A stretch of DNA of 64,000 bases from Rhizaria sp. SCN 62-66. Its lineage: Eukaryota. Shown here piece by piece: positions 1 to 64,000 of the stretch. The stretch covers positions 1 to 64,000 of the forward strand of contig MEDY01000031.1 in assembly GCA_001724265.1 (NCBI GenBank). Direction: 5' to 3'. Numbering within the stretch: the stretch's first letter is position 1; each line of letters begins with the position of its first letter. The notes under the pieces are model-generated. The model saw only the letters and a program-made list of their open reading frames with translations. It was not told where the DNA came from and did not search any database. Both the position numbers and the translations under genes were made by a program.

Positions 1-1246
1 CCCGCGCGCCGCCGCCAGCGCGCGCGCCGCGGCGGCGCTGCTGGACTCGGCCTCGGCGGTCTCGCTCGCGCGTGCGGCGGCGGTGCGGGCGGTGGCCTCT
101 TCGGCGGCGCTGGCGCGCTGCTGCGCGCGTGCGAGTTCGGCGCGGAGCTTCGCAGCGCCGGCGGCCGAGTCTGCGGCGCCCGCGCGCGCGGCGGCGTCGC
201 GCGAGTGGCAGTCCGCGGCCGCGGCGGCGAGCTCGCCGTGGAGCCCGTCACGGTCGGCGAGCGTGAGCGCAAGCTGCGCGCGCAGCGACGCCGCGGCGGC
301 CGTCTCGGCAGCAAGCGCGGACGACAGCTCGGCGACGCGCGCGAGCAGATCGTCTTCACGCAGTTTGGCCTGTTTGGCGGCGAGCGCGGCCTGGGTGCGC
401 AGCGCCACCAGCTCGCCGCGCGCGCGGTCACCCTCGGCAGCGCGCGCCTGCAGCGACGACACGGCCAGGTCGCGCGTCGCCAGCTGCGCCTGCAGCAGCG
501 GCACCGACGACGCTGCGTTAACTGGGAACGCTGGCGTCGGTGGCGGAGGCAGCAGCGCTGGCGGCGCAGCGGTGGTCAGCAGCGCCGCTGTCGCCGCGGT
601 GGCCGCACTTGGCGCGGGGGACGCGTACGGCGCGTATGCGTAGCTAGATGCAGATGCGTACAACGACGAAGCGGCTGCCGCGGGCGTGTGTGCTGTGTGC
701 GCAGTGTGAGCTGTATAAGCAGTGGTAGGCAACGGGGCAGGCGAGGCAGCGGAGGAGCGTCCCGCAAGGGAGGCGCGCACAGAGGAGGGAATGAATGTGT
801 ACTGCTGCGGGACGGACGCGTGCGCAGACGCGGTGGCGTGCTGAGACGCGGGGGCGGAGGGTGGGAGCGCGGAGAAGGGCGGAGACGACGGCGGGTGCAA
901 TGCGTATCCGAAGCTATGTCCAAGCGCTTCCTCTGGCTGCGCGTAGCTTGGTGCGGTGCGCGGGGGAGTCAAAGACACCTTGCTGGCCTCAATACGCGAG
1001 GGCAGCTGGTGCAGGGCGGGACCCACTGCAGTGGTGATGGCGGCAGCGTTAAGATTCGAGAAAAGTGAGAGGCAGGTTGCTGCAGAGATCAAGCGCGACA
1101 AAACAAGGTTGATAGAAGAAGGACGTACCACTCTCAAGAATGCGCAGGGTTTCATCCTTTACGGCCATTTGCTGCATAATAGCTTGCTGCCGTTGAATAC
1201 TACTTTGCAGCTGCATTTGCGCCTCGTCGGCATGAAACTGATTCAT
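1..1246 (-). CDS. Coiled-coil protein, 3' end outside window (2 exons seen)
   Basis: Exon 1 1246-1129 (MNQFHADEAQMQ...ILES), phase-1 GTACGT donor at 1128, CAG acceptor at 1026 (an in-frame alternative CAG lies at 1080). The frame then stays open to base 1, encoding a P/S/A-rich stretch and an A/E/R/L coiled coil (ELQAQLATRDLAVSSLQAR...). Confidence 0.65.
1026..1128 (-). other. Spliceosomal intron (GT-AG)
   Basis: GTACGT donor, pyrimidine-rich body, CTTAAC branch-like motif, CTGCAG acceptor; splicing restores the frame. Acceptor choice (1026 vs 1080) is uncertain. Confidence 0.55.
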
Positions 1247-1857
1247 CTGTTGAGGGAGGGCACACGCCGCTCAGTGAGAGTCAAAGAGAGAGCTGTACTA
1301 ACCTACAAAACAATAAAGTTTGAAAACTAAATCAAAAAAAGAAGATAATTAAAGATATACATATGCATGAAAGGGCAAGCACGCGCGTGGACGATGTGTG
1401 TACGAAGATATTTTGGGTTTAGTTTCATCATCAAACGGCTGCCTGACTAGGGCTTCACTCCACTGCGGACCAGTGACGATGTGAACAGAGCCATATGTAG
1501 TTTGAATGACACCCTATATGTTCACACCGACGTTTGAAAACAGACTTGCGTGATATATGTTGGGTTTCACCCTGCATATAATCGTTAATGTAGCAGCTGC
1601 AACGGATTCAGTGTATTGTCCGTGATTTTTAGATTTATACGTGAGTCACGCAGACACAGTGATCAAAGGAGAAATCACACACATCTCGATCATATCTAAG
1701 TTAAAGCTCAAAGCATATCACACCACACACATACTGTACATTTACCACATAAATTCGGAGCTATACCTGCACAATTTTTTAATGTCACACTTCAAATAAG
1801 AAAATATACACTTCGCAGTCACGCAAGCGCGGCTTACTCGCTTGCACGACTGCTGCT

Positions 1858-2171
1858 TTAAAAGGTTTCTCCATCATCACCCGCCGAGACGCTCCTGTCA
1901 TACGCAGACGCCGCCACTTCCCCAGCACGGCTGCCCACGGACTTGTTCCGCGCGTGCACTGACGCCGGCTCCAGCAGCGTCGTCGCGAAGCTCTTGCCGC
2001 CGCCGCGCTCGGGGTTGCTGCTATCAGCGTCGTAGCCGTCGTTGTCGTCGTCATCGTCGTCGTCCTGGTACTCGCCCTCGTCACCCAGAGGGAAGCCGGA
2101 GGACACGCCTGTGGACGTAGGCGACGGCGGCACCTGTGCGGCCAGCGACGGCGACAGCCACTTGCTCGAAC

Positions 2172-2217
<46 letters not shown>

Positions 2218-5200
2218 GGTTGGTGCTGCCGTGGGTGCTACACTCACAGTCGCCGTTGCCACCGCCACGGTGTCGGGCTCTGTGGCCGCGGCGCTGGACG
2301 TGGCGTCCGACGCCGAGAGCAACGCGGGCACGGGCGCGCTGGCAGTCGCCACCGCCGGTGCCGCGGGCGCAGCGGTTGGAACGGCGGAAGACCTCGTCGT
2401 CGCCGTCGCTCCAGCCGCAGAGAAGCTCGATGCGGAGGAAAAGACGGGTGAAAGCAGCGCGGCTGGCTCGCTGGTAAGACCCAGCTCCGTGTCCAGATTC
2501 AGCACCGTCTCGCTGCGCCGCCGCACGTGGAAGCTGTTCGCGGACGCGGACGAGGCCGGCGACACCGCAGCACCGCCGCCGCCGTGGAAGGCAGCGGCGG
2601 CAGCGGCGGAGATGTCGGAGACGGAGTCTGCGCGCGAAAGCCCGGGCCCGCCGTCGCTGATGCCGGCGGTGCCGGGCGGCAGCACGGCGGCCAGCGCGTC
2701 GGGCGCGCCGCCGAGGGTGATGTTGACGTGCAGCGTGGCGGCCGTACGCGCGAGCCGGCGCCGCTGCAGGTCTGTCGGCTTGGCCCACAGCGCGGCGTCG
2801 AGCGTCCACAGCTTGCGGTCGCCCGCCGCGCGCACCGGCGCGGGCACGGTGCCCGGCGGCCCCGCGAGCGGCGTGTGCAGCAGCGCGGTGCGCGACAGCG
2901 GCTGGCCCATCTGCGTGAACACTTCGTGAAGCACCGAACTCAGGTCGACGAACGCGAAGCCGCGCACAGAGTGCTTCTCTTGCTTGGGCTTGTACTGGCG
3001 CAGCTCCATGAAGAGGAAAACCTGCTTCGGCTCGGCTTCGGCCATCAGCGCGGGCGTAGGCAGCCCCATGTTGAGGGCAAGCAGCAGCGGCAGATTCACG
3101 TTGTTGGCCGACGTATGCACGCTGCGCTCAAAGCGCGTGGGCACGGCGCGCGTTAGCTGCACACCTGCGGCGTCGACGAGCGAGAAGACCAACGTTGGGT
3201 CCGCCAGCGCCTTGCAACCCTTGAAGGTGAGCTCCGTCACTGCTAAGAGCAGCGACGGGTACTGCGGCTGCGGCGTAGTGTCGAGCGCAAGCCTGCGCAG
3301 CGGCGGCATCTGCGCGACAGTAAGGCGCCACGCATTGACGCGGTCCTGCAGCGCATCGGCCTCGCGCGCCAGCTCCTCCGCCAGCGTCTTGGTCGCGCGC
3401 ACGGATCGCGCGCGGTGCTCCAGCAGCGCCGAGTGGCTCGTCAGTGACTCACTCAGCGTGGACTCCTGTGCGCGCAGCTGCGCGAGGGACGAGGATAGCT
3501 CCTGCTCGCGCGCCGCCGCCGCCTCTGCCGCGGCTTCCAGCGCTGCAATGCGTGCGCGCAGCGCCACCGCGGTCGCCTCACTCTCGGCCAGCGCCGCTGC
3601 GCGCGTCTCAGATAAGGCCTCGGCGTCCGCCGCATCCTGCTCGGCGCGCCCAGCGCGTTCGGCTGTGGCAGCCGCAGTCGTGCGGGACTCAGCCAGCTGG
3701 ACCTCGATGGCGACAAGCTGCTTCGCGCGCTCATCAAGCTCGCGCTCCGCGTTCGCCAAGCGGGCTGCCATCGACTCGCCCGCCGCGCGCGCAGCACCGC
3801 CCTCGGCCGCCGCGGCCGCCGCTGTTGCGGTTGCCTCGGTCGCGGCCGCGGTCGCGCCTGCACGTTCCACCTCAAGGCGGTCGACGGCGGCGCGTAGCCG
3901 CTGCAGCTCGCCATCGTTTGCCTCGGCAGCAGCGCGCGCCGCTGCAGCACTGACGCGTTCGCTCGCAGCCTCGGAGAGGGCGTGCGCGCGCGTCTCTTCA
4001 GCATGCACCCGCGCCTCCTGCGCAGCGGCTGCAGCGGCGTCCGAGGCGGCCGCAGCGGCTTCAGCGCTCTCGGCGCGGGTCTCGGCGCGAGCAGCAGCTT
4101 CGCGGGCTGCGGAGGCGCTTTCGGAGGCCGCCGCGGCCGCGGACTCTGCACTCTCGGCACGCGCCTTCGCGGCGGCCGCGCGCTCAACGGCGGCAGCCAG
4201 CTGGCCTAGGGCGGCAGCGGCTTCAGCCCGCGCGGCGGTTACACGGCCACGCAGTGACGCAAGGCGGCTCCCAACGGCGGAGGGATTCGTGCAATCTAGG
4301 TCTTCGATGTCGCTCTCTTCGTCCGACATGAGTGCGGCTTCGGCGCTACGCACATCGTCATCCTCATCCTCGTTGTCACCCTCGACAAGCGTCCCCAGCC
4401 CGCCCATGGCCGCCGCCGCCGCCTTGCGACGCGCCGCCAGCGCCTGCGCGTGCCGCGACGCCTTAGCAAACGCTCTTGCCTCAGCGCGCGCTGCCTCAAG
4501 CGCTGCCTCCGCCGCGATCGCGCGCGCCTCGGTCTGCGCCGCGACAGATGTGGCCTCGACCAGCGCAGCATTGAGCTCGGCCGCCTCCAGCTGGGCCGCC
4601 TGCGCGCGCCGCGTCATGTTTGCAACGTCCGCTCGCGCAGCCTCAGTCTCACGGCGCGCGCTATCGGTTTCAGCGCGGGCTGCCTCGGTCTCGGTGCGAG
4701 CTGTCTCAGTTTCGGCACGAGCAGCCTCGGCAGCAGCGCGGGCGGACTCAGCCTCCGCACGCGCAGCCTCAGCATCAGCGCGCGCTGCATCGGCCTCAGC
4801 CCGCGCTGTGGCAGCTTCAGCACGTGCAGCCGCAGCATTTGTGCGCGCGGCTTCGGTCTCAGCAAGCGCAGCATCGGTCTCCGTCCGAGCAGCAGCGGTT
4901 TGCGCGCGCGCTTCTTCAGCGTCGGCGCGTGAGACGGTCGCCTCTTTGCGTGCAACATCCGCGTCAGCGTGCGCTTTCTCAGCGTCCATCTTAGCCGTCG
5001 CAGCCTCAGCCTTGGCCGCAGCAGACTCAGCCTTGGTCACAGCGGCTTCGGCGCGCGCGGCGTTAGCATCCACAGCGGCAGCAGCAGCTTGCTCCTTCAC
5101 AGTCGCAGCTTCCGTACGAGCCGTACTCGCGGCAGCGTTCGCGTCAGCTGCGTCCTTGAGCGCCTCCATCGTCGCCGCCTGCGCCGCCGCGGCCGTGCCC

Positions 5201-8200
5201 GCCGCAGCCACAGCGTCTGCAGACGCCGCGGCCGCTTGGGCACGTGCAGCAACCGCGTCAGCGCGCGCCTCGTCGGCCGCGACGCGCGCCGCGGCGAGCT
5301 CGGCGGCCTGTCTCTGCGCGTCCGCGCCCGTGCGCGCCTCCTCCGCCGCCGCGGCGACCGCAGCAGCCTTGGCGGCCTGCGCCTCCGCCGCCGCAGCAGC
5401 AGCGCGGGCCTGCGCGGCAGCCGTCTCCGCCGCCGCCGCACGGGCCTCGGCACGGACAGTGCGCGCCTCAGCAGCATTGGCGCGCGAGTCTGCGGCGGCG
5501 GCGCGGCCCTCAGCGGCTGTCGCACGCATTTCAGCGCCCGACGAGAGCCCCTCAGCGCTGGCGGCGCGCAGCTCAGCGGCGGCAGCGCGACCCTCAGCGG
5601 CCTCCGCGCGTGCACGCGCCGTGGCGGCCGCGCCCTCGGCTGAGGCAACGCGCGCAGCCTCGACGGCAGTCCTGGCCTGCGCGGCAGCAACGCGGCTCTC
5701 GGCCGCAGCCGCCTTGGATTCCCACACCGCCGCCTGCTGCGCCTGCGCGTGGGACAGCTTCTCTGCGTGCGAAACTGCTGCCGCAGCCGCGGCCGCCAGC
5801 GCGCTTTGCTTCTCCGCGCCAGCGGACGAGGCTGTGAAGTGCTCCGCCGCCGCAGCGTCAGCGCGCGCGTGTGCTGCGTCGCTGCGCGCCTCAGCGTTCT
5901 GCGCGCGTGCCTCGGCCGCAACAGCGCGCACCTCTGCGGCGTCAGCCCGTGTCTCCGCAGCCTCTGCGCGGCGGTCAGCCTCGGCCCGGTCCTCTTCGAG
6001 CCCTGCAGCAACGTACTGCGCGGCCGCGGCGGCGCCACGCGCCTCTCGGTCGAGCTCCTGTGCGCGCAGGCCGAGCTCCGCCGCGCGCGCCTCGGCAGCG
6101 GCGAGCTTCGCGCGCACGGCGGACAGCTGCGTCTCGAGCGCGGCGCAGCGCTCGGCGCACTCGGCCGCGTCTACAACCCCCGCGTCGGTCTGCGTCGAGA
6201 GGCTCGCGGCCGCGGCCGGCGCTGTCTGCGTCTGCATCTGCGCGCTCTCGCGGCCCGCAAAGCGCGCCAGCTCGCGCTTGGCCGCAGCTAACGCTAAATG
6301 CAGCTCGGCTTCGCGCGCCGACGCAAGCCCCGCGGAGTCCTTCCCATCGTCCGTGTCGTCGTCATCGCTGTCGGAGTTGCCAAAAGCGTTGTTATCCGCC
6401 TGCGCGTTCGCAAGCGCTTGCAGGTGCCCCGGCAGCAGCACGGGCTCCAGCGCCGCGCGCGCCGAGCCCGCGGCTGCAAAGAGCGCGACAGCGATGGCTG
6501 AGCTCAGCGCCGGGTCCCAGCGGACCGCGCGCAACGCGGCGCTGCCGGGGCAAAGGTCGCCCATAGGGTCTGCGCGGGCGCCGCCCTCCGCGTCACCGTT
6601 GATATTCGCGGCAGCAGCGCCCGGAGGAGAGCGTGCGCGGCGCGGCTTGATCTTGGTGGCGAAGCGCAGGCCGGCAAGGAGCTCGCGCAGCGCGGCCGCG
6701 GGGTCGCGAGACAGCAGCACGCCACACCCCGCGCCCGCGCCCACCGCGGTCGCGCTGACTGCGGCGGCGCCGCCCGCGGTCGCGCTGACTGCTGCGGGCG
6801 GCAGCGCGGCGAGCGCCGCGGGCGCCGGATCCGTGCCGCCCGTGCCAAGCGAGTCTGCGACGATGATGGCGACGGCAGGCCCGTCCTCGCCCAGCGCGCC
6901 GCGCAGCAGCCGCGTAAGCGCCGACTCGCGGTACGCACCGCCTAGTGGTTCCGCGCCGGCGGCGAGTGTCCCCAGCACGCCGAGTAGCGTCGACAGCGTG
7001 CGCGCGCCCGAGCCCGCGGCGCCAGAACCAGAGCCGGGCCCCGCGGCGATGCCCAGCGCGGCGGCGGTGACGGCGGGCGAGGCTGGAACGCAGTGCGCGC
7101 CCGCGGATGGCGGCAGCGCGGGGTAGGGGAACGCACCGGCGCCCGCCACGCGCGCTGTCGCGGCGGGGCGTGTGTGCGCGGGCGACATGGCCGCAGTGGC
7201 GGCGGCGACGCCCGCGCCCGCCGCGCCCGGCCGGCCCACGGCGACTGCGGCGGCGGGCAGGTTGGTGCCGTGTGAGGACGACAGCAGCGCGTTGCCGGCG
7301 GGGCGCGCGACGGCCTCTTGTGGCGGGAGCGCGACGAGGTGCAGCTGCGACGCGCAGAGCAGGGCGCCGTCGCGCGCGCGCAGACGCTCGAAGTGCAGGG
7401 TAAGCACGACCGAGCCCACGGCGGCGAGCGCGCGCGCGCGCGGAGTGGTCGCGGCGGCGACGGCAGCGGCGGCGTCCTCGGGCGACGCCAGGCGCGCGCG
7501 CGAGAGACCCTCGGCGTAGCTGGCGCCCGAGGCGAGCTGCCGCAGCGGGCAGCGTGGCGGCGGCGCCGGGTGGCCGCGGCCCGCCGCGCCCCGCGCGCCA
7601 GCGCCCGCAGCGGCGCTGGCGGCGTCTGCGAGCAGGTCAAGCGCGGACGCGCCGCTGCCGGCGCCCGCGGCGGCCGCGGAGGGCGGGTCGAGCAGGGCGG
7701 CGACGGAGACGGACAGGCGCAGCGCCAGCGCAGGCGCGCGCCGCGGCAGCAGCGCGGCCAGATCCAGTGCGTACTGCAACGTCGCGGGCACCAGTCCGCG
7801 TTCGCCGCAGCCGCTAGCGTTCATGGTAACGGCGTGAGAAGTGGCGTCTGCATGAGCATTCGCATTCGCGGGCGCGGGCGAGCCCCAGACCGCGCGGTCG
7901 CGGCGCGGGTGCGCGGCGCCGTAGAAGAGCACGGACGCGGCGGGCGCACCGGCGAGCAGCGCGGCGTCGCAGAGCGGCTTGACGGCGTGTGCCCACAGCG
8001 AGCGAGCCGCGGCGGGCCGCGAGAGAGGCGGGAAGAATGCGTCGGCGCGGAATGGCGGGCAGCCGGGCGCCGCAAACGCAATCAGCGGGCCCGTCGCCAG
8101 CCCGCGCGCGCGAATCAGGGGCCCATTCAGCCGCAACAAGCCGCGCGGCTGCGCGCTCGTCCCGTCGCTTTCATTGTTATCGTCATCGGACGAGTAGATG

Positions 8201-8493
8201 TGTGCGCCCGAGAGCTCGCACAGCTCGAAGAGCGCACCGGGACCGGTCTGGATGCCGCTGACAACCACTGCAAAGGGGTCGTGGCCGGGCAGGCAGCGTG
8301 TGACCGGCGCGGTGGGCGCGTCAGGCGTCTGGGGAGGCGAGAGCGCAAACGCGGACGTGTTGGTGTTAGTGGCAGGGCTCGACGTGGAGGACTGCGTCGA
8401 CAGGCGCAAGGGCGTCACGGGGGCAGCGAGCGCAGCAAAGGGCTGCACAAGGACGCGCTCGGCGTCGACGAGCAGAGCGTCAAAGTCTGACAT
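1858..8493 (-). CDS. Degenerate kinesin-motor-like domain + long coiled coil + C-terminal AIDA-type C2 domain (2211 aa)
   Basis: Single ORF ending TAA. Kinesin scaffold motifs in order (VLFYGA, GLVPATL, YAEGLS, SQLHLVAL, YRESALTRLLRGALG, LRFATKIK; ~6640-8100). Ala/Glu/Arg coiled coil ~3330-6300. AIDA-C2 motifs DPTLVFSLVDAAG, FMELRQYKPKQEKHSVRGFAF, LWAKPTDLQRRRL (~2715-3260). Confidence 0.8.
2173..2217. repeat. (GTC)n trinucleotide microsatellite, poly-Thr in the minus-strand CDS
   Basis: Directly visible run of GTC units with one interruption. Confidence 0.9.
4630..4930 (-). repeat. Degenerate 21-bp (7-aa) tandem repeat within the coiled coil
   Basis: Translation AAARAEA-ATARAEA-DAARADA-EAARAEA-ESARAAA-EAARAET-ETARTET-EAARAET-DSARRET; heptad periodicity. 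Boundaries approximate. Confidence 0.7.
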
Positions 8494-9200
8494 GCTGGGT
8501 CAGGCGCGGGGCGAGACCTGCGCTTTCTAAAGCGCGGGCCTTGTGATGCGGGTTGAGAGGGCGCGGCAGAGAGGGGAGCAACAGCTACGTCTAGTCTGCT
8601 ATACCACCTTTGACAGACAAGATATCAAACAAACATAAGGTTAACCATGAAGTAAAATACCAATACAGTGAATATGGCCCCGTAAAACGTGAGCGTGTTT
8701 CGAACTATGATGATCTGCGAGATTTCACAAGGAGGCCTGCTCAATCTTCAGTTGCAGAACTTTTGCAAGCTATTTCTCCATGACCGTATCGTCGCCGAGT
8801 GTGTAATAAGGAATGAAGAAAAAAACTACATCGATGATCATAAATGGTAAATTACACTCATACTGGTAGCGTTCTTGGCAGACTAAAGGTGAGTGATACT
8901 CCTTTGATGTCGGAGTGCGGTTTCGGCCTGTCCAACGAAATAGGCCGGAGTTAGTGCGAAGTTTGGGTCAATATGTGTATTAGAAGGGTTTCGTGACGTT
9001 TCTGTTTCAAGTTTACAAAACAAGTCAACCCGAGCGAACACGTGGCCATATCGTGCTTGTGCATGTGCGGGCTGCACTGTGCGCATCTTCAATTCTATTC
9101 GATCTGTGTTTGACAGTGGCAGCGGCGAGCGACCGCAATGCTTTGTGGTGTTGCTGCGTCCTCTACTGTGCGGGGGCAGCCATCGGCATGGTCTGCGCAC

Positions 9201-9934
9201 TCACGCAGCAGGTGCGGTGCCCTGCGCGGCGGCCTCCGCGGTCTGCGAGTAGTTCTCCGAGGCCGGAGAGACGTTGCCGACGTTCTCGGGGCCGAACGAG
9301 TCGGGCAGGATGTCGGCCATGGTGGAGCGGCGGACCTCGGAGCCGTCGCCGCGGGTGAAGACGAGCGGCACACCGGGCGCAAGAAACTCGCGCAGGAACT
9401 GGCGGCACGCGCCGCAGCACGAGCCGCCGTCGCGGGTCGTCACCGCGACCGCCTGGAAGCTGCGGTAGCCCGCGCTCACTGAGAGTAGACAGACGGGAGC
9501 AAAAGTGGGTGGTGGTGATGTGAGCGAACAGATAATGCGATGACAAGTGAGAGAGGACAGGGACAGTGCGGTGGAGAGATGGGGGACGGCCGAAACCAGG
9601 CGGAAACGTACCGGCAGAGACGAAGGCGGAGCGCTCGGCGCAGATGGTGAGGCCGTAGGAGGCGTTCTCGACGTTGGCACCACCGAACATGCGGCCACAG
9701 GAGGTCACGACGGCGCAGCCAACCTGCAAAGACAGGGGGAGATATAAAACAAGCTGAGTGAGCACGGACCGAACATGTATATACAGTAGAGCAACATATA
9801 TTGGCGACCAGACCCGAGGTCTACGAAGTCGAGTGAGGGGGCGGAATCTTGCAGTGAGGGCGTACCGGGTACTTGCTGTAGGGGCAGTAAGCGTTGTTGA
9901 AGCTCTTGACAGAGAGAGCAATGAGCTCATCCAT
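9201..9934 (-). CDS. CDA: Cytidine deaminase, homotetrameric type (3 exons, 152 aa)
   Basis: Exons 9934-9866, 9723-9612, 9478-9201 give MDELIALSVKSFNNAYCPYSKYP|VGCAV...GANVENASYGLTICAERSAF...|...SCCGACRQFLREF...ILPDSFGP. The AYxPYS, NVENASY, CAE and CGACRQ zinc motifs are present. Stop is TGA. Confidence 0.95.
9479..9611 (-). other. Spliceosomal intron 2 of CDA
   Basis: GTACGT...CTCTCAG, phase 1; splicing joins conserved CDA motifs in frame. Confidence 0.9.
9724..9865 (-). other. Spliceosomal intron 1 of CDA
   Basis: GTACGC...TTTGCAG, phase 0; restores the YSKYP-VGCA motif. Confidence 0.9.
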
Positions 9935-11218
9935 TTTGTAATCGGCCTTAGCGGGTGCGGACATCGTAGCTGTGAAGGAAGGCTGTGGGGCAGACGAAAC
10001 GAAGGGAGACAGGTGAGATTGATTTGAGGTGACGGGACATCATGTCTACAGACTGGCTATTTCACAACGTTAACTGAGATTTTCACAAAAGAGAAAAATA
10101 TATAATACAGAAAAACAGTTTTCAGCGCTGAACACAACTGTTTAAGTGCTTGAAACCCCTTGGATTACCGAAAAGACGACTTTAGGTATTAGGTCCTTAA
10201 CGGCCGCAGGCAATCATCAGATGCAGCTCGTGGTCTAAGTATTTCCCCGTACTATTCCCCGATTCGACCGTGCTACTCTGGATTTGACAGTGTATTCGAA
10301 ATTTATAAAGTATATAGTCTATGTAAACATTATTGGAGGTCCTCTTAGGCTGCAATGCACGCTGTAATGAGGGGCATTGCGACAGTCGAGGCGACAGGCC
10401 GACGTCGCTTTTGCATCATCGCCAGAACGGGGCCGGAATGTGAAGAGATCCAATCAAGCTTGATGCGCGGAGTCACAACGACTCATATGTAATGCTCCAC
10501 TCGCGCTCGTTTGCGGAGAGGCGCGCTGTATCATGCCAGTCGGGGGTCGATATCCTTTTTAGGGTTCCCGGCGTTGTCGTTCGGGATGGCTCCGAGGTAG
10601 AAAAGTTCAGTGTTGGTAGGGTTCCTATGTCGTGATCACAGTTTCACGGCCATTAAGTGGTATGTAATGAAGGAGAATATGAGCGCGACATTCACTTACA
10701 AGCAAAGGCCTGCGTCTCCGCCCTGTTTCTGACATGAGTGATGTTTTAGCCGGTGTGAGCTGAGTCTAGAGAGAGTAAATTGGAGTTGAGCAGAAGTAAG
10801 ACGGAACAGAAGAGTGCACAAGGTGTGGATCAACGAATACACCATAAAAAAGAGTGCGTTATACGCGGTTTCCAACTTGAATACATGCGTATTCTGTCAT
10901 TGCGTAGTCTTGTCACTGTGGTACGAGGTGACCGTGAGCGGTAACGCAACTTAAAGGTCGCTGAGCTTCGCAGAAAGCAGAGCATGCGGAGTCAATCGAT
11001 CGTTAAAGAGACTGTTTCACTGATGTTCAAGTATTTCACGGCAAGATAATGCCACAATGTAAGTTAAACCTGACGACGTACTCACCGTTCGCGCCATAAA
11101 CCCGTTTGCTAAAACTGTCGATTTTCACTGCCACGTGGCCGCCGCGCTCGCACGTTTTGAGTTTGAGCGGTTCTAGCCTTTGCTCGCATCAATCCGTTTC
11201 TACCACTTCCTTTAAACC

Positions 11219-12109
11219 ATGGCAATCTCGCTCTCGCGCGCCTCCCTGGCGCTCGCGCTGCTGTTCGCGTGTTGTCTGCTGGCGCCGGCGACAGCGACGA
11301 CGACGCGGCAGAACGGCATGGACGGCGGCTCGCGTCTGCGCGCCAACGCGCGCGGCAGCCTCACGCCGGGCACCACGGACGGCGTGATGCGCGACCGCGT
11401 CTCAACCATCAGCGACGACAACACCGCGCACTTCCTGTTCCCCAACGACCCGCGCTTCCCTGGCGTGTTCCACCGGTCCGCGGACGGCGTGACCCCGGCG
11501 CCGCGGCTTACTTTAGAGCCGCGGCCGCCTGCGCCGCCAAACGCCGATCCCGCGCCCGGCTCGCTGGACTTTCTGCACGAGAACTCGCACACGCTTGCGC
11601 CGTTCCCGCTGCCACCCGACGCGGAGGCCGCGATCGCGGCCGCGGGCGACGCCGCCAGCGCAGGCTCAGCCGTGCCGAGCGCTGTGGCCGTCACCGCGGG
11701 CGGCGCGCCGCCAATGACGCCGCTGCCGCCGCTCGTGCCCTCGCCGCCGCTAGTCTCGGTCGCTCCCACACCTACAACAGCACCGGCAACAGCGGCGGCT
11801 GTGGTGACTGCGGACCCGAACGCGCCGAGCCGGCGGCGCATCATCCCGTCGTCGTCAGCGGAGTCGTCGTTCCGCGCTCTAGCCACGGCCGCGGGCAGCG
11901 CGCTCAGCAGCGTGATGGGCGCCGCGAGCCGCGCATTCCGCACACAGCGCGCGTCGACGTCGCCGCTCACGGCCCCCGTAGGCCTCACAACAACAATGAT
12001 GGAGCCCATGATGTTGACAGCGTCGGCGTCACCGTCGGCGTCACGGCCGTGTGGCTCATTCTGTCGACGGCCGGAGGGCGGCCCGGCGATGTGGGCTGAC
12101 TTCGTGTAA
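11219..12109 (+). CDS. Hypothetical secreted protein, Pro/Ala/Thr-rich (296 aa)
   Basis: AAACCATGG start context, N-terminal signal-peptide-like segment (MAISLSRASLALALLFACCLLAPATA), GC-rich island between AT-rich spacers, stop TAA. Confidence 0.7.
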   Translation: MAISLSRASLALALLFACCLLAPATATTTRQNGMDGGSRLRANARGSLTPGTTDGVMRDRVSTISDDNTAHFLFPNDPRFPGVFHRSADGVTPAPRLTLEPRPPAPPNADPAPGSLDFLHENSHTLAPFPLPPDAEAAIAAAGDAASAGSAVPSAVAVTAGGAPPMTPLPPLVPSPPLVSVAPTPTTAPATAAAVVTADPNAPSRRRIIPSSSAESSFRALATAAGSALSSVMGAASRAFRTQRASTSPLTAPVGLTTTMMEPMMLTASASPSASRPCGSFCRRPEGGPAMWADFV

Positions 12110-12336
12110 AACGCACAGTAAGAAGAGACAGCAGCTGATGCGTAAGACGCGCAGATTGTCGAACTGCGCTGTGTCGCGCTGTGTTGCGCTGTGGGGACCG
12201 CAGCGCGTGACTGGGCAACAGACGCGACAGTCTGTTGCCAATAAAATTGCGAGAGTTAACAAAATTAACAAATACACAACCATTTGACCGATCTTGTACG
12301 TAAGGATCGAACACATGTGGATGTACAGAAGCGCGC

Positions 12337-15300
12337 TCAGATACTGCGCATGGGCTGCGAGCCGTGCTTGTAGACGGACCAGAGCCGCTGCACCTCGGCA
12401 CTCAGCGATGCGACCTTGGCGTTGAGCTCATCAATGCGTCCTTCACTGCTAGCGCCACTGCTGCTGCTCGCGGCGGCGGCGACCGACGCGGCGGCAATGG
12501 CCGCGGTGAGCCCGCGCGGGCTGGCGGCGGCGGCGGCGACAGCGGAGCTGGCGCGCTCGTACCGGTCGCGCGCGGCCGCCGGGTTCAGCGGCTCGCGCGA
12601 AACGCCCCAGCGCGCGGGCTGCAGCGAGCGCGCGGCGCCAGGCGGCGGCGCGGGGGCCAGGCTCGCGGCGGCGCCCGACGCGGCGGGCACGGGCGCGGCG
12701 ACAGCGGCGGCACTGATGGGGACACCAACCTCGGCGCCAATGCCGCTGTCGACGTCGTCGTCGGCGTCGCTGTGGTCGCTGCCGCACGCGGCCTCAGAGG
12801 CGGCCTCCAGCTCCATGATCTCGAGCACGGCGGACCGCAGCTCGCTTGCGCGCTGGCGGAACGCGAGCGCGTTGGACCGCTGTCGCCGGCCCTGACGCTG
12901 CAGCCACTCGCGCGCCAGCGTGCGCGCCGCGGCCAGCTGCGTCGCAGTCGGCCGCTCGCCGGCAGTCGCACAGCAAGCAGCGCTGCACGCCGCTGCCGCA
13001 GCGCCATCCTCCTTGGCGGGAGCAGCGGCTGCGCCAGCAACAGTTGCAGCGGCAGCAGCAGCCGCACCGGCGGCGGCGGCGGCGGAGCCGAGCTTCTTCT
13101 TGGTGCCCGCGAGGCCGGTGCCGGTGCCCAGGCGCGCAAACACGTCCGCGACGTCGTCCTCGGTGTAGACGCGCCCGTGCTCCAGCGCGGCCACGTCGCT
13201 CGCGGGCACAGGCGGGGGCGCCGCGGGGGCCGCGCCAGCCTTGACCGCGGCCGCGCGCGCTGCGGCGTCGCTCACGCCGGCAATGAGCGCGGTGTTGTGC
13301 GCGGCGCGGCGCAGCAGTGCGCGGTAGCAGTCGAGCGGCTCGTTGAAGTACGGCCCCTGCGCGGCGGCCGACGTCACAGCGCGGCGCGTAACGGGCGCTT
13401 CGCTGGTGTACGTCGCGGCCTCGACCGCGGCCGCGGCCTCGGCGGCGGCGTCAGAGCCGGGCGCGGCGGCCGAGGCGCGGCGCAGCAGCCGCAGCGTGCG
13501 CAGCCCGGCGCCGCGCTCGGCGGGCAGCGGCGTCTCGAGCCCGTGGTCGAGCGCGGCCGTGCTTACCGTCGCGGCGCCGCGCGAGCCGCCGCGGCCCGAG
13601 GGCGAGAGGCGGAAGCGCACAAGCAGCAACACGGCCTCGAGGAAGTCGGCACGCACGGAGCCGACGTCGCTGGGCGGGTGCGCGGGGTCGCAGCGCTGCA
13701 GAATGTTGTCGCGCAGCTGCAGCAAGTCCCCCACGCGCAGCGCGCAGAAGCGCCGCAGCGCCGCCAGCAGCCCCGCCTGTAGCGCCTGGATGTAGGGCTC
13801 GGAGAAGGTCACGGGCAGGAACGCCTCGAGCATCGACACGACGCGCATCGCGTTGGGCACGTGCCGGAACGCGGTCCGCAGCCGGAGCGCGGAGCCGGAG
13901 CGCGTGAGCGCAGTCGTCGCTGCCGCCAAGGCCGCGCGCGCCGCCGGCGAGTGCGACGGCGCCGCGCTCTGCTGCGTGGGCGAGAGAAACATCGACTGCG
14001 ACTGTGATGGAGCTTGCGATTGCGATTGCGGCTACGATTGCGATGTCACAGCGCCTGTTGCGGCGCTATCGTCTGTCTCCGCGTGCGTCGCCAGGCGGCT
14101 CCCCGCTGCGTCGATGTACGCGGGCACGGCGACGGGCGAGAGCACCACCAAGATCGGTGCGTCGCGCGAGGAAGGCTCTGAGGTCTGGCCAAGCGGCGCG
14201 AGCAGAGACTGCGTCAGCTCCGGCTGCGCCTGCGAGCCCACCGTGCCGACAGAGTCCGCGCCGGCCCCGGCAGCGGCGCTGGCGCCAGCAGCGGCGGCGC
14301 TTGCAGCAGCAGCAGCAGCAGCAGCAGCGGCCGAGGGCACGGGCACGAGCGAGAGGTCAGCCGCGGCCAGCGCGGCGGCCACGTGCGCCGCCGCGGGCGC
14401 GCCGACTTGCAGTGACAGCGACTGCAGCGGCGCGCTCCCATCAGAGGAGTTGGCATCGACACTCGCAATCGCACTCGCATTCGCGCTCGCGGTCGCGTTC
14501 GCGATCGTGCCGTTCTCGCCGCTCTCACGCGCGGCTTCGCAGTCGGTCATCGCGACCTGTCCAGCGACGGCGTTAACAGCGCCGAGGTTGCTGCCGCTGC
14601 CGGTGTGATAGACGCGGAGCGCGGAGGCAGACTCGAAGCCCCACTTGGACACGCGCACGAGCGCGCGGTCGAGCCGGCGCAGGTACCCCGCGGCCGCGGC
14701 GGGCGCGATGCACACGGCGCCGTTGTCCAGCGCCACGACGTCGACGACCGTGCGCGGGGCCGAGTCCGCGGCGGGCGAGCCAGAGAGCGCGGCGGATGGC
14801 GCGCAGGTCGAGGCCGCGGCGGTGGACGCGGCTCCGGATGGCTGCACAGACGGGACCGACAGCGCGGCCGACGGGGGTGATCGCGCCCCCGGTGCGGCGT
14901 TCACCGAGGCTGTCACCGAGGCTGTCGCCGCAACGGGCGCACGCGCTGCGTGCTGCGGCAACGTGGACGCATGCGAGGACGCGTGCGCGTGCGGGCGTGG
15001 CGTGAGCATCAGGTTGCCCGGATTGCCGAGGTTGTCGGCCACGAACGGCAGGCGGTCTGTGTAGTTGCAGAGCAGGTCCAGCGCGACGATGGCGCCTATC
15101 TGCTGCATTACGGATTCGCCTTCGGAGCGCGCCGCGGGTAGCCCCGCCACGGGCCGGTGCCGCTCGCAGCGCGGAGGGAACGGCGCGTCGGCTGCCAGCA
15201 GCGGCACGTGCGCGTCCGAGTCTGCCGCAGCGGCGCTTGTGTTCGTGGGGTCCCAGCCGGCCGGCGGCTGGAAGGGCGGCAGCGGGCGAAACCAGCGGCG

Positions 15301-15827
15301 CAGGCGTGCGGCGAAGGCGAGGTCGCCGGGGACGGCAGTGAGCACGCGGCCGCGGAGGTACTCCATCAAGATGACGTAACCCTGTCGAAGCTTGCCAGTC
15401 ACTTCGACGCCCAGCGCGTTCTGCGCCTCCGTCAGCGCCGACATAACCTCGGGACGCTCGGCCTTGCGGAAGAAGGTCATTACGGGCGCGCGCACGCCCA
15501 AGGCGGCGGCCAGATGAGTGGCGAACAGCTCGCCCATGAGCTGGATGGTGCCCTTAAGCACGACAGCACCGGGCTTCGGTCCTCCGAACTCGACGAACAC
15601 GACGCCTAAACAAGGCAAGATTGAGGCAATAACAGAATTGTAAGATGCAATAACGCATATAATTCACGAAACAGAGACGTATGCGTGTTATGGTAAGACA
15701 TACCTTGACTACCCTCGGCACTTTGGCCAATTCCAACAACATGGTTCCAGTCCAGGTCGTCGATGTCAGCTACGGGGGCGCATGAGAAGTCAAAGGCGCG
15801 GTAGACTCGTTCGGCCGGGGGCTCCAT
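12337..15827 (-). CDS. Actin-fragmin kinase (AFK) catalytic-domain protein, ~1130 aa, with one in-frame TAG at 14032-14034
   Basis: Exon 1 15827-15704, exon 2 15605-12337. AFK-like motifs SAEGSQGVVFV, VVLK, ELFATHLAAALGVRAP, ILMEYLRG, MQQIGAIVALDLLCNYTDRLP, GNPGNLML, VALDN lie before the TAG. AFK C-lobe-like helices (IQALQAGLLAALRRF, VRADFLEAVL) lie after it in the same frame. Terminal stop TGA. Confidence 0.85.
14032..14034 (-). other. In-frame TAG codon (candidate sense codon)
   Basis: TCG CAA TCG TAG CCG CAA TCG CAA TCG CAA; frame is open on both sides. Confidence 0.8.
15606..15703 (-). other. Spliceosomal intron of the AFK gene
   Basis: GTATGT...TTGTTTAG, AT-rich, phase 1; joins EGSQ-G-VVFV. 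Confidence 0.85.
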
Positions 15828-17325
15828 CCAGCAATCCACAACGGAATAAACAGCAACAACGCGTTGAGCGACTTGGAACTGTTTTCTATAGACACACGAG
15901 GAGGTAAGATTCGATTCACAAAGACGTCGCGTGTGAGTGTGAAGCCGGCTCACAAATAACTCTACATCTCTCTAGTCTGATCGTCAAAGCAAACAAGCGC
16001 CTAATATCCGTCACAAAACAGGCAGAAACATTCGAAACAGAATCTTATATCGAAGAAAATCGCGATTACACCCGACACTTAATGAGATAACAAGCAATCC
16101 AAGATCTAAACACACTCTCTGCATGGTTCCGAAAAAAGGAACAGAATTCTTGCTCGCATTTGCGCAAATAGCGGCCGCCTCATGGCCCGACTTTGACTGT
16201 CTTTGTTTTTCACACTCGCTTTATGCAATAGCATTGTGCTAGCGCTTAGTGGTTGTTCACATGATACTTAGTATTCTGTGAATATCTGAGCTTCATGAGA
16301 GACGGCTTTACCAGAGAATTTCGCTGCTTTGGCTGATCGATGTGAAGCTCGTCTACAAGAAGCGCGTTGACATTATTTTGTCCGCCTATGGGTGACAAGA
16401 TGTTCTCACATCACGCTGCCTTCTCCATTGTCATGCTCCCAGCACAAATTGGTGCGCATGAACATAGTTTGGTTTCTGTCTGATGCACAAATGCCCCTCA
16501 GACGCCCTCCTCGTTAGTGGTACGTCGCATCTGCGAGAGCATCTTTTGATCTTATTACCTCGTGTTGGGAATGATTATTAACACTATATACGGTAGACTT
16601 CAGAAAGTGTAGCTTGGCAACGTCCCGGCTTGTGTTGAAACTGTTCTTGTATGACCCTTCACATTCATTCCTTCATGGCATGCGAACATTTCCGACTCCT
16701 CAGCTCACCTAGTCTCATTCTCTTTCTTCTTGTTTCACATAGGTCTTCGACATGGCTCTCTATTGCCTTCTGACAAGGTTATTGTGACACGTATTCATTT
16801 CGCCAAGATAGATGTTTTCATTTTTTGAGCACCAATGGAGTTGTTTAATCAATACACATCTTTAGTTCAACCATGCAGCATGCTCCATACGCTTATTATC
16901 TTGCACATGACAATATCCCCATACACATGATGTTACAGTGTCGGTGATCAAGCAATCTCAATTGTAAATTACAAACCTCACTTAATTTTTGATTGTTTTC
17001 AGAAACCCGAACGAGTCTGCCTCCCGCAGCTTTTCCAACCGTCACGAGGAGTACAAGATAGGTGGCGTATGCTAAAGTTGAGTAAATGTTAGGATATGTA
17101 TTCATGTTCGTTGTTTTGACTCGCTACGCTTTAGTACACGCACATTATTCGTTGCTACATAGTTATCTTATTGTTTCATGTATCTTGATGGTAATATCCG
17201 TACTGATGTGACAGTCATGGCTCGAATGTCCGCTGCGGGTTGGTTTACTTCCAGCGTGAGTAGCTGAATGCAACACAACGTATTTCTTCCTTCAGTCAGG
17301 TCCATGCGTTCGATTCCAATTAAAT

Positions 17326-20300
17326 TTAGTTGCGATCTTGGCCCCGCACGCTGCGACGACGCCCACTTGCGTCAAAAGTCGACGCGGCGTCAGCATCAGC
17401 CTCAGCTTCAGCCTTGCCAGCAGGCGCGGCCGTCTCCGCGACCGCCTCTGTTGCGGTCGCCTGCGCGGCACCAGCCTTGTCAACCTTGCCCTTACCGGGC
17501 GTCTTGGCAGGAGTACTCTTCTTGGTGCTCTTGTTTGATGCGGCGGCCGCGGGGGCAGCGGGGGTGAAGGCCTCCGCCTCAGTTTCCGCCTCCGCAGACT
17601 CGGCGGAGGTGGGCGCAGCGGTGGCAGGAGCGGGAGAGGTGTCGACCCCACTGCGGCGCGTGCGGGCGTTGGTTCGAGGCGCAACACTGTCTGCCTCCGC
17701 ACTCGTCGCGCCATTCTCGGCCTCAGCAACAGGCACAGCCGCGGCCGCATCAGCAGCAGGTGCGACATTGTCCTCAGCGGCCGCATCGGCGGACACCGCC
17801 TCAGCATCGGCCGCGGCGTTCGCAGCTGCTGCCTCCGCGGCGGCGCGCCGAGCTGCAGAGGCCGCGGCGGCGCCTCCAAGCTTACGGGGCTTGGCGGCCT
17901 GGGCAGCCTGGGCCTTCGGCGGCAGAGCAGCATCCGAGCTTTCGTCAGTCATCGCTGCACCCGCAGCGCCCGCCTTCTCCAGCGCATCCGCTTGGGCGGC
18001 ATCATTGGCGGCAGCTGCCTCCTTAGCGGCGGCGGCTTTCTTGGCTTCCTGCGCAGCCTTCGCGGCTTGGGCGGCCTTGGACGCCTTAGAAGCCTTGCTG
18101 GCCGGGGTCTTGGCGGGCTTCACATCATCCGCCGCCTCCTCCGCCGCCGCCTCAGAGCCGGCTTCTGCAACGGAGCTTGCTACGCTCGCGGCAGCCTCGG
18201 CAATCTTAGCGCTGTTCTTGCCGGAAACCCTGAGCGGCGGCGCGGTCCCCGAGACCTCGGCTGCCACGGCTGCCCGCATTTCCTCGAACGAGAGCCCCGC
18301 ATAGGGGTCTGCCTCGGGCGGCGGGATCACCGGCGACGGCAACTCCGCCCACTGCGCGCGCGCGCGCTCGACGTTGCGCTCCAGACCGGGCAGCGTGTGC
18401 GACACGAAGTCGGGGAAGGCTAGCACCGCGTCGGAGAGCGAAACGTCTTCCTCTTCCTCCGCAGCAGCAGCACCGTCCGCTGCGCCCGCGGCGGGACGGG
18501 CACGCTTCACACGCGCCGCGCCGTCTTCACCATCCTCCTCGTCGTTCGCGACGGCGGAGGCGGCACCCGCGTTCTTACCGGCGGCGAGCGCGGCGCGGCG
18601 GCGGGCGAGCTGGCGCGCGATAGCGTCGTAGAGCTGGCCCTCGGCGGCGAGCTCGCGGACCGGCACTTCCAGCTCGCCGGCGCGCACCTGCAACGACGGC
18701 GCAGACACGTGGTACGGCGGGCCCGGCAGCAGGCGAGGCTCGCGGATGGCCGCGTGGCCAGTCTCGGTGCCACGCGGAATAACGCCACTGCCCAGGCGCT
18801 TCTTGATCGTGATCGTCAGCGGCATCGCGGGCGTCGCCAGCAGCGGCGCGTAAATACGGCTCAGCGCGTTGTCGCGCAGGCGCGCCGGGCCCTCGGCCAG
18901 CAACTCGCCCCCGCCCACATTGAACGACTGCGCCGCCGAGCTTGGAAGCGAGGCTCCGCTGGCGCTCGCATTCAGGCTCAGGCTAGCATCCGCGGACTCC
19001 TTGTCACCGTCATCGCCAGCAGATGAATTGCTGACCTGCTTATTAGCGCCAATCATGACTTCACCACTGCTCGGCGTCGCTTGAGCGTCTCCACTCTTCT
19101 TAACGGCATCGGTTTCCTTCGCAGCAGCGTCATCGTCGTCGTCGCCGTCGCTGCTGGAGAACTCGTCCTGGCAGTCGGAGCCCATGAAGTTGAGCATGCG
19201 AGCCGAGATCGTGTTGATGCGCAGCGTCACGCGCGGACCGCGCGGGAGTCCGTCGCGTGGGTCCAGCGGTGCCATGTCCACGGAGATCGGTGTACTCTCA
19301 TCCGCGTCGCCACTTGCGTCAAGCTCGGCGGGGGCTTCGGCGGCGGCAGCGGCCACGGTTGCAGCCTCAGCGGACGCAGCGTCAGCCGCACGCGTCGCAG
19401 CGCGCTCCGCGATGCGCTCTTCGCGGCTACGCGTGGCGTTTGCGCGCGCGGCCTCGAGGGCGCGCTCAGCTTCTTCGCAGGCCGAAGTCAACCCATAGCG
19501 CGCGGGCGCGTTGGGCGCGCGCGTGAAGGGCAGCGTAAGACGCACGCCACCCGCAGAGCGGAAGACGGGGTGCAGCGGCTCATTGTTCCAGCCCAAGTCG
19601 TCGACCGATAACACGTGCGATACGAGCGCGCGACCCGGCTGAGCCATGAATGCTGCGAACATGCCGCCTCCCACACTCTTAAAGGCGTTGCCGTAAATCT
19701 TTCGTTTCGAAAGCATCGCCGCAAAATAGGAGACCACGTTTGCGCGCACTGATAACTCGCCACTCGGATGCACCTGAGTACGTTCCTGCAGTTCAGCGAG
19801 GTTGGACTCAGCGTTTTCAATGGACTCTGCAGCTTCATCATCAATGTCAGTGTCATCTTCAGAAGTGTCACTGTCGTCACTGAGCGCGGCAGCGGCTGCT
19901 GCAGCCGCTGCCGGGCGCCCACGCGGCCTCGGACGCGCGTTCTCGGAGGCCGCGGCACTGGCGGGCGTGGCAGCGAGTGGCGCCGCCTGGTATGCGAGCG
20001 CAAGAGCATGGTTACATTTCTAGAACTCGCGGCGCTTCTCGGCGCTGACTTCCGGCGGGTAGGCGCGCGACTGACAGTTGACTGGGTCGGCGCGCTGGCA
20101 CTGCTGGCAGTAGAAAACCTCCAGGTCGCACTCGGCGGCGGCGATGGTGAGCCCCACGCAGCGCGGGTGGAACCAGCGCTCGCAGGGACCCTCGCAGCCG
20201 AGCAAGTGGTTGCCGTCCTCGGAGATGAGCAAGTCGTGCACGTCCACACTCGCATCAGTGACCTTGACCAGCTGCACGCCGCTGCCCTGCGAGCCGCAGA

Positions 20301-23300
20301 TGCAGAAGGAGGCCGCATCCTCGATGCCGGCCGCACCGGCCCCAGCCGCTTGCCCGCCCGCGCGCGCTGCCATGTGGCCTCCACGCGCTCCGCCGCGGCC
20401 GCCGCGCATCGCGCTGCGCTGGGCGGTGCGCGCGGCGTCGTTGTGGACGCGCGCCTCGACCTTGGTGATCGCGGCGTCGAGCGCGCGCCAGCACTGCTGG
20501 ATGAGCTTGCTCTTGGCGGGGTCGTTGGACTCTTGCGCCAGTGCCGCAGCGCGCGCCGCAGATGAATTGACCGAGCTGGCCGCGAAGAGCTGCTGCGCGG
20601 ACACGTACGGCGTCGTCGAGCGCACGCGGTAGCAGTACGTCGTGCCGCCCACGTACGGCACGCCAGCGGCGGCCGCGGCGGCGCGCGTTTCCTCCTCGTC
20701 GTCGCCCACCGCGGAAGCGGCGCCGGTGGCGGCAGTGGCGGCAGTGGCGGCAGTGGATGCGGTGGACTCGACTGTGTAGTCAACGCCGGGACCAAAGATT
20801 TGCGGCGGCAGTGGCACGCCCATCGCCATGAGCTGCACCTGCAGCAACCCGGGGCCGGCGTGGGCGTTGCCGATACCGGGCCGCAGCGCAGCGGCCGCGG
20901 CGGCGGCCTGCGCAGCATGGTCGGACGACTCGATGCCGTAGTTCATCGCTGTGGCCGACGCAGCCGCAGTTGAGCAGGTCTGCATGCAAGACAGCAAGGC
21001 ATGTGACAAGTTTTGCTGGATGCGCTGCAGCACTGGCGCCGGCGGGACAACCACGTTCGACAGCGGCACAGGCGCAGTGCCCGGCGGGGACGCCACGGCA
21101 GGCGGCGCAGAACCGGGCGGGGCCATTGACTCGGGCAGCGGCACGCTATGCGTGCGGTGGAGCTGCTGCGCGTGCTGTTGCTGCAGCTGCGTCAGATGCG
21201 CTTGCTGCTGGCGCTGCAGTTGTTGCGCGCGCGCGTACTCAGCGTAGGCCGTCAGGACCGCGGCCTCGTGGCGCCGCTGGCGCTGCATGGCGGCCATGCG
21301 CGCAGGCGGTGACCGCAGCGCAGGGGCAGCGTTGCCGCTCATGGTCGCGGCGCCCATGCTGTACTCGCTCATCCCAGTCGTCGCAATGTTGCCTACAAGC
21401 AGGTTGTACAGCGCGCGCGCACGCGCCTTGTTGTTGGCGAGCGTCTGCGCGTTGAGCTCGCGGTGCAGAAGCATTAGCTCGCACGACACCATGTCGACGA
21501 CGGTGCCACCGCCGAGGCTGATCGAGGCCGACGTCGTCGCACTGCCCGCGGGAGTCACAGCGCTGTCCTCAACCAAGGTGCTCACAACGCGCGCCACTTC
21601 GCGCACGCGGTCGTGCTCCGCCTCGACGACCAAACGGCCGCCGACACTCGTCAGCGTCTCGGCGCGCGCCAGCGAGCTCACGCCTGGAGTCGCCGCCCCC
21701 GCGGCCGGGAACGGCAGCACGTAGCGCTTCGCCTTGAAGCGCTGACACATCTCGACGATGTCGTGCGTCGACGGAATACGCGCACGTGCGCAGAAGGCCG
21801 TTGCCAGCGCGGCGGCCGCAATGCGCACGCGGCGGCGGATAAGGCGGGAGAGAGCCTCAACGCGGCCACCGCTCTGCGTAGCAAAGGAACGCAACAGTGC
21901 AGTCTCGAAGGTTGCCTTGATGAAGCTCACGTCGGCGCCCGCGAGGCCACCAATGCGCGCATTGATGGCGTCAGAGCCGACGGAGCCTGCCAGCGCAGCA
22001 CCGTGGGCGCCACCGGCAGCGACCGCCATCTGCATCGCGGCGCCGAGCGGCAGCGGGCCGTGCACCCACCAGTAGCCGGGACCGAAGGCGTGCAGCGCGG
22101 CCAGCGGCGGCAGCGGGTGAAGCGAGGGCGGGTGGCGCAGCGCAAGGCTCTTGACACGCAGCGCCTGCAGCACCGAGTGCGGGCCCGGCGCAACAAGAGG
22201 CACCGCGTCGGTGACAAGGCCGGAGCCAGTGACGGCGCCTGCGATCGCGGCGGGCTGCGAGGCAGCGACGCCAGCGGTCTGCCGCGCCAGCGCCTGGAAC
22301 ACGCTCACGGGCTGGAGCACCGTGCCGGGCACGTACTCGAGCCCCGGCGCGGGAGACGCGTCGCTCTCAAGCGAGACAACAGCACCTGAGCCGGTGGCGA
22401 CGGCTTCGAAGCTGACCGCAGTGGCAGTTTCAATCGCGTTCACCGTGCGCTGAAGCAGTTCGAAGGCCGTCTTGCGCCAAGGCGCACCGTGAGGGCCAGG
22501 GTCGAGAGACGCGATCAGGGCAGCCGCCTCGCGCGCGTCACCGTTTGCGGGCGCGGCGCCAAGTCCGAACACGGGGCGTAGGGCAGCGGGCACGCAGTCG
22601 CGCCACAAAGCGGGCTCATTTGCGGTGCCCAACACAGCAGACGCCGCCGAGAGCGCGGTGGTCACGGTCTGCGAGGCACTGGCCGGCAGCGCGATAGCGC
22701 CTCCGACGCTGCCATCAACCATGGCCGTTGCTAGGCGAGCGCGCTTGGTGTCCTCAGGTCCGACCGTAGCCGGTGACCGCTTGATCTGAGCAGTGGCGCT
22801 GTGCTGGCGCTGCCACATGCGCTCGACAGCGGCGGCGCCCTCAGCCAGCGTCACGAGCGGACTGGTATTCGCACCCAGTGCGGCGGCCGCGGCGGGCGCA
22901 GAGGCCGCGGCTACGGACGACGACACGAGGTGGCTGATCACGGCAGACACACAGCCGGAAGCCGTGGCCGACACCGACGGCAGCGTGCCCTCGGGGTTCG
23001 CGGCGGCCTTCTCGGCGATCACGGCGGTCTCAGCGCGCGCGCGGCCGCGGGCGAGCGCGGCAGAGGCAGCGACAGAGGCACGAGTGTTGAATGCCGTGGT
23101 GCGCGCCGCTGCGGCAAAGGCGGCCCAGCGCAGTCGACGCGGGCTCAGAAGCGCTTCGAGCGCGCGAGGCAGCATCGGACCGGAGCGGCGCGCATGAGTG
23201 ATCGGCGCCATCAACGCACAGACGTGCGCGAGCGACGGCAGGTAGCAAACGCCATCCTCGGCCGCGGTGGGCACAGCGGGGTCTTCATCCTCGTCTTCGC

Positions 23301-26300
23301 CGCTGTCGTCGCCGTCGTTAGTGTCGTCGACGGCAGGCGCACGCACGCGGCCGAGCCAGCGCGCCTCCAGCGCAGCGCTCTCGCTCTCCACGGCGTACAT
23401 GGCGACCGTGAGCGCGGTGCGCGCGGCCTCGGTGGTGACGGGCTGCGGCGTGATTGTGAGCAGGATGCGGCGCATCGCCGTCTCCACAAGCGCACGCGCA
23501 CGCGCCACGTAAGTGGACGAGTACGCGCGCTCCGTGAGCAGAGCGCGCACGCCCGCGTCACCGCCCGTGCCCGCAGTCGTGCCAGGGGCGTTGGGCGCGC
23601 CGTACGCGCGCGTGTGCGCGTTCGCCAAGCTGAGAACATCGGTCGCATTGTCCACGAGGCTGCCACACAGACCCGACTTGGGCCCAGAGGCGGCAGCGAC
23701 GGTCGCGGCGGCAAGAATGCTCGGAGTGGTCCCTGGGGCGACACCGGGTGCCGAGACGGCGGGGAAGATGGACGGGCAGTACACGTGCAGCGCCTCGGGC
23801 GCGGGCAGCGGCAGCGGCGGTGCGGGCACCGTCAGCGCAAAGCGGGAAGTCGGCGCGGGCAGCAGCGCGGAAGGCACGTCGCCGGCGCCAGACTGGAGTG
23901 CCGCGACAATCGTAGCGGCCTCATCAGCGCTGAAGACGTGCGGGAAAACGCTAGTGCGGGGCTTGCGCTCGCGCTTGATAGTCGGCTCAACCTTTACCTC
24001 GGGCTCCACTACCTCAAGCTGGGCAGTGGATGCGGTTGCAGAAGTCCTGACACCGGCATTTGGGCCCGAAGATGTGCGCGCGAAAGCAACCCAACGTGGC
24101 TTGACGTTAGCGAACCCAGGAGCGGGCTCGTAGACGACCTCGACCGCACCGGCAGCAGTGCCGTATGTGTTCGCGCCGCCGGCCTTAAGCGCACTGACGG
24201 CGGCGTCGGCAAGCGTGCCGTTGCGCGCGTCAGAAACGGAGCCGCCGGCTGCGCACGCGGCAAACGCGCCAGGTGCGAGGATTGTGTTGGGCGCCTGCGA
24301 GACCTCGATGCCCGCTGCGCGTGAGCGCTCCAGAGAAGACTGCGCAGCGGAGAGCGCGGCAGCGGCAGCCGTCGAGCCCGACACCTCAGAGGCCCAAGGC
24401 ACGGTGGCAAGCGACACTGCGTCGCCACCCTGCGGCACGGGCGCCGTGAAGGGCGCAGTGACGACAGTGAGCGCCTCACCGGGGATCTGCGCCGAGGACA
24501 TGACGTGCACGACAGAGCGTGCGGCGCCGCCGAGGCAGATGAGGTCGTCGTCGACCTGGTCCTCGCGCGGGGCCGCGCCCGTGGCGGCGGCTTCCTCACG
24601 CGCACGCGCCACGGCAAGCGCGCGCTCGGTGGTGACCGTTAGCACGCCTGCCGCGGCCGCCAAGTGCGTGGGGTGGGCAGTGTCGAGCACGGCGTCCACG
24701 AAGCCCTCGGCCGCGGTCGCGCTGGCAAAGGTCGCGCCGGCGGACTGAGCTGCGGGCGCCTGCACGGGCGCGGGCTGCACAGAAGGCAGCGCGGGCACCT
24801 GCAAGCCCGCACCGAGCGGGACGAGCGACTTGAAGACGGGCAGCGCCGAGTCGAAGCGCGACGCCGTGGCGATGGCCAGCGGCTCGAAGTTCAGCAGCGC
24901 GGAGTAGCTCGTCGCGGCCGTGCTCGCAGACGCGCCTGCACCAGCGGAGGACGAAGACGCAGATGCAGAAGCAGAAGAGGACAAGGCAGCAGGAGTGGTC
25001 ATGGACAGCTTCCTAGAGGCAGTCGTGTTGGGCAGCGGACTTGTTGGGGGCTCAATCTTGACCTTGACAGGCGTGCCAACAGTTCCCACGGGCCGGCTAG
25101 CGTCGCTGGTGCTGCTCGAGCCATCGACGTAGTCGAGCAGGGCGTCGCCGGTGAGCGCAATAATGCCAGCGGAGGGATCAGACCCTTCGGGGCCGTCCTC
25201 GCCTTCGGAGCCGTCATCTTCGATGATGTCGCGCCGGTTCGCAAAGCCGCCACGGCCGCAGCCACGACCGCGCCCACGACGCTTCGAGCTGTTACCGGTG
25301 CGGCCGCGGGTACCACTCCCGGTACTCGGGCGCCCGCCACGGCCGCGGTTGCGCGTTGAGTCCTCGTCGTCCTCTTCCTCCTCGCCTTCTTCATCGTCCT
25401 CTTCGTCCGCGACAGCGCGCGCGGAGCTTGCGCTGGGCTTGGGCGGCGCGGGCAGAGTGTTGGCGCGGACGCCGCCGCCGAGTCCGCCGATGTCCTTGAC
25501 GGCGTCGTCGGCCTCGTCCGTGCCGACCGTGGACTCGTCCTCGGCGCGCACATACCACGGCACGGCCGACCAAGTCGGCTCTGCGAAGATGCCCATCAGA
25601 CGCGGCTTGGCGCCCGCCACGGCGGCGACGCCCGTGTCGTCGTCGTCGCCGGCGTCGTCGTCGCCTGCCACGGCGGCCGAAGGCGCGCCGGAGAGCAGGT
25701 TCGCCGACACGGGCGCCAGCGCTTCCTCGCCGCCCGTCGACTCGTACACCATCGGCGGAAACACCCACCGCGAGGGCTCGTTCACCGTCTGCAGCGCGCT
25801 GGGGTGCGTCGGCAGCGGCGCGCGCTCCAGCAGCTGCCCCGCCGCCGCGGAGCCTTCCTCGGTGGCAGAAGCAGCAGTGTCGGTGGCAGCGGCGGCGTTG
25901 GACTCGGCCTTGACAGCGGCAACCTGCGCGAGCGCGGCGGCGCCCGCCGTGGCGGCGGCGGTGAAGGTGCCAACGCTGATCTGCGACGTGATGTACGAGT
26001 AGTTGGACGACGCCAGTGTCGCCGTGGGCAGGATCTTGGCCGGCGGGACGTACGCGTACGTCACCGACACGTCGCCCAGCGCGGGCTGTAGTGAAGCGGC
26101 CGCCGATGCGGTCTCGGTGCCGGGCTCGCGCTTGACAGCCGCAGAGGCGGCGCCCTTGGTGACCTTCTTGTGGGCAGCGGCATCCGCAGCTTCAGCAGCG
26201 GTGCGGCGCGCGACGGCGTCGGCGACGGGCTGCGGGAAGATGAATGCCGCGGGCACGGGGCTGGTGGGCGCGACCTCGTCCAGGCCGTTGGGCGCAACGG

Positions 26301-29300
26301 GGTCGTCGACGGCGCGCACGCGGCCCGCGGCGACGGAGTCGTAGGTGCCGCTCGCGAAGTTGCCCGACACGGGGTCGAACGGCGCGCGCGCCACCACTGT
26401 CGCAACGGGTACCGCAGCAAGCTGATCATCGCCCTCAGTCGGGCTCGCAGAAACAGGCGCGGCGGAGTCGGCGCGCTCGCGCCACACGGTGCCGGAGTAG
26501 ACGACGTCGTCGACGCCGTTGCAAAGGCCCATGGCGGGCGTCACCGTCCCCCACGACTTGGATATCTGGTAGGGGTCAGTTGAACCGGACGCGGCACCAG
26601 AGGCAAGCGCAGCCGAGCCTGCGGGGCCGACGAGGTGGAGTCCGACGGACAGCGCCGTCGGCATCGTCATCACCGATGTGCTCGACAACATACGCGCGGA
26701 CGCCGTCGCCTTTACCGACGCAGCGGGCACCAGAACCGAGCCGCCGGGCGCGGCAGCGGCCGCAGAGTCGTCAGTCTCGTCGGTCTCAGCCGCAGCGGGG
26801 GCGGCGCGGAGAGTCGCCTGGGCCGCGGTCGACACGGTTTGTAGCGCCGTCTTGGACGTTGAAAACGTGCACGCCTCGAGCAGAGCGCCCGTGACCTGAT
26901 CCAGAGTCTCAAGAGAGCGAGGCACGGGCACCGCACCGGCCTCGGTGCCAGTGGTTTCAGCTGCCTCAGTGGCCGTGGCAGCTGCCGCGGCGGCCGTCGA
27001 GAGCGCGACACGCATCGTGTCATAGACCTGGGAGATAGAGCTCACGGCCAGCAGCGGCATCAGCGACGGCGTCTGCGCGGGACACACAGCCGAGCCCGCG
27101 CCCAGCAGCGACGCTGCGGGCAGCAGACTGCGCTGTCCCGCCGCCAGCATCGCCGCGCGCGCGCGGTCCACTGGCGTCACCGTGGGCACAGGGGCGGCCG
27201 CGGGCTGGCGGCCGCGCGGCTTGCCCGTCGACGTCGTGGACGCGACTGAGGCCTTGATCGTGTCGAGCTCAGCCGATTCAACCGGGCTGTCCATCATCGA
27301 GACCCCAGCTGGGCCGGGCGTTGCAGCGCCGCTCTCGGAAGCGCCGGGCGCCAGGCCCAACGCGGCGAGTTCGGTGCGCTTGATGGCGCGCTCGCGGCGG
27401 GCCATCGCAGCGCGCGCGCGCAGGTGTGCGTGGAAGCGGCCCCAGAAGTCGACGCGCGCCGTGGTGACGGGCGCACCGAAGGTGTGCGGCGCCGTCAGCA
27501 GAGACGAAATGCCAGCCGCGGCGGCCGCTGCCGAGAAGGACACGGGCGTGCACAGCGAGGGCGGTGCGAAGAGTGCGCGCGTGAAGTTGGTGAGCCTGCG
27601 TTTGCCGATGCGCGAGATCTTGCCGTCATAGCGCAGCGAGCGCAGTGAGAAGTAGGGCCGCAGCGGCGCGCGGATTTCGCGCTGCAGCAGGTGCGCATGC
27701 TCGTGCACAAAGTGCACAAGCGCGGGCGACACCGGAAGCAGCGCACGCATGTATCCGGCCAGCGTGTCCCAGTGCGGCATCAGCACGTTCGCGGCACGCT
27801 CGCGCTCCGCATCGGCGCGCGCCGTGTCGGTGTCGAGCTCGGTCACGCCGCCCGCGCCGGAAGGCACTACTGCGCTCATTGTCGCGGCAGTCGCCGCCGC
27901 AGCGGAGGGGTCAAAGCGCCCATTCGCGCCCGACGTGGCGCGCGCGGCCTCGGCCACGAGCGCAGCGAGAGCGGACGGACTGGCAACAGCGCCATCAGCA
28001 CAGCTGGTGGAGACAACGCCAGCGGGCGACAGCGTAACAGAGGCGCTGGCTGCGTCCCCGTCGGCCATGGCCTTGGGCGTGATCTCGACCCAGATCGAGG
28101 CCGAGTACGAGAAGGGCGTCGCCAGCGGCGGGCGCGGAATGCGGTCGAGCGGGTGCGCGAATGCGCCCACTTCGTCCTTGACCGCGCCGGCGTCGTTATC
28201 ATCGTCGGCCATGCGCACGGCAGCGCCGGCGGCCGCAGTGGCTGCGGCGGCGTAGGGGTTCTGGTCGCGCAGCGGGCGCGCGGCCACGACGGAGCGCAGC
28301 CCCACCGCGCCCTCGGCGCCCACCAGCGCGGGCGTGGCGCGCGTGGATACGGCAGTCTGCAGCGCCGAGGCGAGGTCGGCCGTGCCGCGCTGCAGCGGCA
28401 GCATCGGGTTCAAGTGGCCCTGCGCGACGGCGCTGAACACCTCGGCCGTCTCGCCCGCCACTTCGCCCGCGGCGGACGCCTCCTCCTCCGCGCGCGGCGG
28501 GAAAATGAGGCCGGCCACGGGCAGCAGCCGCACGCTGCCGCTGGCGACGCCGAGGCCAGCGCCGCCGTTGGTGACGGCAGCCGCGGCGCCGGGCGTCATG
28601 CCCGCGCGCACAAGGCGCTGCCCAACGGCTGACGCCGAGCCGGTCTCGAGCGCGCCCGCGGCGTTGGTGCCCGTGACGTTGATGCGGTCCGTCAGCAGCG
28701 TGTGCGCGGGCGCGGAGCCCATCGGCACACCCAGCGCGGCCGTCACCGACGCAATGGACTGGCGCACCGCGGCCGAGTCATTGGCCGCGGAGGAGTCGTC
28801 AGCAACACAGGGTGAAGCAGCAGCAGCGTCACCGTCGATTGCGAGACTGGTTTGTGCGACGGGGAGAAGCACATTCGCGGCGGTGCTGTACTCGTTGCCC
28901 TCGAAGACGCCCGTGGTGGAGACGCCGTTAGCGACGTGCCAGGCGTGCGGCTCGGGCACGGCGCCGCCGAAGTTGGCCAGCACGGGGTCCATGGCAAAGC
29001 GCGGCGCACCGGGCGCGCGCTCGGCGTCGGGCGCGGACACCGCCAGCGTCGCCGCGGGCACGGGCGCGGCGCCGCTGACGTTCTCGCGCGCCAGCCGCGC
29101 GTCGAGCGCGGCGGTGAGGTTCGTCGAAGAGAGTCCGAGCAGCGAGCCGAAGACGCCCGCGGCCACGGCGGCGGGCTCGTGGCGGCCGCCGACCAGCGAG
29201 GCCACCGTAGCTGCCGCCGCACGCACGGACTCGAGTCCGGCGCTGACCTCGGGGTTCACGCCGCCGTCGCCGCCCGCGCCGTGGCCCGTGCCCGCGCCGA

Positions 29301-32300
29301 CGCTCGAGGCGTTGGAGCTGGCGCGGCGGCCGGAGCTGGCGCCACCGCCGACGGCCGCGGAAGCGGGGCCTGGGGCGACGTTGAGGCGCGAGGCGGCGGC
29401 GACGACATCGGCCGTGAGCGCCTGCTCGGCCCACACCTTCCGGTAGTGGGCGCCCAGCGGCGGGATCACGACCTGGCCGGGCAGCGAGGGCGTCATGATC
29501 TCGATCAGGCCGGGCGACAGGGCCAGCCGCGCGTCAAGCGCTGCGGCGCAGGTCATCGCGCCGGGTCCGTGGCGCGCGCACACGCCGTTGCACTCGCTGC
29601 CGCAGCCACCGACCGCGGAGTCGGGCAGCGTGGCCTCGGCCGAGGCGTTGAGGAAGCGGCGCTTGGCACGGCGCAGCAGGCTGTGTACGAGCAGACGACC
29701 CTGCTTGGCCGTCGTGTCGTGCGCCGCGGCCAGCGCCACGGCGGCGCCAGCGGCGGCGTGCGCGGCGCGCGGGTCCGCGGGGTCCCTTGCGGCGCGCGCG
29801 GCGGCAATGGCGGCGCGCGTGACGGCGTCCTGGGCCGCGTAACCGAGCGCGGTCTCCTCCTCGGAGTCGGACACGGCGCGCGGAATCGAGGCTTCGCTGC
29901 TCATCGTCACCAGCGGTGGGCGCGCCACGGCGCTGGACGCGATTGCGGGGAAGCCGGGCGCAACCAGCGCGGCCAGATAGCTTGCCGCGCCGCCGTCGCT
30001 CTGCGCAGCCGCGGGGCCCGTGGCAGGCCGCCCGATCTTGTTGCGCGCCGCAGCCGCGGCAGCGCCCCGAGAGCCGCCACGGCCACCGTTGCGCATCATC
30101 CCGCGCCCGCGGCCGCGACCGCCGAACTCCTTCATGTGCGCAAACGCGCGCTGGCGCATGGTGACCTCGCGCTCGGGCTCGCCGCTGGGCCACAGCGCGG
30201 CCTCCTCCTCGGCCTCAACCGGGGCTTCGCCGGCGCTGCCGCCGCGGGGACTCGCGCGCGCTCGGGCGCGGGACTCGTCGTGCTAGTCTACCATGGCGTG
30301 GGCGGACCTGTATCCGTCGTCCTCGTCGTCGTCGGACATGCCAAGCTTGCGCCCCGTGGACGCGCCGGGTCGCCCGTTGGCGCGGGCACGCGCCGTGGCG
30401 CTCGCGCGCACCGCCCGCGCGGCGGTGGCGGCCGCTGCGGCAGAGGCGGATGTGACGCGGCGGCCGTTCGCGGTTGCCTTCTCTGCAGCAGCGAGCGCAG
30501 CAGCGGCGACCTCCTCGGCCTCGGCGAAGGCGTCGTCCTCCTCTTCCTCGTTCAGCAGCGTGTCGGCGCGCGGCAGCAGGGCGGCGACGGCGTGGGACCG
30601 CGCCAGGTCCATGCCGGCCTCATCCTCGGATGGGCTGGCGTCGCCGGCCATGAGCAGCTGCGAGCGGCGCATGGCGTGCAGCCGGCGGCGGCGCGCGTGG
30701 GCCGTCTCGCCGGGCAGCGGCGCCGTGAGCGCTGCGAACGTCGCGGTTGGTGGCGGCGGCAGCAGGTCGAAGAGCTCCTCCCAGGCGAAAAAGGGCTCAA
30801 AGTGGGCCCAAAACTGCTCGGCCGACTCTGCGCTCTCTTCGCTCTTGCTCACGTAGCCCGTGGGCAGAGGCACGCCGTTGACACCCGGCACCGTGCACGT
30901 CGAACCCGCGAGCGAGGCGTCGTGCGCGGCCGCGGCCGTGGCGGCGGCGGAGGAGCCCCGCGCCGTGGCGGGCGCCATCCAGGTCCCGCCAAGCACCAGT
31001 GCATTGCTGTTGGCGCCGGCAGCGTTGCCGGTGGGCGTGGAGTTGGCGCCCGGGACTGCGGCGGCGCCCGTCTCGCCCGCGATGCCCATGGTGTCAAGCG
31101 CGGCGAGCGGGTGCGCACCCGCGGGCCGCGGCAGCAGCGACGTGAGGCCGCCCGAGAGGTAGTCGCAGTTGGAGGTCCAGGTGAACTCGTCGGCGCTCGT
31201 GCGCGGGCCGCGCAGCGTGCGCGCGGCGCGGTGCTGGCGCACGAACTCGTTCTGGCGCTGCACCATCTGCTTGGCCGAGTTGGCCGCGATGTCCCAGCGC
31301 ACGATCGCGGCGTTGAGCGCTGCGGCTGCGACGGATACGCCAACGCCTGGCGTGCGCCCGCGCTTGACGCCCGCCTTCGCGGCCTTGGCCGCCGAGACGC
31401 TGTTGCGGCCGCCGCGGCCGCCGCGGCCGCGCTGCGAGTCACCGTCGGCGTAGGCCGAGGGCCGACCCGCGGTGCAGTCCTGGCAGGACCAGTCGCCGCG
31501 GGGCACCTCGGAGACCTTGACGCAGAGTTGGTGGAACGCGAGACTGCAGGGCCCGTCGCAGAGCATAATGGCGTTGCCGACGACAGACTCGCCGCCGCCG
31601 CAGACGGCGCAGACCCAGTCGTCTTCGTCGTCGTTGTCACCGTCGGAGCCATCCTTGTCGTCGGGCTTGGCGGGCTTGGCCTCGCCCGCGGCGCCCGCGG
31701 AGAGCCCGCGCATGGAGGCGCCGGAGCCGGCTGAGTCGCCCGCGGCCGTCTTGCCCGCGGCGGCGCGGCCCTGCAGCTGCGCGTCGCTAGGCGGGTCTGT
31801 CGACACCGAGGGCTTAGGCACGCGCGCGGGCGCGGCGAGCTGCTGCGGGTCGTAGATCAGCACAGTCATGGACACGTTGGTCACGAGCGACAGCAGGAAG
31901 CACTGCAGCGAACGCAGGTCCGGCAGCAGCGCGCGCACATACGCGGGCGCCACAGGGGCTTCTGCCGCCGCGGTGTTGGCGGCCGCGGCCGAGGCGGCGG
32001 CGGCAGCGGCGTCAAGCTCGGCGGCCCGGAGCGCGGCCTCATCAAACGACGCCGAGGCTGAGGCCATGATGAAACTGTCCGAGGCCTCGCTGGGCGCACC
32101 GGGCGGCGCCAGCACGGGCGTCGTGAGGGCCGCGCTGTCAGCCGCGGACGCCGCTACCGCGCCCGTGCGCCCGGCGGCCTCGAGCATTGCCGCGCGCGCG
32201 CCCGCGACGACCCACGTGATGTGGCGTAGAGCGTCGAGAGTCAGCGGACGGTACTTGCCGGGCGCATCCGCCTCAGCACTCGCCGCACTGGCGCCGGCGT

Positions 32301-34614
32301 TCGCAGAGCTGCCTTCGGAGCGGGGGTCGACGGCGTCGGCGAGAGAGGCAAGCGCGGCCCAGGGCAGCAGCGCGGCGGCGGTGAGGTGCGAGAGACAGCC
32401 CTGCGCCGAGAGCGTGGCGTAGGGCGCGGGCAAGTACACCGGCGCGGCCGTGCCGGGCGTGCCCAGCACCACGGCCTCGCCGGGGCCAAGCTGCCGCGCC
32501 GTGGGCGTCATCAAGCGCAACGCGGACGGCGGCGGCGGCGCGGGTGCGGACGGGGACGCAGTGGGGCGTGGCGGCGGCACCAGCGTCTGTGCGGCGGCGG
32601 CGGCGCGCACGGCAGCGGCGGCACTGGCCTTGTGCGACTTAGCAGGAGCCGCACGCTTGGCGAGCTGCTGCTGTTGTTGAACAATTTGGTTTTGCTGCTC
32701 AAACCTTGCGGCAGCACCAGCGGACGCGGCTTGAGTGGCGTTAAGTGCAGCTGCTGCGTTGCGCTGACGCTCAGCCACTTGTTTCCGCAGCGATTCGTCA
32801 TACTCAGCGCGACTTGCGGGGTCCATCGATCGCACAGCTAAGCGGTAGTGCGAAATCTCGCGCTCGCATGATGCGATCGTATTTTGCCGGGTCTGCGCGA
32901 AATGCGCGCGCATCGCCTCCATCTCGGCGGCGTGCTCGACCTGCATCTGCTGCATCCGCGCGTGCAGCTGCGCGGACGACATCGTCGCGGGCCGGCGCGC
33001 AAGGTCGTTGCGCGCGAGCGTGTGCTGGTGCTCCATATAGGCCCGCTGGGTGGTCCAGTCGCGCTCAACCTGCTCCACAGCGCCGCGGAGGTAGGCCATC
33101 ACCTCGTCCGGCACAATTGCGGACGAAGCATCATGCACCTGCTGCTGTTGCTGCTGCTGCATCAGATCCGCGTCCGTCATTGCGATCGGTCCGCCGACAG
33201 TGGTTGCGGCTGCGACCGTGGCTTCTGTTGCTGACGCTATTGCTGCGTCCGAGTTGCGGGCAGGGGTGACTGCGGCGGCTCTGTGGAGGCCCGCAAAGCC
33301 GTTGACGCGGCGCGAGCTGCCGCGCGCGTGTCGGCGCGTCTCGCCCGTCTCCGTGGGCACGGCCGCGGCGGCGCGGACGCCGGCCTGCACCGCGGCGCGC
33401 ACGCCGTCGAGCGCGCGCGGCGGCACGCGGTCGCGCGGCGCGGGCACTGAGAGTCCAGCAGTCAACGGGCCGGGCGGCAGGTCTGCGGCGGCGGCGGCTG
33501 TGGCGGCGGCGGCAGCGGCGGCGGCGCCCATGCGCGCGAGCTCGGCGTCGATGGCGGCCTGCGCGGCGGCCTCGGCGACGGCGTCGACTCGCAGCAGCGG
33601 CGACAGCGGGCGCTCAGGCGGGCGCGCGCGCGGCCCCCACGAGGGCGCGATGTACTCGGCGGGCTCGGGCGCGAGCAGCTGCGCCCGCACCAGCGCCGTC
33701 TCAGCCGTGAGCGAGAAGTCGTGGTCCCCGCCCGGCACACGAGGGGTCCCGTCGGGCGCGAACTCGAAGGCGAGCTGGAGCCCGCGGGGCAGCTCGGGGA
33801 GCTCGCGCTGCACCGAGAGCGCGACGAGCCCGGAGGATCCCACGGCCGCGGTGACGCGCGTGAGCGTGGAAAGCACCGAGATGACAGCCGCTGACAAGGC
33901 GCGCGGGGCGGCGCCGGCGGGGCGCGTGGGCGCCAAGGCGGCCGCAGGCGCAACACCTGAGCGCTGTTGTTGCTGCTGTTGTTGCTGCTGCTGCATCTGC
34001 TGCTGCATGTGTTGTTGCTGCTGCATGAATTGTTGCTGCTGCTGTTGTTGCTGCTGCTGCCACTGCTGTGGAGGTTGTTGCTGCTGTTGCTGTTGTTGCT
34101 GCGACCAGTAGTGTTGGTGCTGGTGCTGCTGCTGGTGTTGCTGCTGCTGCCAAGGCTGCTGTTGCTGCTGGTACGGCGCCGCGGGGCGACCTGCGTTAGG
34201 GACGGCCGCAGCTTGGGCAGCGCCCGCACCTGCGTAGTTGGCGTGCGCGTAGCCCGTTTTAGCGTGAGCGGGGTGGCCACCGGGAGGGACAGTCGAAGGG
34301 TAGCTACCCGTCGCAGCGGTTGCGGGATAACCATAGCCAATGGAAGCCGCCGCTGCGGGATACGTGTCATGGCCGTAGCTGTGGCTGGGGCTGTGACTGG
34401 GAGCGGCGCTGTGTTGCCCGTAGCCGTAGCCGGAGGGTTGAGCGTTGTAGCCTTGAGGGGCTTGGGTGGGGACCTGGGCAGGGGCGTAGTAGGGGCCGGC
34501 CGGGGGCGCATTTTGAGGCACAGCGGGAACATCGGAGGCTGCGGTTGTGTATGACGTCGCAGGTGGCGCGGGCGCACCGTATTTAGACCCGCTGGGGTCG
34601 CTGTTAGGGAACAT
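17326..34614 (-). CDS. Giant chromatin-associated protein with two PHD fingers and Ada3/TADA3-like motifs (~5762 aa if TAGs at 30283 and 20020 are read as sense)
   Basis: Track ORFs 30283-34644, 20020-30159 and 17326-19773 share one frame and are separated only by single TAGs plus open GC-rich codons. PHD1 CAVC..CDGPC..FHQLC..WSCQDC (~31473-31612). PHD2 FCIC..CEGPCERWFHPRC..FYCQQC (~20098-20304). Ada3-like FWAHFEPFF (~30800) and IPPLGAHYRKVW (~29450). N-terminal poly-Q; terminal stop TAA. Confidence 0.75.
20020..20022 (-). other. In-frame TAG codon (candidate sense codon)
   Basis: CGC GAG TTC TAG AAA TGT AAC CAT GCT; the same frame continues to TAA at 17326. Confidence 0.7.
30283..30285 (-). 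other. In-frame TAG codon (candidate sense codon)
   Basis: ATG GTA GAC TAG CAC GAC GAG TCC; the same frame continues for more than 3400 codons. Confidence 0.75.
33964..34170 (-). repeat. Mixed CAG/CAA poly-Gln tract
   Basis: Visible (TGC/TGT)n on the + strand; Q-rich N-terminal region of the giant protein. Confidence 0.9.
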
Positions 34615-34643
34615 CAGGGGGCGGGAGTGCGCGTTTGCCACCA

Positions 34644-34724
34644 CTAAGATGGGGAGCGGACCGGGTGACGGGCGGGCCGGTCGGGGGTCAGCGAAGCAAG
34701 TATTTACGAAAGGAGAACAATTAC
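34644..34724 (-). other. Probable 5'-UTR intron of the giant PHD gene
   Basis: CAAG|GTAATT donor and ATCTTAG acceptor 29 nt before the ATG; the upstream exon frame is closed by TGA. Confidence 0.45.
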
Positions 34725-36945
34725 CTTGTTGAAAAAACCTTCACACCCAAGAGGAAAAGAAAAAAAGAGATCATGTGAGAGTGTCGTTGTGTAGGATGGC
34801 GTTAAGGGCGGCGGACCGCGGTTGATGCTTAGGGGTGAGATGGGAAGCGTCCAAACAGTCAAGCAAGACAGCTATGGGAGATTTGAGAAATAGAACTCAA
34901 TATTTGTGTAGAAACGTTGTCTTTGTGTTATTTCGACAAGTAACAGCTGATATACAGCAATTGGGCGGCCCTCTGGACGTGGAAAATAGACTGGCCGACC
35001 CTTCGAGCCAGAACGAGTTGATTCTCTACAGAAGAGACTTGATCGTCAAAGACGCGGGAGATTAGCCAAGCAAAGAGAAACATCAAATTCGTAAACAAAT
35101 CATTTTATCGTTTCCCAATAAAATGCGTCTATCTCGCTGCTGTCGTGTTTTCCGTTTGCCACACGGCGCGGCCAGGAAAAGTTAAGCCGCATATGAGGCA
35201 AACGCCGAAGGGCCAAGCCCGACTTTGCGAGTTTTGAAACAACGATGCTTTGATGATTTAATTTAAGAAACTCATTCAGAAGATCGTATAAGATCCAGAT
35301 GCGTTGCGCTTTTTTAAGATAATAATAACCAGAGGCCACGCGATGGGAAGCAATCATAATTTTGTCGCCTGACAGGCGAGGTCCGCGTAACGACAACGTC
35401 CTTAGTACAGTTCCGATTTTAGGGCGCCAATAACGCGATTTCATGCCACATACGCTCATTTAGTAGCATTTATTACTTTGAACTTGAATCAAAATCGATC
35501 GGCCGCGTATGAGAAGGCTACATCACACTTTAGTCACATTCGCGTTCTGGAGTCACGGAGAGCTCCTTCGCTTGCCCTCCCCGACCATGCATATTGATGC
35601 AATATTGTTGATATATGTTTCTTAAAAAGATTATAATATATAACCTACACAGGATGTGTTGCTAGTATCTTTATTTTTACAATCACATTCTGTTTTAAGA
35701 CGTGGTTGCTTCGTGATTCAATTTAGGCGAAGGCTGAGTCACAAGCCAGGCCCATGGTCGTTCACTTTCAGATTAATCGCTCGACATCAAAGTGGACCAT
35801 TGTAGATATGAAAGCAACTTATTGTGGTATTCCCATGCAGTACCGCTCAATTAAATTATCGTTAACGGACTAACATGCTGTTTTGAATCAAATCTACAAT
35901 CATTGCTGGCGAACGGTCAAGATTTGCCTCTGTTGATCAGTTTCTATAGAGCCTGTAGCGATGAATCGATTCACAAACTCTAAAATAAATCATTTGATTA
36001 CAAGGTATTCAAACGCTATGCAGCCGTTCTAAATTCAATCCTTTTTCGACGCCCAAACATTACGATCCATGTCTCGATTCAATTCACACGCTCCTGACCG
36101 GCATCTCCGCCTCGTTGACTCTGACTCACCCAAGTCATCATTACCAACGCAGACAACATATTCACACGTAATACTACATGAACAATAACACAAGCTTAGC
36201 GGATTCACCATGGTTGGTTTCTTTCATGCAAGACACTGCTGTTGTTCGAACTCTCAACGGGCAATTTCGGCCGTACAGTGTGACCGACAACACGACTCGA
36301 GGTTTCTCGTAGCGTGCGAAACAAGGCAGAAATCCACCAAAAAAGGTCATTATTACCCAAAAAACAATATGAAACTATGCACTGTTGCACGCACACAAGC
36401 AGTTGTAACAATCGTGCGATGTCGCCTCACTTGTGTACAGGGGCCATCCGCAGTGACGATGCATGTGACGCAATGCAGGACCCCCCCCTCCCCCCCAATG
36501 GCACTTCACACACGGGTTCAAGACACAGCGACAGTAAAGCGTTGTACAGACATGTATAATATGTCGACCCACCTCAATCCCCTGGGGGGCGAGTGAACGG
36601 GCAATACAGCATGGATGAGCTTTTGTGGCACTCATTGACGGTGCGACGACCCCCTTGAAGCAAAAGCGGGATTATTTCAATACCAACAGGACATTCCGAC
36701 AATAGCATTTTGGGATAATGCCATAAATGCATTATGATTTCAGAATTAAAGCATGCCGTCTCCACTTGGCATGTTATTGAGTCCATTCGATGAACTTTTC
36801 TAATCGCAGCTCCCAGAACCCATAGTGGGTTAGGTTAGGTGAAGGGCTTGAAGAAGGTGAGTGTATCTGCACACTCTGATCGTCAGTTCTTGTTTAAGCC
36901 CGCATTTTTGCTAATTCAAGCTCCATTTATTATTCACTTATAATA

Positions 36946-37790
36946 ATGGAGCTTGGTCAGGCAAGTGAGCGTCGCTTTGACGACAACTCGACATACATCG
37001 GTTACGTTCCGCCAAACCTCCGTGTACGTTTACCCTAATATCATGCCCACAGAGCAACGTATGCTATCTTAGTGCCTTATTCCCGGCTCTTACGCTAGAT
37101 TTTTTAAATATTTTCTCGTTTCCACAGTCCGATTCGAAGCACGCGTCGCGCATCTCGGCTTACCACGGGCTGCGCTCGGCTGGAGCGACCGACCCCACTG
37201 TGCTCGACTCCCGTCTCGCGCGCCTCCACCGCGACTCGTTGCAACGCCAACTCGACCGTGCGGACGCTGACCACGCGTACCACACCACGCAGGACGCCAC
37301 CATTGCGCGTTCTGCTCGTTCGGGCTCTTCCACTCGTCTACACAGCGCTCGCCTCACCAGCGCTCGGCCTGGCAGCGGCGCTCGGCCGCACAGCGCAAGG
37401 CCACGCAGCGCAAGGCCCCCGTCTGCCGCGGCTCAGACCGGCACCGCTTCTGCCTCGACCTCTGTTGCCACCGCAGCCGTGCCTGCGCAGGCGGTGTTTA
37501 CTGACCCTGCGCTGGCGCTGTCGCGCGGCGCGGCGCGGCTGGCTGCGGAGCGGCCACGTCCGCTCGCGTCGCCGAGTTTCTCAGTCGACGCCGCAGTGCG
37601 CGCCCACGCGCGCCGCCAGGACGCCGCGGAGCCCGGCGCCGCGCTTGCGGCCATTGCCCGCGCGCGTGCAGAGGCTCCGCGCGCGCCGGTGGTCCGCCGC
37701 GCGCCAGTGCTGGAGCCGCCTGCGCCTCCGCGCTCACAGCAGTCACAGTCAAGTCGCCATTGTGAGACACACTCTAAGTCGCTATTGTGA
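36946..37790 (+). CDS. Hypothetical protein (2 exons, 246 aa), Arg/Ser/Ala-rich with SARP repeats
   Basis: Exon 1 36946-37023 (MELGQASERRFDDNSTYIGYVPPNLR), GTACGT donor, TTCCACAG acceptor at 37127, exon 2 in frame with track ORF 37200-37790; stop TGA. Confidence 0.7.
37024..37127 (+). other. Spliceosomal intron
   Basis: GTACGT...TTTCCACAG, phase 0, AT-rich. Confidence 0.7.
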
Positions 37791-38085
37791 GACGTACTTT
37801 GACCCATTACTTCGTTTGAATGAAGGATCGGGGTCGTTCTCGAATGAACGTGTTATTACACTCGTCGGTTTAGTGAAGAAAAGTACGAGTAATTGTATTT
37901 GTGAAGAGCTCACGTGGGCAGGACAGCAGGGCGCGCATCCTGCTTATTTACACCGTTGTTGTGTGAAAAATTATTACATAGTAGACACCATTACATACAT
38001 CTAGACGTCATAGCCGAATCACAGCGGTGACGTAGAATACACACACGTTACGCCATTTGAGGGAAGAACAAGTGATGCTAACCAA

Positions 38086-41000
38086 TTAGAGGTTGTTGCT
38101 GTTGCGGCGCGCGCTCTTGCCGACCATGTAGCCGACCAGCGTGGCCAGCGCGGCGACAGCGCCGGCGCCAGCCGCAATCAGTCCGACCGTGAGCGCCTTG
38201 CGCGCACTGCTGCTGCTGCTGCTGCTACCGTGGCCGCGGCGCCGGCCGGCGGCGTCGTCGTCGCGCGCCTTGGCCGTCGCACTGGCCTTCTTGAGCGCGT
38301 CCTCGACAAGCCCCGCGACGAGCCCAGCGACCGAGGCCTTGAGCTCGACGAGCTGGCCCGCCTTGCCGGCGCGCTCGGCCTCAGCCGCGGCCTTCTGCTC
38401 GAGCGCGACCGACACTGCGAGCGCGTCCTGCGCGGGCAGCGTGCGAAGCAGCGCGCGCACGGCGGCCGCCACCTCGTCGTCGCCGCCCAGCGTGTGCGCC
38501 GCCGTGCGCGCGAGCTGGTCAGTCACGCCGCGGTCTGCGCGCTCGCTGCGCAGCGCCGTCAAGAAGAAGCTCCGGATCGCGACGAGCAAGGGCGTGTAGA
38601 CGCCGCCCGTCACCACGCCACTCGCGCGCGCGTCGATCAAACTGGCCGTGGCGAGTCGCGCGAGCGCCTCGCTGCCGGGCGCCGCGGCGTCGCCCGCCAC
38701 GGCCGCGACGCACAGCGGGGTATTGTGCTTGAGCAACGCGGCGTAGGCGGCGCTGAGCGCGGCGAGCGCGCCGATCTTGATGTTGCGCGTCGACACGCAG
38801 CCGTACGCCGCGGCGTCGGCGTCGGCGGCCGCGCCCACGGCCAGCGGCACAGCGGGGTGCTGGTAGGCCTCAACCATGGCGGCCACGGCGGCCGCGGCCA
38901 CGCGTGCGGGCGCCTGGCCGTCGGCGCGCATGCCCACGTCCGGCAACGCGCTGAAGGCAGCCGCGGTGAGCACGGTGGCCAGTCCGCGCAGCGCGGCGCG
39001 CTGGACGAGGCCCTGGAAGCCGGGCGTGGCGACGGCGGGCAGCAGCACTGTGTGGATAGAGGCCAGGTCGCCCTGCGCAGCGATGGCGCCGAGCAGCGCG
39101 GCGTGCGCGCGGTAGGGCAGTAGACTGCCCGACACCGCGGGTGCGAGCGCGGGGCGGCGAGCCAGCGCGGAGCGCTTGCGTGGAGCCGGCACGGCGGCGG
39201 CGGCGTCGTCGTCGTCCGACTCGACGCACGAGACCTCGCCGTCCGAGTCGCCTGGCGCCGGGTCGCAGCCCTCGGAGAGCAGGCGTGTGAGCCCCGCGAG
39301 CATGGCGGGGGACTTGACGGCGCCGCACGCGCCGACAACGGCGGCGGCGTGCTCGAAGCCGCCGTGGGGGCGCACGCGGCCGCCCGCGCGGTCTTCGGCG
39401 TCGACGAACGCCTCGGGGTTCGCCGCGGGGCTGCGGACGGCCGCGGATGCAAGCGCGAGCAGCAATACCGTGCTGCTGCAGGGGCGCGCGCCCGCGGCGA
39501 TGGCGGCGGCCGCGGCGGGGCATGTGACGTCGAGCGCGGAGGGCGGCGCGGCGTCGGCGGCGCCCGCGGCGGGTGGCAGCGCCGCGATCGCGGGCGCCAC
39601 CAGCGCGTGCACCGACGGGGTGGGGTCCGCGGGCAGCGACGAAGCGAGCGCGGAGAAGCCCGTCTGCGTGCGCGTGGCGTAGATCCAGTCGCCGCGCATG
39701 AACTCGCCGTCGGCCAGCGCACCTGGCTTGCCCGCGGCGGCGACGCGGCGCAGCGGCACGGCGCGCGAAGCCGCGCTCTGGCTGTACGCGCCCGCGATGG
39801 TCTGGTACGCCCAGGCGCGCGTGACGCCGTTGGTGAGCGGGATCGCGACCGTGGGCAGCGTGGCCGGGCTGGTGCAGACGAGTCCGCGCTCGGCGAAGCG
39901 CGCCGAACGCGCGGGCCCGCGGGCGCCGCGGCCGTCGCGCGCGCGCGCCGCAGCATAGAGCGCGCCATAGTCGGGCACGCACTCGATGGTGCGAAGCAGC
40001 AGGTCGAGCGGCGGCGTGAAGGACACCTTGGCGAGCACGCGGTGCTGCGGGTCAATTAGCACCTGCAGCGGCGCGTGCGTCAGCGGCAGGCTCACGCGCG
40101 CCGTGCCGTCAGCGAGCGAGAAGCGCGCGTTAAGCACAATCCAGTCCTCGGGCGCGCGCTCAAACGCGACGGGCAGCGTGAGGTCGAAGTACGCGCCCGT
40201 GCACGAGGCAGTCGCGTGGCGGTCCTGCGTCTGCTTCAGAGTCACCGTGGCCACGCCCGCGGCGGTGTCGTAGGCGTATTCGGCCGCGACCGAGGGGAAG
40301 CCCTTGCCGTAGAACCACTCGTCGAAGAAGCCGGTGAGGTTGTGGCCAACGCGGAAGTGCGGCGAGTTCTCCGCGCTCGCGTCGCCGCCGGCCGCCGCGG
40401 CCGCAAACTCGAGGCACGCGCGGAAGTCGTCGGTCTCGGCGGGCGGCGCCAGCACGGCGGCGGAGACCGTGCCCGCGACGTCCTCGCGCGCGTAGGCCGC
40501 GTCGTCGCCGACGGACATGTGGCGCGTGAGGTAGCGCCGCACGCCGTCCCAGAAGACAGCGTCGCCGAGCTGCGCGCGCAGCATGTGCAGCCGCCACGCG
40601 CCGCCAGGGTACAGGTGGTAGTCGAACATGGACCAGGAGTGGTTGTAGACGTTGGTTGACACGGCGCGCACGTAGCCGCCCTGCGCCTCGGCGAGGTACT
40701 TGTCGCGGTCGACGCGCATGTTGTAGAGCATCTCCTCGACGCCGATGTTCTCCTGCAGCCAGACGTACTCGAGGTAAGTGGCCCAGGACTCCTTGAGCCA
40801 GGCGTGGTCGAAGTGGCGCGACGTGACGGCGTCACCGAAGTAAGAGTGCGCCATCTCGTGGATGTTGACGATGCCCGTGAAGTTGCCCCACTCACGCGCG
40901 GCCTTGCGGTCCAGCATGAAGACTTCGTTCCACGTCACGAGGGAGATGTTCTCCATCGCGCCGCCCACGCCGTGCGACGCCAGCTGGTAGTATTTGGGGA

Positions 41001-42450
41001 AGGGAAACGCCACGCCCAGCCGCGCCTGCAGCCAGTGCAGCATCGGCACCGTGTGGCGGAACGAACGTGCGAGCTTGCCGGGCGTCGCGCCGTCGGGCCC
41101 CACAGTCGGGACGCCGTAGTATACCACCTCGCCGAGCTGCGAGTTCTCGCCGGCGGCGCGCGGAGCAGCAAGCGCGGCGCGCTGGGCCTCGGGGGTCGCG
41201 GCGCGCGCAAAGCGGCCGGCGCGGTGCTTGACCAGGTAGCCAACGCCGAGCGCGAGCAGGTACGGCGGGCAGGGGAACGCGAGGCGGTAGTGCGTCACCA
41301 CGCGGCGGCGCGCGGCGAGCGTGGCGGCCAGCTCGCGCAGCGCAGCGACGCGGTCCGCGGCGGTGGGCGCGGGGTACGCCAGCGCGGCAAGGGCGGGGGC
41401 CTGGTCCGCGCCCGTCACGGCGGCGTCGTCGGCCACGGCCGCGGGGACGGGCTCGCTGACGCGGATGCCGTTGACGATCACCGTCATGCCCTCGAGCGCG
41501 GTGACGTGGAAGTCGTAGCGCGAGCGCACGGCCATCGTCTGGTCCACCACGGGCAGCCAGTGGCGGCAGCGCTCCGATTCGTGGTCGGACCCGGCCCAGG
41601 AGCTGGGTACCCACGGCCCGTCCTCCTCGGCGCCCCAGTGCGCGAGCGCGAACTCGGCCGCCGCAGGGCCATCCGCCGCGAGGGACGTCAGGAAGGCAGA
41701 GACCGAGGTGCCCGCAGCGGCGGCGGCGGCGGACGCGCTCGAGGCCGTCGCCGAGGCGGCCACGCGCGCGGCGGCGTCGGCGGCGTGCGCGGCAGCGGGC
41801 CGGCGCAGCGTCTGCGTGACGGGGCCGAACGTCATGCCAGAGTTGGGCGCGACGACAGCGTAGGCGATGCGCAGCGCGCGCACCTCGCCGGGCGCGAAAG
41901 GCGCGCTCCAGGTAACCGTGAGCACGTCGTCGGCGTAGCTGAACGACACGGGCACGGCCGCGCCCGTCGCCACCGCCGCGGCGGACGCAGACGCGTTGGC
42001 CGTGGGGTTGTAGACGAAGGCGCCAGCGGGAGCGCCGGTCTGCGCGGCGGCGGGGATCGCGACGGAAGCGACAGAAACGTCGGTGAAGCAGATGCCATTA
42101 AGCGCAATGTGCGAGGAGCGCAGCGCGTCGTCGGTGAGCGCGGCCTGCTCGGGGAGGTGGCCGTCGGACAGAGGGTCGGCGAGCTTGCTGCGCGAGTCCT
42201 GGACCGTGAGCGTCACCGCGGCCGTCAGCGCGGGCAGCGGGAAGAGGAATTCGACGTGCACGTCGTAGTGGAGCGGCACAATGCGCTGCGAGGGCGACAG
42301 GTTCGGCAGCGTGTTCTCCTTGGCGAAACGCCTGGCTGAGAGCGCGGCCGCGGCCTTCTCGACGAGCCCGCGGTCCAGACCGGCAAGGCGAGAGCGCTGC
42401 GCGCACCCGCAACCACGCTCGGCGATTGCGTCACCAGCACCGTACGGCAT
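38086..42450 (-). CDS. M1-family zinc aminopeptidase (aminopeptidase N-like) with C-terminal hydrophobic anchor (~1454 aa)
   Basis: GGAMEN and HEMAH-x18-E (HEMAHSYFGDAVTSRHFDHAWLKES) motifs, plus YPKYY-like FPFPKYYQ and LYPGGAWRLHMLR. ATG at 42450 follows TTTCTTTCAG; stop TAA. Confidence 0.92.
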   Translation of the reverse strand: MPYGAGDAIAERGCGCAQRSRLAGLDRGLVEKAAAALSARRFAKENTLPNLSPSQRIVPLHYDVHVEFLFPLPALTAAVTLTVQDSRSKLADPLSDGHLPEQAALTDDALRSSHIALNGICFTDVSVASVAIPAAAQTGAPAGAFVYNPTANASASAAAVATGAAVPVSFSYADDVLTVTWSAPFAPGEVRALRIAYAVVAPNSGMTFGPVTQTLRRPAAAHAADAAARVAASATASSASAAAAAAGTSVSAFLTSLAADGPAAAEFALAHWGAEEDGPWVPSSWAGSDHESERCRHWLPVVDQTMAVRSRYDFHVTALEGMTVIVNGIRVSEPVPAAVADDAAVTGADQAPALAALAYPAPTAADRVAALRELAATLAARRRVVTHYRLAFPCPPYLLALGVGYLVKHRAGRFARAATPEAQRAALAAPRAAGENSQLGEVVYYGVPTVGPDGATPGKLARSFRHTVPMLHWLQARLGVAFPFPKYYQLASHGVGGAMENISLVTWNEVFMLDRKAAREWGNFTGIVNIHEMAHSYFGDAVTSRHFDHAWLKESWATYLEYVWLQENIGVEEMLYNMRVDRDKYLAEAQGGYVRAVSTNVYNHSWSMFDYHLYPGGAWRLHMLRAQLGDAVFWDGVRRYLTRHMSVGDDAAYAREDVAGTVSAAVLAPPAETDDFRACLEFAAAAAGGDASAENSPHFRVGHNLTGFFDEWFYGKGFPSVAAEYAYDTAAGVATVTLKQTQDRHATASCTGAYFDLTLPVAFERAPEDWIVLNARFSLADGTARVSLPLTHAPLQVLIDPQHRVLAKVSFTPPLDLLLRTIECVPDYGALYAAARARDGRGARGPARSARFAERGLVCTSPATLPTVAIPLTNGVTRAWAYQTIAGAYSQSAASRAVPLRRVAAAGKPGALADGEFMRGDWIYATRTQTGFSALASSLPADPTPSVHALVAPAIAALPPAAGAADAAPPSALDVTCPAAAAAIAAGARPCSSTVLLLALASAAVRSPAANPEAFVDAEDRAGGRVRPHGGFEHAAAVVGACGAVKSPAMLAGLTRLLSEGCDPAPGDSDGEVSCVESDDDDAAAAVPAPRKRSALARRPALAPAVSGSLLPYRAHAALLGAIAAQGDLASIHTVLLPAVATPGFQGLVQRAALRGLATVLTAAAFSALPDVGMRADGQAPARVAAAAVAAMVEAYQHPAVPLAVGAAADADAAAYGCVSTRNIKIGALAALSAAYAALLKHNTPLCVAAVAGDAAAPGSEALARLATASLIDARASGVVTGGVYTPLLVAIRSFFLTALRSERADRGVTDQLARTAAHTLGGDDEVAAAVRALLRTLPAQDALAVSVALEQKAAAEAERAGKAGQLVELKASVAGLVAGLVEDALKKASATAKARDDDAAGRRRGHGSSSSSSSARKALTVGLIAAGAGAVAALATLVGYMVGKSARRNSNNL

Positions 42451-43155
42451 CTGAAAGAAATGTAGGGGTAATGGGATATAGTGCGGTACGTAAGGATTGT
42501 GGTGTGGTTGAGTGAGTGATGAGCCAGATGCGTGAATACGTCGGTGAGACAATGAAACGCAGATCGAGCAGGGCTCAACTGGGGGCCGTGCACATCCAGA
42601 TGGTGCGGTATTCAAAGCTCGTAGACGTTTTGATCAGCTAAGTTGGTATATTTCGCACTGGGGGCAACCACAAAATCATTCATGTTGTGAATGACGGTCA
42701 TGATGCTGCATACTGGAGATGTTTCAAGGGAGTATCCATGCGATGCGAACAAAGCGCGTCATCGGTTGCAACTACTGCGATATAGCACGCATAGCAAAGT
42801 CTTTTTCAGATAGCATTTCACAGGAATATATAGTCAACACGGTTTCAAGGCATCGCGGAGATTTATGCGGATCAACATCGATCTTGCCTGAGTTATTGAA
42901 GACGATTGCAGCGCTGACTCATTTGTGGTTGGTTGCCTCGCAGTTTGCGTCCGCTGTCAATGTTCTTGGACGGACTCTCATTTCAGGCGCACTTATTACC
43001 GTAAAGAGATTTGCTGTTTAGTCTGCATTTGAGTTATTATATGGAACGCAGATGTTCATATCTATTCCACTTGGTTTATTTTCTATCGACGACGAAACTG
43101 ACCCATAATTTACTGACGCATTCACTGTTTCTCTCCGCACCCTTGCCGCTCACAG

Positions 43156-46100
43156 ATGCTCACCAAAGGTGGGCTTCGCGCCGCGGCACTAGTCCGCAGC
43201 ATAAACACAGTTGCACTGTCGTGCACATCCGCATTACAGACAGCTCGGGCTGCGGTGACCCGTCCCGAGCTTCCTCCTGCGTCCCCAGCCGCACGCTTTC
43301 CCGTGGTTCCCTCGGACACTTCCTCTGCGCCTATAGCTACTTCAATGGCATCCGCAGCGCGCCCTTCGGTGCACGCGCTTCCCGTGCGCCCATTCTCCTC
43401 CGCTCCCGCCGCGACCGTTGCGCCCAGCGCGTCCGCGGGCCCCATGCTGATGAGCCACGCGCATCTGTCGATCCACCGGCGGCGGCGCGCGCGGCCGCGC
43501 GACCTGCGGCCCGGCGCGGTGCTGCCCGGTGACTTCGTGCCCACGGCCGTGGACTACGCGGCACTGCGGCGCGCCGTGCCGCTGGAGCAACAGTATGCGC
43601 GCGGCGCCGCGACAGGGCTGCTGCAGCTCGCCCCGCGCGCGCCCGCCGCCGTGGCCGTGCACCATATCGTCGCCATGGTGGCCAAGAACCACTCGCGGCA
43701 CTTAATTGCCCCGCTGCTGGCGGCCGTGCGGCGCGATCCCGCGATGAGCTCGCTGCTGTGGGCGCACCTGCTCAACGCGCTCGCCAGCTACCGCCTCGAG
43801 CTCGAGTTCCTCGACTCGGTGGTGTACCTGCTCTCGCGCTCGCCGGTGCCGTGGGCCGTGGACCCTGTGCTGGTGGCCACCATCGTCACGGGACTCAACC
43901 GCTTCGGGCTGCACGGCTGCTCCGTCGCTTTCTTCGCACACTACGCGCAGTGCGACGCCGACGCCGCGCTGTTCCAGGCGCAGGACGCGCTGTCGGACCG
44001 CGCCGTGATCAACCGCAGCCGCGCCGCGGCCGCCGCGCGGCAGGAGAGCGATGCCGCGCACCTTAACGCCGCCGCGGCCGCGCGCCGCGACGCTGAGCGC
44101 GAGGAGCACGGCGCGCTGTCCGCGGGCGGCCGCGGCGGCCGCGGCGAGAGCACCATGCCCTGGCTGCTCGGCGACGACATCCACGGCGGCTACGGCTACG
44201 GCGGCTACGGCGGCGGCTACTTCGACGGCGGTGGTGATAGTGGCTACGGCGACAGCGGGGGCGCCGAGTCGAGCGAGGAGGCGCGCGCCGCGCGGACGAT
44301 GGCGCGTTACTCGCTCAGCGTCAACAGCTTTCTCTTCGCGCACACTCCGCGGCGCCTGCTCTCGGCAGACGCGCTCCCGCTCAGCTCCAGCTCCGCCGGG
44401 CTCCCGCGGCGCGCAGCGGCTCGCCCTGCGCCGCAGCACGGCCACACCAACGGCAACGGCAACGGCAGCGGCGCGCGCGGGCCGCTGCCCAGCGCTGTGC
44501 GCCTGACTGGCGCTGTCGCTGGGACCGGCACTGGGAGTAGTACGAATGCTGCGACTGCGCCTGGCGCGGACCCTGACTTGCTGCCGACGCTGGCAGACCC
44601 GGCGACATCGACTGCTGCGCCCGCGGGCCTCGCAAGCGCCAGCGCGGGCCCCGCGTGGGCGACCGCGCGCGCGTTGCGCAATACGCAGCGGTTCGTCGGC
44701 CACATTCTCTCCCGCGGCGAAGGCGCTGCGGGCGACGCCTACGACGCCGCGGCGCTCGGGCTTGGCTCCAGCGCGGGCGGGGGCGGCGGTGCGCAGACCG
44801 GCGGGCAGGCGCTGGGGCTCGACGGGCTGCCGGTGCGCCGCTCGGGGCTTGCGGCGGGCCGCCCCGCGCTGTCCGCGGGCGACATCTGGCGCGCGACCCG
44901 CAGCGCCGTTCGCGGCGAAGTGAACATGCTCGATTTGCCGTCGGACCTGTCTGGCTTCCCCGCGGGCGGCGGCGAGGACAAGATCGTGCCCGAAGTGCTG
45001 GGCTTCGCAGTCGAGTACATGAGCAGCCGCATCACGCCGCGCGCGGCTGACGCGTTCGTGGGCGAGTACTTGGAGTGGGACGCGCATCTCACTCACGGCC
45101 GTCTTGCGCGCGAGCTCGGCGAGGACTTTGACTGCCGGGGCTACAGCGAACACGACCCTGACGCCACGCCTCATTCGCCCGCGAGTGCTGCAGCTGCCGC
45201 TGAGAGCGTGCCGGCGTCCACTGGGACGGCTGGGGCGAGTGGCGGCACCGAGTACGTGCTGCCCGAGGCGCGCGTGGCCGTGCCGCCGGCGTCGCTGTTG
45301 CGGTCGCTGCCGCAGACGTTTGCCACGCAGGCGCCCGTGCACACGGGGCTGCAGTACCTGGACTCGACGCTGGTGAACCTGGGCATGTTCTGGTCGCACT
45401 CGCCGCTACACTGGGTGGCGCTGCAGACGTGCGTGCGCGACATCTCGGGCGACTACTGGGACCGCGTGCTGCGCTACAACGACTCCTCGCTCGCTGGGCC
45501 GGGCTCCGCGGCGTCGGGCGTCACCGCGGGCGTCGGCGCGAACTTGGGCTTCGGCTTCGCGCCCGGCGCGCCGCCCGCGCTGACGGCTTCGGCCGCGCAA
45601 GCCGTCGCCGCGGCCACGGGCGTGCAGTCACAGGTGCCGTGCTTCCCGGACCCCGTGACAGCGACGGCGCAGTCTCAGCCCTTGCTGGTGGCGCTCACAG
45701 CAGCGCGCCGCGCGCTGGAGCTTACCGAGGCCGGCGCGCTCTTCTCACTGGAGCACCCCGCCGTGACGACGGCGCACGAGCTGGAGCAGCTGCGCACCGA
45801 CATCTTCGCCTTTGCGCCCTACGACCACCGGCCGTACGACGACAACGCGCTCGTGCGTCTGCACCAGAGTCACCAGGCCGCGTCCGCCGCGACGGCCGCC
45901 GCCGAGGCCGCGACTGTGGCCGCCGAGGCCGCAGCTTCCGAGGCCAACCAGGCCGGCGGCGGCGCGGGGCCTGTTGACGCCTACACGGCGACCGTGGCTG
46001 CCGACGCCGCCGCGGCCTCGACCGCTGCGGGCGCCGCGATGGGCGCGTACTACGCGAACCAAGCCGCGCTCAAGAACCACCTGCGCAGTCTGCTAACCTT

Positions 46101-49100
46101 CCACCGCGCGATCGACCCGTTCGGCGAGGTCTTCCGCGCGGCGCCAGTGCTCGCGCGTGCCGCCCACGACACTGCGCTGGCCGTGGCACGCGCGCGCGGA
46201 GCCGGCGAGGCCGAGCTCAAGACGCTGGCGGCCTCAGCCACGGTGCCCATCGCGGCGCTGGTGCAGGACCTGCTGGCCGCGGCGCCGGGCCGCTCTGGCG
46301 CGCCCGCGGAGGCGTCCGGCGAGGGCGACGCAGGCGACCTCGCGCGCGCGCTCTTTGCCGACGTGGAGTCGTCGCGGCTGGAGCCGATCGGACGCGCTCT
46401 CGTGCTACACACGCAGTTTCGGCTGCCCACCACCGCCGACGCCGCCGGCCTGGACGCGAGCGCGCACGGCGGCATGTGCGGCGGGCCCGGCGGCGACCGC
46501 CGTGCGCCGACGATGTGCGTGACGCGCGCGCTGACCGAAGTGCGGTCCGTGATTACGACGCGCCAGCGCGAGTACCTGGAACGCAGTTACGCGTCCTACT
46601 CGCGCGGCGTGCTGTCGTACCTCTCCAACGTCGTCTTCCTGCGCAACAATCAACTTGCGCTGCACGGCATGTGGCTCGACGGCCTGCGCCACGGCGCGCT
46701 CACGCTTGACTTTGCCGCCGCGCGCGCCGCTGCCGTTATCGAGGGCGGCCCACAGGCGCAGAGAGCTGGCGCACGCGTCGGCATCACCTCGGCCGTGCCG
46801 CTGTTTCCGCTCGAGGGCTTCGTCAGCACGAACGCGCTCATCCCGCCGCCGCTCGACTACACAGGCTTTCTCGCCGCCGTGAGCGCCTTCGAGGCGTCGC
46901 GCAAGGGCACGTCCGTCGCGACCATTGTCGACATCCCCGCGGCCGTGTCTGCCGCCGCGGCGTCGGTCAGCTCCGACGCCGGCGCCGCGGCCGGCGCTGC
47001 CTACACCACGGTCGACGCGGGCGCGGCGGTGGACGCGAGCGGCGCCTCTGCGGCGACGGAAGAGACCCCCGAGCAGCGCGCGCTCGCCGCGCAGCGCGAG
47101 GCCGCGCGCGCCAAGGACATGCAGCTGCTGAACGCTGTGTGCGGCGCACCCTCGCTCTCCGTGTCGGCGTCGTCGTCGCGCGGCGCGGGCGACGACTCGG
47201 TGTACAAGTCCGTCATGTGGGCGCGTGCGTCCGTCGCGGCCTCAGTCTTTTACAAAAGCGTGTCGATGGGGCTGCCGATGAGCTCGCCACTGTACTCGCA
47301 GCTGCTGTCATTTCTCTCGCGCGCGGGCGACATGCGCCGCCTGCTGTCTGTGGCGCAGGCCATGGTGCGCGTGGGTTACGAGTGCGGCGCGTCGTTCCAC
47401 ACGTCGCTTGTGCGGCTCGCACTCGAGGAGCGCCAGTACGACGTTGTGGCGCTGCTCTACGACGCCTACCTGCAGGGCTGCGATGGTGACGACAGCACGG
47501 GCGTGCTGGGCATTGCGGCGTCGTCACCCGCGCCGCCGTCGCTCACGATGCTGCTGTCGATCGCGTCCGCGCACGCCAAGCGCGGCGACCTGTTCGAGAC
47601 GCTGCGCTGGGTCGACCGCGGCATGCTCTTCGCGCTCCACCTCACGCGCGTGTCACCGGCCTACGCGTCGCCCGCCGCCGTGGCCGAGCGCGCGCGCCGC
47701 GCGGCGCGGGACTTTGGCAGCGCGGACCGCGGCAACGACGACGACCCATTGTCGCCCGCCGCGCTGGTGCGCAACAAGAAGTACCTCTCCGACGCGGCGG
47801 GCGCACTGGCATACCTCAATATTACCTTCGGGCTGGCGACTGCGCCCGCGGCGAGTGCGACGGTGCCGGACCGGCAGGCCGCGCCGTACGTCGCGCTTGT
47901 CAATGCCACGTACCCGCTGGTGCCGTCGACGCACGCAGTACTGGCCGTGCGCGCCACGGGCCGCAGCACGCGCGGGCTTGACCGCGACGGCGCCGCTGCG
48001 CAGCTGCCTCTGGCGAGCGAGGTAGCGGCCTACGGTGGCGACGCCGCGGATGCGGGCGAGGCGGCCGACAAGCAGGCGCAGCGGAGGCGCGCGGCGCACG
48101 CGTATGACCCGCTGGACCTCATGTTGCTGCCCTCGGAGGCTGAGACCGCCAACGCGGCTGCGGCGGCGCAGGCGGCTGCCGCGGCGGGGCTTGCGCCCGT
48201 GCTGACGGCGCCGATGTGGCAGGCGCTGCTGACGGCCGTGCTGACGCACTACATGGACTTGGCTGACAAGCAGGGGCTCTCATTCTTCCCGCGGCCCAGT
48301 CCGCGCTCGCTGCGCCGCGCCTCGTCTCCGCGCGCCCCCGTACAGTACTACCTCCCGACCAACTATGCACCGCTGCCCGCGCTGGACCTGTCGACGCTGG
48401 CGCCTGACGAGCGCGCGCTGACAGAGACATTTTTCGGCCACGTGCTCGCACGCAAGGCCGCAGCGATGCAGCCGCCGCCGCCTTCCAACTCTGCGCCTGC
48501 GTCCGCCTCCACAAAGGGTCGCTCGAAGCAAGCCCACAAGCTACAACAACAGCAACAGCAGGCGCCGCGCGCGCCGGTGACGCTGGACCTGCTGGACGCG
48601 CTGGGCGGGCTGTTCGCGCTGGCGACGCACTACCAGGTGCCCGTGACGGCACAAGTCGTGGAACACGCGGCGCAGGCGATGCTGCGTCGCGGCGCGCCGC
48701 TGGCCGTGATCGACCTGCTGCTGGGCAAGATGACCGCGCAGGGCCACGCGCTGACGGCGTCGTGCCACGTCGCGCTTGTCAAGCTCTTCGCGCGCTACGG
48801 CCGCTGGCCCGAGGTGATGGCGCTCACGGCGCTGCTCAAGCCGCAGTTCCACGGCGCGCACCAGCGCGTGTTTGCGCAGATGCCGCCCGCGTGGCCCTCG
48901 GTTGCCGCGCTCCGGCTCGTGGGCCCCGGCGACGCCGCGCACGGCAACAGCAACGCCGCAGGCTCCCACGCCGGCGCCGCCAACGCCGCGCGCGGGCTCT
49001 TCAGTGTGCTCTCGCACGTCTTCCAGGCCGGGGCGCGGCTCGGCGACGAGACTGTGGCGATGGCGGCCTTCAACTCCGTCTCAGGCGCGCCTTCGGGCCC

Positions 49101-50322
49101 GCGTCCGCGGCTATTTCACTTCCTGTCGGCGTTCCAGGCGCTCGCCGTGCGCGGCCACGTGGAGCGGCTGCTGTTCGCGGCGAACCGCGCGCGCAACATC
49201 ATCGGTCTGCTGCCTACGCGCTCGGTGGACCTCAACGTGCTGGAGCTGCTGGCTGTGATGGGCCGCGCGTGGCTGCTGCGCGGGCGCCACGCGCTGCCGC
49301 CGCCGTTCCTGCACGCGCTGCTGAGCGCGCCGCCGCCCCTGGGCGCGCTGTCGATGGCGCAGCTGCGCGACGCCGTGGCGGCGCCGGACCGCTTTCCCGC
49401 GGGCGTGCGCACGCGCGCCGTCGCGATGGCGCCACTAACGGCCGCGGCCGACGAGACGCTGCTGCGCGGCTGGGTGCGCTCGCGCGACGAGCGAGCCAAG
49501 GCCGTGGCGCTGCGCATGGGCGAGGTGAGCCCGGCGATGGTGCAGATGCTGGATACGGTCGCTGACGCGCACGAGCGCATCTCTGCGCTCGCGAGCACGT
49601 GGCGCTCGCGGTGGAGCCCCGCCTCGGTCGCGGCTAACGCGGTGCCCGCGCCGGGGTCCGACGCTGCCGTCGCCGAGGTTATTGAGGCTGCCGAGGCTGC
49701 CGAGGCCGCGGAGGCTGCAACAGAGGCGGACAACGCCGCAGCGCTGGCCGCGGCGACTGCGCCCGTGCGCGTTGCCGCGCTGTCCCCTGCGCCGGAGCTG
49801 GACACAGAGACGGAGACCGAGGTGGGCGCACTGACTGAGCGCGAGGACGGTGAAGCCCGCGAGGCGACGCGCGCTGTGGCGTGCAGCGCGACTGCGGCGC
49901 GGAAGGCCCGTCTCGCGCGCGGGGCGCTGACCGCAGCGGGCGAGGAAACCGTTTCCGGCTCAGAAGCCGAGGCCGAGGTAGAGGCAGAGTCCACAGATAC
50001 TGAGGCCGAGACCGCCGTTGTCGGGGAGTCTAGTCCCGCGTTGCAGACTGCCGACGCCGAGGCAGAGGCTGTGGCCGAGGAAGACGCTGAGGACATGGTT
50101 GGCACGGGTTTGTTCCTGGCGACGATCCAGGACGAGTCCACCATCACGCTCACGGACGAGGAGGTCGCTGAGCAGCGCGAGCTCTTCCGCTCAATCGGGC
50201 TACCCGACCGTCTGATGCCCAACACGGGCGCGCGTATTGACCGTTTCCGCTTCCGCGCAGCAAGCGCTTATGCCGAGCAGCAGTCCCAGCACCAACGTCA
50301 GCAACAGTGGGCTGAGATTTAA
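43156..50322 (+). CDS. Large alpha-helical repeat protein, PPR-like, probable mitochondrial presequence (2388 aa)
   Basis: Single ORF ending TAA. R/S/A/L-rich, acid-poor N-terminus (MLTKGGLRAAALVRSINT...RPFSS). PPR-like units LYSQLLSFLSRAGDMRRLLSVAQAMVRVGYECGASFHTSLVRLAL and SCHVALVKLFARYGRWPEVMAL. The CDS is secure; the PPR call is tentative. Confidence 0.6.
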   Translation: MLTKGGLRAAALVRSINTVALSCTSALQTARAAVTRPELPPASPAARFPVVPSDTSSAPIATSMASAARPSVHALPVRPFSSAPAATVAPSASAGPMLMSHAHLSIHRRRRARPRDLRPGAVLPGDFVPTAVDYAALRRAVPLEQQYARGAATGLLQLAPRAPAAVAVHHIVAMVAKNHSRHLIAPLLAAVRRDPAMSSLLWAHLLNALASYRLELEFLDSVVYLLSRSPVPWAVDPVLVATIVTGLNRFGLHGCSVAFFAHYAQCDADAALFQAQDALSDRAVINRSRAAAAARQESDAAHLNAAAAARRDAEREEHGALSAGGRGGRGESTMPWLLGDDIHGGYGYGGYGGGYFDGGGDSGYGDSGGAESSEEARAARTMARYSLSVNSFLFAHTPRRLLSADALPLSSSSAGLPRRAAARPAPQHGHTNGNGNGSGARGPLPSAVRLTGAVAGTGTGSSTNAATAPGADPDLLPTLADPATSTAAPAGLASASAGPAWATARALRNTQRFVGHILSRGEGAAGDAYDAAALGLGSSAGGGGGAQTGGQALGLDGLPVRRSGLAAGRPALSAGDIWRATRSAVRGEVNMLDLPSDLSGFPAGGGEDKIVPEVLGFAVEYMSSRITPRAADAFVGEYLEWDAHLTHGRLARELGEDFDCRGYSEHDPDATPHSPASAAAAAESVPASTGTAGASGGTEYVLPEARVAVPPASLLRSLPQTFATQAPVHTGLQYLDSTLVNLGMFWSHSPLHWVALQTCVRDISGDYWDRVLRYNDSSLAGPGSAASGVTAGVGANLGFGFAPGAPPALTASAAQAVAAATGVQSQVPCFPDPVTATAQSQPLLVALTAARRALELTEAGALFSLEHPAVTTAHELEQLRTDIFAFAPYDHRPYDDNALVRLHQSHQAASAATAAAEAATVAAEAAASEANQAGGGAGPVDAYTATVAADAAAASTAAGAAMGAYYANQAALKNHLRSLLTFHRAIDPFGEVFRAAPVLARAAHDTALAVARARGAGEAELKTLAASATVPIAALVQDLLAAAPGRSGAPAEASGEGDAGDLARALFADVESSRLEPIGRALVLHTQFRLPTTADAAGLDASAHGGMCGGPGGDRRAPTMCVTRALTEVRSVITTRQREYLERSYASYSRGVLSYLSNVVFLRNNQLALHGMWLDGLRHGALTLDFAAARAAAVIEGGPQAQRAGARVGITSAVPLFPLEGFVSTNALIPPPLDYTGFLAAVSAFEASRKGTSVATIVDIPAAVSAAAASVSSDAGAAAGAAYTTVDAGAAVDASGASAATEETPEQRALAAQREAARAKDMQLLNAVCGAPSLSVSASSSRGAGDDSVYKSVMWARASVAASVFYKSVSMGLPMSSPLYSQLLSFLSRAGDMRRLLSVAQAMVRVGYECGASFHTSLVRLALEERQYDVVALLYDAYLQGCDGDDSTGVLGIAASSPAPPSLTMLLSIASAHAKRGDLFETLRWVDRGMLFALHLTRVSPAYASPAAVAERARRAARDFGSADRGNDDDPLSPAALVRNKKYLSDAAGALAYLNITFGLATAPAASATVPDRQAAPYVALVNATYPLVPSTHAVLAVRATGRSTRGLDRDGAAAQLPLASEVAAYGGDAADAGEAADKQAQRRRAAHAYDPLDLMLLPSEAETANAAAAAQAAAAAGLAPVLTAPMWQALLTAVLTHYMDLADKQGLSFFPRPSPRSLRRASSPRAPVQYYLPTNYAPLPALDLSTLAPDERALTETFFGHVLARKAAAMQPPPPSNSAPASASTKGRSKQAHKLQQQQQQAPRAPVTLDLLDALGGLFALATHYQVPVTAQVVEHAAQAMLRRGAPLAVIDLLLGKMTAQGHALTASCHVALVKLFARYGRWPEVMALTALLKPQFHGAHQRVFAQMPPAWPSVAALRLVGPGDAAHGNSNAAGSHAGAANAARGLFSVLSHVFQAGARLGDETVAMAAFNSVSGAPSGPRPRLFHFLSAFQALAVRGHVERLLFAANRARNIIGLLPTRSVDLNVLELLAVMGRAWLLRGRHALPPPFLHALLSAPPPLGALSMAQLRDAVAAPDRFPAGVRTRAVAMAPLTAAADETLLRGWVRSRDERAKAVALRMGEVSPAMVQMLDTVADAHERISALASTWRSRWSPASVAANAVPAPGSDAAVAEVIEAAEAAEAAEAATEADNAAALAAATAPVRVAALSPAPELDTETETEVGALTEREDGEAREATRAVACSATAARKARLARGALTAAGEETVSGSEAEAEVEAESTDTEAETAVVGESSPALQTADAEAEAVAEEDAEDMVGTGLFLATIQDESTITLTDEEVAEQRELFRSIGLPDRLMPNTGARIDRFRFRAASAYAEQQSQHQRQQQWAEI

Positions 50323-50876
50323 CTAAAACGAATTTGTGACATTTATTTATTACGTGATCCAACCTAACCATGGTTATTCTACTCAATATACATACAAATA
50401 CTGCATTACTACACTGCAGTTCGCCACTTTGTCTTCATCAACTTGCTTCTGACCACAAATGCATTTGCTGTTTGGCTGACCAACCAAAGTCAAGGGCCGT
50501 TTTTGGGCGATCACTAGAGTGACACATAGTCCGTTACTTCGTGACTACTGATCATTTTCTATATAAATTCTTTATGATCTACGTCTTTGTTTCATAATTC
50601 TTCTAGAAACCTTGATTTCCTCTCCGTACGCGAGCTTTTCACATCACATCCCTCCTTCCCAACTTCCGCCTTCTATTTTACTCGACTATTCCCCTCTATC
50701 TTCAACCCACCACGCTCAGCGTCTTCCAGAGCTTAGGCTCACAGAAATAGCCGCTCTTACACATCTACCGTCATTGTCACAAGGCACAAACCGATCTCTA
50801 AGCGTTCTGTTTGATCCTGTAACTCCCCGAGCTTGCACATAACTCTAACCACTCCAACAGTACAAAGAACTCTACG

Positions 50877-52095
50877 ATGAGCTTCCTTTGGGATTTCACC
50901 AAGTCCATTGCGCGCGAGGTCGCGATTGACGTGGGCATCTCGCTGCTGGTTGAAGCCGCGCTGTCTTACATCACGACGAACTCGTCCGTGACGTACAGCG
51001 CGCCGCAGATGTCGCGGCTGCGCCAGATGATGAACGTCGCCGCCAAGCGCTTCCGCCGCGGCGAGGACATCTCGCAGTCAGTCGCAGGCATCTGCGCGCT
51101 CGTCGCGCCCGGCGCCGGCTCGGGCATGTCCGACGCGCTGATGGCGATCTTCGCCGGCAACGGCTCACAGTCACCCTCCTCCTCATCGTCGTCGATGCCG
51201 TCGTCGCAGTCGTCGCAGTCGTCGCGCGAGCGTGAGCAGGAGCGCGCCCGGGAGCGCGAGCGCGAGCGCGCGCAGTACCAGCGCCAACAGCAGCAGCGCC
51301 AGCAGCAACAGCAGCAACAACAGCAGCAGACGCAACAGCACTCGCAGGAGTACCGGTCGCGCGACGGCGTGCGCGTGAGCGGTCCCGCGGCGCCCTTCTT
51401 CGGCTGGCTGTTCGGGCTGAGTCCGGCGTCGCCAACGGCGGCCGACGCCGAGGACGCGACCATCGCGCAGCGCCGCGCACGCACGCGCGAGTTGGGCGCG
51501 GAGGAGTTTGAGGCAGAGGCATCGGACGCGGTCGCGCAGCAAGAGCAGCGCGAGCTCCGCGACACGCTTGTCAACGTACGTCGTCAAAACTCGTTTTTGT
51601 GGGACTATTCTTCGATTAAGCGCAACTATTGTAGTGTGCTTTCAATGTCGTGATATTCTCATTGGAAAAATTGCTTGTATTTAATTCGTTTAATGAATAT
51701 TTAATCACGTTATCTCTGTCTTTTGTCATTTATCATTTGTCTAGCGCTTCGGCATCTCCGCAGCGCGAGTGGATGCGATCCCCGCTCCGCTGCGCTGGTC
51801 ACTTCTCACGGTCCTCGAAGAGAACCCGCAGTGTTGCATCTCGCTCGAGCCGCGCGTGGACGAGCGCACGGGCCGCGTCGTGCCGGGCACCGTTGTGCTG
51901 TTCCAGCGCATGGACGGCGCCATCGGCGGCTCGGCCGCGGGTGGCACTGGTGGCGCGGCAGAGCGCAAGGCGTTCCACGCATATCTCTACGAGAAGAGCT
52001 CCATCGACGACTGGTTTAGCGCGTCGGGCCGCGCCACGAACCCCGTGACGCGCGACGCCGTCGATGTCGACTCGCAGTACTTTACGCTCGCCTGA
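50877..52095 (+). CDS. Protein with C-terminal U-box/RING-like domain (2 exons, 349 aa)
   Basis: Exons 50877-51575 and 51745-52095, phase 0. C-terminus CCISLEP...YLYEKSSIDDWF...TNPVTRDAV fits the U-box pattern C-x-I...Y-E-x-x-x-I-x-x-W...P-x-T-R. Stop TGA. Confidence 0.7.
51576..51744 (+). other. Spliceosomal intron
   Basis: GTACGT...TTTGTCTAG, AT-rich, phase 0. Confidence 0.85.
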
Positions 52096-52620
52096 GTGCG
52101 CTTGCTAGTGAGAGGTGGTGGTTCAGAGTATGCTGGATATGCTGGACGCAGGCCAGGAGTTGTTTGTTTTGAGTCTGTATATGCGCTCTGGTGAAGAGAT
52201 ACACCACTATACATGAGATGACTACATAATACACATTTGATTCTCCAACTTATGTGTGGTATTCTTATCTATGATATTCCGGAACATGTCATGCCTTGAT
52301 CTAAATTTGATTGTGGTGAGGATGACTTTGTCTCCTTAATCCCTGTCAGCGACGTAGGCAGAGGGCTATCACAAATCCGATGTCATGTGCCGATCGTCAA
52401 ATGATTTACACGTATGATTGTGTATAACAGCGCTTACTATTGTATCCTTGATCTTGTTATGCATGTGCAAACACCCGTTACAGTCGTGCATATTGGTCGT
52501 ACTTTCGGTATGCCCAGATTCCCATCCACTTTTTTTCTCACGCTGTTTATGTGCTTCTATCACACTCATCAGCCTCCTCAATTTCCTTACCTCTATTTTA
52601 AACTACCACTATTTGTACAG

Positions 52621-54860
52621 ATGGAGGCACTTTGCTTTGCAGGATGGAAAATTGGGAAGAAAATCGTGCTAAACTCTGCGGTGAACACGGGCAACTCGTT
52701 GCTCGTCGAGACGATTGTGCGCATCTTCTGCCGTAGTAATAAGAAGATCACCGAAAAGGACAAGAAAGAGCTTCGCGAGCTCATTGTTGAGGTTCTTAAG
52801 CGCGCCAACGACGATGAAGACGTGACTATCCCGATTGCGGTGCTTTGCTTCCGCTTCGCGCCTGACCGCGTTGACCTGGTCAAGGCAGTCAACCGGCTTG
52901 TCTTCGGCTCCTCCAAGAGCAAGGGCGGCAAGAAGAAGAAGAGCAAGGCGCCCATCAAGGGGCTTGACGATGACCCCGATATGGTGCGCCGCGCCGAGGC
53001 TGCTTCCTCTGGCTTTGACATTACTGCCGATGATGATGCCGTGAACAAGGCAATAGCCGACGCCACTGCGGGCGGCCCTCCTCTGCCGGGCGCTCACAGC
53101 GGCGTCACGCTTGACGACATAAATAGCAACCCTCACGGCCTGCACGGTGTTCACGCCTACGGTTGTCCGTACCCCGGCACGCACGCGCACGGCGGTGGCG
53201 TCGGCATGTCGAGCGAGGAGCTCCACGCGCGCTTCGAACGTACGCGGCTGCATCACGACGCGCTGTTGCGTCAGCACGAGCACATGTACGAGCACGCTCA
53301 CGGCCACGGCCACGGACAGGTCAACGAGACATCTGATGCGAAGGCGGAGACTGACGGCACGAAGAAAAATAAGGAGAAGAAGGACAAGAAGGACAAAAAG
53401 GGTGATAAGAACGCTGCCGAGCCCGTCAGCACGTCGGGCAAGACCTTGGGCGAGCGCGCGGCCGCTGCGTCCGGCGGGGCTGCCGTGTCCGCGGGCGAGG
53501 CCGTGTTGAAGAAGGCGACCAAGAAGCCGCTGACGCACAAGGACATGCAGGCAATCCAGGACGACCCGGCGCGCTGGGCGCACGACAGGCTGGTCAAGGC
53601 CACGACGGCCGCCGCGCAGGACGCCGTGGACAAGCAGTTCGAGCGCGCGATGGACGCGACGCTGGGCGCGATGTTCGACTCGACCTCCGAGGACGACGAC
53701 GAGGACGAGGACGAAAGCGAGTCTGAGGCCGAGTGCGCGGCCAAGAAGGGCAAAGACGCTGGCAAAGACGCTGCGAATGGCAAGGCCGCTCCTCTTGCCC
53801 CTGTGAAGCCGTCTGCTGCCGGTCCCGCGAGCATTGCTGGTGCAGTCGCCCCCGTCGCCGCGAAAACCGACACCAAGCCCACCGAGGCCAAGACCGCGGA
53901 CGCGTCGCCTACGGCCGCCAAGAGCGATGGCGGCGGCGAGTCATGGGGCACCAGCGTGAACAAGAACGTCAATAAGGGCGTCAGCTACGTGAAGTGGGCA
54001 CTGGGCATGATCGGGCCACAGTCGGCTGCGACGACCGCTGCGCCTGCTGCGGCGACGATGACTCCGGGACAGTACAACTCCGTGCAACAGTACCATAGTC
54101 ATCAACATCAGCAGCATCAGCAGTCTGCTCCGCAGCTACAGTTCGCTCCCCAACAGCAGCAGCAACAGTTCGTCCCTCAACAGCAGCAACCACAGCAACC
54201 GCTGACCCCGCAGCACCAGGCGCAGCTGCAGCAGCAGGCGCGTGCGCAGCTGCAGCAGCCGCTGCAGTACGTTGGCCAGCTCACGGTCAAGCCGGGCGAC
54301 CGCTCGCAGTTCCGTCCAGGCCACACGTACGTGCAGGTTCCCGGCAACCAAACGCTGTTCAACGTCTACGTGCCGCTGCAGCAGCCGCAGGCGCCGCCGC
54401 CGCAGATGCAGTATCACCACTCGATGCCCCCGCAAAAGCAGCAACAGCAGCAGCAGCCGCAGCAGCCTGGCCAGCCGCCGTTGTCGCCGGGCCCGCTGCA
54501 GCCGTCCATCTCCGCTTCGTCGTCGTCTTCACTGGGCTTGCTGCAGGCGTCGTCTTCGTTCGCGTCCTCGATGGGTGGCCCTGGAACGCCAATGCCGACG
54601 CCCGTTGCGGGCTACGCGCATATTCACCCGCAACAGCAGCCGCAACCTCAGTATGCACAGCAGCCGCAACAGTTTTCGCAGCAGCAGCCGCCGCAGCTGC
54701 AGCAGCAACAGTCGGTGTACGGTCAGTACCCGCAGCAGTACCTCCAGCAGCAGCAGCAGCAGCAGCAGCAACAGTACTCGCCACACCAGCATCAACAGCC
54801 ACACCAGCATCAGCAGCTCCAGCAGTATCAGCAGCACCAGCAGTATCAGCAGCCCTATTC

Positions 54861-54926
<66 letters not shown>

Positions 54927-56044
54927 TCCTCCTCAGCAGTATCCTCAAGGCGGCCAGTACCAGCAGCATCACCCGCAACAACACTACCAACATTACCCGC
55001 CCCCGCATCAGCAGCAGTACGCGGCCCCTCAACAACATCAGCAGCCGCCGCAGCCGCCCGTGCTTGCAAACACGGCGGCGCCGCCTCCCCGCAACAGCGC
55101 GGCAGTGCGCAATAGCGCCGCGGCAGGTGCGCATGCGGCCGGTGCGCATGTGACTGCCGGACCCGCGGCTGCTGCACCCGCGGCTGCGGCGACTGCAGGT
55201 GCGGCAACTGCGGCTGCGGCGCAGGTTGCGACGGCCGCCGCTGACTCCAGCGCAGCCGTGGCGAAGCCTTGCGCCGCTGAATCTGGCTCTGAGACTGGCG
55301 TCGAGGCGGACTATACGCAGCCCCCGCCGCCCGTTTGCGGGAAGCTTCCCTCCATGGCCGCGGACGGCGACGGCGGCGCGGACCCCGACGCTGATGCCAG
55401 TATTAACGCTGGCGTTGACGAGACTGAGGACGACGCGGCGCCGTCGTATGCTGAGGCTGTGAGCCCCACTGCAAAGAAGGGCGCTGCGGTGATGGAGCAG
55501 GTCTACACGACGCTTGTCATGGTACGTCCTAATCCGGTCACCTATCCACACGCTTTGTATTGATTGATTCTTTTTTTTTTTTTTAATCACTTGGCATTGC
55601 TTCAATGTTGCATTACTTCTGCGACGGATGGTACCATCTCACTATCATAGTTATATCACCTCTCTTTATTTCATCTCTCTTTTTTGTTTCTTTCTTTTAC
55701 AGGGCTTCGGCGTTTCGCCTGACTGCCTGGACGCGATCCCGCCGCTGTTGTGGTGGGCGCTGCTGTCCGCGCTGCTTGCCGAGCCCACATGCAGCCTTTC
55801 CGGCCGCAGTCTCCTCAGCGACGACTCGTGTCTCTTGCCCGGCGCCGTCGTCAGCTTCGCGCAGGCTCCCGCACAGGCTGAGGAGGCTAACCCCGACGCC
55901 GAGACCGTCGCCGAAGCTGAGGCGGACACGGAGAAAGACGCCGACGAGGAGCCGGAGTTTGTGGCCACGCTGTTTGACCGCGCTCACCTCGAGGCGCGGG
56001 ACGCGACCAGCGCCGAGCCGACGCAGTGCTTTGCGCTCGTGTGA
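52621..56044 (+). CDS. Tandem paralog of the 50877 gene with expanded Gln/Pro-rich linker and degenerate U-box-like end (2 exons, 1080 aa)
   Basis: Exons 52621-55521 and 55703-56044. N- and C-terminal blocks align by eye with the upstream gene and the intron is at the same position. Stop TGA. Confidence 0.75.
54862..54924 (+). repeat. Perfect (CAG)21 microsatellite, poly-Gln
   Basis: Directly visible. Confidence 0.95.
55522..55702 (+). other. Spliceosomal intron
   Basis: GTACGT...TTCTTTTACAG, T-rich, phase 0. Confidence 0.85.
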
Positions 56045-56694
56045 GAAAGCTTGTGTGAGCAACACGTGCGATGAACGCAAAGGTGACGCGGCGGCCACGA
56101 TTTCAGGCACAACAAACACGGTCTTTACTTGCTGAATGGTTCATTATGAGATTTTGTTTCCAACCCCACTGTTGGACAGTGCGGTTTTGCGTAGGACGAA
56201 CGTAATGGCTGCATGACTGTTACACGCACTCCTCTTGTCAGCCTGTTTAAGTTTCATTCTGATGTGACTAAAGTGATTCCAAGTTGTTTATTTTAATTAT
56301 TCATTTTATAATACATGATGTACCTCTATATTACGAAATGACCGTTTGAAGTGGTGAAATGTTGTGGTACTAGCTCAATTTCTGTCCCACCACAACCGTT
56401 TCGACAAACAATGATTGGACAAGCCCATGCGAGATTGGATAATGGGCAGGCCTGCACACCTCAAAGAGACCGTTAACTCATATTACCTGCGTGTTCCTTA
56501 TTTAGCACAGCATTTTGTGCGTATGTTCAAATTTGAGACCCGTCTAATGTCCTCTAATGGTGTCCTTTATCCTCCAAACTAACACCTCTTCCACTTCTTC
56601 TTCATCCACTAAATGCTACCATATATCAGACCACAACAGCTCAGGAAGACGTGATACTACCTAAATATAGACACATTGAAGTTTCACGGGCGAG

Positions 56695-59600
56695 ATGCAG
56701 CAACGACTTGTCGTGTTCACCTTCCGGTGCTTCCCGTACGACGATGACCCGAAGGGATCTCATCCGCAGCACATGGAGCGCGAGTTTGGCGACAAACTCA
56801 CCCTGCCCCACGCCGCCTTCATGAAGCTCACTGCCGCGGGCGCGATCTACCCGCTCGTGATGCGCGTTGCGCGCGCGAGGCCGCGGTACCTGGAGACGGA
56901 CGACGTGTCGGACACGGATTCGGAGCTGGAGCTAGCGCTGGCTGGCGGTAGCAGTAACGAGGCTGATGACGCCGATGTGGGCTACCTCGGCGGCGACGAC
57001 GACGACTGGGACGAGGACGGCGCAGAGCCCGACTGCTTCGACGACATTACGCGCAGCGGGCCCTTTGATCCCGCTGCGCCACCCGCGCCGAAGCCGGGCG
57101 CCGCGATGCGCTGCGTGCACGGCGGGCTGAGCGACTTGTCTTCCTTTGAGCCCGTGCCGCCGCGCGTGCTCCACTGCGGCATTCACGACTTCACCGCGCC
57201 GCCTGACACGGTATACATCCCGCGCTGGGCCATGCGGCTGCTGCGCGTGCGGCCTGGCCGCCGCGTGCGCCTGCGCCCGCTCTACGCCGCCGTCCCCAAG
57301 GCGTCGACGGCGCTGCTGCGGCCCGCGACCGTGGCCGCCGCCGTCGTCGCCGCGGCCGTCGAGCGCGTCGAGTCCGCCGCCGTCGAGGCCTTTGAGGCCG
57401 CACTCAAGCGGTACTCGTGTCTGACCGAAGGGCAGCGCGTGGTGCTGCCCGCAGCGCCGTTCTTCTTCCTGCTCGACGCGTTGCCCCCGTCGCTGCCGGC
57501 GGTGGAGCGCGCGCTCGCCTTCACCGTCGTGCACGCGGATCCGTGTCCAGGGCCCTGCTCGCTGCTGGGCTCGGTTGACCTGGCCGCAGATTTCACCCCC
57601 GCCCCGCCGCACGTCGCAGAGCAGCTCGCCGCGGTCACGAAGCCCACGTCCACGTCCACATTTACTGCCACTGCCACTGCGAAGCCCGCCGCGACTTCGA
57701 CTGTAGCTGCGAAGCCCAGCGCGTTTGCAGCTGCGGCGGCTGCTAAATCACATTCCGCGGCAGCACAGTCCGCTGCACTCATGCAGGACGCGCCACTTAC
57801 GCTTGCTGAGTACGCACCTTTGGCGCCCTTTGCTGTGGCACATCAGGTCACTGAGGCCACCGCGGCGACAGTGGCGCCGCTGGACTGGGAGGTCGCGCTG
57901 CGTCGTCTGCGGCCCGCGGCGGCACCGCGTGCGCGCTACGTGCTGCTGCCTGAGGGCGCCGCATCAGGCCCCGTTGAGTCTGGCGCGTCGCCGCCGCCGC
58001 CGCCACACGGGGGCTCGAACCGCGTGACTGCGGGGGCGAACCATGCGACCGTGAACCGTGTGATTGCGGGCGTGTCGCGCGACGGCCCCGCGCCGTGCGC
58101 GCTGCTGCCCGAGGACGCCGCAGGGCAGCCCCCGCGTGCGCCCGCCGCCGAGGCCGTAACCGAGGCTGTCTGGCGCATCGGCATGTCAGCCGTCTCTGGG
58201 CCAAGCGTCGGCGTTGGTGCAAGCGCAGGCAGTGCTGTGGGCGCCGGCAAGGTCGCGGGCGCTGCGGGCGCAATGTGCGGCAAATGTGCTGAGTTTGTTC
58301 CCGCCGCCAACGCGGCCCTGCACAAGCTGCGCTGCACTGCTGCTCCACGGCCCGCCTCCGCCACTGCCCACGCGCTCGCGCCCGCGCCCGCGCCCGCACG
58401 GGGCCCGTCTTCCTCAGCTACGTCTGCCGCCGCGACACACGGCGCGGTGTTGACTACGACTGTGAGCGTTACTGCGGGCGCGAGCGCGCAGTTGTACGTG
58501 CCGACGGGGCTGCCCGCGGCGGGCTCGGTGGCGAGCGCACGCGACTGGTCGGCAGCGCTGGCGCGCGCCGTGCCGCCCGCGCTGCGGTGGGTGGTGCTCG
58601 CGCGCGGCTGCGTCGAAGTCCCCGCCAGCGACGCCGCGCTGGCCACCACGCATTTCGCCTCAACAACGGGTGCGGCTGCGAGGGCGACTGCGAGTGCGAG
58701 TGCGGGGCACGCGCTGGGCGGCGCGGAGAGCGTGTCGGTGATCAAGTCGTCTGCGGTTGCGCGCCAGAGCTCAGCTGCGCCGGCCTCTGTTGTTCCTGCT
58801 GCAACCACGACCACTACGCCTGCGAATGCTACAGTTTCTATGGCCACGAAGCCTGTTGCTGCAGCCGTCCCCGCAGCAGTGCCTACCGCGTTGAAGGCAG
58901 GGTCGAGATCGGTGTCTTTCAAGCTTACAAAATCGGATCCTGTCCCAAAGCACTTGGCAACTCCGGAAGATGCCGATGCACCTGTCGCCGCACAGCGCGC
59001 ATCCGTTGCGTCACAGTCAGATGCCTTGGTTTCTCGCCCATTCACAGGCCCCGACGCTGCCCCACCTACGCCGTCTTCACAGTCTCTGAGCGGGCGACCT
59101 GGGCCAGCCGGCACGCCGGTCGCCGCGTCTCAGACAGTGGCTTCAGTAGCGCGTCCCCCGGCGAGCAAGGTTGGTCCAGATTTCGCTTTGCTGGTATCGA
59201 CGGAGAAGTCAGGCCAAACGATGTCGCTGCGGATGCAGCCACCCACATCTGCGTCCACGCCAGCCCCCGCGCCCGTACACGGCGCGGCCGCGTTGGCATC
59301 AGCTCCCGCGTTCGCTCCCGCGGCGTCCACTGTGCGATACCCGACTGTCTCGCGCCCCGTGCCACAGCGCCGCGACGTGGACTCGGCGCTCGTTGCCGCG
59401 CTGCCGCTGGCCGTCCAGCGCGGTGCGATCCGCAACCCCACCAGCACCACCGCACACGCACACGCGCACGCGCCCGGTGTCCACGTGCCGACTGCCGCTG
59501 GGTCTGTTGCACCAGGCCGCGACTCGCAGGGACACGGCCTCAGCGCGGCAGCGCTCGGAGGAGGCGGCCGCACCGCGGCTGCGCGATTCGCCCCCGTGGC

Positions 59601-59853
59601 GCCCGCACTCGGGCCTACACCTGCCATCAGTGGTGCTGACATGCATAATATTGCGGCGAATACACCGGCGAGCAACCTACGTCCGCGGCCCCCAGTCGTG
59701 CCCCGGCCCCCGTCGGCCACGCGGCCTGTCGACGTTGGTGCCGTTGCTGTCGCCGGCTCGGGACCCTTTGGCGCGGGCGGTGCTGGCGCATCGCCTGCGC
59801 GACGCGTCGTTGCAGTGTCGAGGGGAGGTGTTGCCGGCCACGCCAAACCGTGA
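56695..59853 (+). CDS. UFD1-domain protein with a C2HC zinc-finger-like motif and long low-complexity tail (1052 aa)
   Basis: UFD1 motifs EFGDKLTLP, YPLVMRV, HCGIHDFTAPPDTVYIPRW, VPKAS..LRP, EAALKRYSCLTEG; later CGKC-x11-H-x3-C. Stop TGA. Confidence 0.85.
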   Translation: MQQRLVVFTFRCFPYDDDPKGSHPQHMEREFGDKLTLPHAAFMKLTAAGAIYPLVMRVARARPRYLETDDVSDTDSELELALAGGSSNEADDADVGYLGGDDDDWDEDGAEPDCFDDITRSGPFDPAAPPAPKPGAAMRCVHGGLSDLSSFEPVPPRVLHCGIHDFTAPPDTVYIPRWAMRLLRVRPGRRVRLRPLYAAVPKASTALLRPATVAAAVVAAAVERVESAAVEAFEAALKRYSCLTEGQRVVLPAAPFFFLLDALPPSLPAVERALAFTVVHADPCPGPCSLLGSVDLAADFTPAPPHVAEQLAAVTKPTSTSTFTATATAKPAATSTVAAKPSAFAAAAAAKSHSAAAQSAALMQDAPLTLAEYAPLAPFAVAHQVTEATAATVAPLDWEVALRRLRPAAAPRARYVLLPEGAASGPVESGASPPPPPHGGSNRVTAGANHATVNRVIAGVSRDGPAPCALLPEDAAGQPPRAPAAEAVTEAVWRIGMSAVSGPSVGVGASAGSAVGAGKVAGAAGAMCGKCAEFVPAANAALHKLRCTAAPRPASATAHALAPAPAPARGPSSSATSAAATHGAVLTTTVSVTAGASAQLYVPTGLPAAGSVASARDWSAALARAVPPALRWVVLARGCVEVPASDAALATTHFASTTGAAARATASASAGHALGGAESVSVIKSSAVARQSSAAPASVVPAATTTTTPANATVSMATKPVAAAVPAAVPTALKAGSRSVSFKLTKSDPVPKHLATPEDADAPVAAQRASVASQSDALVSRPFTGPDAAPPTPSSQSLSGRPGPAGTPVAASQTVASVARPPASKVGPDFALLVSTEKSGQTMSLRMQPPTSASTPAPAPVHGAAALASAPAFAPAASTVRYPTVSRPVPQRRDVDSALVAALPLAVQRGAIRNPTSTTAHAHAHAPGVHVPTAAGSVAPGRDSQGHGLSAAALGGGGRTAAARFAPVAPALGPTPAISGADMHNIAANTPASNLRPRPPVVPRPPSATRPVDVGAVAVAGSGPFGAGGAGASPARRVVAVSRGGVAGHAKP

Positions 59854-60585
59854 TGTTTTATGTTAAGCTTACTTAGTTGATCCATGTTGTTAAATATACT
59901 TGCACACGATACATAGCTGATTTATGTTTATTCACATGAGTGTTATTCAAAATTAGATTACACCAATACAACAAAAACTCATTCTCTACGTGTTACATAT
60001 GCCTTGATACAGGGACAACATGCGAACACGAGAACGCCGTGTCAAGTTTCCTGCTTTTGAGTTCACGGAAGCAGAAGAGATGAGATAGGGCGCACTGGCA
60101 ACAATACATTGAAAGGTGAGCCATTCAAGGGAATAAAATAAAATCGAGAGACCGATATTAAAAAGGAGAATAGACAAAGAATAGGAACCGATGCACATAG
60201 TTAGTGTCACCGATTTCTCAACCACACCACAAAAAAATCGTTTTTGTTCGGCAATGAGGAAGAGTGTTCACGAAACAAATACAAAAGCATTACATATAAA
60301 ACCTCACAGACAGCGTCTATGGAGAGTACATACACATTGTCAGGGACAGACAAGAGAACAATTCGGGGCGCTTTGCGACCAACACAGGGGTAGTCAGTGA
60401 AAAAAGACAAAACAGGACAAGTAAAACACGTCATCGTTAAAAAACAAAGCACACAGAGAAATCGACCACGTTCTTCGACGTTCATACCGCCATTGCAACA
60501 ACGCATATGGTCGAAAAATGTCGTTTCGAGGGGACGAAGAATGAAAAATAAACTTGAAGGAGTCAATGTCATCCCACCGTCATGT

Positions 60586-63500
60586 TTAGCCGGTGGGAGA
60601 GAGCAAATGCGAGGGAAGCGTCAGTGCTCCATCGGGGGTAACTGTGAGCAGCGAGCGCTCAATTCGCGCAAGCGTGTCTTCAATAACGACTTCCATCTGC
60701 GCGTCTTCAGACACGGTGTGGCCACGAGCCAGAGCCTCGGGCCCACGTGAACGCTCTGCGCGCGCCAGCGGGAAGCGCAGACGCAGCGGGAGCCCGATGC
60801 CGCCGCGCGCAAAGAGCGAGGTCCATGACAGCAGGCGCGGCTGAGCAATGCGACCGCGCAGCGCTGCGGCAGCCTCCTGGAGTGCTGGCGGGATCGGCAC
60901 AGAGTCGGCGTCATTGCCGGTGTCGCCATCGCCGTGCGTGAGCGCGTTGATGACAGAATGCAACGTCTGCGCCTGGCCCAACGCGTGCGCAAAGGCGATG
61001 CCGTCAACGGCGGGGTCACACGCCACGATGCAGCTGCTATCGCACGCGGCCGCCAGCGGAGGCGACGCTGCTGCCACGGGTTGGCCGTTCACAGTGGGCG
61101 CGCCATTAATGCGCAGCGAAGCAGATGACTGCGCAGCGCCCGTTGCCGCCAGAAGCGAGTTCGCGCCACCAGAAGCAGCATTGGCAGCCGCAGACGCTCC
61201 GAGAGAGGCGCCCGGAATGCCACTAGCGGCGGCCCGCGGCGACGAGTGCGGCGACGGAATGCCTGTGGCGGAGAGGCGGCGGTGAACCGATGGCGAGGCA
61301 CATCGGGACACAACGTCGTTGGACGCAGGTGCGAGCAGCGCAGTTTGCGTTCCCGGCCCGCCGGGCGCGAGCACGTCTGCGAGCAGGTCTTCGAGCCAGC
61401 GCGCCGCCTTGGGGTCAGCCATCGGGTGGCCCAGCGAGGACAGCGCAGCAGTCGCAAAGGGGCTCGCAGTTGGGCCACCGTTGGAGGCACTAGCGCCATG
61501 GCCCGAGGAGCCTGCAGCGGCACCAAAGCTGGGCGGATAGTCCGAGTCGGCGCCCAAATACAGATCCTTGAGCGCAAGCACGTGGCCCGACGCCTCCGCA
61601 TCAGCCAGCACACACAGCGCGCGCAACGATACTCCGAGCATGCCGGCGATAAAAGGTGCCAGCAGGGTTAGAAGTGTGATATTGGCAGAAGCAACCAAGT
61701 CGCGGTCCGTCACAGACGCAGCCGACGCATCGCCAGTCGCACCCGCGGCCGCGGCAACGTCGTACACAGCGAACTTGAAGGAGTGCGCGTGTAGAGCGCC
61801 GCAAAGCAGCCGCAACAGAGACAGCAGGCGTGAGGGCTCCATGAGCGGCACCACGGGCGGCCAGCGCGAGCGCGGTGCGGCCATATTGGAGATGAGAGCA
61901 GGCGCGGGCGTCGTGGCGGGAGCGGGCGCTGTATTCGGGGCGGGCGTTGTGGAGGGCGCAGGGGCCGCCGTCGCCTGCGGGGCAGTCAAGAACTGTTCTT
62001 TCTGAGTAGCGTCGGACTTGCCGGATGCCTTGAGCGTGAAACCGGAGGGCGAGAGAGGCGCGCGCGACGGGCCCTGCGTGGGCGAGCTCACGGTCTGCAG
62101 CGGCGCCTGCGAAGCGGCACTCGCAACTGAAGGCGCCGCACCCGCGTCGAGTGAAAGCGCCTGCACGGTGGATACCGCGGGACTGGGCGACGTGAGCATG
62201 TGGCTGCGCGGCGAGAGACCGAGGCCGAGCGCGGCGCGGGGCGAGGTCAACGGCGCGGGCGTGCCGTCGATGCCTGGAGACGACGACTGCGGTGAGAAGG
62301 GACGCAACGGCACAGGGGACATCGCACGCGCCGGCGTGCCGGCCCGCGACAACGCAAGACCGGCCGCGCTGGACGCTGCAGGGGGCGCGAGGGTGGAGCC
62401 AGAGCCAGCGAGCGTCGCGGCGGCGGCAGCAATAGCTGCTTGCTGCTGCGAAGGGAACATGTCACGCGGTGCGGTGCTCCGGTTGGCGCGCGCGGAGAGC
62501 CCGCCGTTGGCGACGCTGGGGCGCGGCGACACGGCGCCCGTCAAGGCAGCGGCCTGCGTGATGGCCTCGCCCCAAAGCAGGTCAAGCGCGGAAAGAATAC
62601 CGCTAACGCCAGTGGCGGCCTCGAGGTCAGACATCGACGCCGCCTGCACCTGTGCAACATCGTCGCCGACGCTTGCGGCGCTTTGGCCGGCAGGGAGCGC
62701 AACGTTGGGCACGGCATGCGAGCGGTCAATGTCTTCGATCACCTGCGCGAACGACAGCGGCGACACGAACGATGCAAACACACCCGCAGGCGACGCGCTT
62801 GGGGCCGGGACAGGCGATGAGTTGCCGGTGGGCGCAACGGGCGAGGTGGGCGGCATTGCGTTGGACCCGAAGAGGCCCATCTTGCAGCGCGTCGCAGCCG
62901 CAGCGCCAGCATTGGCGCCGAACATCGGGACGTCCTTGCCCAGCGCAAATGCGCCGGCGTCGCGCAGCCACTCGGTGTATGTGTGCGCGGCGTACGCCTT
63001 GGTCTGCGGGTCTTTAGCCCACAGCACGAGAAGTGGCGAGTGCGGTAGCGGCGACCCTGCGGCAACGACGCCGTCAGCGCGCTGCGGCACCGTGGACACG
63101 ATGGTGCCGTATAAGATCGACGGCGCAGCAGCGACAGGCACGCGGCGTGAAGGCAACAGCTGCACGCCGGCCATTTCAGGCTGCGTGAAACCCAGCAGCC
63201 GCTCAGGACCGGCGGGGTCGGGGCCGGCGCTGGCATGCGCACGCGGAGCCGTGTGTCCAGGTGTAGTAATCTCCTTGCTCCACTGCAGTCCGCCTTCAAG
63301 CGCAGTCTCGGCGGACAGGATCGATGCGCAGATCGAGTTGGGTCGTTGTATCACCACGCGCAGACGCCGTGCGAGCGATAGGTAGCGCGCGGCGGGCGCG
63401 GCAGGCGCCGCTGCAGGAGCGGGTGCAGACGGCCCGACCGGCACGGCGCTCACTGCACCCGCGGCGCCAGTCCGCGCGGCGACGGGGGAGCGCACCTTAC

Positions 63501-64000
63501 TCTGCTCCGATGCCGCGGAGTCGCCCGTGGGCACCACGACAAGCGGCTCGAGCATAGCGGGCGTCATCACGGGTAGTCCGTTAGCGTCAAGTGCAGGCTC
63601 GGCAGCAGATGCACCAGCTGTGGCAGCAGTGGCGAATGAGCCAAACATGGCAACAGGCTTGGAGTGTGGGAACAGGTCGTCATCGCCGTCCGGACCCGTC
63701 AGCGGGCTCATGAGCGCCGCAGCGGCCGCGGCCTCGACGGCTGCGGTTGAGCTGCGTCCATCACCTGACGTGCGCGAAGGACGCGCGCTCGTGTCTGTGT
63801 TGCCGGTGGCGATCATTCGCGGCGAGCTGCCCAGAATACGCGCGACAGCATCGCCGTCATCCTCGGGCTCGGCGTCTGCGTCGTCCTCAAGCATCGATAC
63901 GAAGCGGCCCAGTGGGGGCGCTGTCGACGTCGAGGGGCGCGGGCCCGGAGAGCCCGGCTCGGCGTTTGACTCAGCGATCATCACCACGGGCGCGACCGCG
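60586..64000 (-). CDS. Hypothetical Ala/Pro/Ser-rich protein, 5' end probably outside window
   Basis: Frame is open from the window end to TAA at 60586 (>1130 codons) with GC-rich coding-type composition; no domain recognised. Confidence 0.7.
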   Translation of the reverse strand, partial: AVAPVVMIAESNAEPGSPGPRPSTSTAPPLGRFVSMLEDDADAEPEDDGDAVARILGSSPRMIATGNTDTSARPSRTSGDGRSSTAAVEAAAAAALMSPLTGPDGDDDLFPHSKPVAMFGSFATAATAGASAAEPALDANGLPVMTPAMLEPLVVVPTGDSAASEQSKVRSPVAARTGAAGAVSAVPVGPSAPAPAAAPAAPAARYLSLARRLRVVIQRPNSICASILSAETALEGGLQWSKEITTPGHTAPRAHASAGPDPAGPERLLGFTQPEMAGVQLLPSRRVPVAAAPSILYGTIVSTVPQRADGVVAAGSPLPHSPLLVLWAKDPQTKAYAAHTYTEWLRDAGAFALGKDVPMFGANAGAAAATRCKMGLFGSNAMPPTSPVAPTGNSSPVPAPSASPAGVFASFVSPLSFAQVIEDIDRSHAVPNVALPAGQSAASVGDDVAQVQAASMSDLEAATGVSGILSALDLLWGEAITQAAALTGAVSPRPSVANGGLSARANRSTAPRDMFPSQQQAAIAAAAATLAGSGSTLAPPAASSAAGLALSRAGTPARAMSPVPLRPFSPQSSSPGIDGTPAPLTSPRAALGLGLSPRSHMLTSPSPAVSTVQALSLDAGAAPSVASAASQAPLQTVSSPTQGPSRAPLSPSGFTLKASGKSDATQKEQFLTAPQATAAPAPSTTPAPNTAPAPATTPAPALISNMAAPRSRWPPVVPLMEPSRLLSLLRLLCGALHAHSFKFAVYDVAAAAGATGDASAASVTDRDLVASANITLLTLLAPFIAGMLGVSLRALCVLADAEASGHVLALKDLYLGADSDYPPSFGAAAGSSGHGASASNGGPTASPFATAALSSLGHPMADPKAARWLEDLLADVLAPGGPGTQTALLAPASNDVVSRCASPSVHRRLSATGIPSPHSSPRAAASGIPGASLGASAAANAASGGANSLLAATGAAQSSASLRINGAPTVNGQPVAAASPPLAAACDSSCIVACDPAVDGIAFAHALGQAQTLHSVINALTHGDGDTGNDADSVPIPPALQEAAAALRGRIAQPRLLSWTSLFARGGIGLPLRLRFPLARAERSRGPEALARGHTVSEDAQMEVVIEDTLARIERSLLTVTPDGALTLPSHLLSPTG

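Follow-up and report, generated by a model that had tools for sequence, protein, structure and literature searches.

An AIDA-type C2 domain behind a long rod and a kinesin-like head

Does a single long open reading frame (ORF) in the DNA of an uncultured, GC-rich, intron-bearing eukaryote encode a kinesin-like head without nucleotide-binding motifs that is joined by a long rod to a C2 domain of the type found in AIDA, the axin interactor, dorsalisation-associated protein? We addressed this question in a window of 64,000 nucleotides, the window being the whole stretch of DNA that was analysed. A first-pass annotation had placed an ORF at positions 1858-8493, and exactly this frame was recovered; it lies on the minus strand, has an ATG start and encodes 2211 amino acids. 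The features discussed below are listed in Table 1.

Table 1. Features of the ORF and of the encoded protein, in order from the N terminus to the C terminus; positions are those of the window.
Feature	Position	Strand	Basis
Whole ORF, 2211 codons plus stop at 1858-1860	1858..8493	-	Single exon, ATG start
Kinesin-like head, residues ~70-620, with Ala/Gly/Pro-rich inserts and without nucleotide-binding motifs	6634..8286	-	Atlas features, sub-threshold Pfam Kinesin match, pattern search
FYGAAHPRRD, residues 190-199, at the putative P-loop place, GK[ST] missing	7897..7926	-	Order and assumed consensus; aligned by no tool
AVGSVVLTL to ALPPQE, residues 358-393, strand-turn-strand at the putative switch I-to-switch II place	7315..7422	-	Located strings, spacing
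Ala/Gly/Pro-rich low-complexity insert, residues ~400-495, which separates the switch II-like stretch from the alpha4-like helix	7009..7296	-	Composition, pLDDT < 50
Residues 498-543 including YRESALTRLL, putative alpha4-L12-alpha5 region	6865..7002	-	Only stretch recognised as kinesin by an HMM
Residues 601-617 including LRFATKIK at 609, likely last helix of the head	6643..6693	-	Position; presumed likeness to kinesin alpha6
Rod segment 1, residues ~735-1325, Ala-rich heptad repeats	4519..6291	-	Composition, repeats, charge period
Acidic, Gly-containing break in the rod, residues ~1326-1394	4312..4518	-	Sequence, composition
Rod segment 2, residues ~1395-1715, heptads with more Leu/Val at core positions	3349..4311	-	a/d window counts
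AIDA-type C2, residues 1742-1927, of which 1855-1900 (window 2794-2931) are a 46-residue insert	2713..3270	-	Pfam, phmmer, Foldseek
Low-complexity tail rich in Ser/Thr/Ala/Pro, residues 1928-2211, including a run of 13 Thr and an Asp run	1861..2712	-	Translation, composition

The ORF is a single-exon gene

The ORF is a real gene that consists of a single exon. Judged by base composition, the chance of finding so long an ORF corresponds to a log10 P of -14.7, and the longest open run among 200 shuffles was 630 codons, as compared to the 2211 codons of the ORF. The minus frame of the ORF had the best codon-usage score in 5 of 5 segments, including the one for the head, and its codon usage matches the local usage. 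Contigs from a polyA RNA library match pieces of the ORF between positions 1574 and 8099 with 0-1 differences, and the cover by such contigs is absent over 8256-9137. No believable splice joint within the ORF was found in the RNA-library contigs, the only canonical joints in the stretch compared being those of the upstream neighbour gene, whose two GT..AG introns are joined in an RNA contig. A trypanosomatid origin, which the long intronless ORFs and the strand blocks had at first suggested, was rejected on account of these introns. GC content drops at both ends of the ORF and in the verified introns of this neighbour gene, and no intron-like dip was seen inside the ORF, where 0 windows of 100 nt had less than 60% GC. 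Some RNA joints inside the ORF did appear, with sides of 20-23 nt and non-canonical ends, and we treat them as cross-matches of low-complexity sequence. An ORF on the opposite strand (3008-7126, 1372 amino acids) was discarded, as it has a lower codon-usage score and a Ser/Ala/Arg-rich nonsense sequence and merely mirrors GCN-rich codons. Rfam and tRNA scans revealed no RNA genes in the window. Among the neighbouring genes, the one with a PHD finger has four length variants in a single 90% cluster.

It is conceivable that the ORF represents a decaying gene, or that it is not translated as one protein. In such a scenario a former kinesin-C2 gene, with selection relaxed, would be growing by alanine-codon slippage, and its head would by now be functionless. 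Several observations are in keeping with decay, namely units of 21 and 42 nt repeated in tandem in the DNA of the first rod segment, a triplet microsatellite in the tail ((CGT)15 at 2173-2217), the extreme Ala content, and the absence of the exact protein from a collection of 15 billion proteins that does contain 5 of the 8 neighbouring ORFs checked against it. However, 6.6 kb have remained open where none of the shuffles came close, the codon usage is gene-like in all segments, the head included, the polyA RNA contigs match the ORF, and the C2 domain described below is well preserved. We regard decay as very improbable.

The C-terminal domain is an AIDA-type C2

The C-terminal part of the protein is firmly identified as an AIDA-type C2 domain in which both basic signature stretches are kept, which upholds the assignment made in the first-pass annotation. 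The Pfam family Aida_C2 (PF14186) matched residues 1747-1857 over profile positions 13-114 of 146, with an E-value of 1.1e-9 and 38.5 bits at a gathering score of 25. It was the sole Pfam family on the whole protein at E-values up to 10, and no AIDA N-terminal domain was detected. A phmmer comparison with the AIDA C2 structure 2qzq_A from the PDB gave an E-value of 3.5e-4, with collinear matches to chain residues 10-113 and 121-150, and the alignment to 2qzq/2qz5 spans both of the motifs that had been named for this domain. In addition, Foldseek placed AIDA C2 structures at ranks 1-3 (2qz5_B, 2qz5_A and 2qzq; E-values 6.8e-6 to 6.8e-5, TM 0.54-0.62 on the target) and other C2 domains after them, the query being a model of low confidence with a pLDDT of 42.6. 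The domain may bind lipids. The tail that follows it is disordered.

The middle of the protein is a helical rod in two pieces

About 900 residues in the middle of the protein form a helical heptad rod. The first-pass annotation had described a coiled coil of ~1000 amino acids; the heptad rod was borne out, but it is made up of two rods that are parted by an acidic break. There are 2 Pro in 971 residues of the rod region, and the charge periodicity is 7.0. Rod segment 1 contains 45% Ala and 1 Pro. In its best a/d register, 83% of the positions are occupied by LIVMF plus Ala, but only 14% by LIVMF, meaning that the core is mostly Ala, a point against the static-linker reading given below. Windows with LIVMF at half or more of their a/d positions were more frequent in rod segment 2 (15 of 42) than in rod segment 1 (6 of 81). 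Rod segment 1 shows an excess of opposite charges at the spacings i+2 (z 6.3) and i+5 (z 5.5). We also considered that the rod might be a single alpha-helix, and this reading is not favoured because opposite-charge pairs at i+3/i+4 are not enriched (z 0.8). A complex prediction for two copies of residues 1490-1725 returned a score of 0.02 and no verdict. By simple arithmetic, the rod would be roughly 135 nm long if it were fully helical, and it may dimerise.

The head resembles kinesins and lacks nucleotide-binding motifs

All six motif strings named in the first-pass annotation are present in the translation, four of them in the head (FYGAAHPRRD at residue 190, AVGSVVLTL at 358, ALPPQE at 388 and YRESALTRLL at 521) and two in the C2 domain (RQYKPKQ at 1832 and LWAKPTDLQRR at 1902). 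Based on their order, their spacing (30 residues between AVGSVVLTL and ALPPQE) and the kinesin consensus, we take FYGAAHPRRD, AVGSVVLTL and ALPPQE to be the putative equivalents of the P-loop, switch I and switch II, respectively. The earlier claim that kinesin motifs are kept in order while the catalytic ones are lost was confirmed only in part: the YRESALTRLL region matches Pfam Kinesin at a sub-threshold level, and Walker A and switch patterns are missing from residues 1-720. However, the equivalents of the P-loop, switch I and switch II were placed by no alignment program. In regular expression searches, the Walker A pattern GxxxxGK[ST] was absent from the whole protein and [AG]xxxxGK[ST] from the head, the sole GK[ST] of the protein being located at residue 2166 in the tail. 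The switch patterns SS[RK]S, DxxGxE and D[LIVM][AS]G were also absent from the whole protein. The stretch of residues 601-617 presumably resembles the end of kinesin alpha6; a search with this fragment found nothing. The head contains 20-31% Ala and 7-13% Pro, with a composition of A31 G17 P10 for residues 400-520.

Of the 327 positions of the Pfam Kinesin profile (PF00225), 257-301 were matched by residues 498-543, with sub-threshold E-values of 0.16, 0.066, 0.025 and 0.005 depending on the fragment. The bit score was 11.4 on residues 1-720 and at best 16.3 (E-value 0.005, 71-amino-acid fragment), the gathering score of 29.3 not being reached, and it should be noted that the score rose only once the fragment was trimmed after the first match had been seen. 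PF00225 was not listed for the whole protein at E-values up to 10. When 14 other head fragments were compared with Pfam, 11 matched no family and the other 3 gave chance-level matches to zf-dskA_traR (E-values 0.05-0.19). The P-loop-like, switch-like, alpha6-like and N-terminal fragments had no kinesin match in Pfam, and the switch-region fragment had none in the PDB search either. The whole head gave 0 matches in the PDB. With the fragment containing the YRESALTRLL region, 13 of the 19 PDB matches were kinesin-1 chains at residues ~256-300 (E-values 0.46-1.7), and the remaining 6, which ranked higher, were to an unrelated herpesvirus DNA-binding protein.

Language-model neighbours in the Atlas also pointed to kinesins. 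For residues 41-670, 27 of 30 neighbours were kinesin clusters, with a score of 0.92, 170 shared features, a number typical of true family members, and a recognition value of 2956. For residues 41-420, which do not include the stretch matched by Pfam, 30 of 30 neighbours were kinesin clusters with scores of 0.90-0.91, a recognition value of 2738 and 158-163 shared features, which is below the number typical of true members. These counts should be read in the light of the fact that a third of shuffled proteins also obtain 10 of 10 neighbours in one family, and that a recognition value of 2300 is reached by 9 of 100 shuffled proteins. AlphaFold2 with the single sequence of residues 41-670 produced no usable fold (pLDDT 35.3, mostly coil and helices, no kinesin-like sheet), and Foldseek with this low-confidence head model returned nothing at E-values up to 0.001, both outcomes being uninformative about a kinesin fold.

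No relative of either end of the protein was found. Word-index searches with residues 1-720, 1715-1925 and 490-560 returned no relatives, and the same was true for an exhaustive phmmer search with residues 1-720 among 1.84 billion representatives. Scans of metagenome contigs yielded 61 and 454 pattern matches, none of which was confirmed as a relative. Since there is no relative in any collection searched, conservation of the head, and hence selection on it, cannot be shown.

These results have to be weighed against the view that the N-terminal 620 residues are not derived from a kinesin at all, but constitute an Ala/Pro/Gly-rich region that evolves fast, is disordered for the most part and resembles kinesin motifs by chance. 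The protein would then consist of a long rod plus an AIDA-type C2, and could be, for example, a membrane-anchored scaffold or a golgin-like tether. Such a view would readily accommodate the Pfam cut-off that was never reached, the complete lack of matches to the head in the PDB and among the 1.84 billion representatives, the AlphaFold2 model without a sheet, and the high Ala and Pro contents. It is harder to reconcile with the convergence of three different methods on the same family out of thousands, and with the fact that the order of the motifs had been stated beforehand in the first-pass annotation. Moreover, the Pfam HMM and the kinesin-1 chains match at a collinear place, two stretches have kinesin clusters as neighbours, one of them without the HMM-matched part, and both recognition values exceed the 2300 seen with shuffled proteins. 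We consider a head of non-kinesin origin unlikely. Altogether, the three-part layout that had been proposed for this protein stands: the head is kinesin-like and devoid of nucleotide motifs, a long helical rod comes next, and the C2, which is firmly shown, is of the AIDA type. One sub-threshold Pfam match and the language-model neighbours support a descent of the head from kinesins, but do not prove it.

A candidate static linker between microtubules and membranes

The explanation that we prefer, and to which we attach a moderate probability, is that the protein acts as a static microtubule-membrane linker, in which a long rod connects a kinesin-derived, ATPase-dead head with a C2 domain that binds lipids. 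The head would have descended from a kinesin motor and, with the P-loop and both switch motifs gone, could neither bind nor hydrolyse ATP. Its most recognisable sequence appears to be kept in alpha4-L12-alpha5, the microtubule face of kinesins, and this is the region that contacts the microtubule in kinesins. The dead head might thus grip microtubules without cycling, while the C2 would grip a membrane containing acidic phospholipids and the rod would fix the distance from microtubule to membrane. We infer microtubule binding and the role as a tether from this arrangement.

ATPase-dead kinesin-like heads are known from Vik1/Cik1 and KIF26. This raises the alternative that the dead head belongs to a non-catalytic partner of the Vik1/Cik1 type, the rod of which pairs with the stalk of an active kinesin, such that a motile complex carries the C2-bound membrane as cargo. 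As in motor-homology partners like Vik1, the nucleotide motifs are all missing and the microtubule-face stretch is kept, and a heptad rod is present. On the other hand, no partner kinesin is known, a kinesin domain was found in 0 of the 19 other ORFs of the window that were scanned, and there is no paralogue of the ORF within the window. In addition, Vik1/Cik1 carry the head at the C terminus, whereas it is N-terminal here. A motile complex of this kind seems quite unlikely to us, even more so than a head of non-kinesin origin.

A more far-reaching version of the static linker is that the protein represents an undescribed class of pseudo-kinesins, in which a pocket-less head anchors the protein permanently to microtubules, in combination with an Ala-core rod of ~135 nm and an AIDA-type C2. 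Such a protein could be a fixed-length microtubule-to-membrane spacer, for instance at the ciliary base or in a cortical array, in a protist lineage unsampled by genomes. We put this forward as a tentative and rather doubtful possibility. No fusion of a kinesin with AIDA-C2 was found in the literature, where a search for Aida_C2 together with kinesin led only to myosin XXXI. The 2010 paper by Zhang and Aravind (Gene 469:18), which reportedly introduced AIDA-C2 together with its architectures, may well contain a fusion of this kind already.

If the reading as a static linker holds, the protein would join the few known cases in which a motor domain has been put to new use as a static binding module, and it would be the first link between a kinesin-type head and the AIDA-C2 membrane module. 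It would also imply that the layout of motor plus AIDA-C2 arose for a microtubule-type head besides the actin motor myosin XXXI. Since its source is an uncultured eukaryote and no relatives of the protein can be detected, the reach of the finding is narrow until orthologues turn up.

Comparison with known systems

The protein shares with kinesins (PF00225) the order of a presumably globular head at the N terminus, a long stalk of heptads and a tail of the cargo type. Its putative alpha4-L12-alpha5 stretch matches the kinesin profile at the collinear place, at a sub-threshold level, and its language-model neighbours are kinesins. It differs from kinesins in scoring below the Pfam cut-off, in being devoid of the P-loop, switch I and switch II, and in its long Ala/Gly/Pro inserts.

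The C2 domain is common to the protein and AIDA by profile, pairwise sequence and fold search, but the protein is no AIDA orthologue. With 2211 amino acids it contrasts with the solved AIDA C2 chains of 152-155 amino acids, and its C2 carries the 46-residue insert. According to a published account (PMC3495828), the describers of AIDA-C2 suspected a ciliary or centriolar role.

Another protein of comparable design is the orphan kinesin KIN-E of Trypanosoma brucei, which, as described by An & Li 2018 (PMC5993322), combines a kinesin head, a coiled coil and C2-like beta-sandwich domains resembling m-calpain domain III, and acts at the flagellum. In contrast to the protein studied here, KIN-E has conserved P-loop residues, according to a figure legend of that paper (PMC5993322), and beta-sandwiches that were modelled on calpain rather than AIDA, and no sequence relation between the two proteins was found.

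A parallel at the C2 end concerns an actin motor. The first-pass annotation had described AIDA as normally a small protein with a helical N-domain plus C2, and a restriction of AIDA-C2 to such proteins proved too narrow, since the tails of heterokont myosin XXXI end in Aida_C2, as reported by Sebe-Pedros et al. 2014 (PMC3942036). The combination of a cytoskeletal motor with AIDA-C2 therefore has a precedent. Myosin XXXI is like the present protein in having a cytoskeletal motor-type head and a C-terminal Aida_C2; it is, however, an actin motor, presumably active, and its tail carries IQ, PH and ankyrin domains, whereas the protein described here has a putative microtubule-type head and a heptad rod.

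The open reading frame and RNA-library contigs

The first-pass annotation had taken this locus as one long open reading frame (ORF), and this view is borne out. The ORF starts with an ATG and stays open for 2211 codons, for which the base composition gives a probability of about 10^-14.7, and the longest open run in 200 same-base shuffles was 630 codons. Because long shadow ORFs arise in such base composition, each of the six frames was scored for codon usage against a table derived from two adjoining genes with Pfam domains. Minus frame 0 gave the highest score for the ORF as a whole, and likewise for the N-terminal kinesin-like head (residues ~70-620), the rod, the C2 domain (residues 1742-1927) and the low-complexity tail taken separately. 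A plus-strand ORF antisense to the rod was rejected on account of its Ser/Ala/Arg-rich translation and poorer codon-usage score; such a shadow, produced by GCN-rich codons, could mislead gene callers.

Coding stretches of the window have GC contents of 67-78% and spacers of 35-55%, and this sharp contrast between coding and non-coding DNA holds throughout the window. GC stays at or above 60% in every 100-nt window within the ORF; it drops below this value in both flanks of the ORF and in the two verified introns of the upstream neighbour gene. These two GT..AG introns were seen in the sequence, and one contig from a public RNA library (run X2, record 14) spans both of them, joining 9478 to 9612 and 9721 to 9864. 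The organism is therefore a eukaryote with spliceosomal introns, and a trypanosomatid pattern, as suggested by the long intronless ORFs, was rejected in view of the spliced neighbour. The last exon of this neighbour alone has no Pfam match; by eye, its exons carry what we take to be zinc-deaminase-like Cys motifs.

No credible splice joints were found within the ORF among the RNA contigs: the reported ones have sides of 20-23 nt and non-canonical ends, and the RNA-comparison tool itself cautions against joints of this kind. In a polyA RNA library (run X1), contigs with 0-1 differences cover eight listed pieces, all lying within 1574-8099; this fits transcription of the ORF, contigs not being proof. 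The first-pass annotation had also considered that cDNA might split the ORF; the RNA-library contigs held no such evidence, and no single one spans the whole ORF. That the gene is decaying appears very unlikely. Parts of the stretch are present in three public runs labelled as activated-sludge or wastewater community libraries.

Features of the window, with positions in nucleotides
Feature	Position	Strand	Length	Remark
Depth spike	1788-2081			All three runs; probably low-complexity cross-matches
ORF under study	1858-8493	minus	2211 codons	
Passed over as repeat	2167-2232			Read comparison
(CGT)15 microsatellite	2173-2217			Codes the 13-Thr run of the tail
Shadow ORF	3008-7126	plus	1372 codons	Rejected
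Upstream neighbour	~9200-9900	minus		Small gene
Neighbour intron	9479-9611	minus	133 nt	GT..AG
Neighbour intron	9722-9863	minus	142 nt	GT..AG
Kinase-like ORF	14032-15537	minus	501 aa	Residues 139-185 partially match PF09192, the catalytic domain of actin-fragmin kinase (E 1.5e-7)
Giant single ORF	20020-30159	minus	3379 codons	C-terminal PHD finger only (Pfam)
PHD-finger protein	30283-34614	minus	1443 aa	
Same-strand block	to ~42450	minus		
Giant single ORF	43156-50322	plus	2388 codons	No Pfam families
Same-strand block	43156-59853	plus		
Same-strand block	from 60586	minus		

The AIDA-type C2 domain

The proposed AIDA-type C2 domain near the C-terminus was confirmed by Pfam, by alignment with a solved structure and by Foldseek. 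Residues 1747-1857 match the Pfam family Aida_C2 (PF14186) with E 1.1e-9 and 38.5 bits, where the cut-off is 25; even at E up to 10, this family alone was listed for the full-length protein. Searched on its own, the C2 domain aligns with chain 2qzq_A of the solved AIDA C2 (E 3.5e-4). The alignment consists of two collinear blocks (chain residues 10-113 and 121-150) with a 46-residue query insert between them, and it includes both signature stretches that had been named, around RQYKPKQ (residue 1832) and LWAKPTDLQRR (residue 1902). Modelled by AlphaFold2 from the single sequence, residues 1705-1935 are mostly beta, at low confidence (pLDDT 42.6); searched with this model, Foldseek ranked three AIDA C2 crystal chains at the top (E 6.8e-6 to 6.8e-5), followed by PI3K, CAR4, NEDD4, PTEN and other C2 domains. 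The C2 domain is common to AIDA and the present protein, but the N-terminal domain of AIDA was not found in the latter, which therefore shares a domain with AIDA without being its orthologue.

The kinesin-like head

The Pfam Kinesin profile (PF00225) matched the head with E-values of 0.16 (residues 1-720), 0.066 (331-640), 0.025 (490-640) and 0.005 (490-560; 16.3 bits), the best of which came from trimming after the fact, and none of which reached the cut-off of 29.3 bits. Every match pairs residues 498-543, including YRESALTRLL, with profile positions 257-301 of 327, which in this family form the microtubule-facing alpha4-L12-alpha5 region. When a fragment containing these residues was compared with the PDB, 13 kinesin-1 chains were matched at their residues ~256-300 (E 0.46-1.7) and were outscored by an unrelated herpesvirus protein (six chains). 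Neither the whole head nor its switch-region fragment matched a kinesin in the PDB, and, among 14 other head fragments compared with Pfam, 11 had no match and 3 only chance-level zinc fingers.

Another kind of method, the ESM Atlas feature search, in which, by its own calibration, one third of shuffled proteins also obtain 10 of 10 matches in one family, gave kinesin clusters as 27 of 30 matches for residues 41-670 (best 0.92, 170 shared features, recognition 2956) and as 30 of 30 for a control lacking the Pfam-matched stretch (residues 41-420; 0.90-0.91, 158-163 shared features, recognition 2738). By eye, several collinear stretches resemble the kinesin consensus in the right order: around FRADAFF (148), VLFYG (before 194), GLVPATL (233), a 30-residue strand-turn-strand (358-393), TLSTLLGVL (499) and LRFATKIK (609). 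The single-sequence AlphaFold2 model of the head has no sheet (pLDDT 35.3), and a fold search with this low-confidence model returned nothing. Weighing the evidence for and against together, we consider it likely that the head descends from a kinesin, as first proposed, and unlikely that it is unrelated to kinesins.

The loss of catalytic motifs was upheld: no Walker A, switch I or switch II pattern occurs anywhere in the head, and therefore the head, if a kinesin head, is catalytically dead. It seems distinctly unlikely that the head, like Vik1, serves an active kinesin as a non-catalytic partner.

The rod

Residues 730-1700 contain 2 Pro in 971 residues, with 41% Ala, 12% Glu and 10% Arg, and the DNA encoding them carries imperfect tandem repeats of 21 nt (one heptad) and 42 nt (two heptads). 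The period of the charged residues is 7.0. Segment 1 (residues ~735-1325) has an excess of opposite-charge pairs at i+2 (z 6.3) and i+5 (z 5.5), and no excess at i+3 or i+4 (z 0.8). This spacing is that expected of inter-chain g-e' pairs rather than of a single helix held by salt bridges. The rod is split in two by an acidic, glycine-containing stretch (residues ~1326-1394). The best a/d register is 83% apolar but mostly Ala, LIVMF making up only 14% in segment 1 and, in segment 2 (residues ~1395-1715), 29%. The coiled coil of the first-pass annotation would therefore be a reasonable, though unproven, label.

Relatives and genomic surroundings

No match came out of the word-index searches, in which 8000 candidates were scored for residues 1-720, 1196 for residues 1715-1925 and 2447 for residues 490-560. 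When 1.84 billion representatives were searched exhaustively with phmmer for residues 1-720, nothing was returned, not even the query's own sequence, and two metagenome scans gave no relatives. The exact 2211-aa protein is absent from a collection of 15 billion proteins, in which 5 of 8 looked-up neighbouring ORFs are present letter for letter.

Elsewhere, the PHD-finger protein shares its 90%-identity cluster with three further variants, of 1241, 1244 and 1247 aa, on other contigs, and close strains or sister species are therefore represented in public assemblies. Scans of the 64 kb for tRNAs and Rfam families were negative.

Proposed function and comparison with known systems

The original observation was largely right, and its interpretation as a whole, an ATPase-dead microtubule-to-membrane tether, is plausible. 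Most likely, a nucleotide-free, kinesin-derived head would bind microtubules statically, the C2 domain, with its basic signature stretches kept, would bind acidic membrane lipids, and the ~900 helical residues of the rod would space the two by ~135 nm (at about 0.15 nm per residue). The C2 domain of AIDA binds lipid.

In the main-text literature, which did not include the founding paper on AIDA-C2, we found no description of a kinesin-type head combined with AIDA-C2. The tails of heterokont myosin XXXI end in Aida_C2 (PMC3942036), so that a motor head with AIDA-C2 has a precedent on the actin side. The describers of AIDA-C2 considered its architectures and phyletic pattern to fit a ciliary or centriolar role (PMC3495828). 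KIN-E of T. brucei is described as a protein working at the flagellum, with an active kinesin head, a coiled coil and calpain-III-like beta-sandwich domains (PMC5993322); it is a functional analogue of the 2211-aa protein, not a relative. With its kinesin-like head, heptad rod and AIDA-type C2 domain, the present protein is a variant on known kinds and not a new kind.

Follow-up and report, generated by a model that had tools for sequence, protein, structure and literature searches.

Three in-frame TAG codons in two adjacent genes of a GC-rich wastewater eukaryote: possibly an early UAG-only stop-to-sense change

The stretch of DNA analysed here, a 64-kb region in the following called the window, raises the question whether TAG still acts as a stop codon in its organism, as two long coding sequences run through this triplet three times. 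In nuclear codes, UAG has become uncoupled from UAA in only a handful of lineages, as far as the excerpt of PMC11687900 reports. The window probably represents nuclear DNA of a wastewater or bioreactor eukaryote with few introns and very GC-rich exons. If the TAGs are sense codons, a lineage in which UAG is gone from gene ends yet almost unused in frame would show stop-codon capture and make it possible to test directly if termination is lost before a dedicated tRNA appears; to our knowledge, all UAG-uncoupled lineages were described when UAG was already in common use. If the TAGs are premature stops, the finding is ordinary.

The three in-frame TAGs claimed in the original prediction were located in two genes, as stated there, all on the minus strand (Table 1); ORF 12337..15663 holds one and ORF 17326..34740 holds two, both ORFs being free of internal TAA and TGA. 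Upstream of TAG no. 1, gene 1 encodes an actin-fragmin-kinase-like domain (PF09192, E 8.6e-12; PDB 1cja, E 2.1e-07) and downstream of it a helical region followed by a coiled-coil tail. TAG no. 1 itself stands at a Q position in a repeat that alternates [S/P/A] with Q (CAA TCG TAG CCG CAA TCG CAA TCG ...). The product of gene 2, which contains TAG no. 2 and no. 3, is Ala/Gln-rich and carries two PHD fingers. The 3' contexts differ, as had been stated, and read CCG CAA at site 1, AAA TGT at site 2 and CAC GAC at site 3. All three sites lie in poorly conserved or low-complexity sequence, and two of about 12 genes are affected. Sites 1 and 2 lie in patches of low local GC (percentile at site 2, 0.02-0.04), with A/T-ending codons unusually frequent in the 10 codons after TAG no. 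2; around TAG no. 3 the local composition is ordinary. A first search returned no orthologue spanning any TAG site, and neither did a second one, whose 13 matches comprised the window's own two ORFs and 11 matches to the PHD finger only.

Table 1. Positions of the genes, in-frame TAGs, introns and gene ends considered in the window
Feature	Position	Strand	Description
Gene 1	12337..15827	-	Exon 1 15827-15704 (starts ATG), exon 2 15605-12337 (ends TGA)
Gene 1 intron	15703-15606	-	98 nt, GTATGT..TTTAG, AT-rich
TAG no. 1	14032..14034	-	Actin-fragmin-kinase-like gene (gene 1), inside ORF 12337..15663
Gene 2	17326..34614	-	One open frame, 5763 codons, ATG 34614 to TAA 17326
TAG no. 2	20020..20022	-	Giant PHD-finger gene (gene 2), 20 codons past second PHD finger
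TAG no. 3	30283..30285	-	Giant PHD-finger gene (gene 2), acidic/Ala-rich stretch
Reference intron	51576..51831	+	256 nt, GC 0.44, GTACGT..CAG
Reference intron	55523..55703	+	181 nt, GTACGT...TTTTACAG, AT-rich, poly-T tract
Six TAA gene ends	1858(-), 12107(+), 17326(-), 38086(-), 50320(+), 60586(-)		Control set
Six TGA gene ends	9201(-), 12337(-), 37788(+), 52093(+), 56042(+), 59851(+)		Control set

For the assessment of coding potential on either side of the TAGs, frames were scored by GC3 periodicity and with a codon model that had been trained on the remaining genes of the window. At all three sites the frame of the TAG scored best both upstream and downstream; the frame signal was weak only for about 30-90 nt (+30..+90) downstream of the TAG at 20020. 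An unbiased six-frame scan covered 558 stop triplets with 80 open codons upstream, 17 of which had a positive upstream coding score. After the TAA or TGA triplets that follow coding sequence (14/14) the score dropped to strongly negative values (-29 to -108), while the corresponding TAGs (3/3) were followed by positive ones (+8 to +16), the values upstream and downstream being +11.1 and +11.6 in the same frame at site 1, +6.5 and +16.4 at site 2 and +8.6 and +8.1 at site 3. Were the TAGs true stops or intronic, the probability that all three sites kept the frame would be P = 1/27.

The gene ends of the window give the same picture. The claim that all 12 are TAA or TGA and never TAG agrees with the six-frame scan, which yielded 11 of them, and with the ORF list, from which the twelfth (12109 TAA, lowest base 12107) was taken; the control coordinates, ranging over 1858..60588, denote the lowest base of each stop codon. 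TAA and TGA terminate six genes each and TAG none. With TAG assumed to make up 20-30% of stops, the absence of TAG ends has P = 0.07-0.014 in this small sample. Also borne out is the absence of internal TAA and TGA, with neither triplet and no change of frame in the 16,376 codons of nine coding segments.

It is very improbable that the TAGs are true stops of separate, densely packed genes, five instead of two, or that they are assembly errors. Prokaryote-style gene callers do split the ORFs at the TAGs, P0126 (3379 aa) stopping at TAG no. 2 and P0127 beginning 91 codons past it, and an in-frame ATG lies 18 codons downstream of TAG no. 1 (at sites 2 and 3 the first one lies 91 and 42 codons downstream). 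Yet the same-frame coding signal is unbroken at 3/3 sites, for which chance would give P = 1/27; it begins well before any in-frame ATG at sites 2 and 3; and none of the sites has an AT-rich spacer comparable to the intergenic DNA elsewhere in the window, which measures 0.2-2 kb at about 45% GC. Assembly errors are contradicted by identical TAGs in independently built contigs. X2/X3 DNA contigs from the Logan collection cover TAG no. 1 (12687-14251), TAG no. 2 (18876-20125) and TAG no. 3 (28448-31289) with no difference, and the exact 3379-aa ORF between TAG no. 3 and TAG no. 2 is recorded from four contigs. The TAGs are thus real DNA. X2 and X3 resemble one data set, and the concordant assemblies may share one bioreactor population; no cover of the TAG sites by independent or RNA runs was found among the matches listed.

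Typical spliceosomal introns at the TAG sites were rejected, as neither donor nor composition resembles the three real introns of the window, which are AT-rich, start with GTAYGT and measure 98-256 nt. The intron at 51576..51831 does contain a TAG that is in frame with the following exon, and ordinary splicing removes it. The neighbourhoods of the three in-frame TAGs have a GC content of 0.57-0.74 and no GTAYGT-type donor; a donor-like hexamer within 400 nt upstream exists at one of the three sites only, a GC-rich GTGCGC. Codon model and intron comparison therefore agree with the original prediction in that the TAGs are flanked by open coding sequence lacking a spacer, a frameshift or a typical intron. 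Taken together, separate genes, ordinary introns and assembly errors are poor explanations because of the continuity of frame, the intron comparison, the recurrence of the same TAGs in other assemblies and the lack of frameshifts and internal TAA or TGA.

A related idea, that the TAGs disappear at the RNA level before translation, whether spliced out with short in-frame introns of an unconventional, GC-rich kind or edited from UAG to CAG (U-to-C), appears quite improbable. GT..AG pairs with a length divisible by three can be drawn at site 1 (48/54 nt) and site 2 (63 nt), the two sites that are locally GC-poor, but the candidate donors GTGACA, GTCAGC and GTCCGC are unlike GTAYGT, and the candidates lack a pyrimidine tract and are far shorter than the real introns. 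At site 3 the GT..TAG spans of 25, 34 and 55 nt are out of frame and the in-frame spans of 9 and 18 nt far too short for an intron; three in-frame introns would moreover have P = 1/27. The TAGs are flanked on either side by X5 polyA-RNA contigs, and none of those listed bridges a site. One of them, 29824-30282, stops one base before TAG no. 3, exactly where an acceptor ending in ...CTAG would be located; at a depth of 2.6 it is plausible that the contig broke off by chance, and no splice joint at the TAG sites occurs among the matches listed.

UAG could also be a normal terminator genome-wide that is subject to programmed or leaky readthrough at these sites, giving short and long isoforms, or the TAGs could be the true protein ends, with only occasional translation of the downstream ORFs. 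Such an explanation, which we regard as improbable, would fit the great rarity of in-frame TAG, the atypical, often A/T-ending codons after TAG no. 2 and the position of this TAG just past a complete domain, the second PHD finger. It is at odds with the three 3' contexts, which share no stimulatory motif. Readthrough is known from contexts such as UAG-CARYYA and stop-CUAG, neither of which is matched by any site. The extensions would show full codon bias and run to 564, 897 and 3420 codons, for which we know of no precedent, and TAG terminates none of the 12 local genes.

The question remains how often TAG is used and whether mutation alone could have placed it there. In-frame TAG is about 50-fold depleted, with 3 observed against 148 expected from position-specific base composition, which corresponds to about 0.18 per 1000 codons (3 in 16,376) and to 3 of 620 putative Gln codons (0.5%); for comparison, the codon pair TTG:CTG stands at 92:644. 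Both caveats raised beforehand apply: the pure poly-Q tracts of the window contain no TAG, and no nonsense change arises more easily than CAG>TAG. Of the point mutations that could create a nonsense codon in these genes, 70% lead to TAG, so that three nonsense codons would all be TAG with P ~0.34 under a mutation-only model.

These figures bear on a standard code in which the TAGs are premature stops, either recent loss-of-function alleles in a dominant reactor clone or one haplotype of a heterozygote, with downstream sequence too young to have decayed. Taken as a whole we consider this unlikely, though a possibility of some weight. In-frame TAG is avoided nearly as strictly as TAA and TGA, the proteins concerned evolve fast, are of low complexity and gave no orthologue in the searches, and the agreeing assemblies may be a single population. 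The three sites are also not fully independent because, once the first TAG has truncated gene 2, the second would be neutral. Between populations the divergence is about 0.06%, with seven scattered SNPs in the 20 kb compared; the six coding SNPs downstream of the TAGs in the 2025 runs versus the window comprise two synonymous and four non-synonymous changes, which looks like little constraint, at low depth and n = 6. On the other side, premature stops would require that at least two of the 12 neighbouring genes had been knocked out independently and that a secondary hit had followed. In decaying genes indels usually outnumber nonsense changes; here frameshifts, TAA and TGA are all absent from the 16,376 codons and the downstream coding scores are positive, although a very young allele would likewise keep its codon bias and lack other lesions. 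As only 2.1% of point mutations are nonsense, the observed divergence predicts fewer than one nonsense difference between populations even under neutral evolution. Finally, premature stops leave the lack of TAG among the 12 gene ends unexplained (P ~0.01-0.07).

With coding sequence continuing past three TAGs and no nearby gene ending in one, the organism may therefore read TAG as an amino acid. Of the single explanations, a UAG that does not terminate here accounts best for the in-window tests, because coding runs on at 3/3 sites, TAG ends none of 12 genes, typical introns, frameshifts and internal TAA or TGA are missing, and the TAGs are reproducible. We somewhat favour the reading that UAG is decoded as an amino acid, probably glutamine, and that genes end at UAA or UGA only, which is formally equivalent to NCBI table 15. 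Glutamine is the probable residue because one TAG stands at the Q position of an X-Q repeat. The number of sites, three, none of them at a conserved position informative for the amino acid, counts against reassignment. The original prediction of a reassigned but rarely used UAG is supported in part, namely in what it predicted within the window, while the roughly 50-fold depletion is unlike established UAG reassignments.

Regarding the mechanism, we infer that the three UAGs are decoded by ribosomes, most likely as glutamine, that UAG would be ineffective as a terminator and that UAA or UGA alone would end translation. A low-abundance suppressor or near-cognate tRNA might compete with a weakened eRF1; the window contains no eRF1 gene, no tRNA gene (ARAGORN) and no Rfam match. 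Because UAG is so rare, the reassignment could be young, or else costly and ambiguous. UAG would already have been lost from gene ends and would now be starting to reappear inside fast-evolving genes, so that the window might offer a snapshot of a codon-capture or ambiguous-intermediate stage in a lineage recurring in public metagenomes and polyA metatranscriptomes. Possibly a new, early-stage UAG-only reassignment, the locus is a promising lead. The more specific description, a GC-rich non-ciliate eukaryote of wastewater reactors with an early UAG-only stop-to-sense change, probably to Gln, with in-frame UAG at about 2% of the frequency allowed by composition and termination by UAA and UGA, is offered tentatively. 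Wastewater metagenome catalogues would mis-annotate such an organism, because standard or prokaryote-style gene calling splits its genes at TAG, as for P0126 and P0127.

Comparison with known systems, as far as the cited excerpts describe them, places the locus as follows. Premature-stop alleles and young pseudogenes under the standard code share with it the rare, isolated stops of the easiest type in dispensable-looking, fast-evolving genes; they differ from it in the absence here of frameshifts and of TAA or TGA, in the clustering of three TAGs in two adjacent genes and in the 0/12 TAG ends. The green alga Scotinosphaera (UAG=Ser, UAA still a stop, as cited in PMC11687900) is a non-ciliate with a UAG-only change, as the present organism would be if UAG is reassigned here, but nothing algal is evident in the window and Gln suits the site 1 repeat better than Ser. 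In the rhizarian exLh, where UAG encodes Leu, 71 genes contain 384 in-frame UAGs, which cluster at conserved Leu positions, and its termination codons are exclusively UAA (56) or UGA (15) (PMC5304391). The six TAA and six TGA ends of the window form a similar pattern, with UAG apparently uncoupled from UAA, whereas the window has three sites, all outside conserved positions, and the one informative context points to Gln and not Leu. UAG=Gln with UAA and UGA as stops is described for Iotanema spirale (Fornicata), Protocruzia tuzeti and some phyllopharyngean ciliates (PMC5304391, PMC11687900). In contrast to these lineages UAG is hardly used here, at 3 of 16,376 codons or 0.5% of putative Gln codons, and the host appears to be a GC-rich non-ciliate with long contigs and fungal-style GTAYGT introns; in common with them, only UAG occurs in frame, the local ends are UAA or UGA and one TAG stands where a repeat leads one to expect Gln. 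The combination of in-frame UAGs with ends that are all UAA or UGA matches the published UAG-only reassignments, as the excerpt of PMC5304391 presents them.

The three in-frame TAG triplets are located in both genes exactly where the original prediction had placed them, and the caveats attached to them (only three sites, no TAG in the pure poly-Q tracts, CAG>TAG as the easiest nonsense change) were correct as well. Nine coding segments with 16,376 codons in total contain three in-frame TAG but no TAA, no TGA and no frame change, which bears out the claimed lack of internal TAA and TGA. Gene ends are composed of TAA (6/12) and TGA (6/12), and TAG is absent (0/12). A codon model derived from the genes of the window itself was used to score coding. 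At all three sites the TAG's own frame was the best frame, so that coding continues in the same frame on both sides, and the score dips only by the cost of the TAG itself and in a weak patch 30-90 nt 3' of TAG no. 2, in which six of ten codons end in A or T. Additionally, all stop triplets of the six frames were scanned with the requirement of 80 open codons upstream. This yielded 558 triplets, 17 of which had a positive in-frame upstream coding score. After TAA or TGA the score fell to -29 to -108 in 14 of 14 cases (11 gene ends, two first stops inside introns and one marginal antisense match); after TAG it was +8 to +16 in three of three.

Features of the window discussed in the text
Feature	Position	Strand	Remarks
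TAG no. 1	14032-14034	-	gene 1 (actin-fragmin-kinase-like), inside ORF 12337..15663
TAG no. 2	20020-20022	-	gene 2 (PHD-finger giant), inside ORF 17326..34740
TAG no. 3	30283-30285	-	gene 2, inside ORF 17326..34740
Structured-looking region after TAG no. 1	13540-13899	-	
Structured-looking region after TAG no. 2	19100-19750	-	
Cytidine-deaminase-like gene	9201-10040	-	small, multi-exon, TGA end at 9201; motifs only
M1 metallopeptidase gene	38086-42633	-	closest relative 65% identical
Neighboring Gln-rich gene pair	50823-52095 and 52405-56044	+	similar last exons

The TAGs are not credible as stops of separate genes, because at TAG no. 2 and TAG no. 3 the coding signal begins far ahead of any in-frame ATG (the first lies 91 codons after TAG no. 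2 and 42 codons after TAG no. 3) and no AT-rich spacer is present at the TAG sites. Typical introns are excluded too: the neighborhoods have 57-74% GC and contain no GTAYGT donor. Three spliceosomal introns could be read directly in the window (98, 181 and 256 nt); they start with GTATGT or GTACGT, are AT-rich, carry pyrimidine tracts and end with YAG. Short GT..AG pairs of 9-63 nt can be drawn around the TAGs, with the donors GTGACA, GTCAGC and GTCCGC, and were rejected as introns, since donors and lengths are unlike those of the organism's real introns. A contig of depth 2.6 from a polyA RNA run of 2025 (29824-30282) stops exactly one base before TAG no. 3, with no loose end shown; this end could be due to chance, to a variant at 30283 or to a splice acceptor or RNA-processing boundary. 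Removal or editing of the TAGs at the RNA level is considered very improbable. Site-specific readthrough, against which the original prediction had held the differing 3' contexts (CCG, AAA and CAC, all confirmed), is a little less remote and still quite unlikely.

Logan contigs of two DNA runs, which look like one data set, span all three TAGs with no differences. The exact 3379-aa ORF bounded by TAG no. 3 and TAG no. 2 is on record from four contigs and the ORF downstream of it from three; contigs carrying these genes in the source assemblies measure 113 kb and 91 kb. An assembly error is unlikely because the spanning contigs and the recorded ORFs agree, although the agreeing assemblies may all derive from one reactor population. 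Among the rows listed for the independent 2025 runs (activated-sludge DNA and polyA RNA), no variant, joint or loose end occurred at the three TAGs, which carries no weight either way. Taken as one alternative, separate genes or an assembly error can hardly account for the TAGs.

The window consists of two phases: long stretches of 70-77% GC, in which GC3 is ~0.82-0.9 and a periodicity of three bases is clear, alternate with 0.2-2 kb at ~40-50% GC. Long ORFs rich in Ala and Gln make up the GC-rich stretches, and the domains found in them are eukaryotic (PHD fingers, actin-fragmin-kinase-like, UFD1_N1, Aida_C2 and M1 peptidase). Over the whole window, exons have ~72% GC and a GC3 of 0.82 vs ~45% GC in introns and intergenic DNA, and TAA makes up half of the gene ends despite the GC pressure. 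Logan contigs from metagenomes of bioreactors, wastewater and activated sludge also contain the DNA of the window, and part of it occurs in a polyA metatranscriptome. Based on the introns, the eukaryotic domains and these contig sources, the window is nuclear DNA, and it comes from a eukaryote with few introns that lives in wastewater reactors. The small cytidine-deaminase-like gene carries the motifs CPYSKYPV... and ...CGACRQFLREF...LPDSFGP, and its last exon alone had no match in Pfam. The last exons of the Gln-rich pair (...FGISAARVDAIPAPLRWSLL... and ...GFGVSPDCLDAIPPLLWWALL...) are each preceded by an AT-rich GTACGT intron, and the two genes look like tandem paralogs.

Compared with positions 12300-32200, the two 2025 runs showed only ~7 scattered differing positions in 20 kb, and therefore the same species is present again in reactors whose sampling dates lie a decade apart. 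An extra cluster of differences at 26026-26049 may belong to another sequence. Protein-cluster look-ups revealed no variant strain; one entry, P0140, is an identical sequence that starts with GTG. The closest relative of the M1 peptidase is a single protein of 1410 aa (P0005) on a 9.7-kb JGI metagenome contig, and thus at least one related species is present in public metagenomes. The other matches have ~40% identity and are scattered over eukaryotes and Planctomycetota; of 36 pattern matches to the M1 peptidase domain in a scan of genome contigs, none was confirmed.

The homolog search with the read-through product of gene 1 gave no match among 8000 candidates. A query of 567 aa surrounding TAG no. 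2 yielded 13 matches (E <= 0.001) among 1.8 billion protein representatives, two of them the window's own ORFs and 11 covering the PHD finger only; neither search found an ortholog spanning a TAG site. PDB 1cja matches cover the pre-TAG part of gene 1 only, its post-TAG part had no match in PDB and no usable one in the ESM Atlas, Pfam found nothing in the ORFs after the TAGs, and a single-sequence AlphaFold model for gene 1 reached a mean pLDDT of 38.4. A kinase fold split by TAG no. 1 is thus not demonstrated by Pfam, PDB, ESM Atlas or this low-pLDDT model. Shortly after TAG no. 1, and likewise after TAG no. 2, lies a structured-looking region. Both were without a match in Pfam or PDB, and the one in gene 2 matched only the window's own ORF among the 1.8 billion representatives; they are putative orphan domains. 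No tRNA genes or Rfam families were matched in the window.

By mutation only, the TAGs would be recent premature-stop alleles. From these codons 70% of all possible nonsense point mutations give TAG, so that three TAGs in a row have a probability of ~0.34. In-frame TAG is moreover depleted ~50-fold (three seen vs 148 expected from position-specific composition; TAA 0 vs 24, TGA 0 vs 21), all three sites are in poorly conserved sequence, and of six SNPs located 3' of the TAGs four change the amino acid. TAG no. 1 takes the place of a Q in a repeat in which [S/P/A] and Q alternate (S Q S * P Q S Q S Q A P S Q S Q S), and this is compatible with TAG coding for Gln as well as with a CAG>TAG mutation. 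However, nonsense makes up only 2.1% of point mutations and the divergence between populations is ~0.06%, and neutral evolution therefore predicts less than one nonsense difference in the window. The TAGs are also not accompanied by any frameshift, TAA or TGA, and independent knock-outs would be needed in at least two neighboring genes. If TAG normally accounts for 20-30% of stops, its absence from all 12 gene ends, left unexplained by mutation only, has P = 0.07-0.014. Premature-stop alleles are therefore judged unlikely, albeit the most serious of the alternatives.

Decoding of UAG rather than termination is the best-supported explanation, and we rate it somewhat above even. If true, the amino acid is most likely Gln and the decoding most likely young or inefficient. 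The original prediction of a nuclear code with UAG as an amino acid and UAA and UGA as stops is partly supported, by the in-frame continuation at the three sites and the lack of TAG ends; the depletion speaks against it. The three in-frame TAGs are a strong lead, and a variant code is not yet evidenced.

None of the papers found in our literature searches describes a GC-rich eukaryote from wastewater that has UAGs in frame. In the sections of two reports dealing with such codes (PMC5304391, PMC11687900), UAG encodes Gln in Iotanema spirale, Protocruzia tuzeti and some phyllopharyngean ciliates, Leu in the rhizarian exLh and a phyllopharyngean, and Ser in Scotinosphaera; in an oligohymenophorean ciliate UAA and UAG are both reassigned, the former to Lys and the latter to Glu. 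For exLh, 384 in-frame UAGs in 71 genes are given there, with 56 UAA and 15 UGA ends (PMC5304391). As far as these sections describe them, the known UAG-only reassignments have the same kind of pattern as the window, with UAG alone in frame and UAA and UGA alone at the gene ends, but the window differs by its very low UAG usage and by a host that is clearly not a ciliate.

Follow-up and report, generated by a model that had tools for sequence, protein, structure and literature searches.

To our knowledge, a change in the meaning of UAA or UAG nearly always involves both codons. In the openly available text of the papers cited here, on which our comparison with published codes draws, the reassignments listed for UAG alone are to Leu, Gln and Ser, and Glu appears only together with UAA (PMC11687900). 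Oligohymenophorea sp. PL0344 reads UAG as Glu and UAA as Lys and keeps UGA as stop (PMC10553269); its UAG is abundant and is decoded by tRNA-Sup(CUA), most similar to tRNA-Glu, with ten CUA tRNA genes. In Iotanema spirale, Hartmannula sinica, Trochilia petrani and Protocruzia tuzeti, UAG encodes Gln while UAA, the dominant stop, and UGA terminate (PMC5304391, PMC11687900), and in phyllopharyngeans UAG occurs in 78-91% of genes. Peritrich ciliates and Blastocrithidia read both UAR codons as Glu, UAA having a dual meaning in Blastocrithidia (PMC11687900, PMC12153298). Finally, UAG encodes Ser in Scotinosphaera, as cited in PMC11687900, and Leu in exLh, a rhizarian of the Sainouroidea, and in TARA phyllopharyngean MAGs.

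Here we describe a genome whose nuclear code uses UAG as a sense codon, probably mainly for Glu, with UAA and UGA as terminators. As in PL0344, UAG would be read as Glu by a CUA tRNA resembling tRNA-Glu; in contrast to PL0344, UAA is the main stop, one CUA tRNA was found and UAG is rare. UAG alone is reassigned and UAA dominates among stops, as in the Iotanema-type codes, although the residue is most likely Glu rather than Gln and UAG is far rarer, at about 1 in 7,500 codons, than in phyllopharyngeans. Peritrichs and Blastocrithidia share the meaning Glu, but here we saw no confident internal UAA. The decoupling of UAG from UAA also recalls exLh, the TARA MAGs and Scotinosphaera; however, at our sites Glu outscores Leu by 18 bits and Ser by 9, and the CUA tRNA lacks a long variable arm. 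We found no report of UAG as Glu with both UAA and UGA as stops in a literature search that took in few subscription journals. The mode of action is like that of known suppressor-tRNA codes; what would be new is the UAG-only Glu variant, and the rarity of the codon also sets this genome apart.

The window, by which we mean the whole 64,000-nt stretch of DNA analysed, is the start of contig C31 in a eukaryotic assembly of 34.9 Mb and 714 contigs. On its minus strand, an actin-fragmin kinase (AFK)-like gene carries an in-frame TAG (Table 1) inside a Ser-Gln repeat, which reads from 14046 to 13993 as ACA TCG CAA TCG TAG CCG CAA TCG CAA TCG CAA GCT CCA TCA CAG TCG CAG TCG (T-S-Q-S-*-P-Q-S-Q-S-Q-A-P-S-Q-S-Q-S). 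The preliminary description had placed this TAG in a Gln slot of the repeat, and the letters are exactly as it claimed. The codon links two open frames, one of 543 and the other of 564 codons, into a single frame of 1108 codons, and readthrough would give a predicted spliced product of 1130 aa in which the TAG is codon 566.

Table 1 Features of the AFK-like gene and of the neighbouring frame, in window positions.
Feature	Position	Strand	Evidence or remark
Predicted exon 1, AFK-like gene, ATG at 15827, 124 nt	15704..15827	-	Sequence, profile extension
Predicted intron, GT-AG, 98 nt, 37% GC	15606..15703	-	Splicing predicted from sequence
Exon 2, TGA at 12339-12337	12337..15605	-	Open frame with TAG readthrough
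AFK N-lobe and catalytic segment, profile 83-233	14995..15603	-	Pfam, 1cja, homolog profile
AFK segment, profile 236-271	14647..14742	-	Weak profile match, 2-3 bits
Ala/Ser-rich low-complexity insertion within kinase domain, ~260 aa, contains Ser-Gln repeat	13864..14646	-	
Focal in-frame TAG, sense codon, most likely Glu	14032..14034	-	Sequence, second assembly, profile, genome counts
AFK C-terminal helices, profile 277-360, 3' of TAG	13603..13863	-	20.9 bits
Neighbouring frame, 5804 codons, two PHD fingers	17326..34740	-	Requires readthrough of two TAGs to stay open
Second in-frame TAG	30283..30285	-	Within 5804-codon frame; unchanged in run X3
Third in-frame TAG	20020..20022	-	Within 5804-codon frame; unchanged in run X3

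Homology to AFK was recovered on both sides of the TAG, by different means. Pfam PF09192 (Act-Frag_cataly) matched upstream only (aa 181-227, 43 bits against a cut-off of 24), as did the solved AFK structure in a search of the PDB (1cja, E 2e-7), and the downstream half gave no match to PF09192 or in the PDB; the Pfam model thus does not give the match across the TAG that a check proposed in the preliminary description had looked for. A profile that we built from the 35 of 52 homologs that were 240-480 aa long does span it and alone detected the downstream homology. It aligned with aa 19-223 and 308-339 upstream of the TAG and aa 601-687 downstream, with its segments in the order 83-233, 236-271 and 277-360, and adding exon 1 lengthened the match to position 52 (E 2e-54). 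The downstream segment scored 20.9 bits (E 2e-8 for one sequence), compared with 0.3 bits for the best of 500 shuffles. On this profile evidence, the focal TAG sits inside one predicted AFK domain whose last helices are encoded downstream, which bears out the earlier claim that it splits the kinase domain; because it falls in an insertion between profile positions 271 and 277, termination there would lose those helices. The N-lobe, catalytic segment and C-terminal helices keep the order known from AFK (PF09192, PDB 1cja), whereas long Ala/Ser-rich insertions break the domain and a 420-aa C-terminal extension follows. Searching for full-length or orthologous AFK genes that might show the ancestral codon gave none, and public databases carry the gene as two separate half proteins.

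The TAGs of the window are reproduced in data from another study. Run X3 is part of study P2, and the likely source run is part of study P1. An X3 contig spans 12687-14251 with 0 differences, which excludes a base-call error at the focal TAG, and two further contigs of this run span the other two TAGs, also with 0 differences. Runs X4-X6 hold the same organism at low cover, and among the pieces listed none lies across a TAG; likewise, none of the RNA contigs listed spans one. The runs that contain the stretch are bioreactor, wastewater, activated-sludge and fuel-cell metagenomes.

Genome-wide usage of the three stop triplets was determined with a three-periodic coding model trained on 56 long frames, classing every stop triplet with coding sequence upstream. 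The sample comprised 747 kb and a further 266 kb from loci that overlap in part, about 1.0 Mb once duplicates were removed, with some loci chosen for TAG. Under a strict filter requiring coding sequence on both sides, we counted 16 internal TAG, 0 TAA and 0 TGA, compared with 69 TAA, 35 TGA and 3 doubtful TAG at gene ends; under the loosest filter, the counts were 28 TAG, 1 TAA and 1 TGA internally and 90 TAA, 71 TGA and 8 TAG terminally. The strict counts mark UAG as a rare sense codon, and its readthrough in this genome is close to certain. Three of the 8 terminal-like TAGs (of 169 terminal triplets) lie in introns, three continue as plausible protein and one is weak; the remaining one, C42:54970, directly precedes TAA and could be a true stop. 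A sample drawn without TAG selection (the window plus contigs C4 and C42; 464 kb, ~119,000 codons) held, under a loose filter, 16 TAG inside frames, of which one is probably a splice acceptor, together with 0 TAA and a single TGA, a weak one; this is more than chance would produce. Our focal TAG falls below this coding filter and is additional to the 16. The sample gives the frequency of about 1 in 7,500 codons stated above, which corresponds to about the order of a thousand UAG sites genome-wide. One TAA was seen within a Gln-rich frame.

Most genes examined had no UAG, and UAG sites lay mostly in unconstrained regions. Within recognizable domains, internal TAGs were found in six protein kinase matches, two ubiquitin hydrolases (UCH), one Ras-like GTPase and one ubiquitin-like domain, and an insertion dividing a seventh kinase domain also carries one. 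Nine of 142 Pkinase matches were TAG-only, five with internal TAGs and four with splice acceptors. Among 16 further TAG-centred stretches, the TAG fell inside a Pfam match once (sub-threshold) and between two kinase parts once. No true internal TAG was present among the matches read for dynein AAA_6, DEAD, kinesin, ABC, SNF2, myosin, AAA, TTL, GTP_EFTU, Mito_carr and EF-hand, the TAG-bearing matches cut out in these families being splice acceptors or intron sequence, and the coding model detected none in ten dynein heavy-chain regions.

The release factor itself contains the codon. We found one eRF1, two other matches resembling Pelota, and its N-domain has an in-frame TAG that aligns without gaps to E107 of human eRF1; an identical unspliced metagenome contig also has this TAG. 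Under the standard code, eRF1 would be cut at residue 107. Across 117 homologs (three fused matches of 120 were left out), this column holds Glu in 108, Asp in 8, Val in 1 and Gln in none. The nearest relative is the one with Val, so the site may be relaxed in this lineage. Four changes in stop-reading motifs, T32S, G57S, L124M and K130Q, each occur in 0 of the 117 homologs. In the accessible text, T32 is described as bonding the G of UAG and as changed in Iotanema (PMC5304391, section 9), whose eRF1 also has K130Q (PMC5304391, Fig. S2), so that the two proteins are altered at the same two positions. T58K is not diagnostic, being present in standard-code ciliates too (PMC5304391, Fig. S2). The main text of an eRF1 screen, in the part available to us, names none of the positions changed here (PMC12440015).

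A tRNA cognate to UAG is also encoded. A search by pattern for CUA anticodons with a T loop behind them returned 48 matches, compared with 88 in the reversed control, and ARAGORN, run on 30 of the 48, on 10 more and on the C681 region, predicted one tRNA; the other seven pattern matches fell out of register inside genes for tRNA-Ile or tRNA-Leu. The CUA tRNA gene (C84:76008-76080) is intergenic, folds as a 73-nt cloverleaf and has a poly-T terminator downstream, and a DNA search of the assembly yielded no second copy. It is identical to tRNA-Glu(CUC) at 47 of 73 positions, with the first five acceptor pairs and the T stem in common, versus 33 of 73 for Gln(CUG), 29 of 73 for Gln(UUG) and at most 40 of 73 for any tRNA other than Glu(CUC), within a comparison set of 36 distinct predictions that excludes tRNA-Asp and tRNA-Glu(UUC), both looked for in the genome and not recovered. 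A single base change, at position 36, turns CUC into CUA. The tRNA has U11-A24, U13-G22, A46, no nucleotide 47, U35 and A37, the elements listed for E. coli tRNA-Glu as Glu identity elements in the accessible text of PMC9976931. The genome's tRNA-Gln(CUG) has the same D-arm features, so what tells the two apart lies in the acceptor stem and T arm.

Profile scores likewise put Glu first. Summed over nine domain sites, with two TAGs in domain insertions (L070 and L153) left out, Pfam bits were 908.4 for Glu, 904.7 for Gln, 904.2 for Lys, 899.1 for Ser, 892.1 for Tyr, 890.1 for Leu and 884.8 for Trp. Glu leads Gln by 3.7 bits; a single kinase hinge site contributes 2.4 of these, and its best PDB matches (KSR) carry Ser at that position. 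RAF kinases have Gln at the hinge position. A CaMK-like kinase aligned without gaps across its TAG, and at the L067 site a PDB search gave no match at the threshold set.

The preliminary description had read UAG as Gln on the strength of the Ser-Gln repeat. Its proposal that the codon is a sense codon stands, but the assignment to Gln is unlikely, Glu being better supported by the tRNA, eRF1, the kinase hinge and the neighbouring residues. A Gln meaning of Iotanema type would need either an unassembled tRNA-Gln(CUA) or charging of the Glu-derived CUA tRNA by GlnRS through U35, and in E. coli amber suppressors that carry U35 tend to be charged with Gln, according to the available text of PMC9976931. 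Gln is also the runner-up in the profile scores, three further TAGs share the Gln/His-rich setting of the focal one, and paralogous copies of the C681 gene have CAG where that gene has its two TAGs. Against this, the sole CUA tRNA found is Glu-like and no Gln type was present among the 48 pattern matches, and no eRF1 homolog has Gln in the TAG column, few conserved columns being at hand. Moreover, none of 38 TAG sites adjoins Gln, compared with 25% of CAG and 31% of CAA codons (P = 2e-5; P = 0.002 for the first 22 sites). A true Gln synonym, one C-to-T transition away, should accumulate in poly-Gln runs, which abound here and do collect CAA (41 codons inside QQ_QQ). Genome-wide pattern searches were uninformative: TAG in Gln runs gave 277 matches versus 284 in the control, and TAG in Asp/Glu runs gave 1 match, lying in a Ser run on the other strand.

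Sequence context as a whole is mixed. Asp or Glu adjoins 4 of the 38 TAG sites, versus 23% of GAG codons (P = 0.04), which counts against Glu. A neighbour-context classifier applied to 22 sites summed to -2.05, between the values expected for pure Glu and pure Gln (+13 +/- 5 or -19 +/- 8), and it rejected pure Glu (P = 0.0006) more strongly than pure Gln (P = 0.01). The focal context by itself favours Gln over Glu (log-odds +0.85 versus -1.15), so as a local clue the Ser-Gln repeat does point where the preliminary description took it; the repeat, however, lies in a low-complexity insertion, and the genome-level evidence leads to Glu. One TAG lies among residues that are all Ser, and another within a run of Asn. 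TAG sites in low-complexity sequence arise from whichever codon lies one mutation away, and the contexts suggest that most TAGs are young substitutions from CAG, TCG, GAG and other codons in unconstrained stretches. If most TAGs are young and derive from several neighbouring codons, the mixed Glu and Gln evidence fits together. On this view, the focal TAG probably arose from CAG and would now encode Glu.

There is a slim chance that UAG is ambiguous, either because the suppressor tRNA competes with a partly terminating eRF1 or because Glu and Gln are both inserted, the codon surviving where loss or substitution is tolerated. Its rarity, the absence of internal TAG from the ten dynein heavy-chain regions, contexts that fit neither pure Glu nor pure Gln and the gene end reading TAG-TAA would all suit such a state. 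So would the following base: G follows 10 of 38 TAGs, versus 43% (P = 0.02), and follows 60 of 104 true stops. This bias loses significance when all four bases are considered (chi-square P = 0.18) and when the codons after GAG and CAG serve as the comparison, and eRF1 itself tolerates a TAG.

Explanations in which UAG is not decoded as a standard amino acid are very unlikely even when taken together. Under the standard code, a barely plausible reading, the TAGs would be nonsense mutations, pseudogenes or assembly errors; the codon is indeed rare and mostly found in lineage-specific genes, and the TAA in a Gln-rich frame and the one weak internal TGA could be counted alongside it. Yet internal stops number 28 TAG against 1 TAA and 1 TGA even at the loosest filter, gene ends are almost without TAG, eRF1 would be truncated at residue 107, the window's TAGs are unchanged in another study and a cognate tRNA is present. 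Scarcely credible is removal at the RNA level or pyrrolysine: an in-frame GT does lie 18 nt upstream of the end of the focal TAG, but tiny introns ending in TAG are rejected by the frequency of in-frame GT within 15-36 nt (9 of 28 TAG sites versus 40% at GAG and CAG codons), eRF1 and the CaMK-like kinase align across the TAG without a gap, A-to-I editing to UGG would yield Trp, the residue with the worst profile score, and the CUA tRNA, which ARAGORN labels 'Pyl' by its anticodon, is an ordinary 73-nt cloverleaf near tRNA-Glu.

Taking UAG as Glu, we envisage that GluRS would charge the Glu-derived CUA tRNA and that the altered eRF1 would read UAG poorly, so that this tRNA wins at the codon. 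At codon 566 of the AFK-like gene, the ribosome would then insert Glu and go on to complete the kinase fold. The rarity of UAG, the single tRNA gene and continuing selection against UAG would correspond to early codon capture. More tentatively, a code with UAG as Glu and UAA and UGA as stops could be at its very start, with one suppressor derived from tRNA-Glu, UAG purged from gene ends and since returned at low frequency, and a UAG in the stop-reading domain of eRF1, where residual termination would truncate eRF1 and lower its own level in a negative feedback.

Several observations bear on what the organism is. It has around a dozen genes for dynein heavy chains, which point to a flagellate. 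Its highly divergent 18S gene extends over 4,445 nt and contains four matches to group I introns. In a quick tree of 31 of 120 matches, its mitochondrial EF-G clusters with six environmental sequences (100 SH-aLRT) and with no named taxon, no named relative was reached through the eRF1 and EF-G homologs, and a search for the polyubiquitin junction recovered none. Three short eRF1 motifs are common with the sainouroid exLh; two of them are absent from 117 other homologs and the third is present in one of these. Likewise, eRF1 M34V and L126M are common with Guttulinopsis. As a lead, the organism is possibly a sainouroid rhizarian (Sainouroidea).

The storage of the AFK-like gene as two half proteins implies that the genome needs re-annotation. 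The eRF1 changes at T32 and K130, common with Iotanema, are candidates for what makes a release factor blind to UAG only, and such a factor would be of use for genetic code expansion. This uncultured organism recurs in wastewater samples and might be cultured. If our reading is true, it would add the missing UAG-only Glu code, outside the ciliates and with both the tRNA gene and the eRF1 gene already identified. With UAG still so scarce, the genome may show the early stage of reassignment that is disputed between codon-capture and ambiguous-intermediate models. If the organism is a sainouroid, UAG would have been reassigned two times within its clade, to Leu in exLh and, in the present genome, to Glu.

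The release factor gene, eRF1, itself carries a UAG codon, otherwise rare, inside the domain that reads stop codons (L031, a stretch of contig C63 of the assembly G000; minus strand, 1596-1594). Given the average UAG rate, the chance of finding at least one UAG in a gene of this length is ~6%. The level of eRF1 could be under negative feedback through this codon.

A gene on the plus strand of contig C42 ends in TAG-TAA (G000:C42:54970; L131:4970), where the TAG is either the last sense codon or a relic UAG stop with a tandem UAA backup. On the minus strand of another stretch (L071:3051), a lone TAA has coding-like sequence on both sides, with an ATG and a Gln run directly after it, and marks either a nonsense allele or a gene boundary.

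Coordinates of the 18S rRNA gene and of long reading frames in the assembly and the window
Feature	Location	Strand	Remarks
18S rRNA gene	L034:1501-5945 (G000:C706)		4,445 nt
1198-codon frame	G000:C681:3-3600 (L222 + L160)		2 TAGs, 0 TAA, 0 TGA inside
5804-codon frame	window 17326-34740	-	apparently intronless
2401-codon frame	window 43117-50322	+	start resembles mitochondrial presequence

The longest of these frames encodes two PHD fingers spaced ~3,750 residues apart. A Pfam search of the 2401-codon frame returned no match; its protein atlas neighbours are PPR-like (0.88-0.89), which we treat as a lead only. The C681 frame, possibly of virus or mobile element origin, has an internal repeat, after which a diverged ubiquitin domain is joined to one of the Peptidase_S74 (endosialidase chaperone) family. 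The ubiquitin genes found, at L158 and L161-L164, encode a monomer or ribosomal-protein fusions of unusually divergent sequence, and no polyubiquitin junction was recovered. Four matches to group I introns lie in the 18S rRNA gene. The first insertion has two of these in direct succession and apparently also a His/Cys-rich reading frame, a possible homing endonuclease.

P0007 and P0184-P0189 represent a clade of relatives seen in metagenomes. The eRF1 of P0007 shares M34V and T58K with the source organism and retains T32 and G57, with His at residue 130, so the code change may be restricted to part of this clade.
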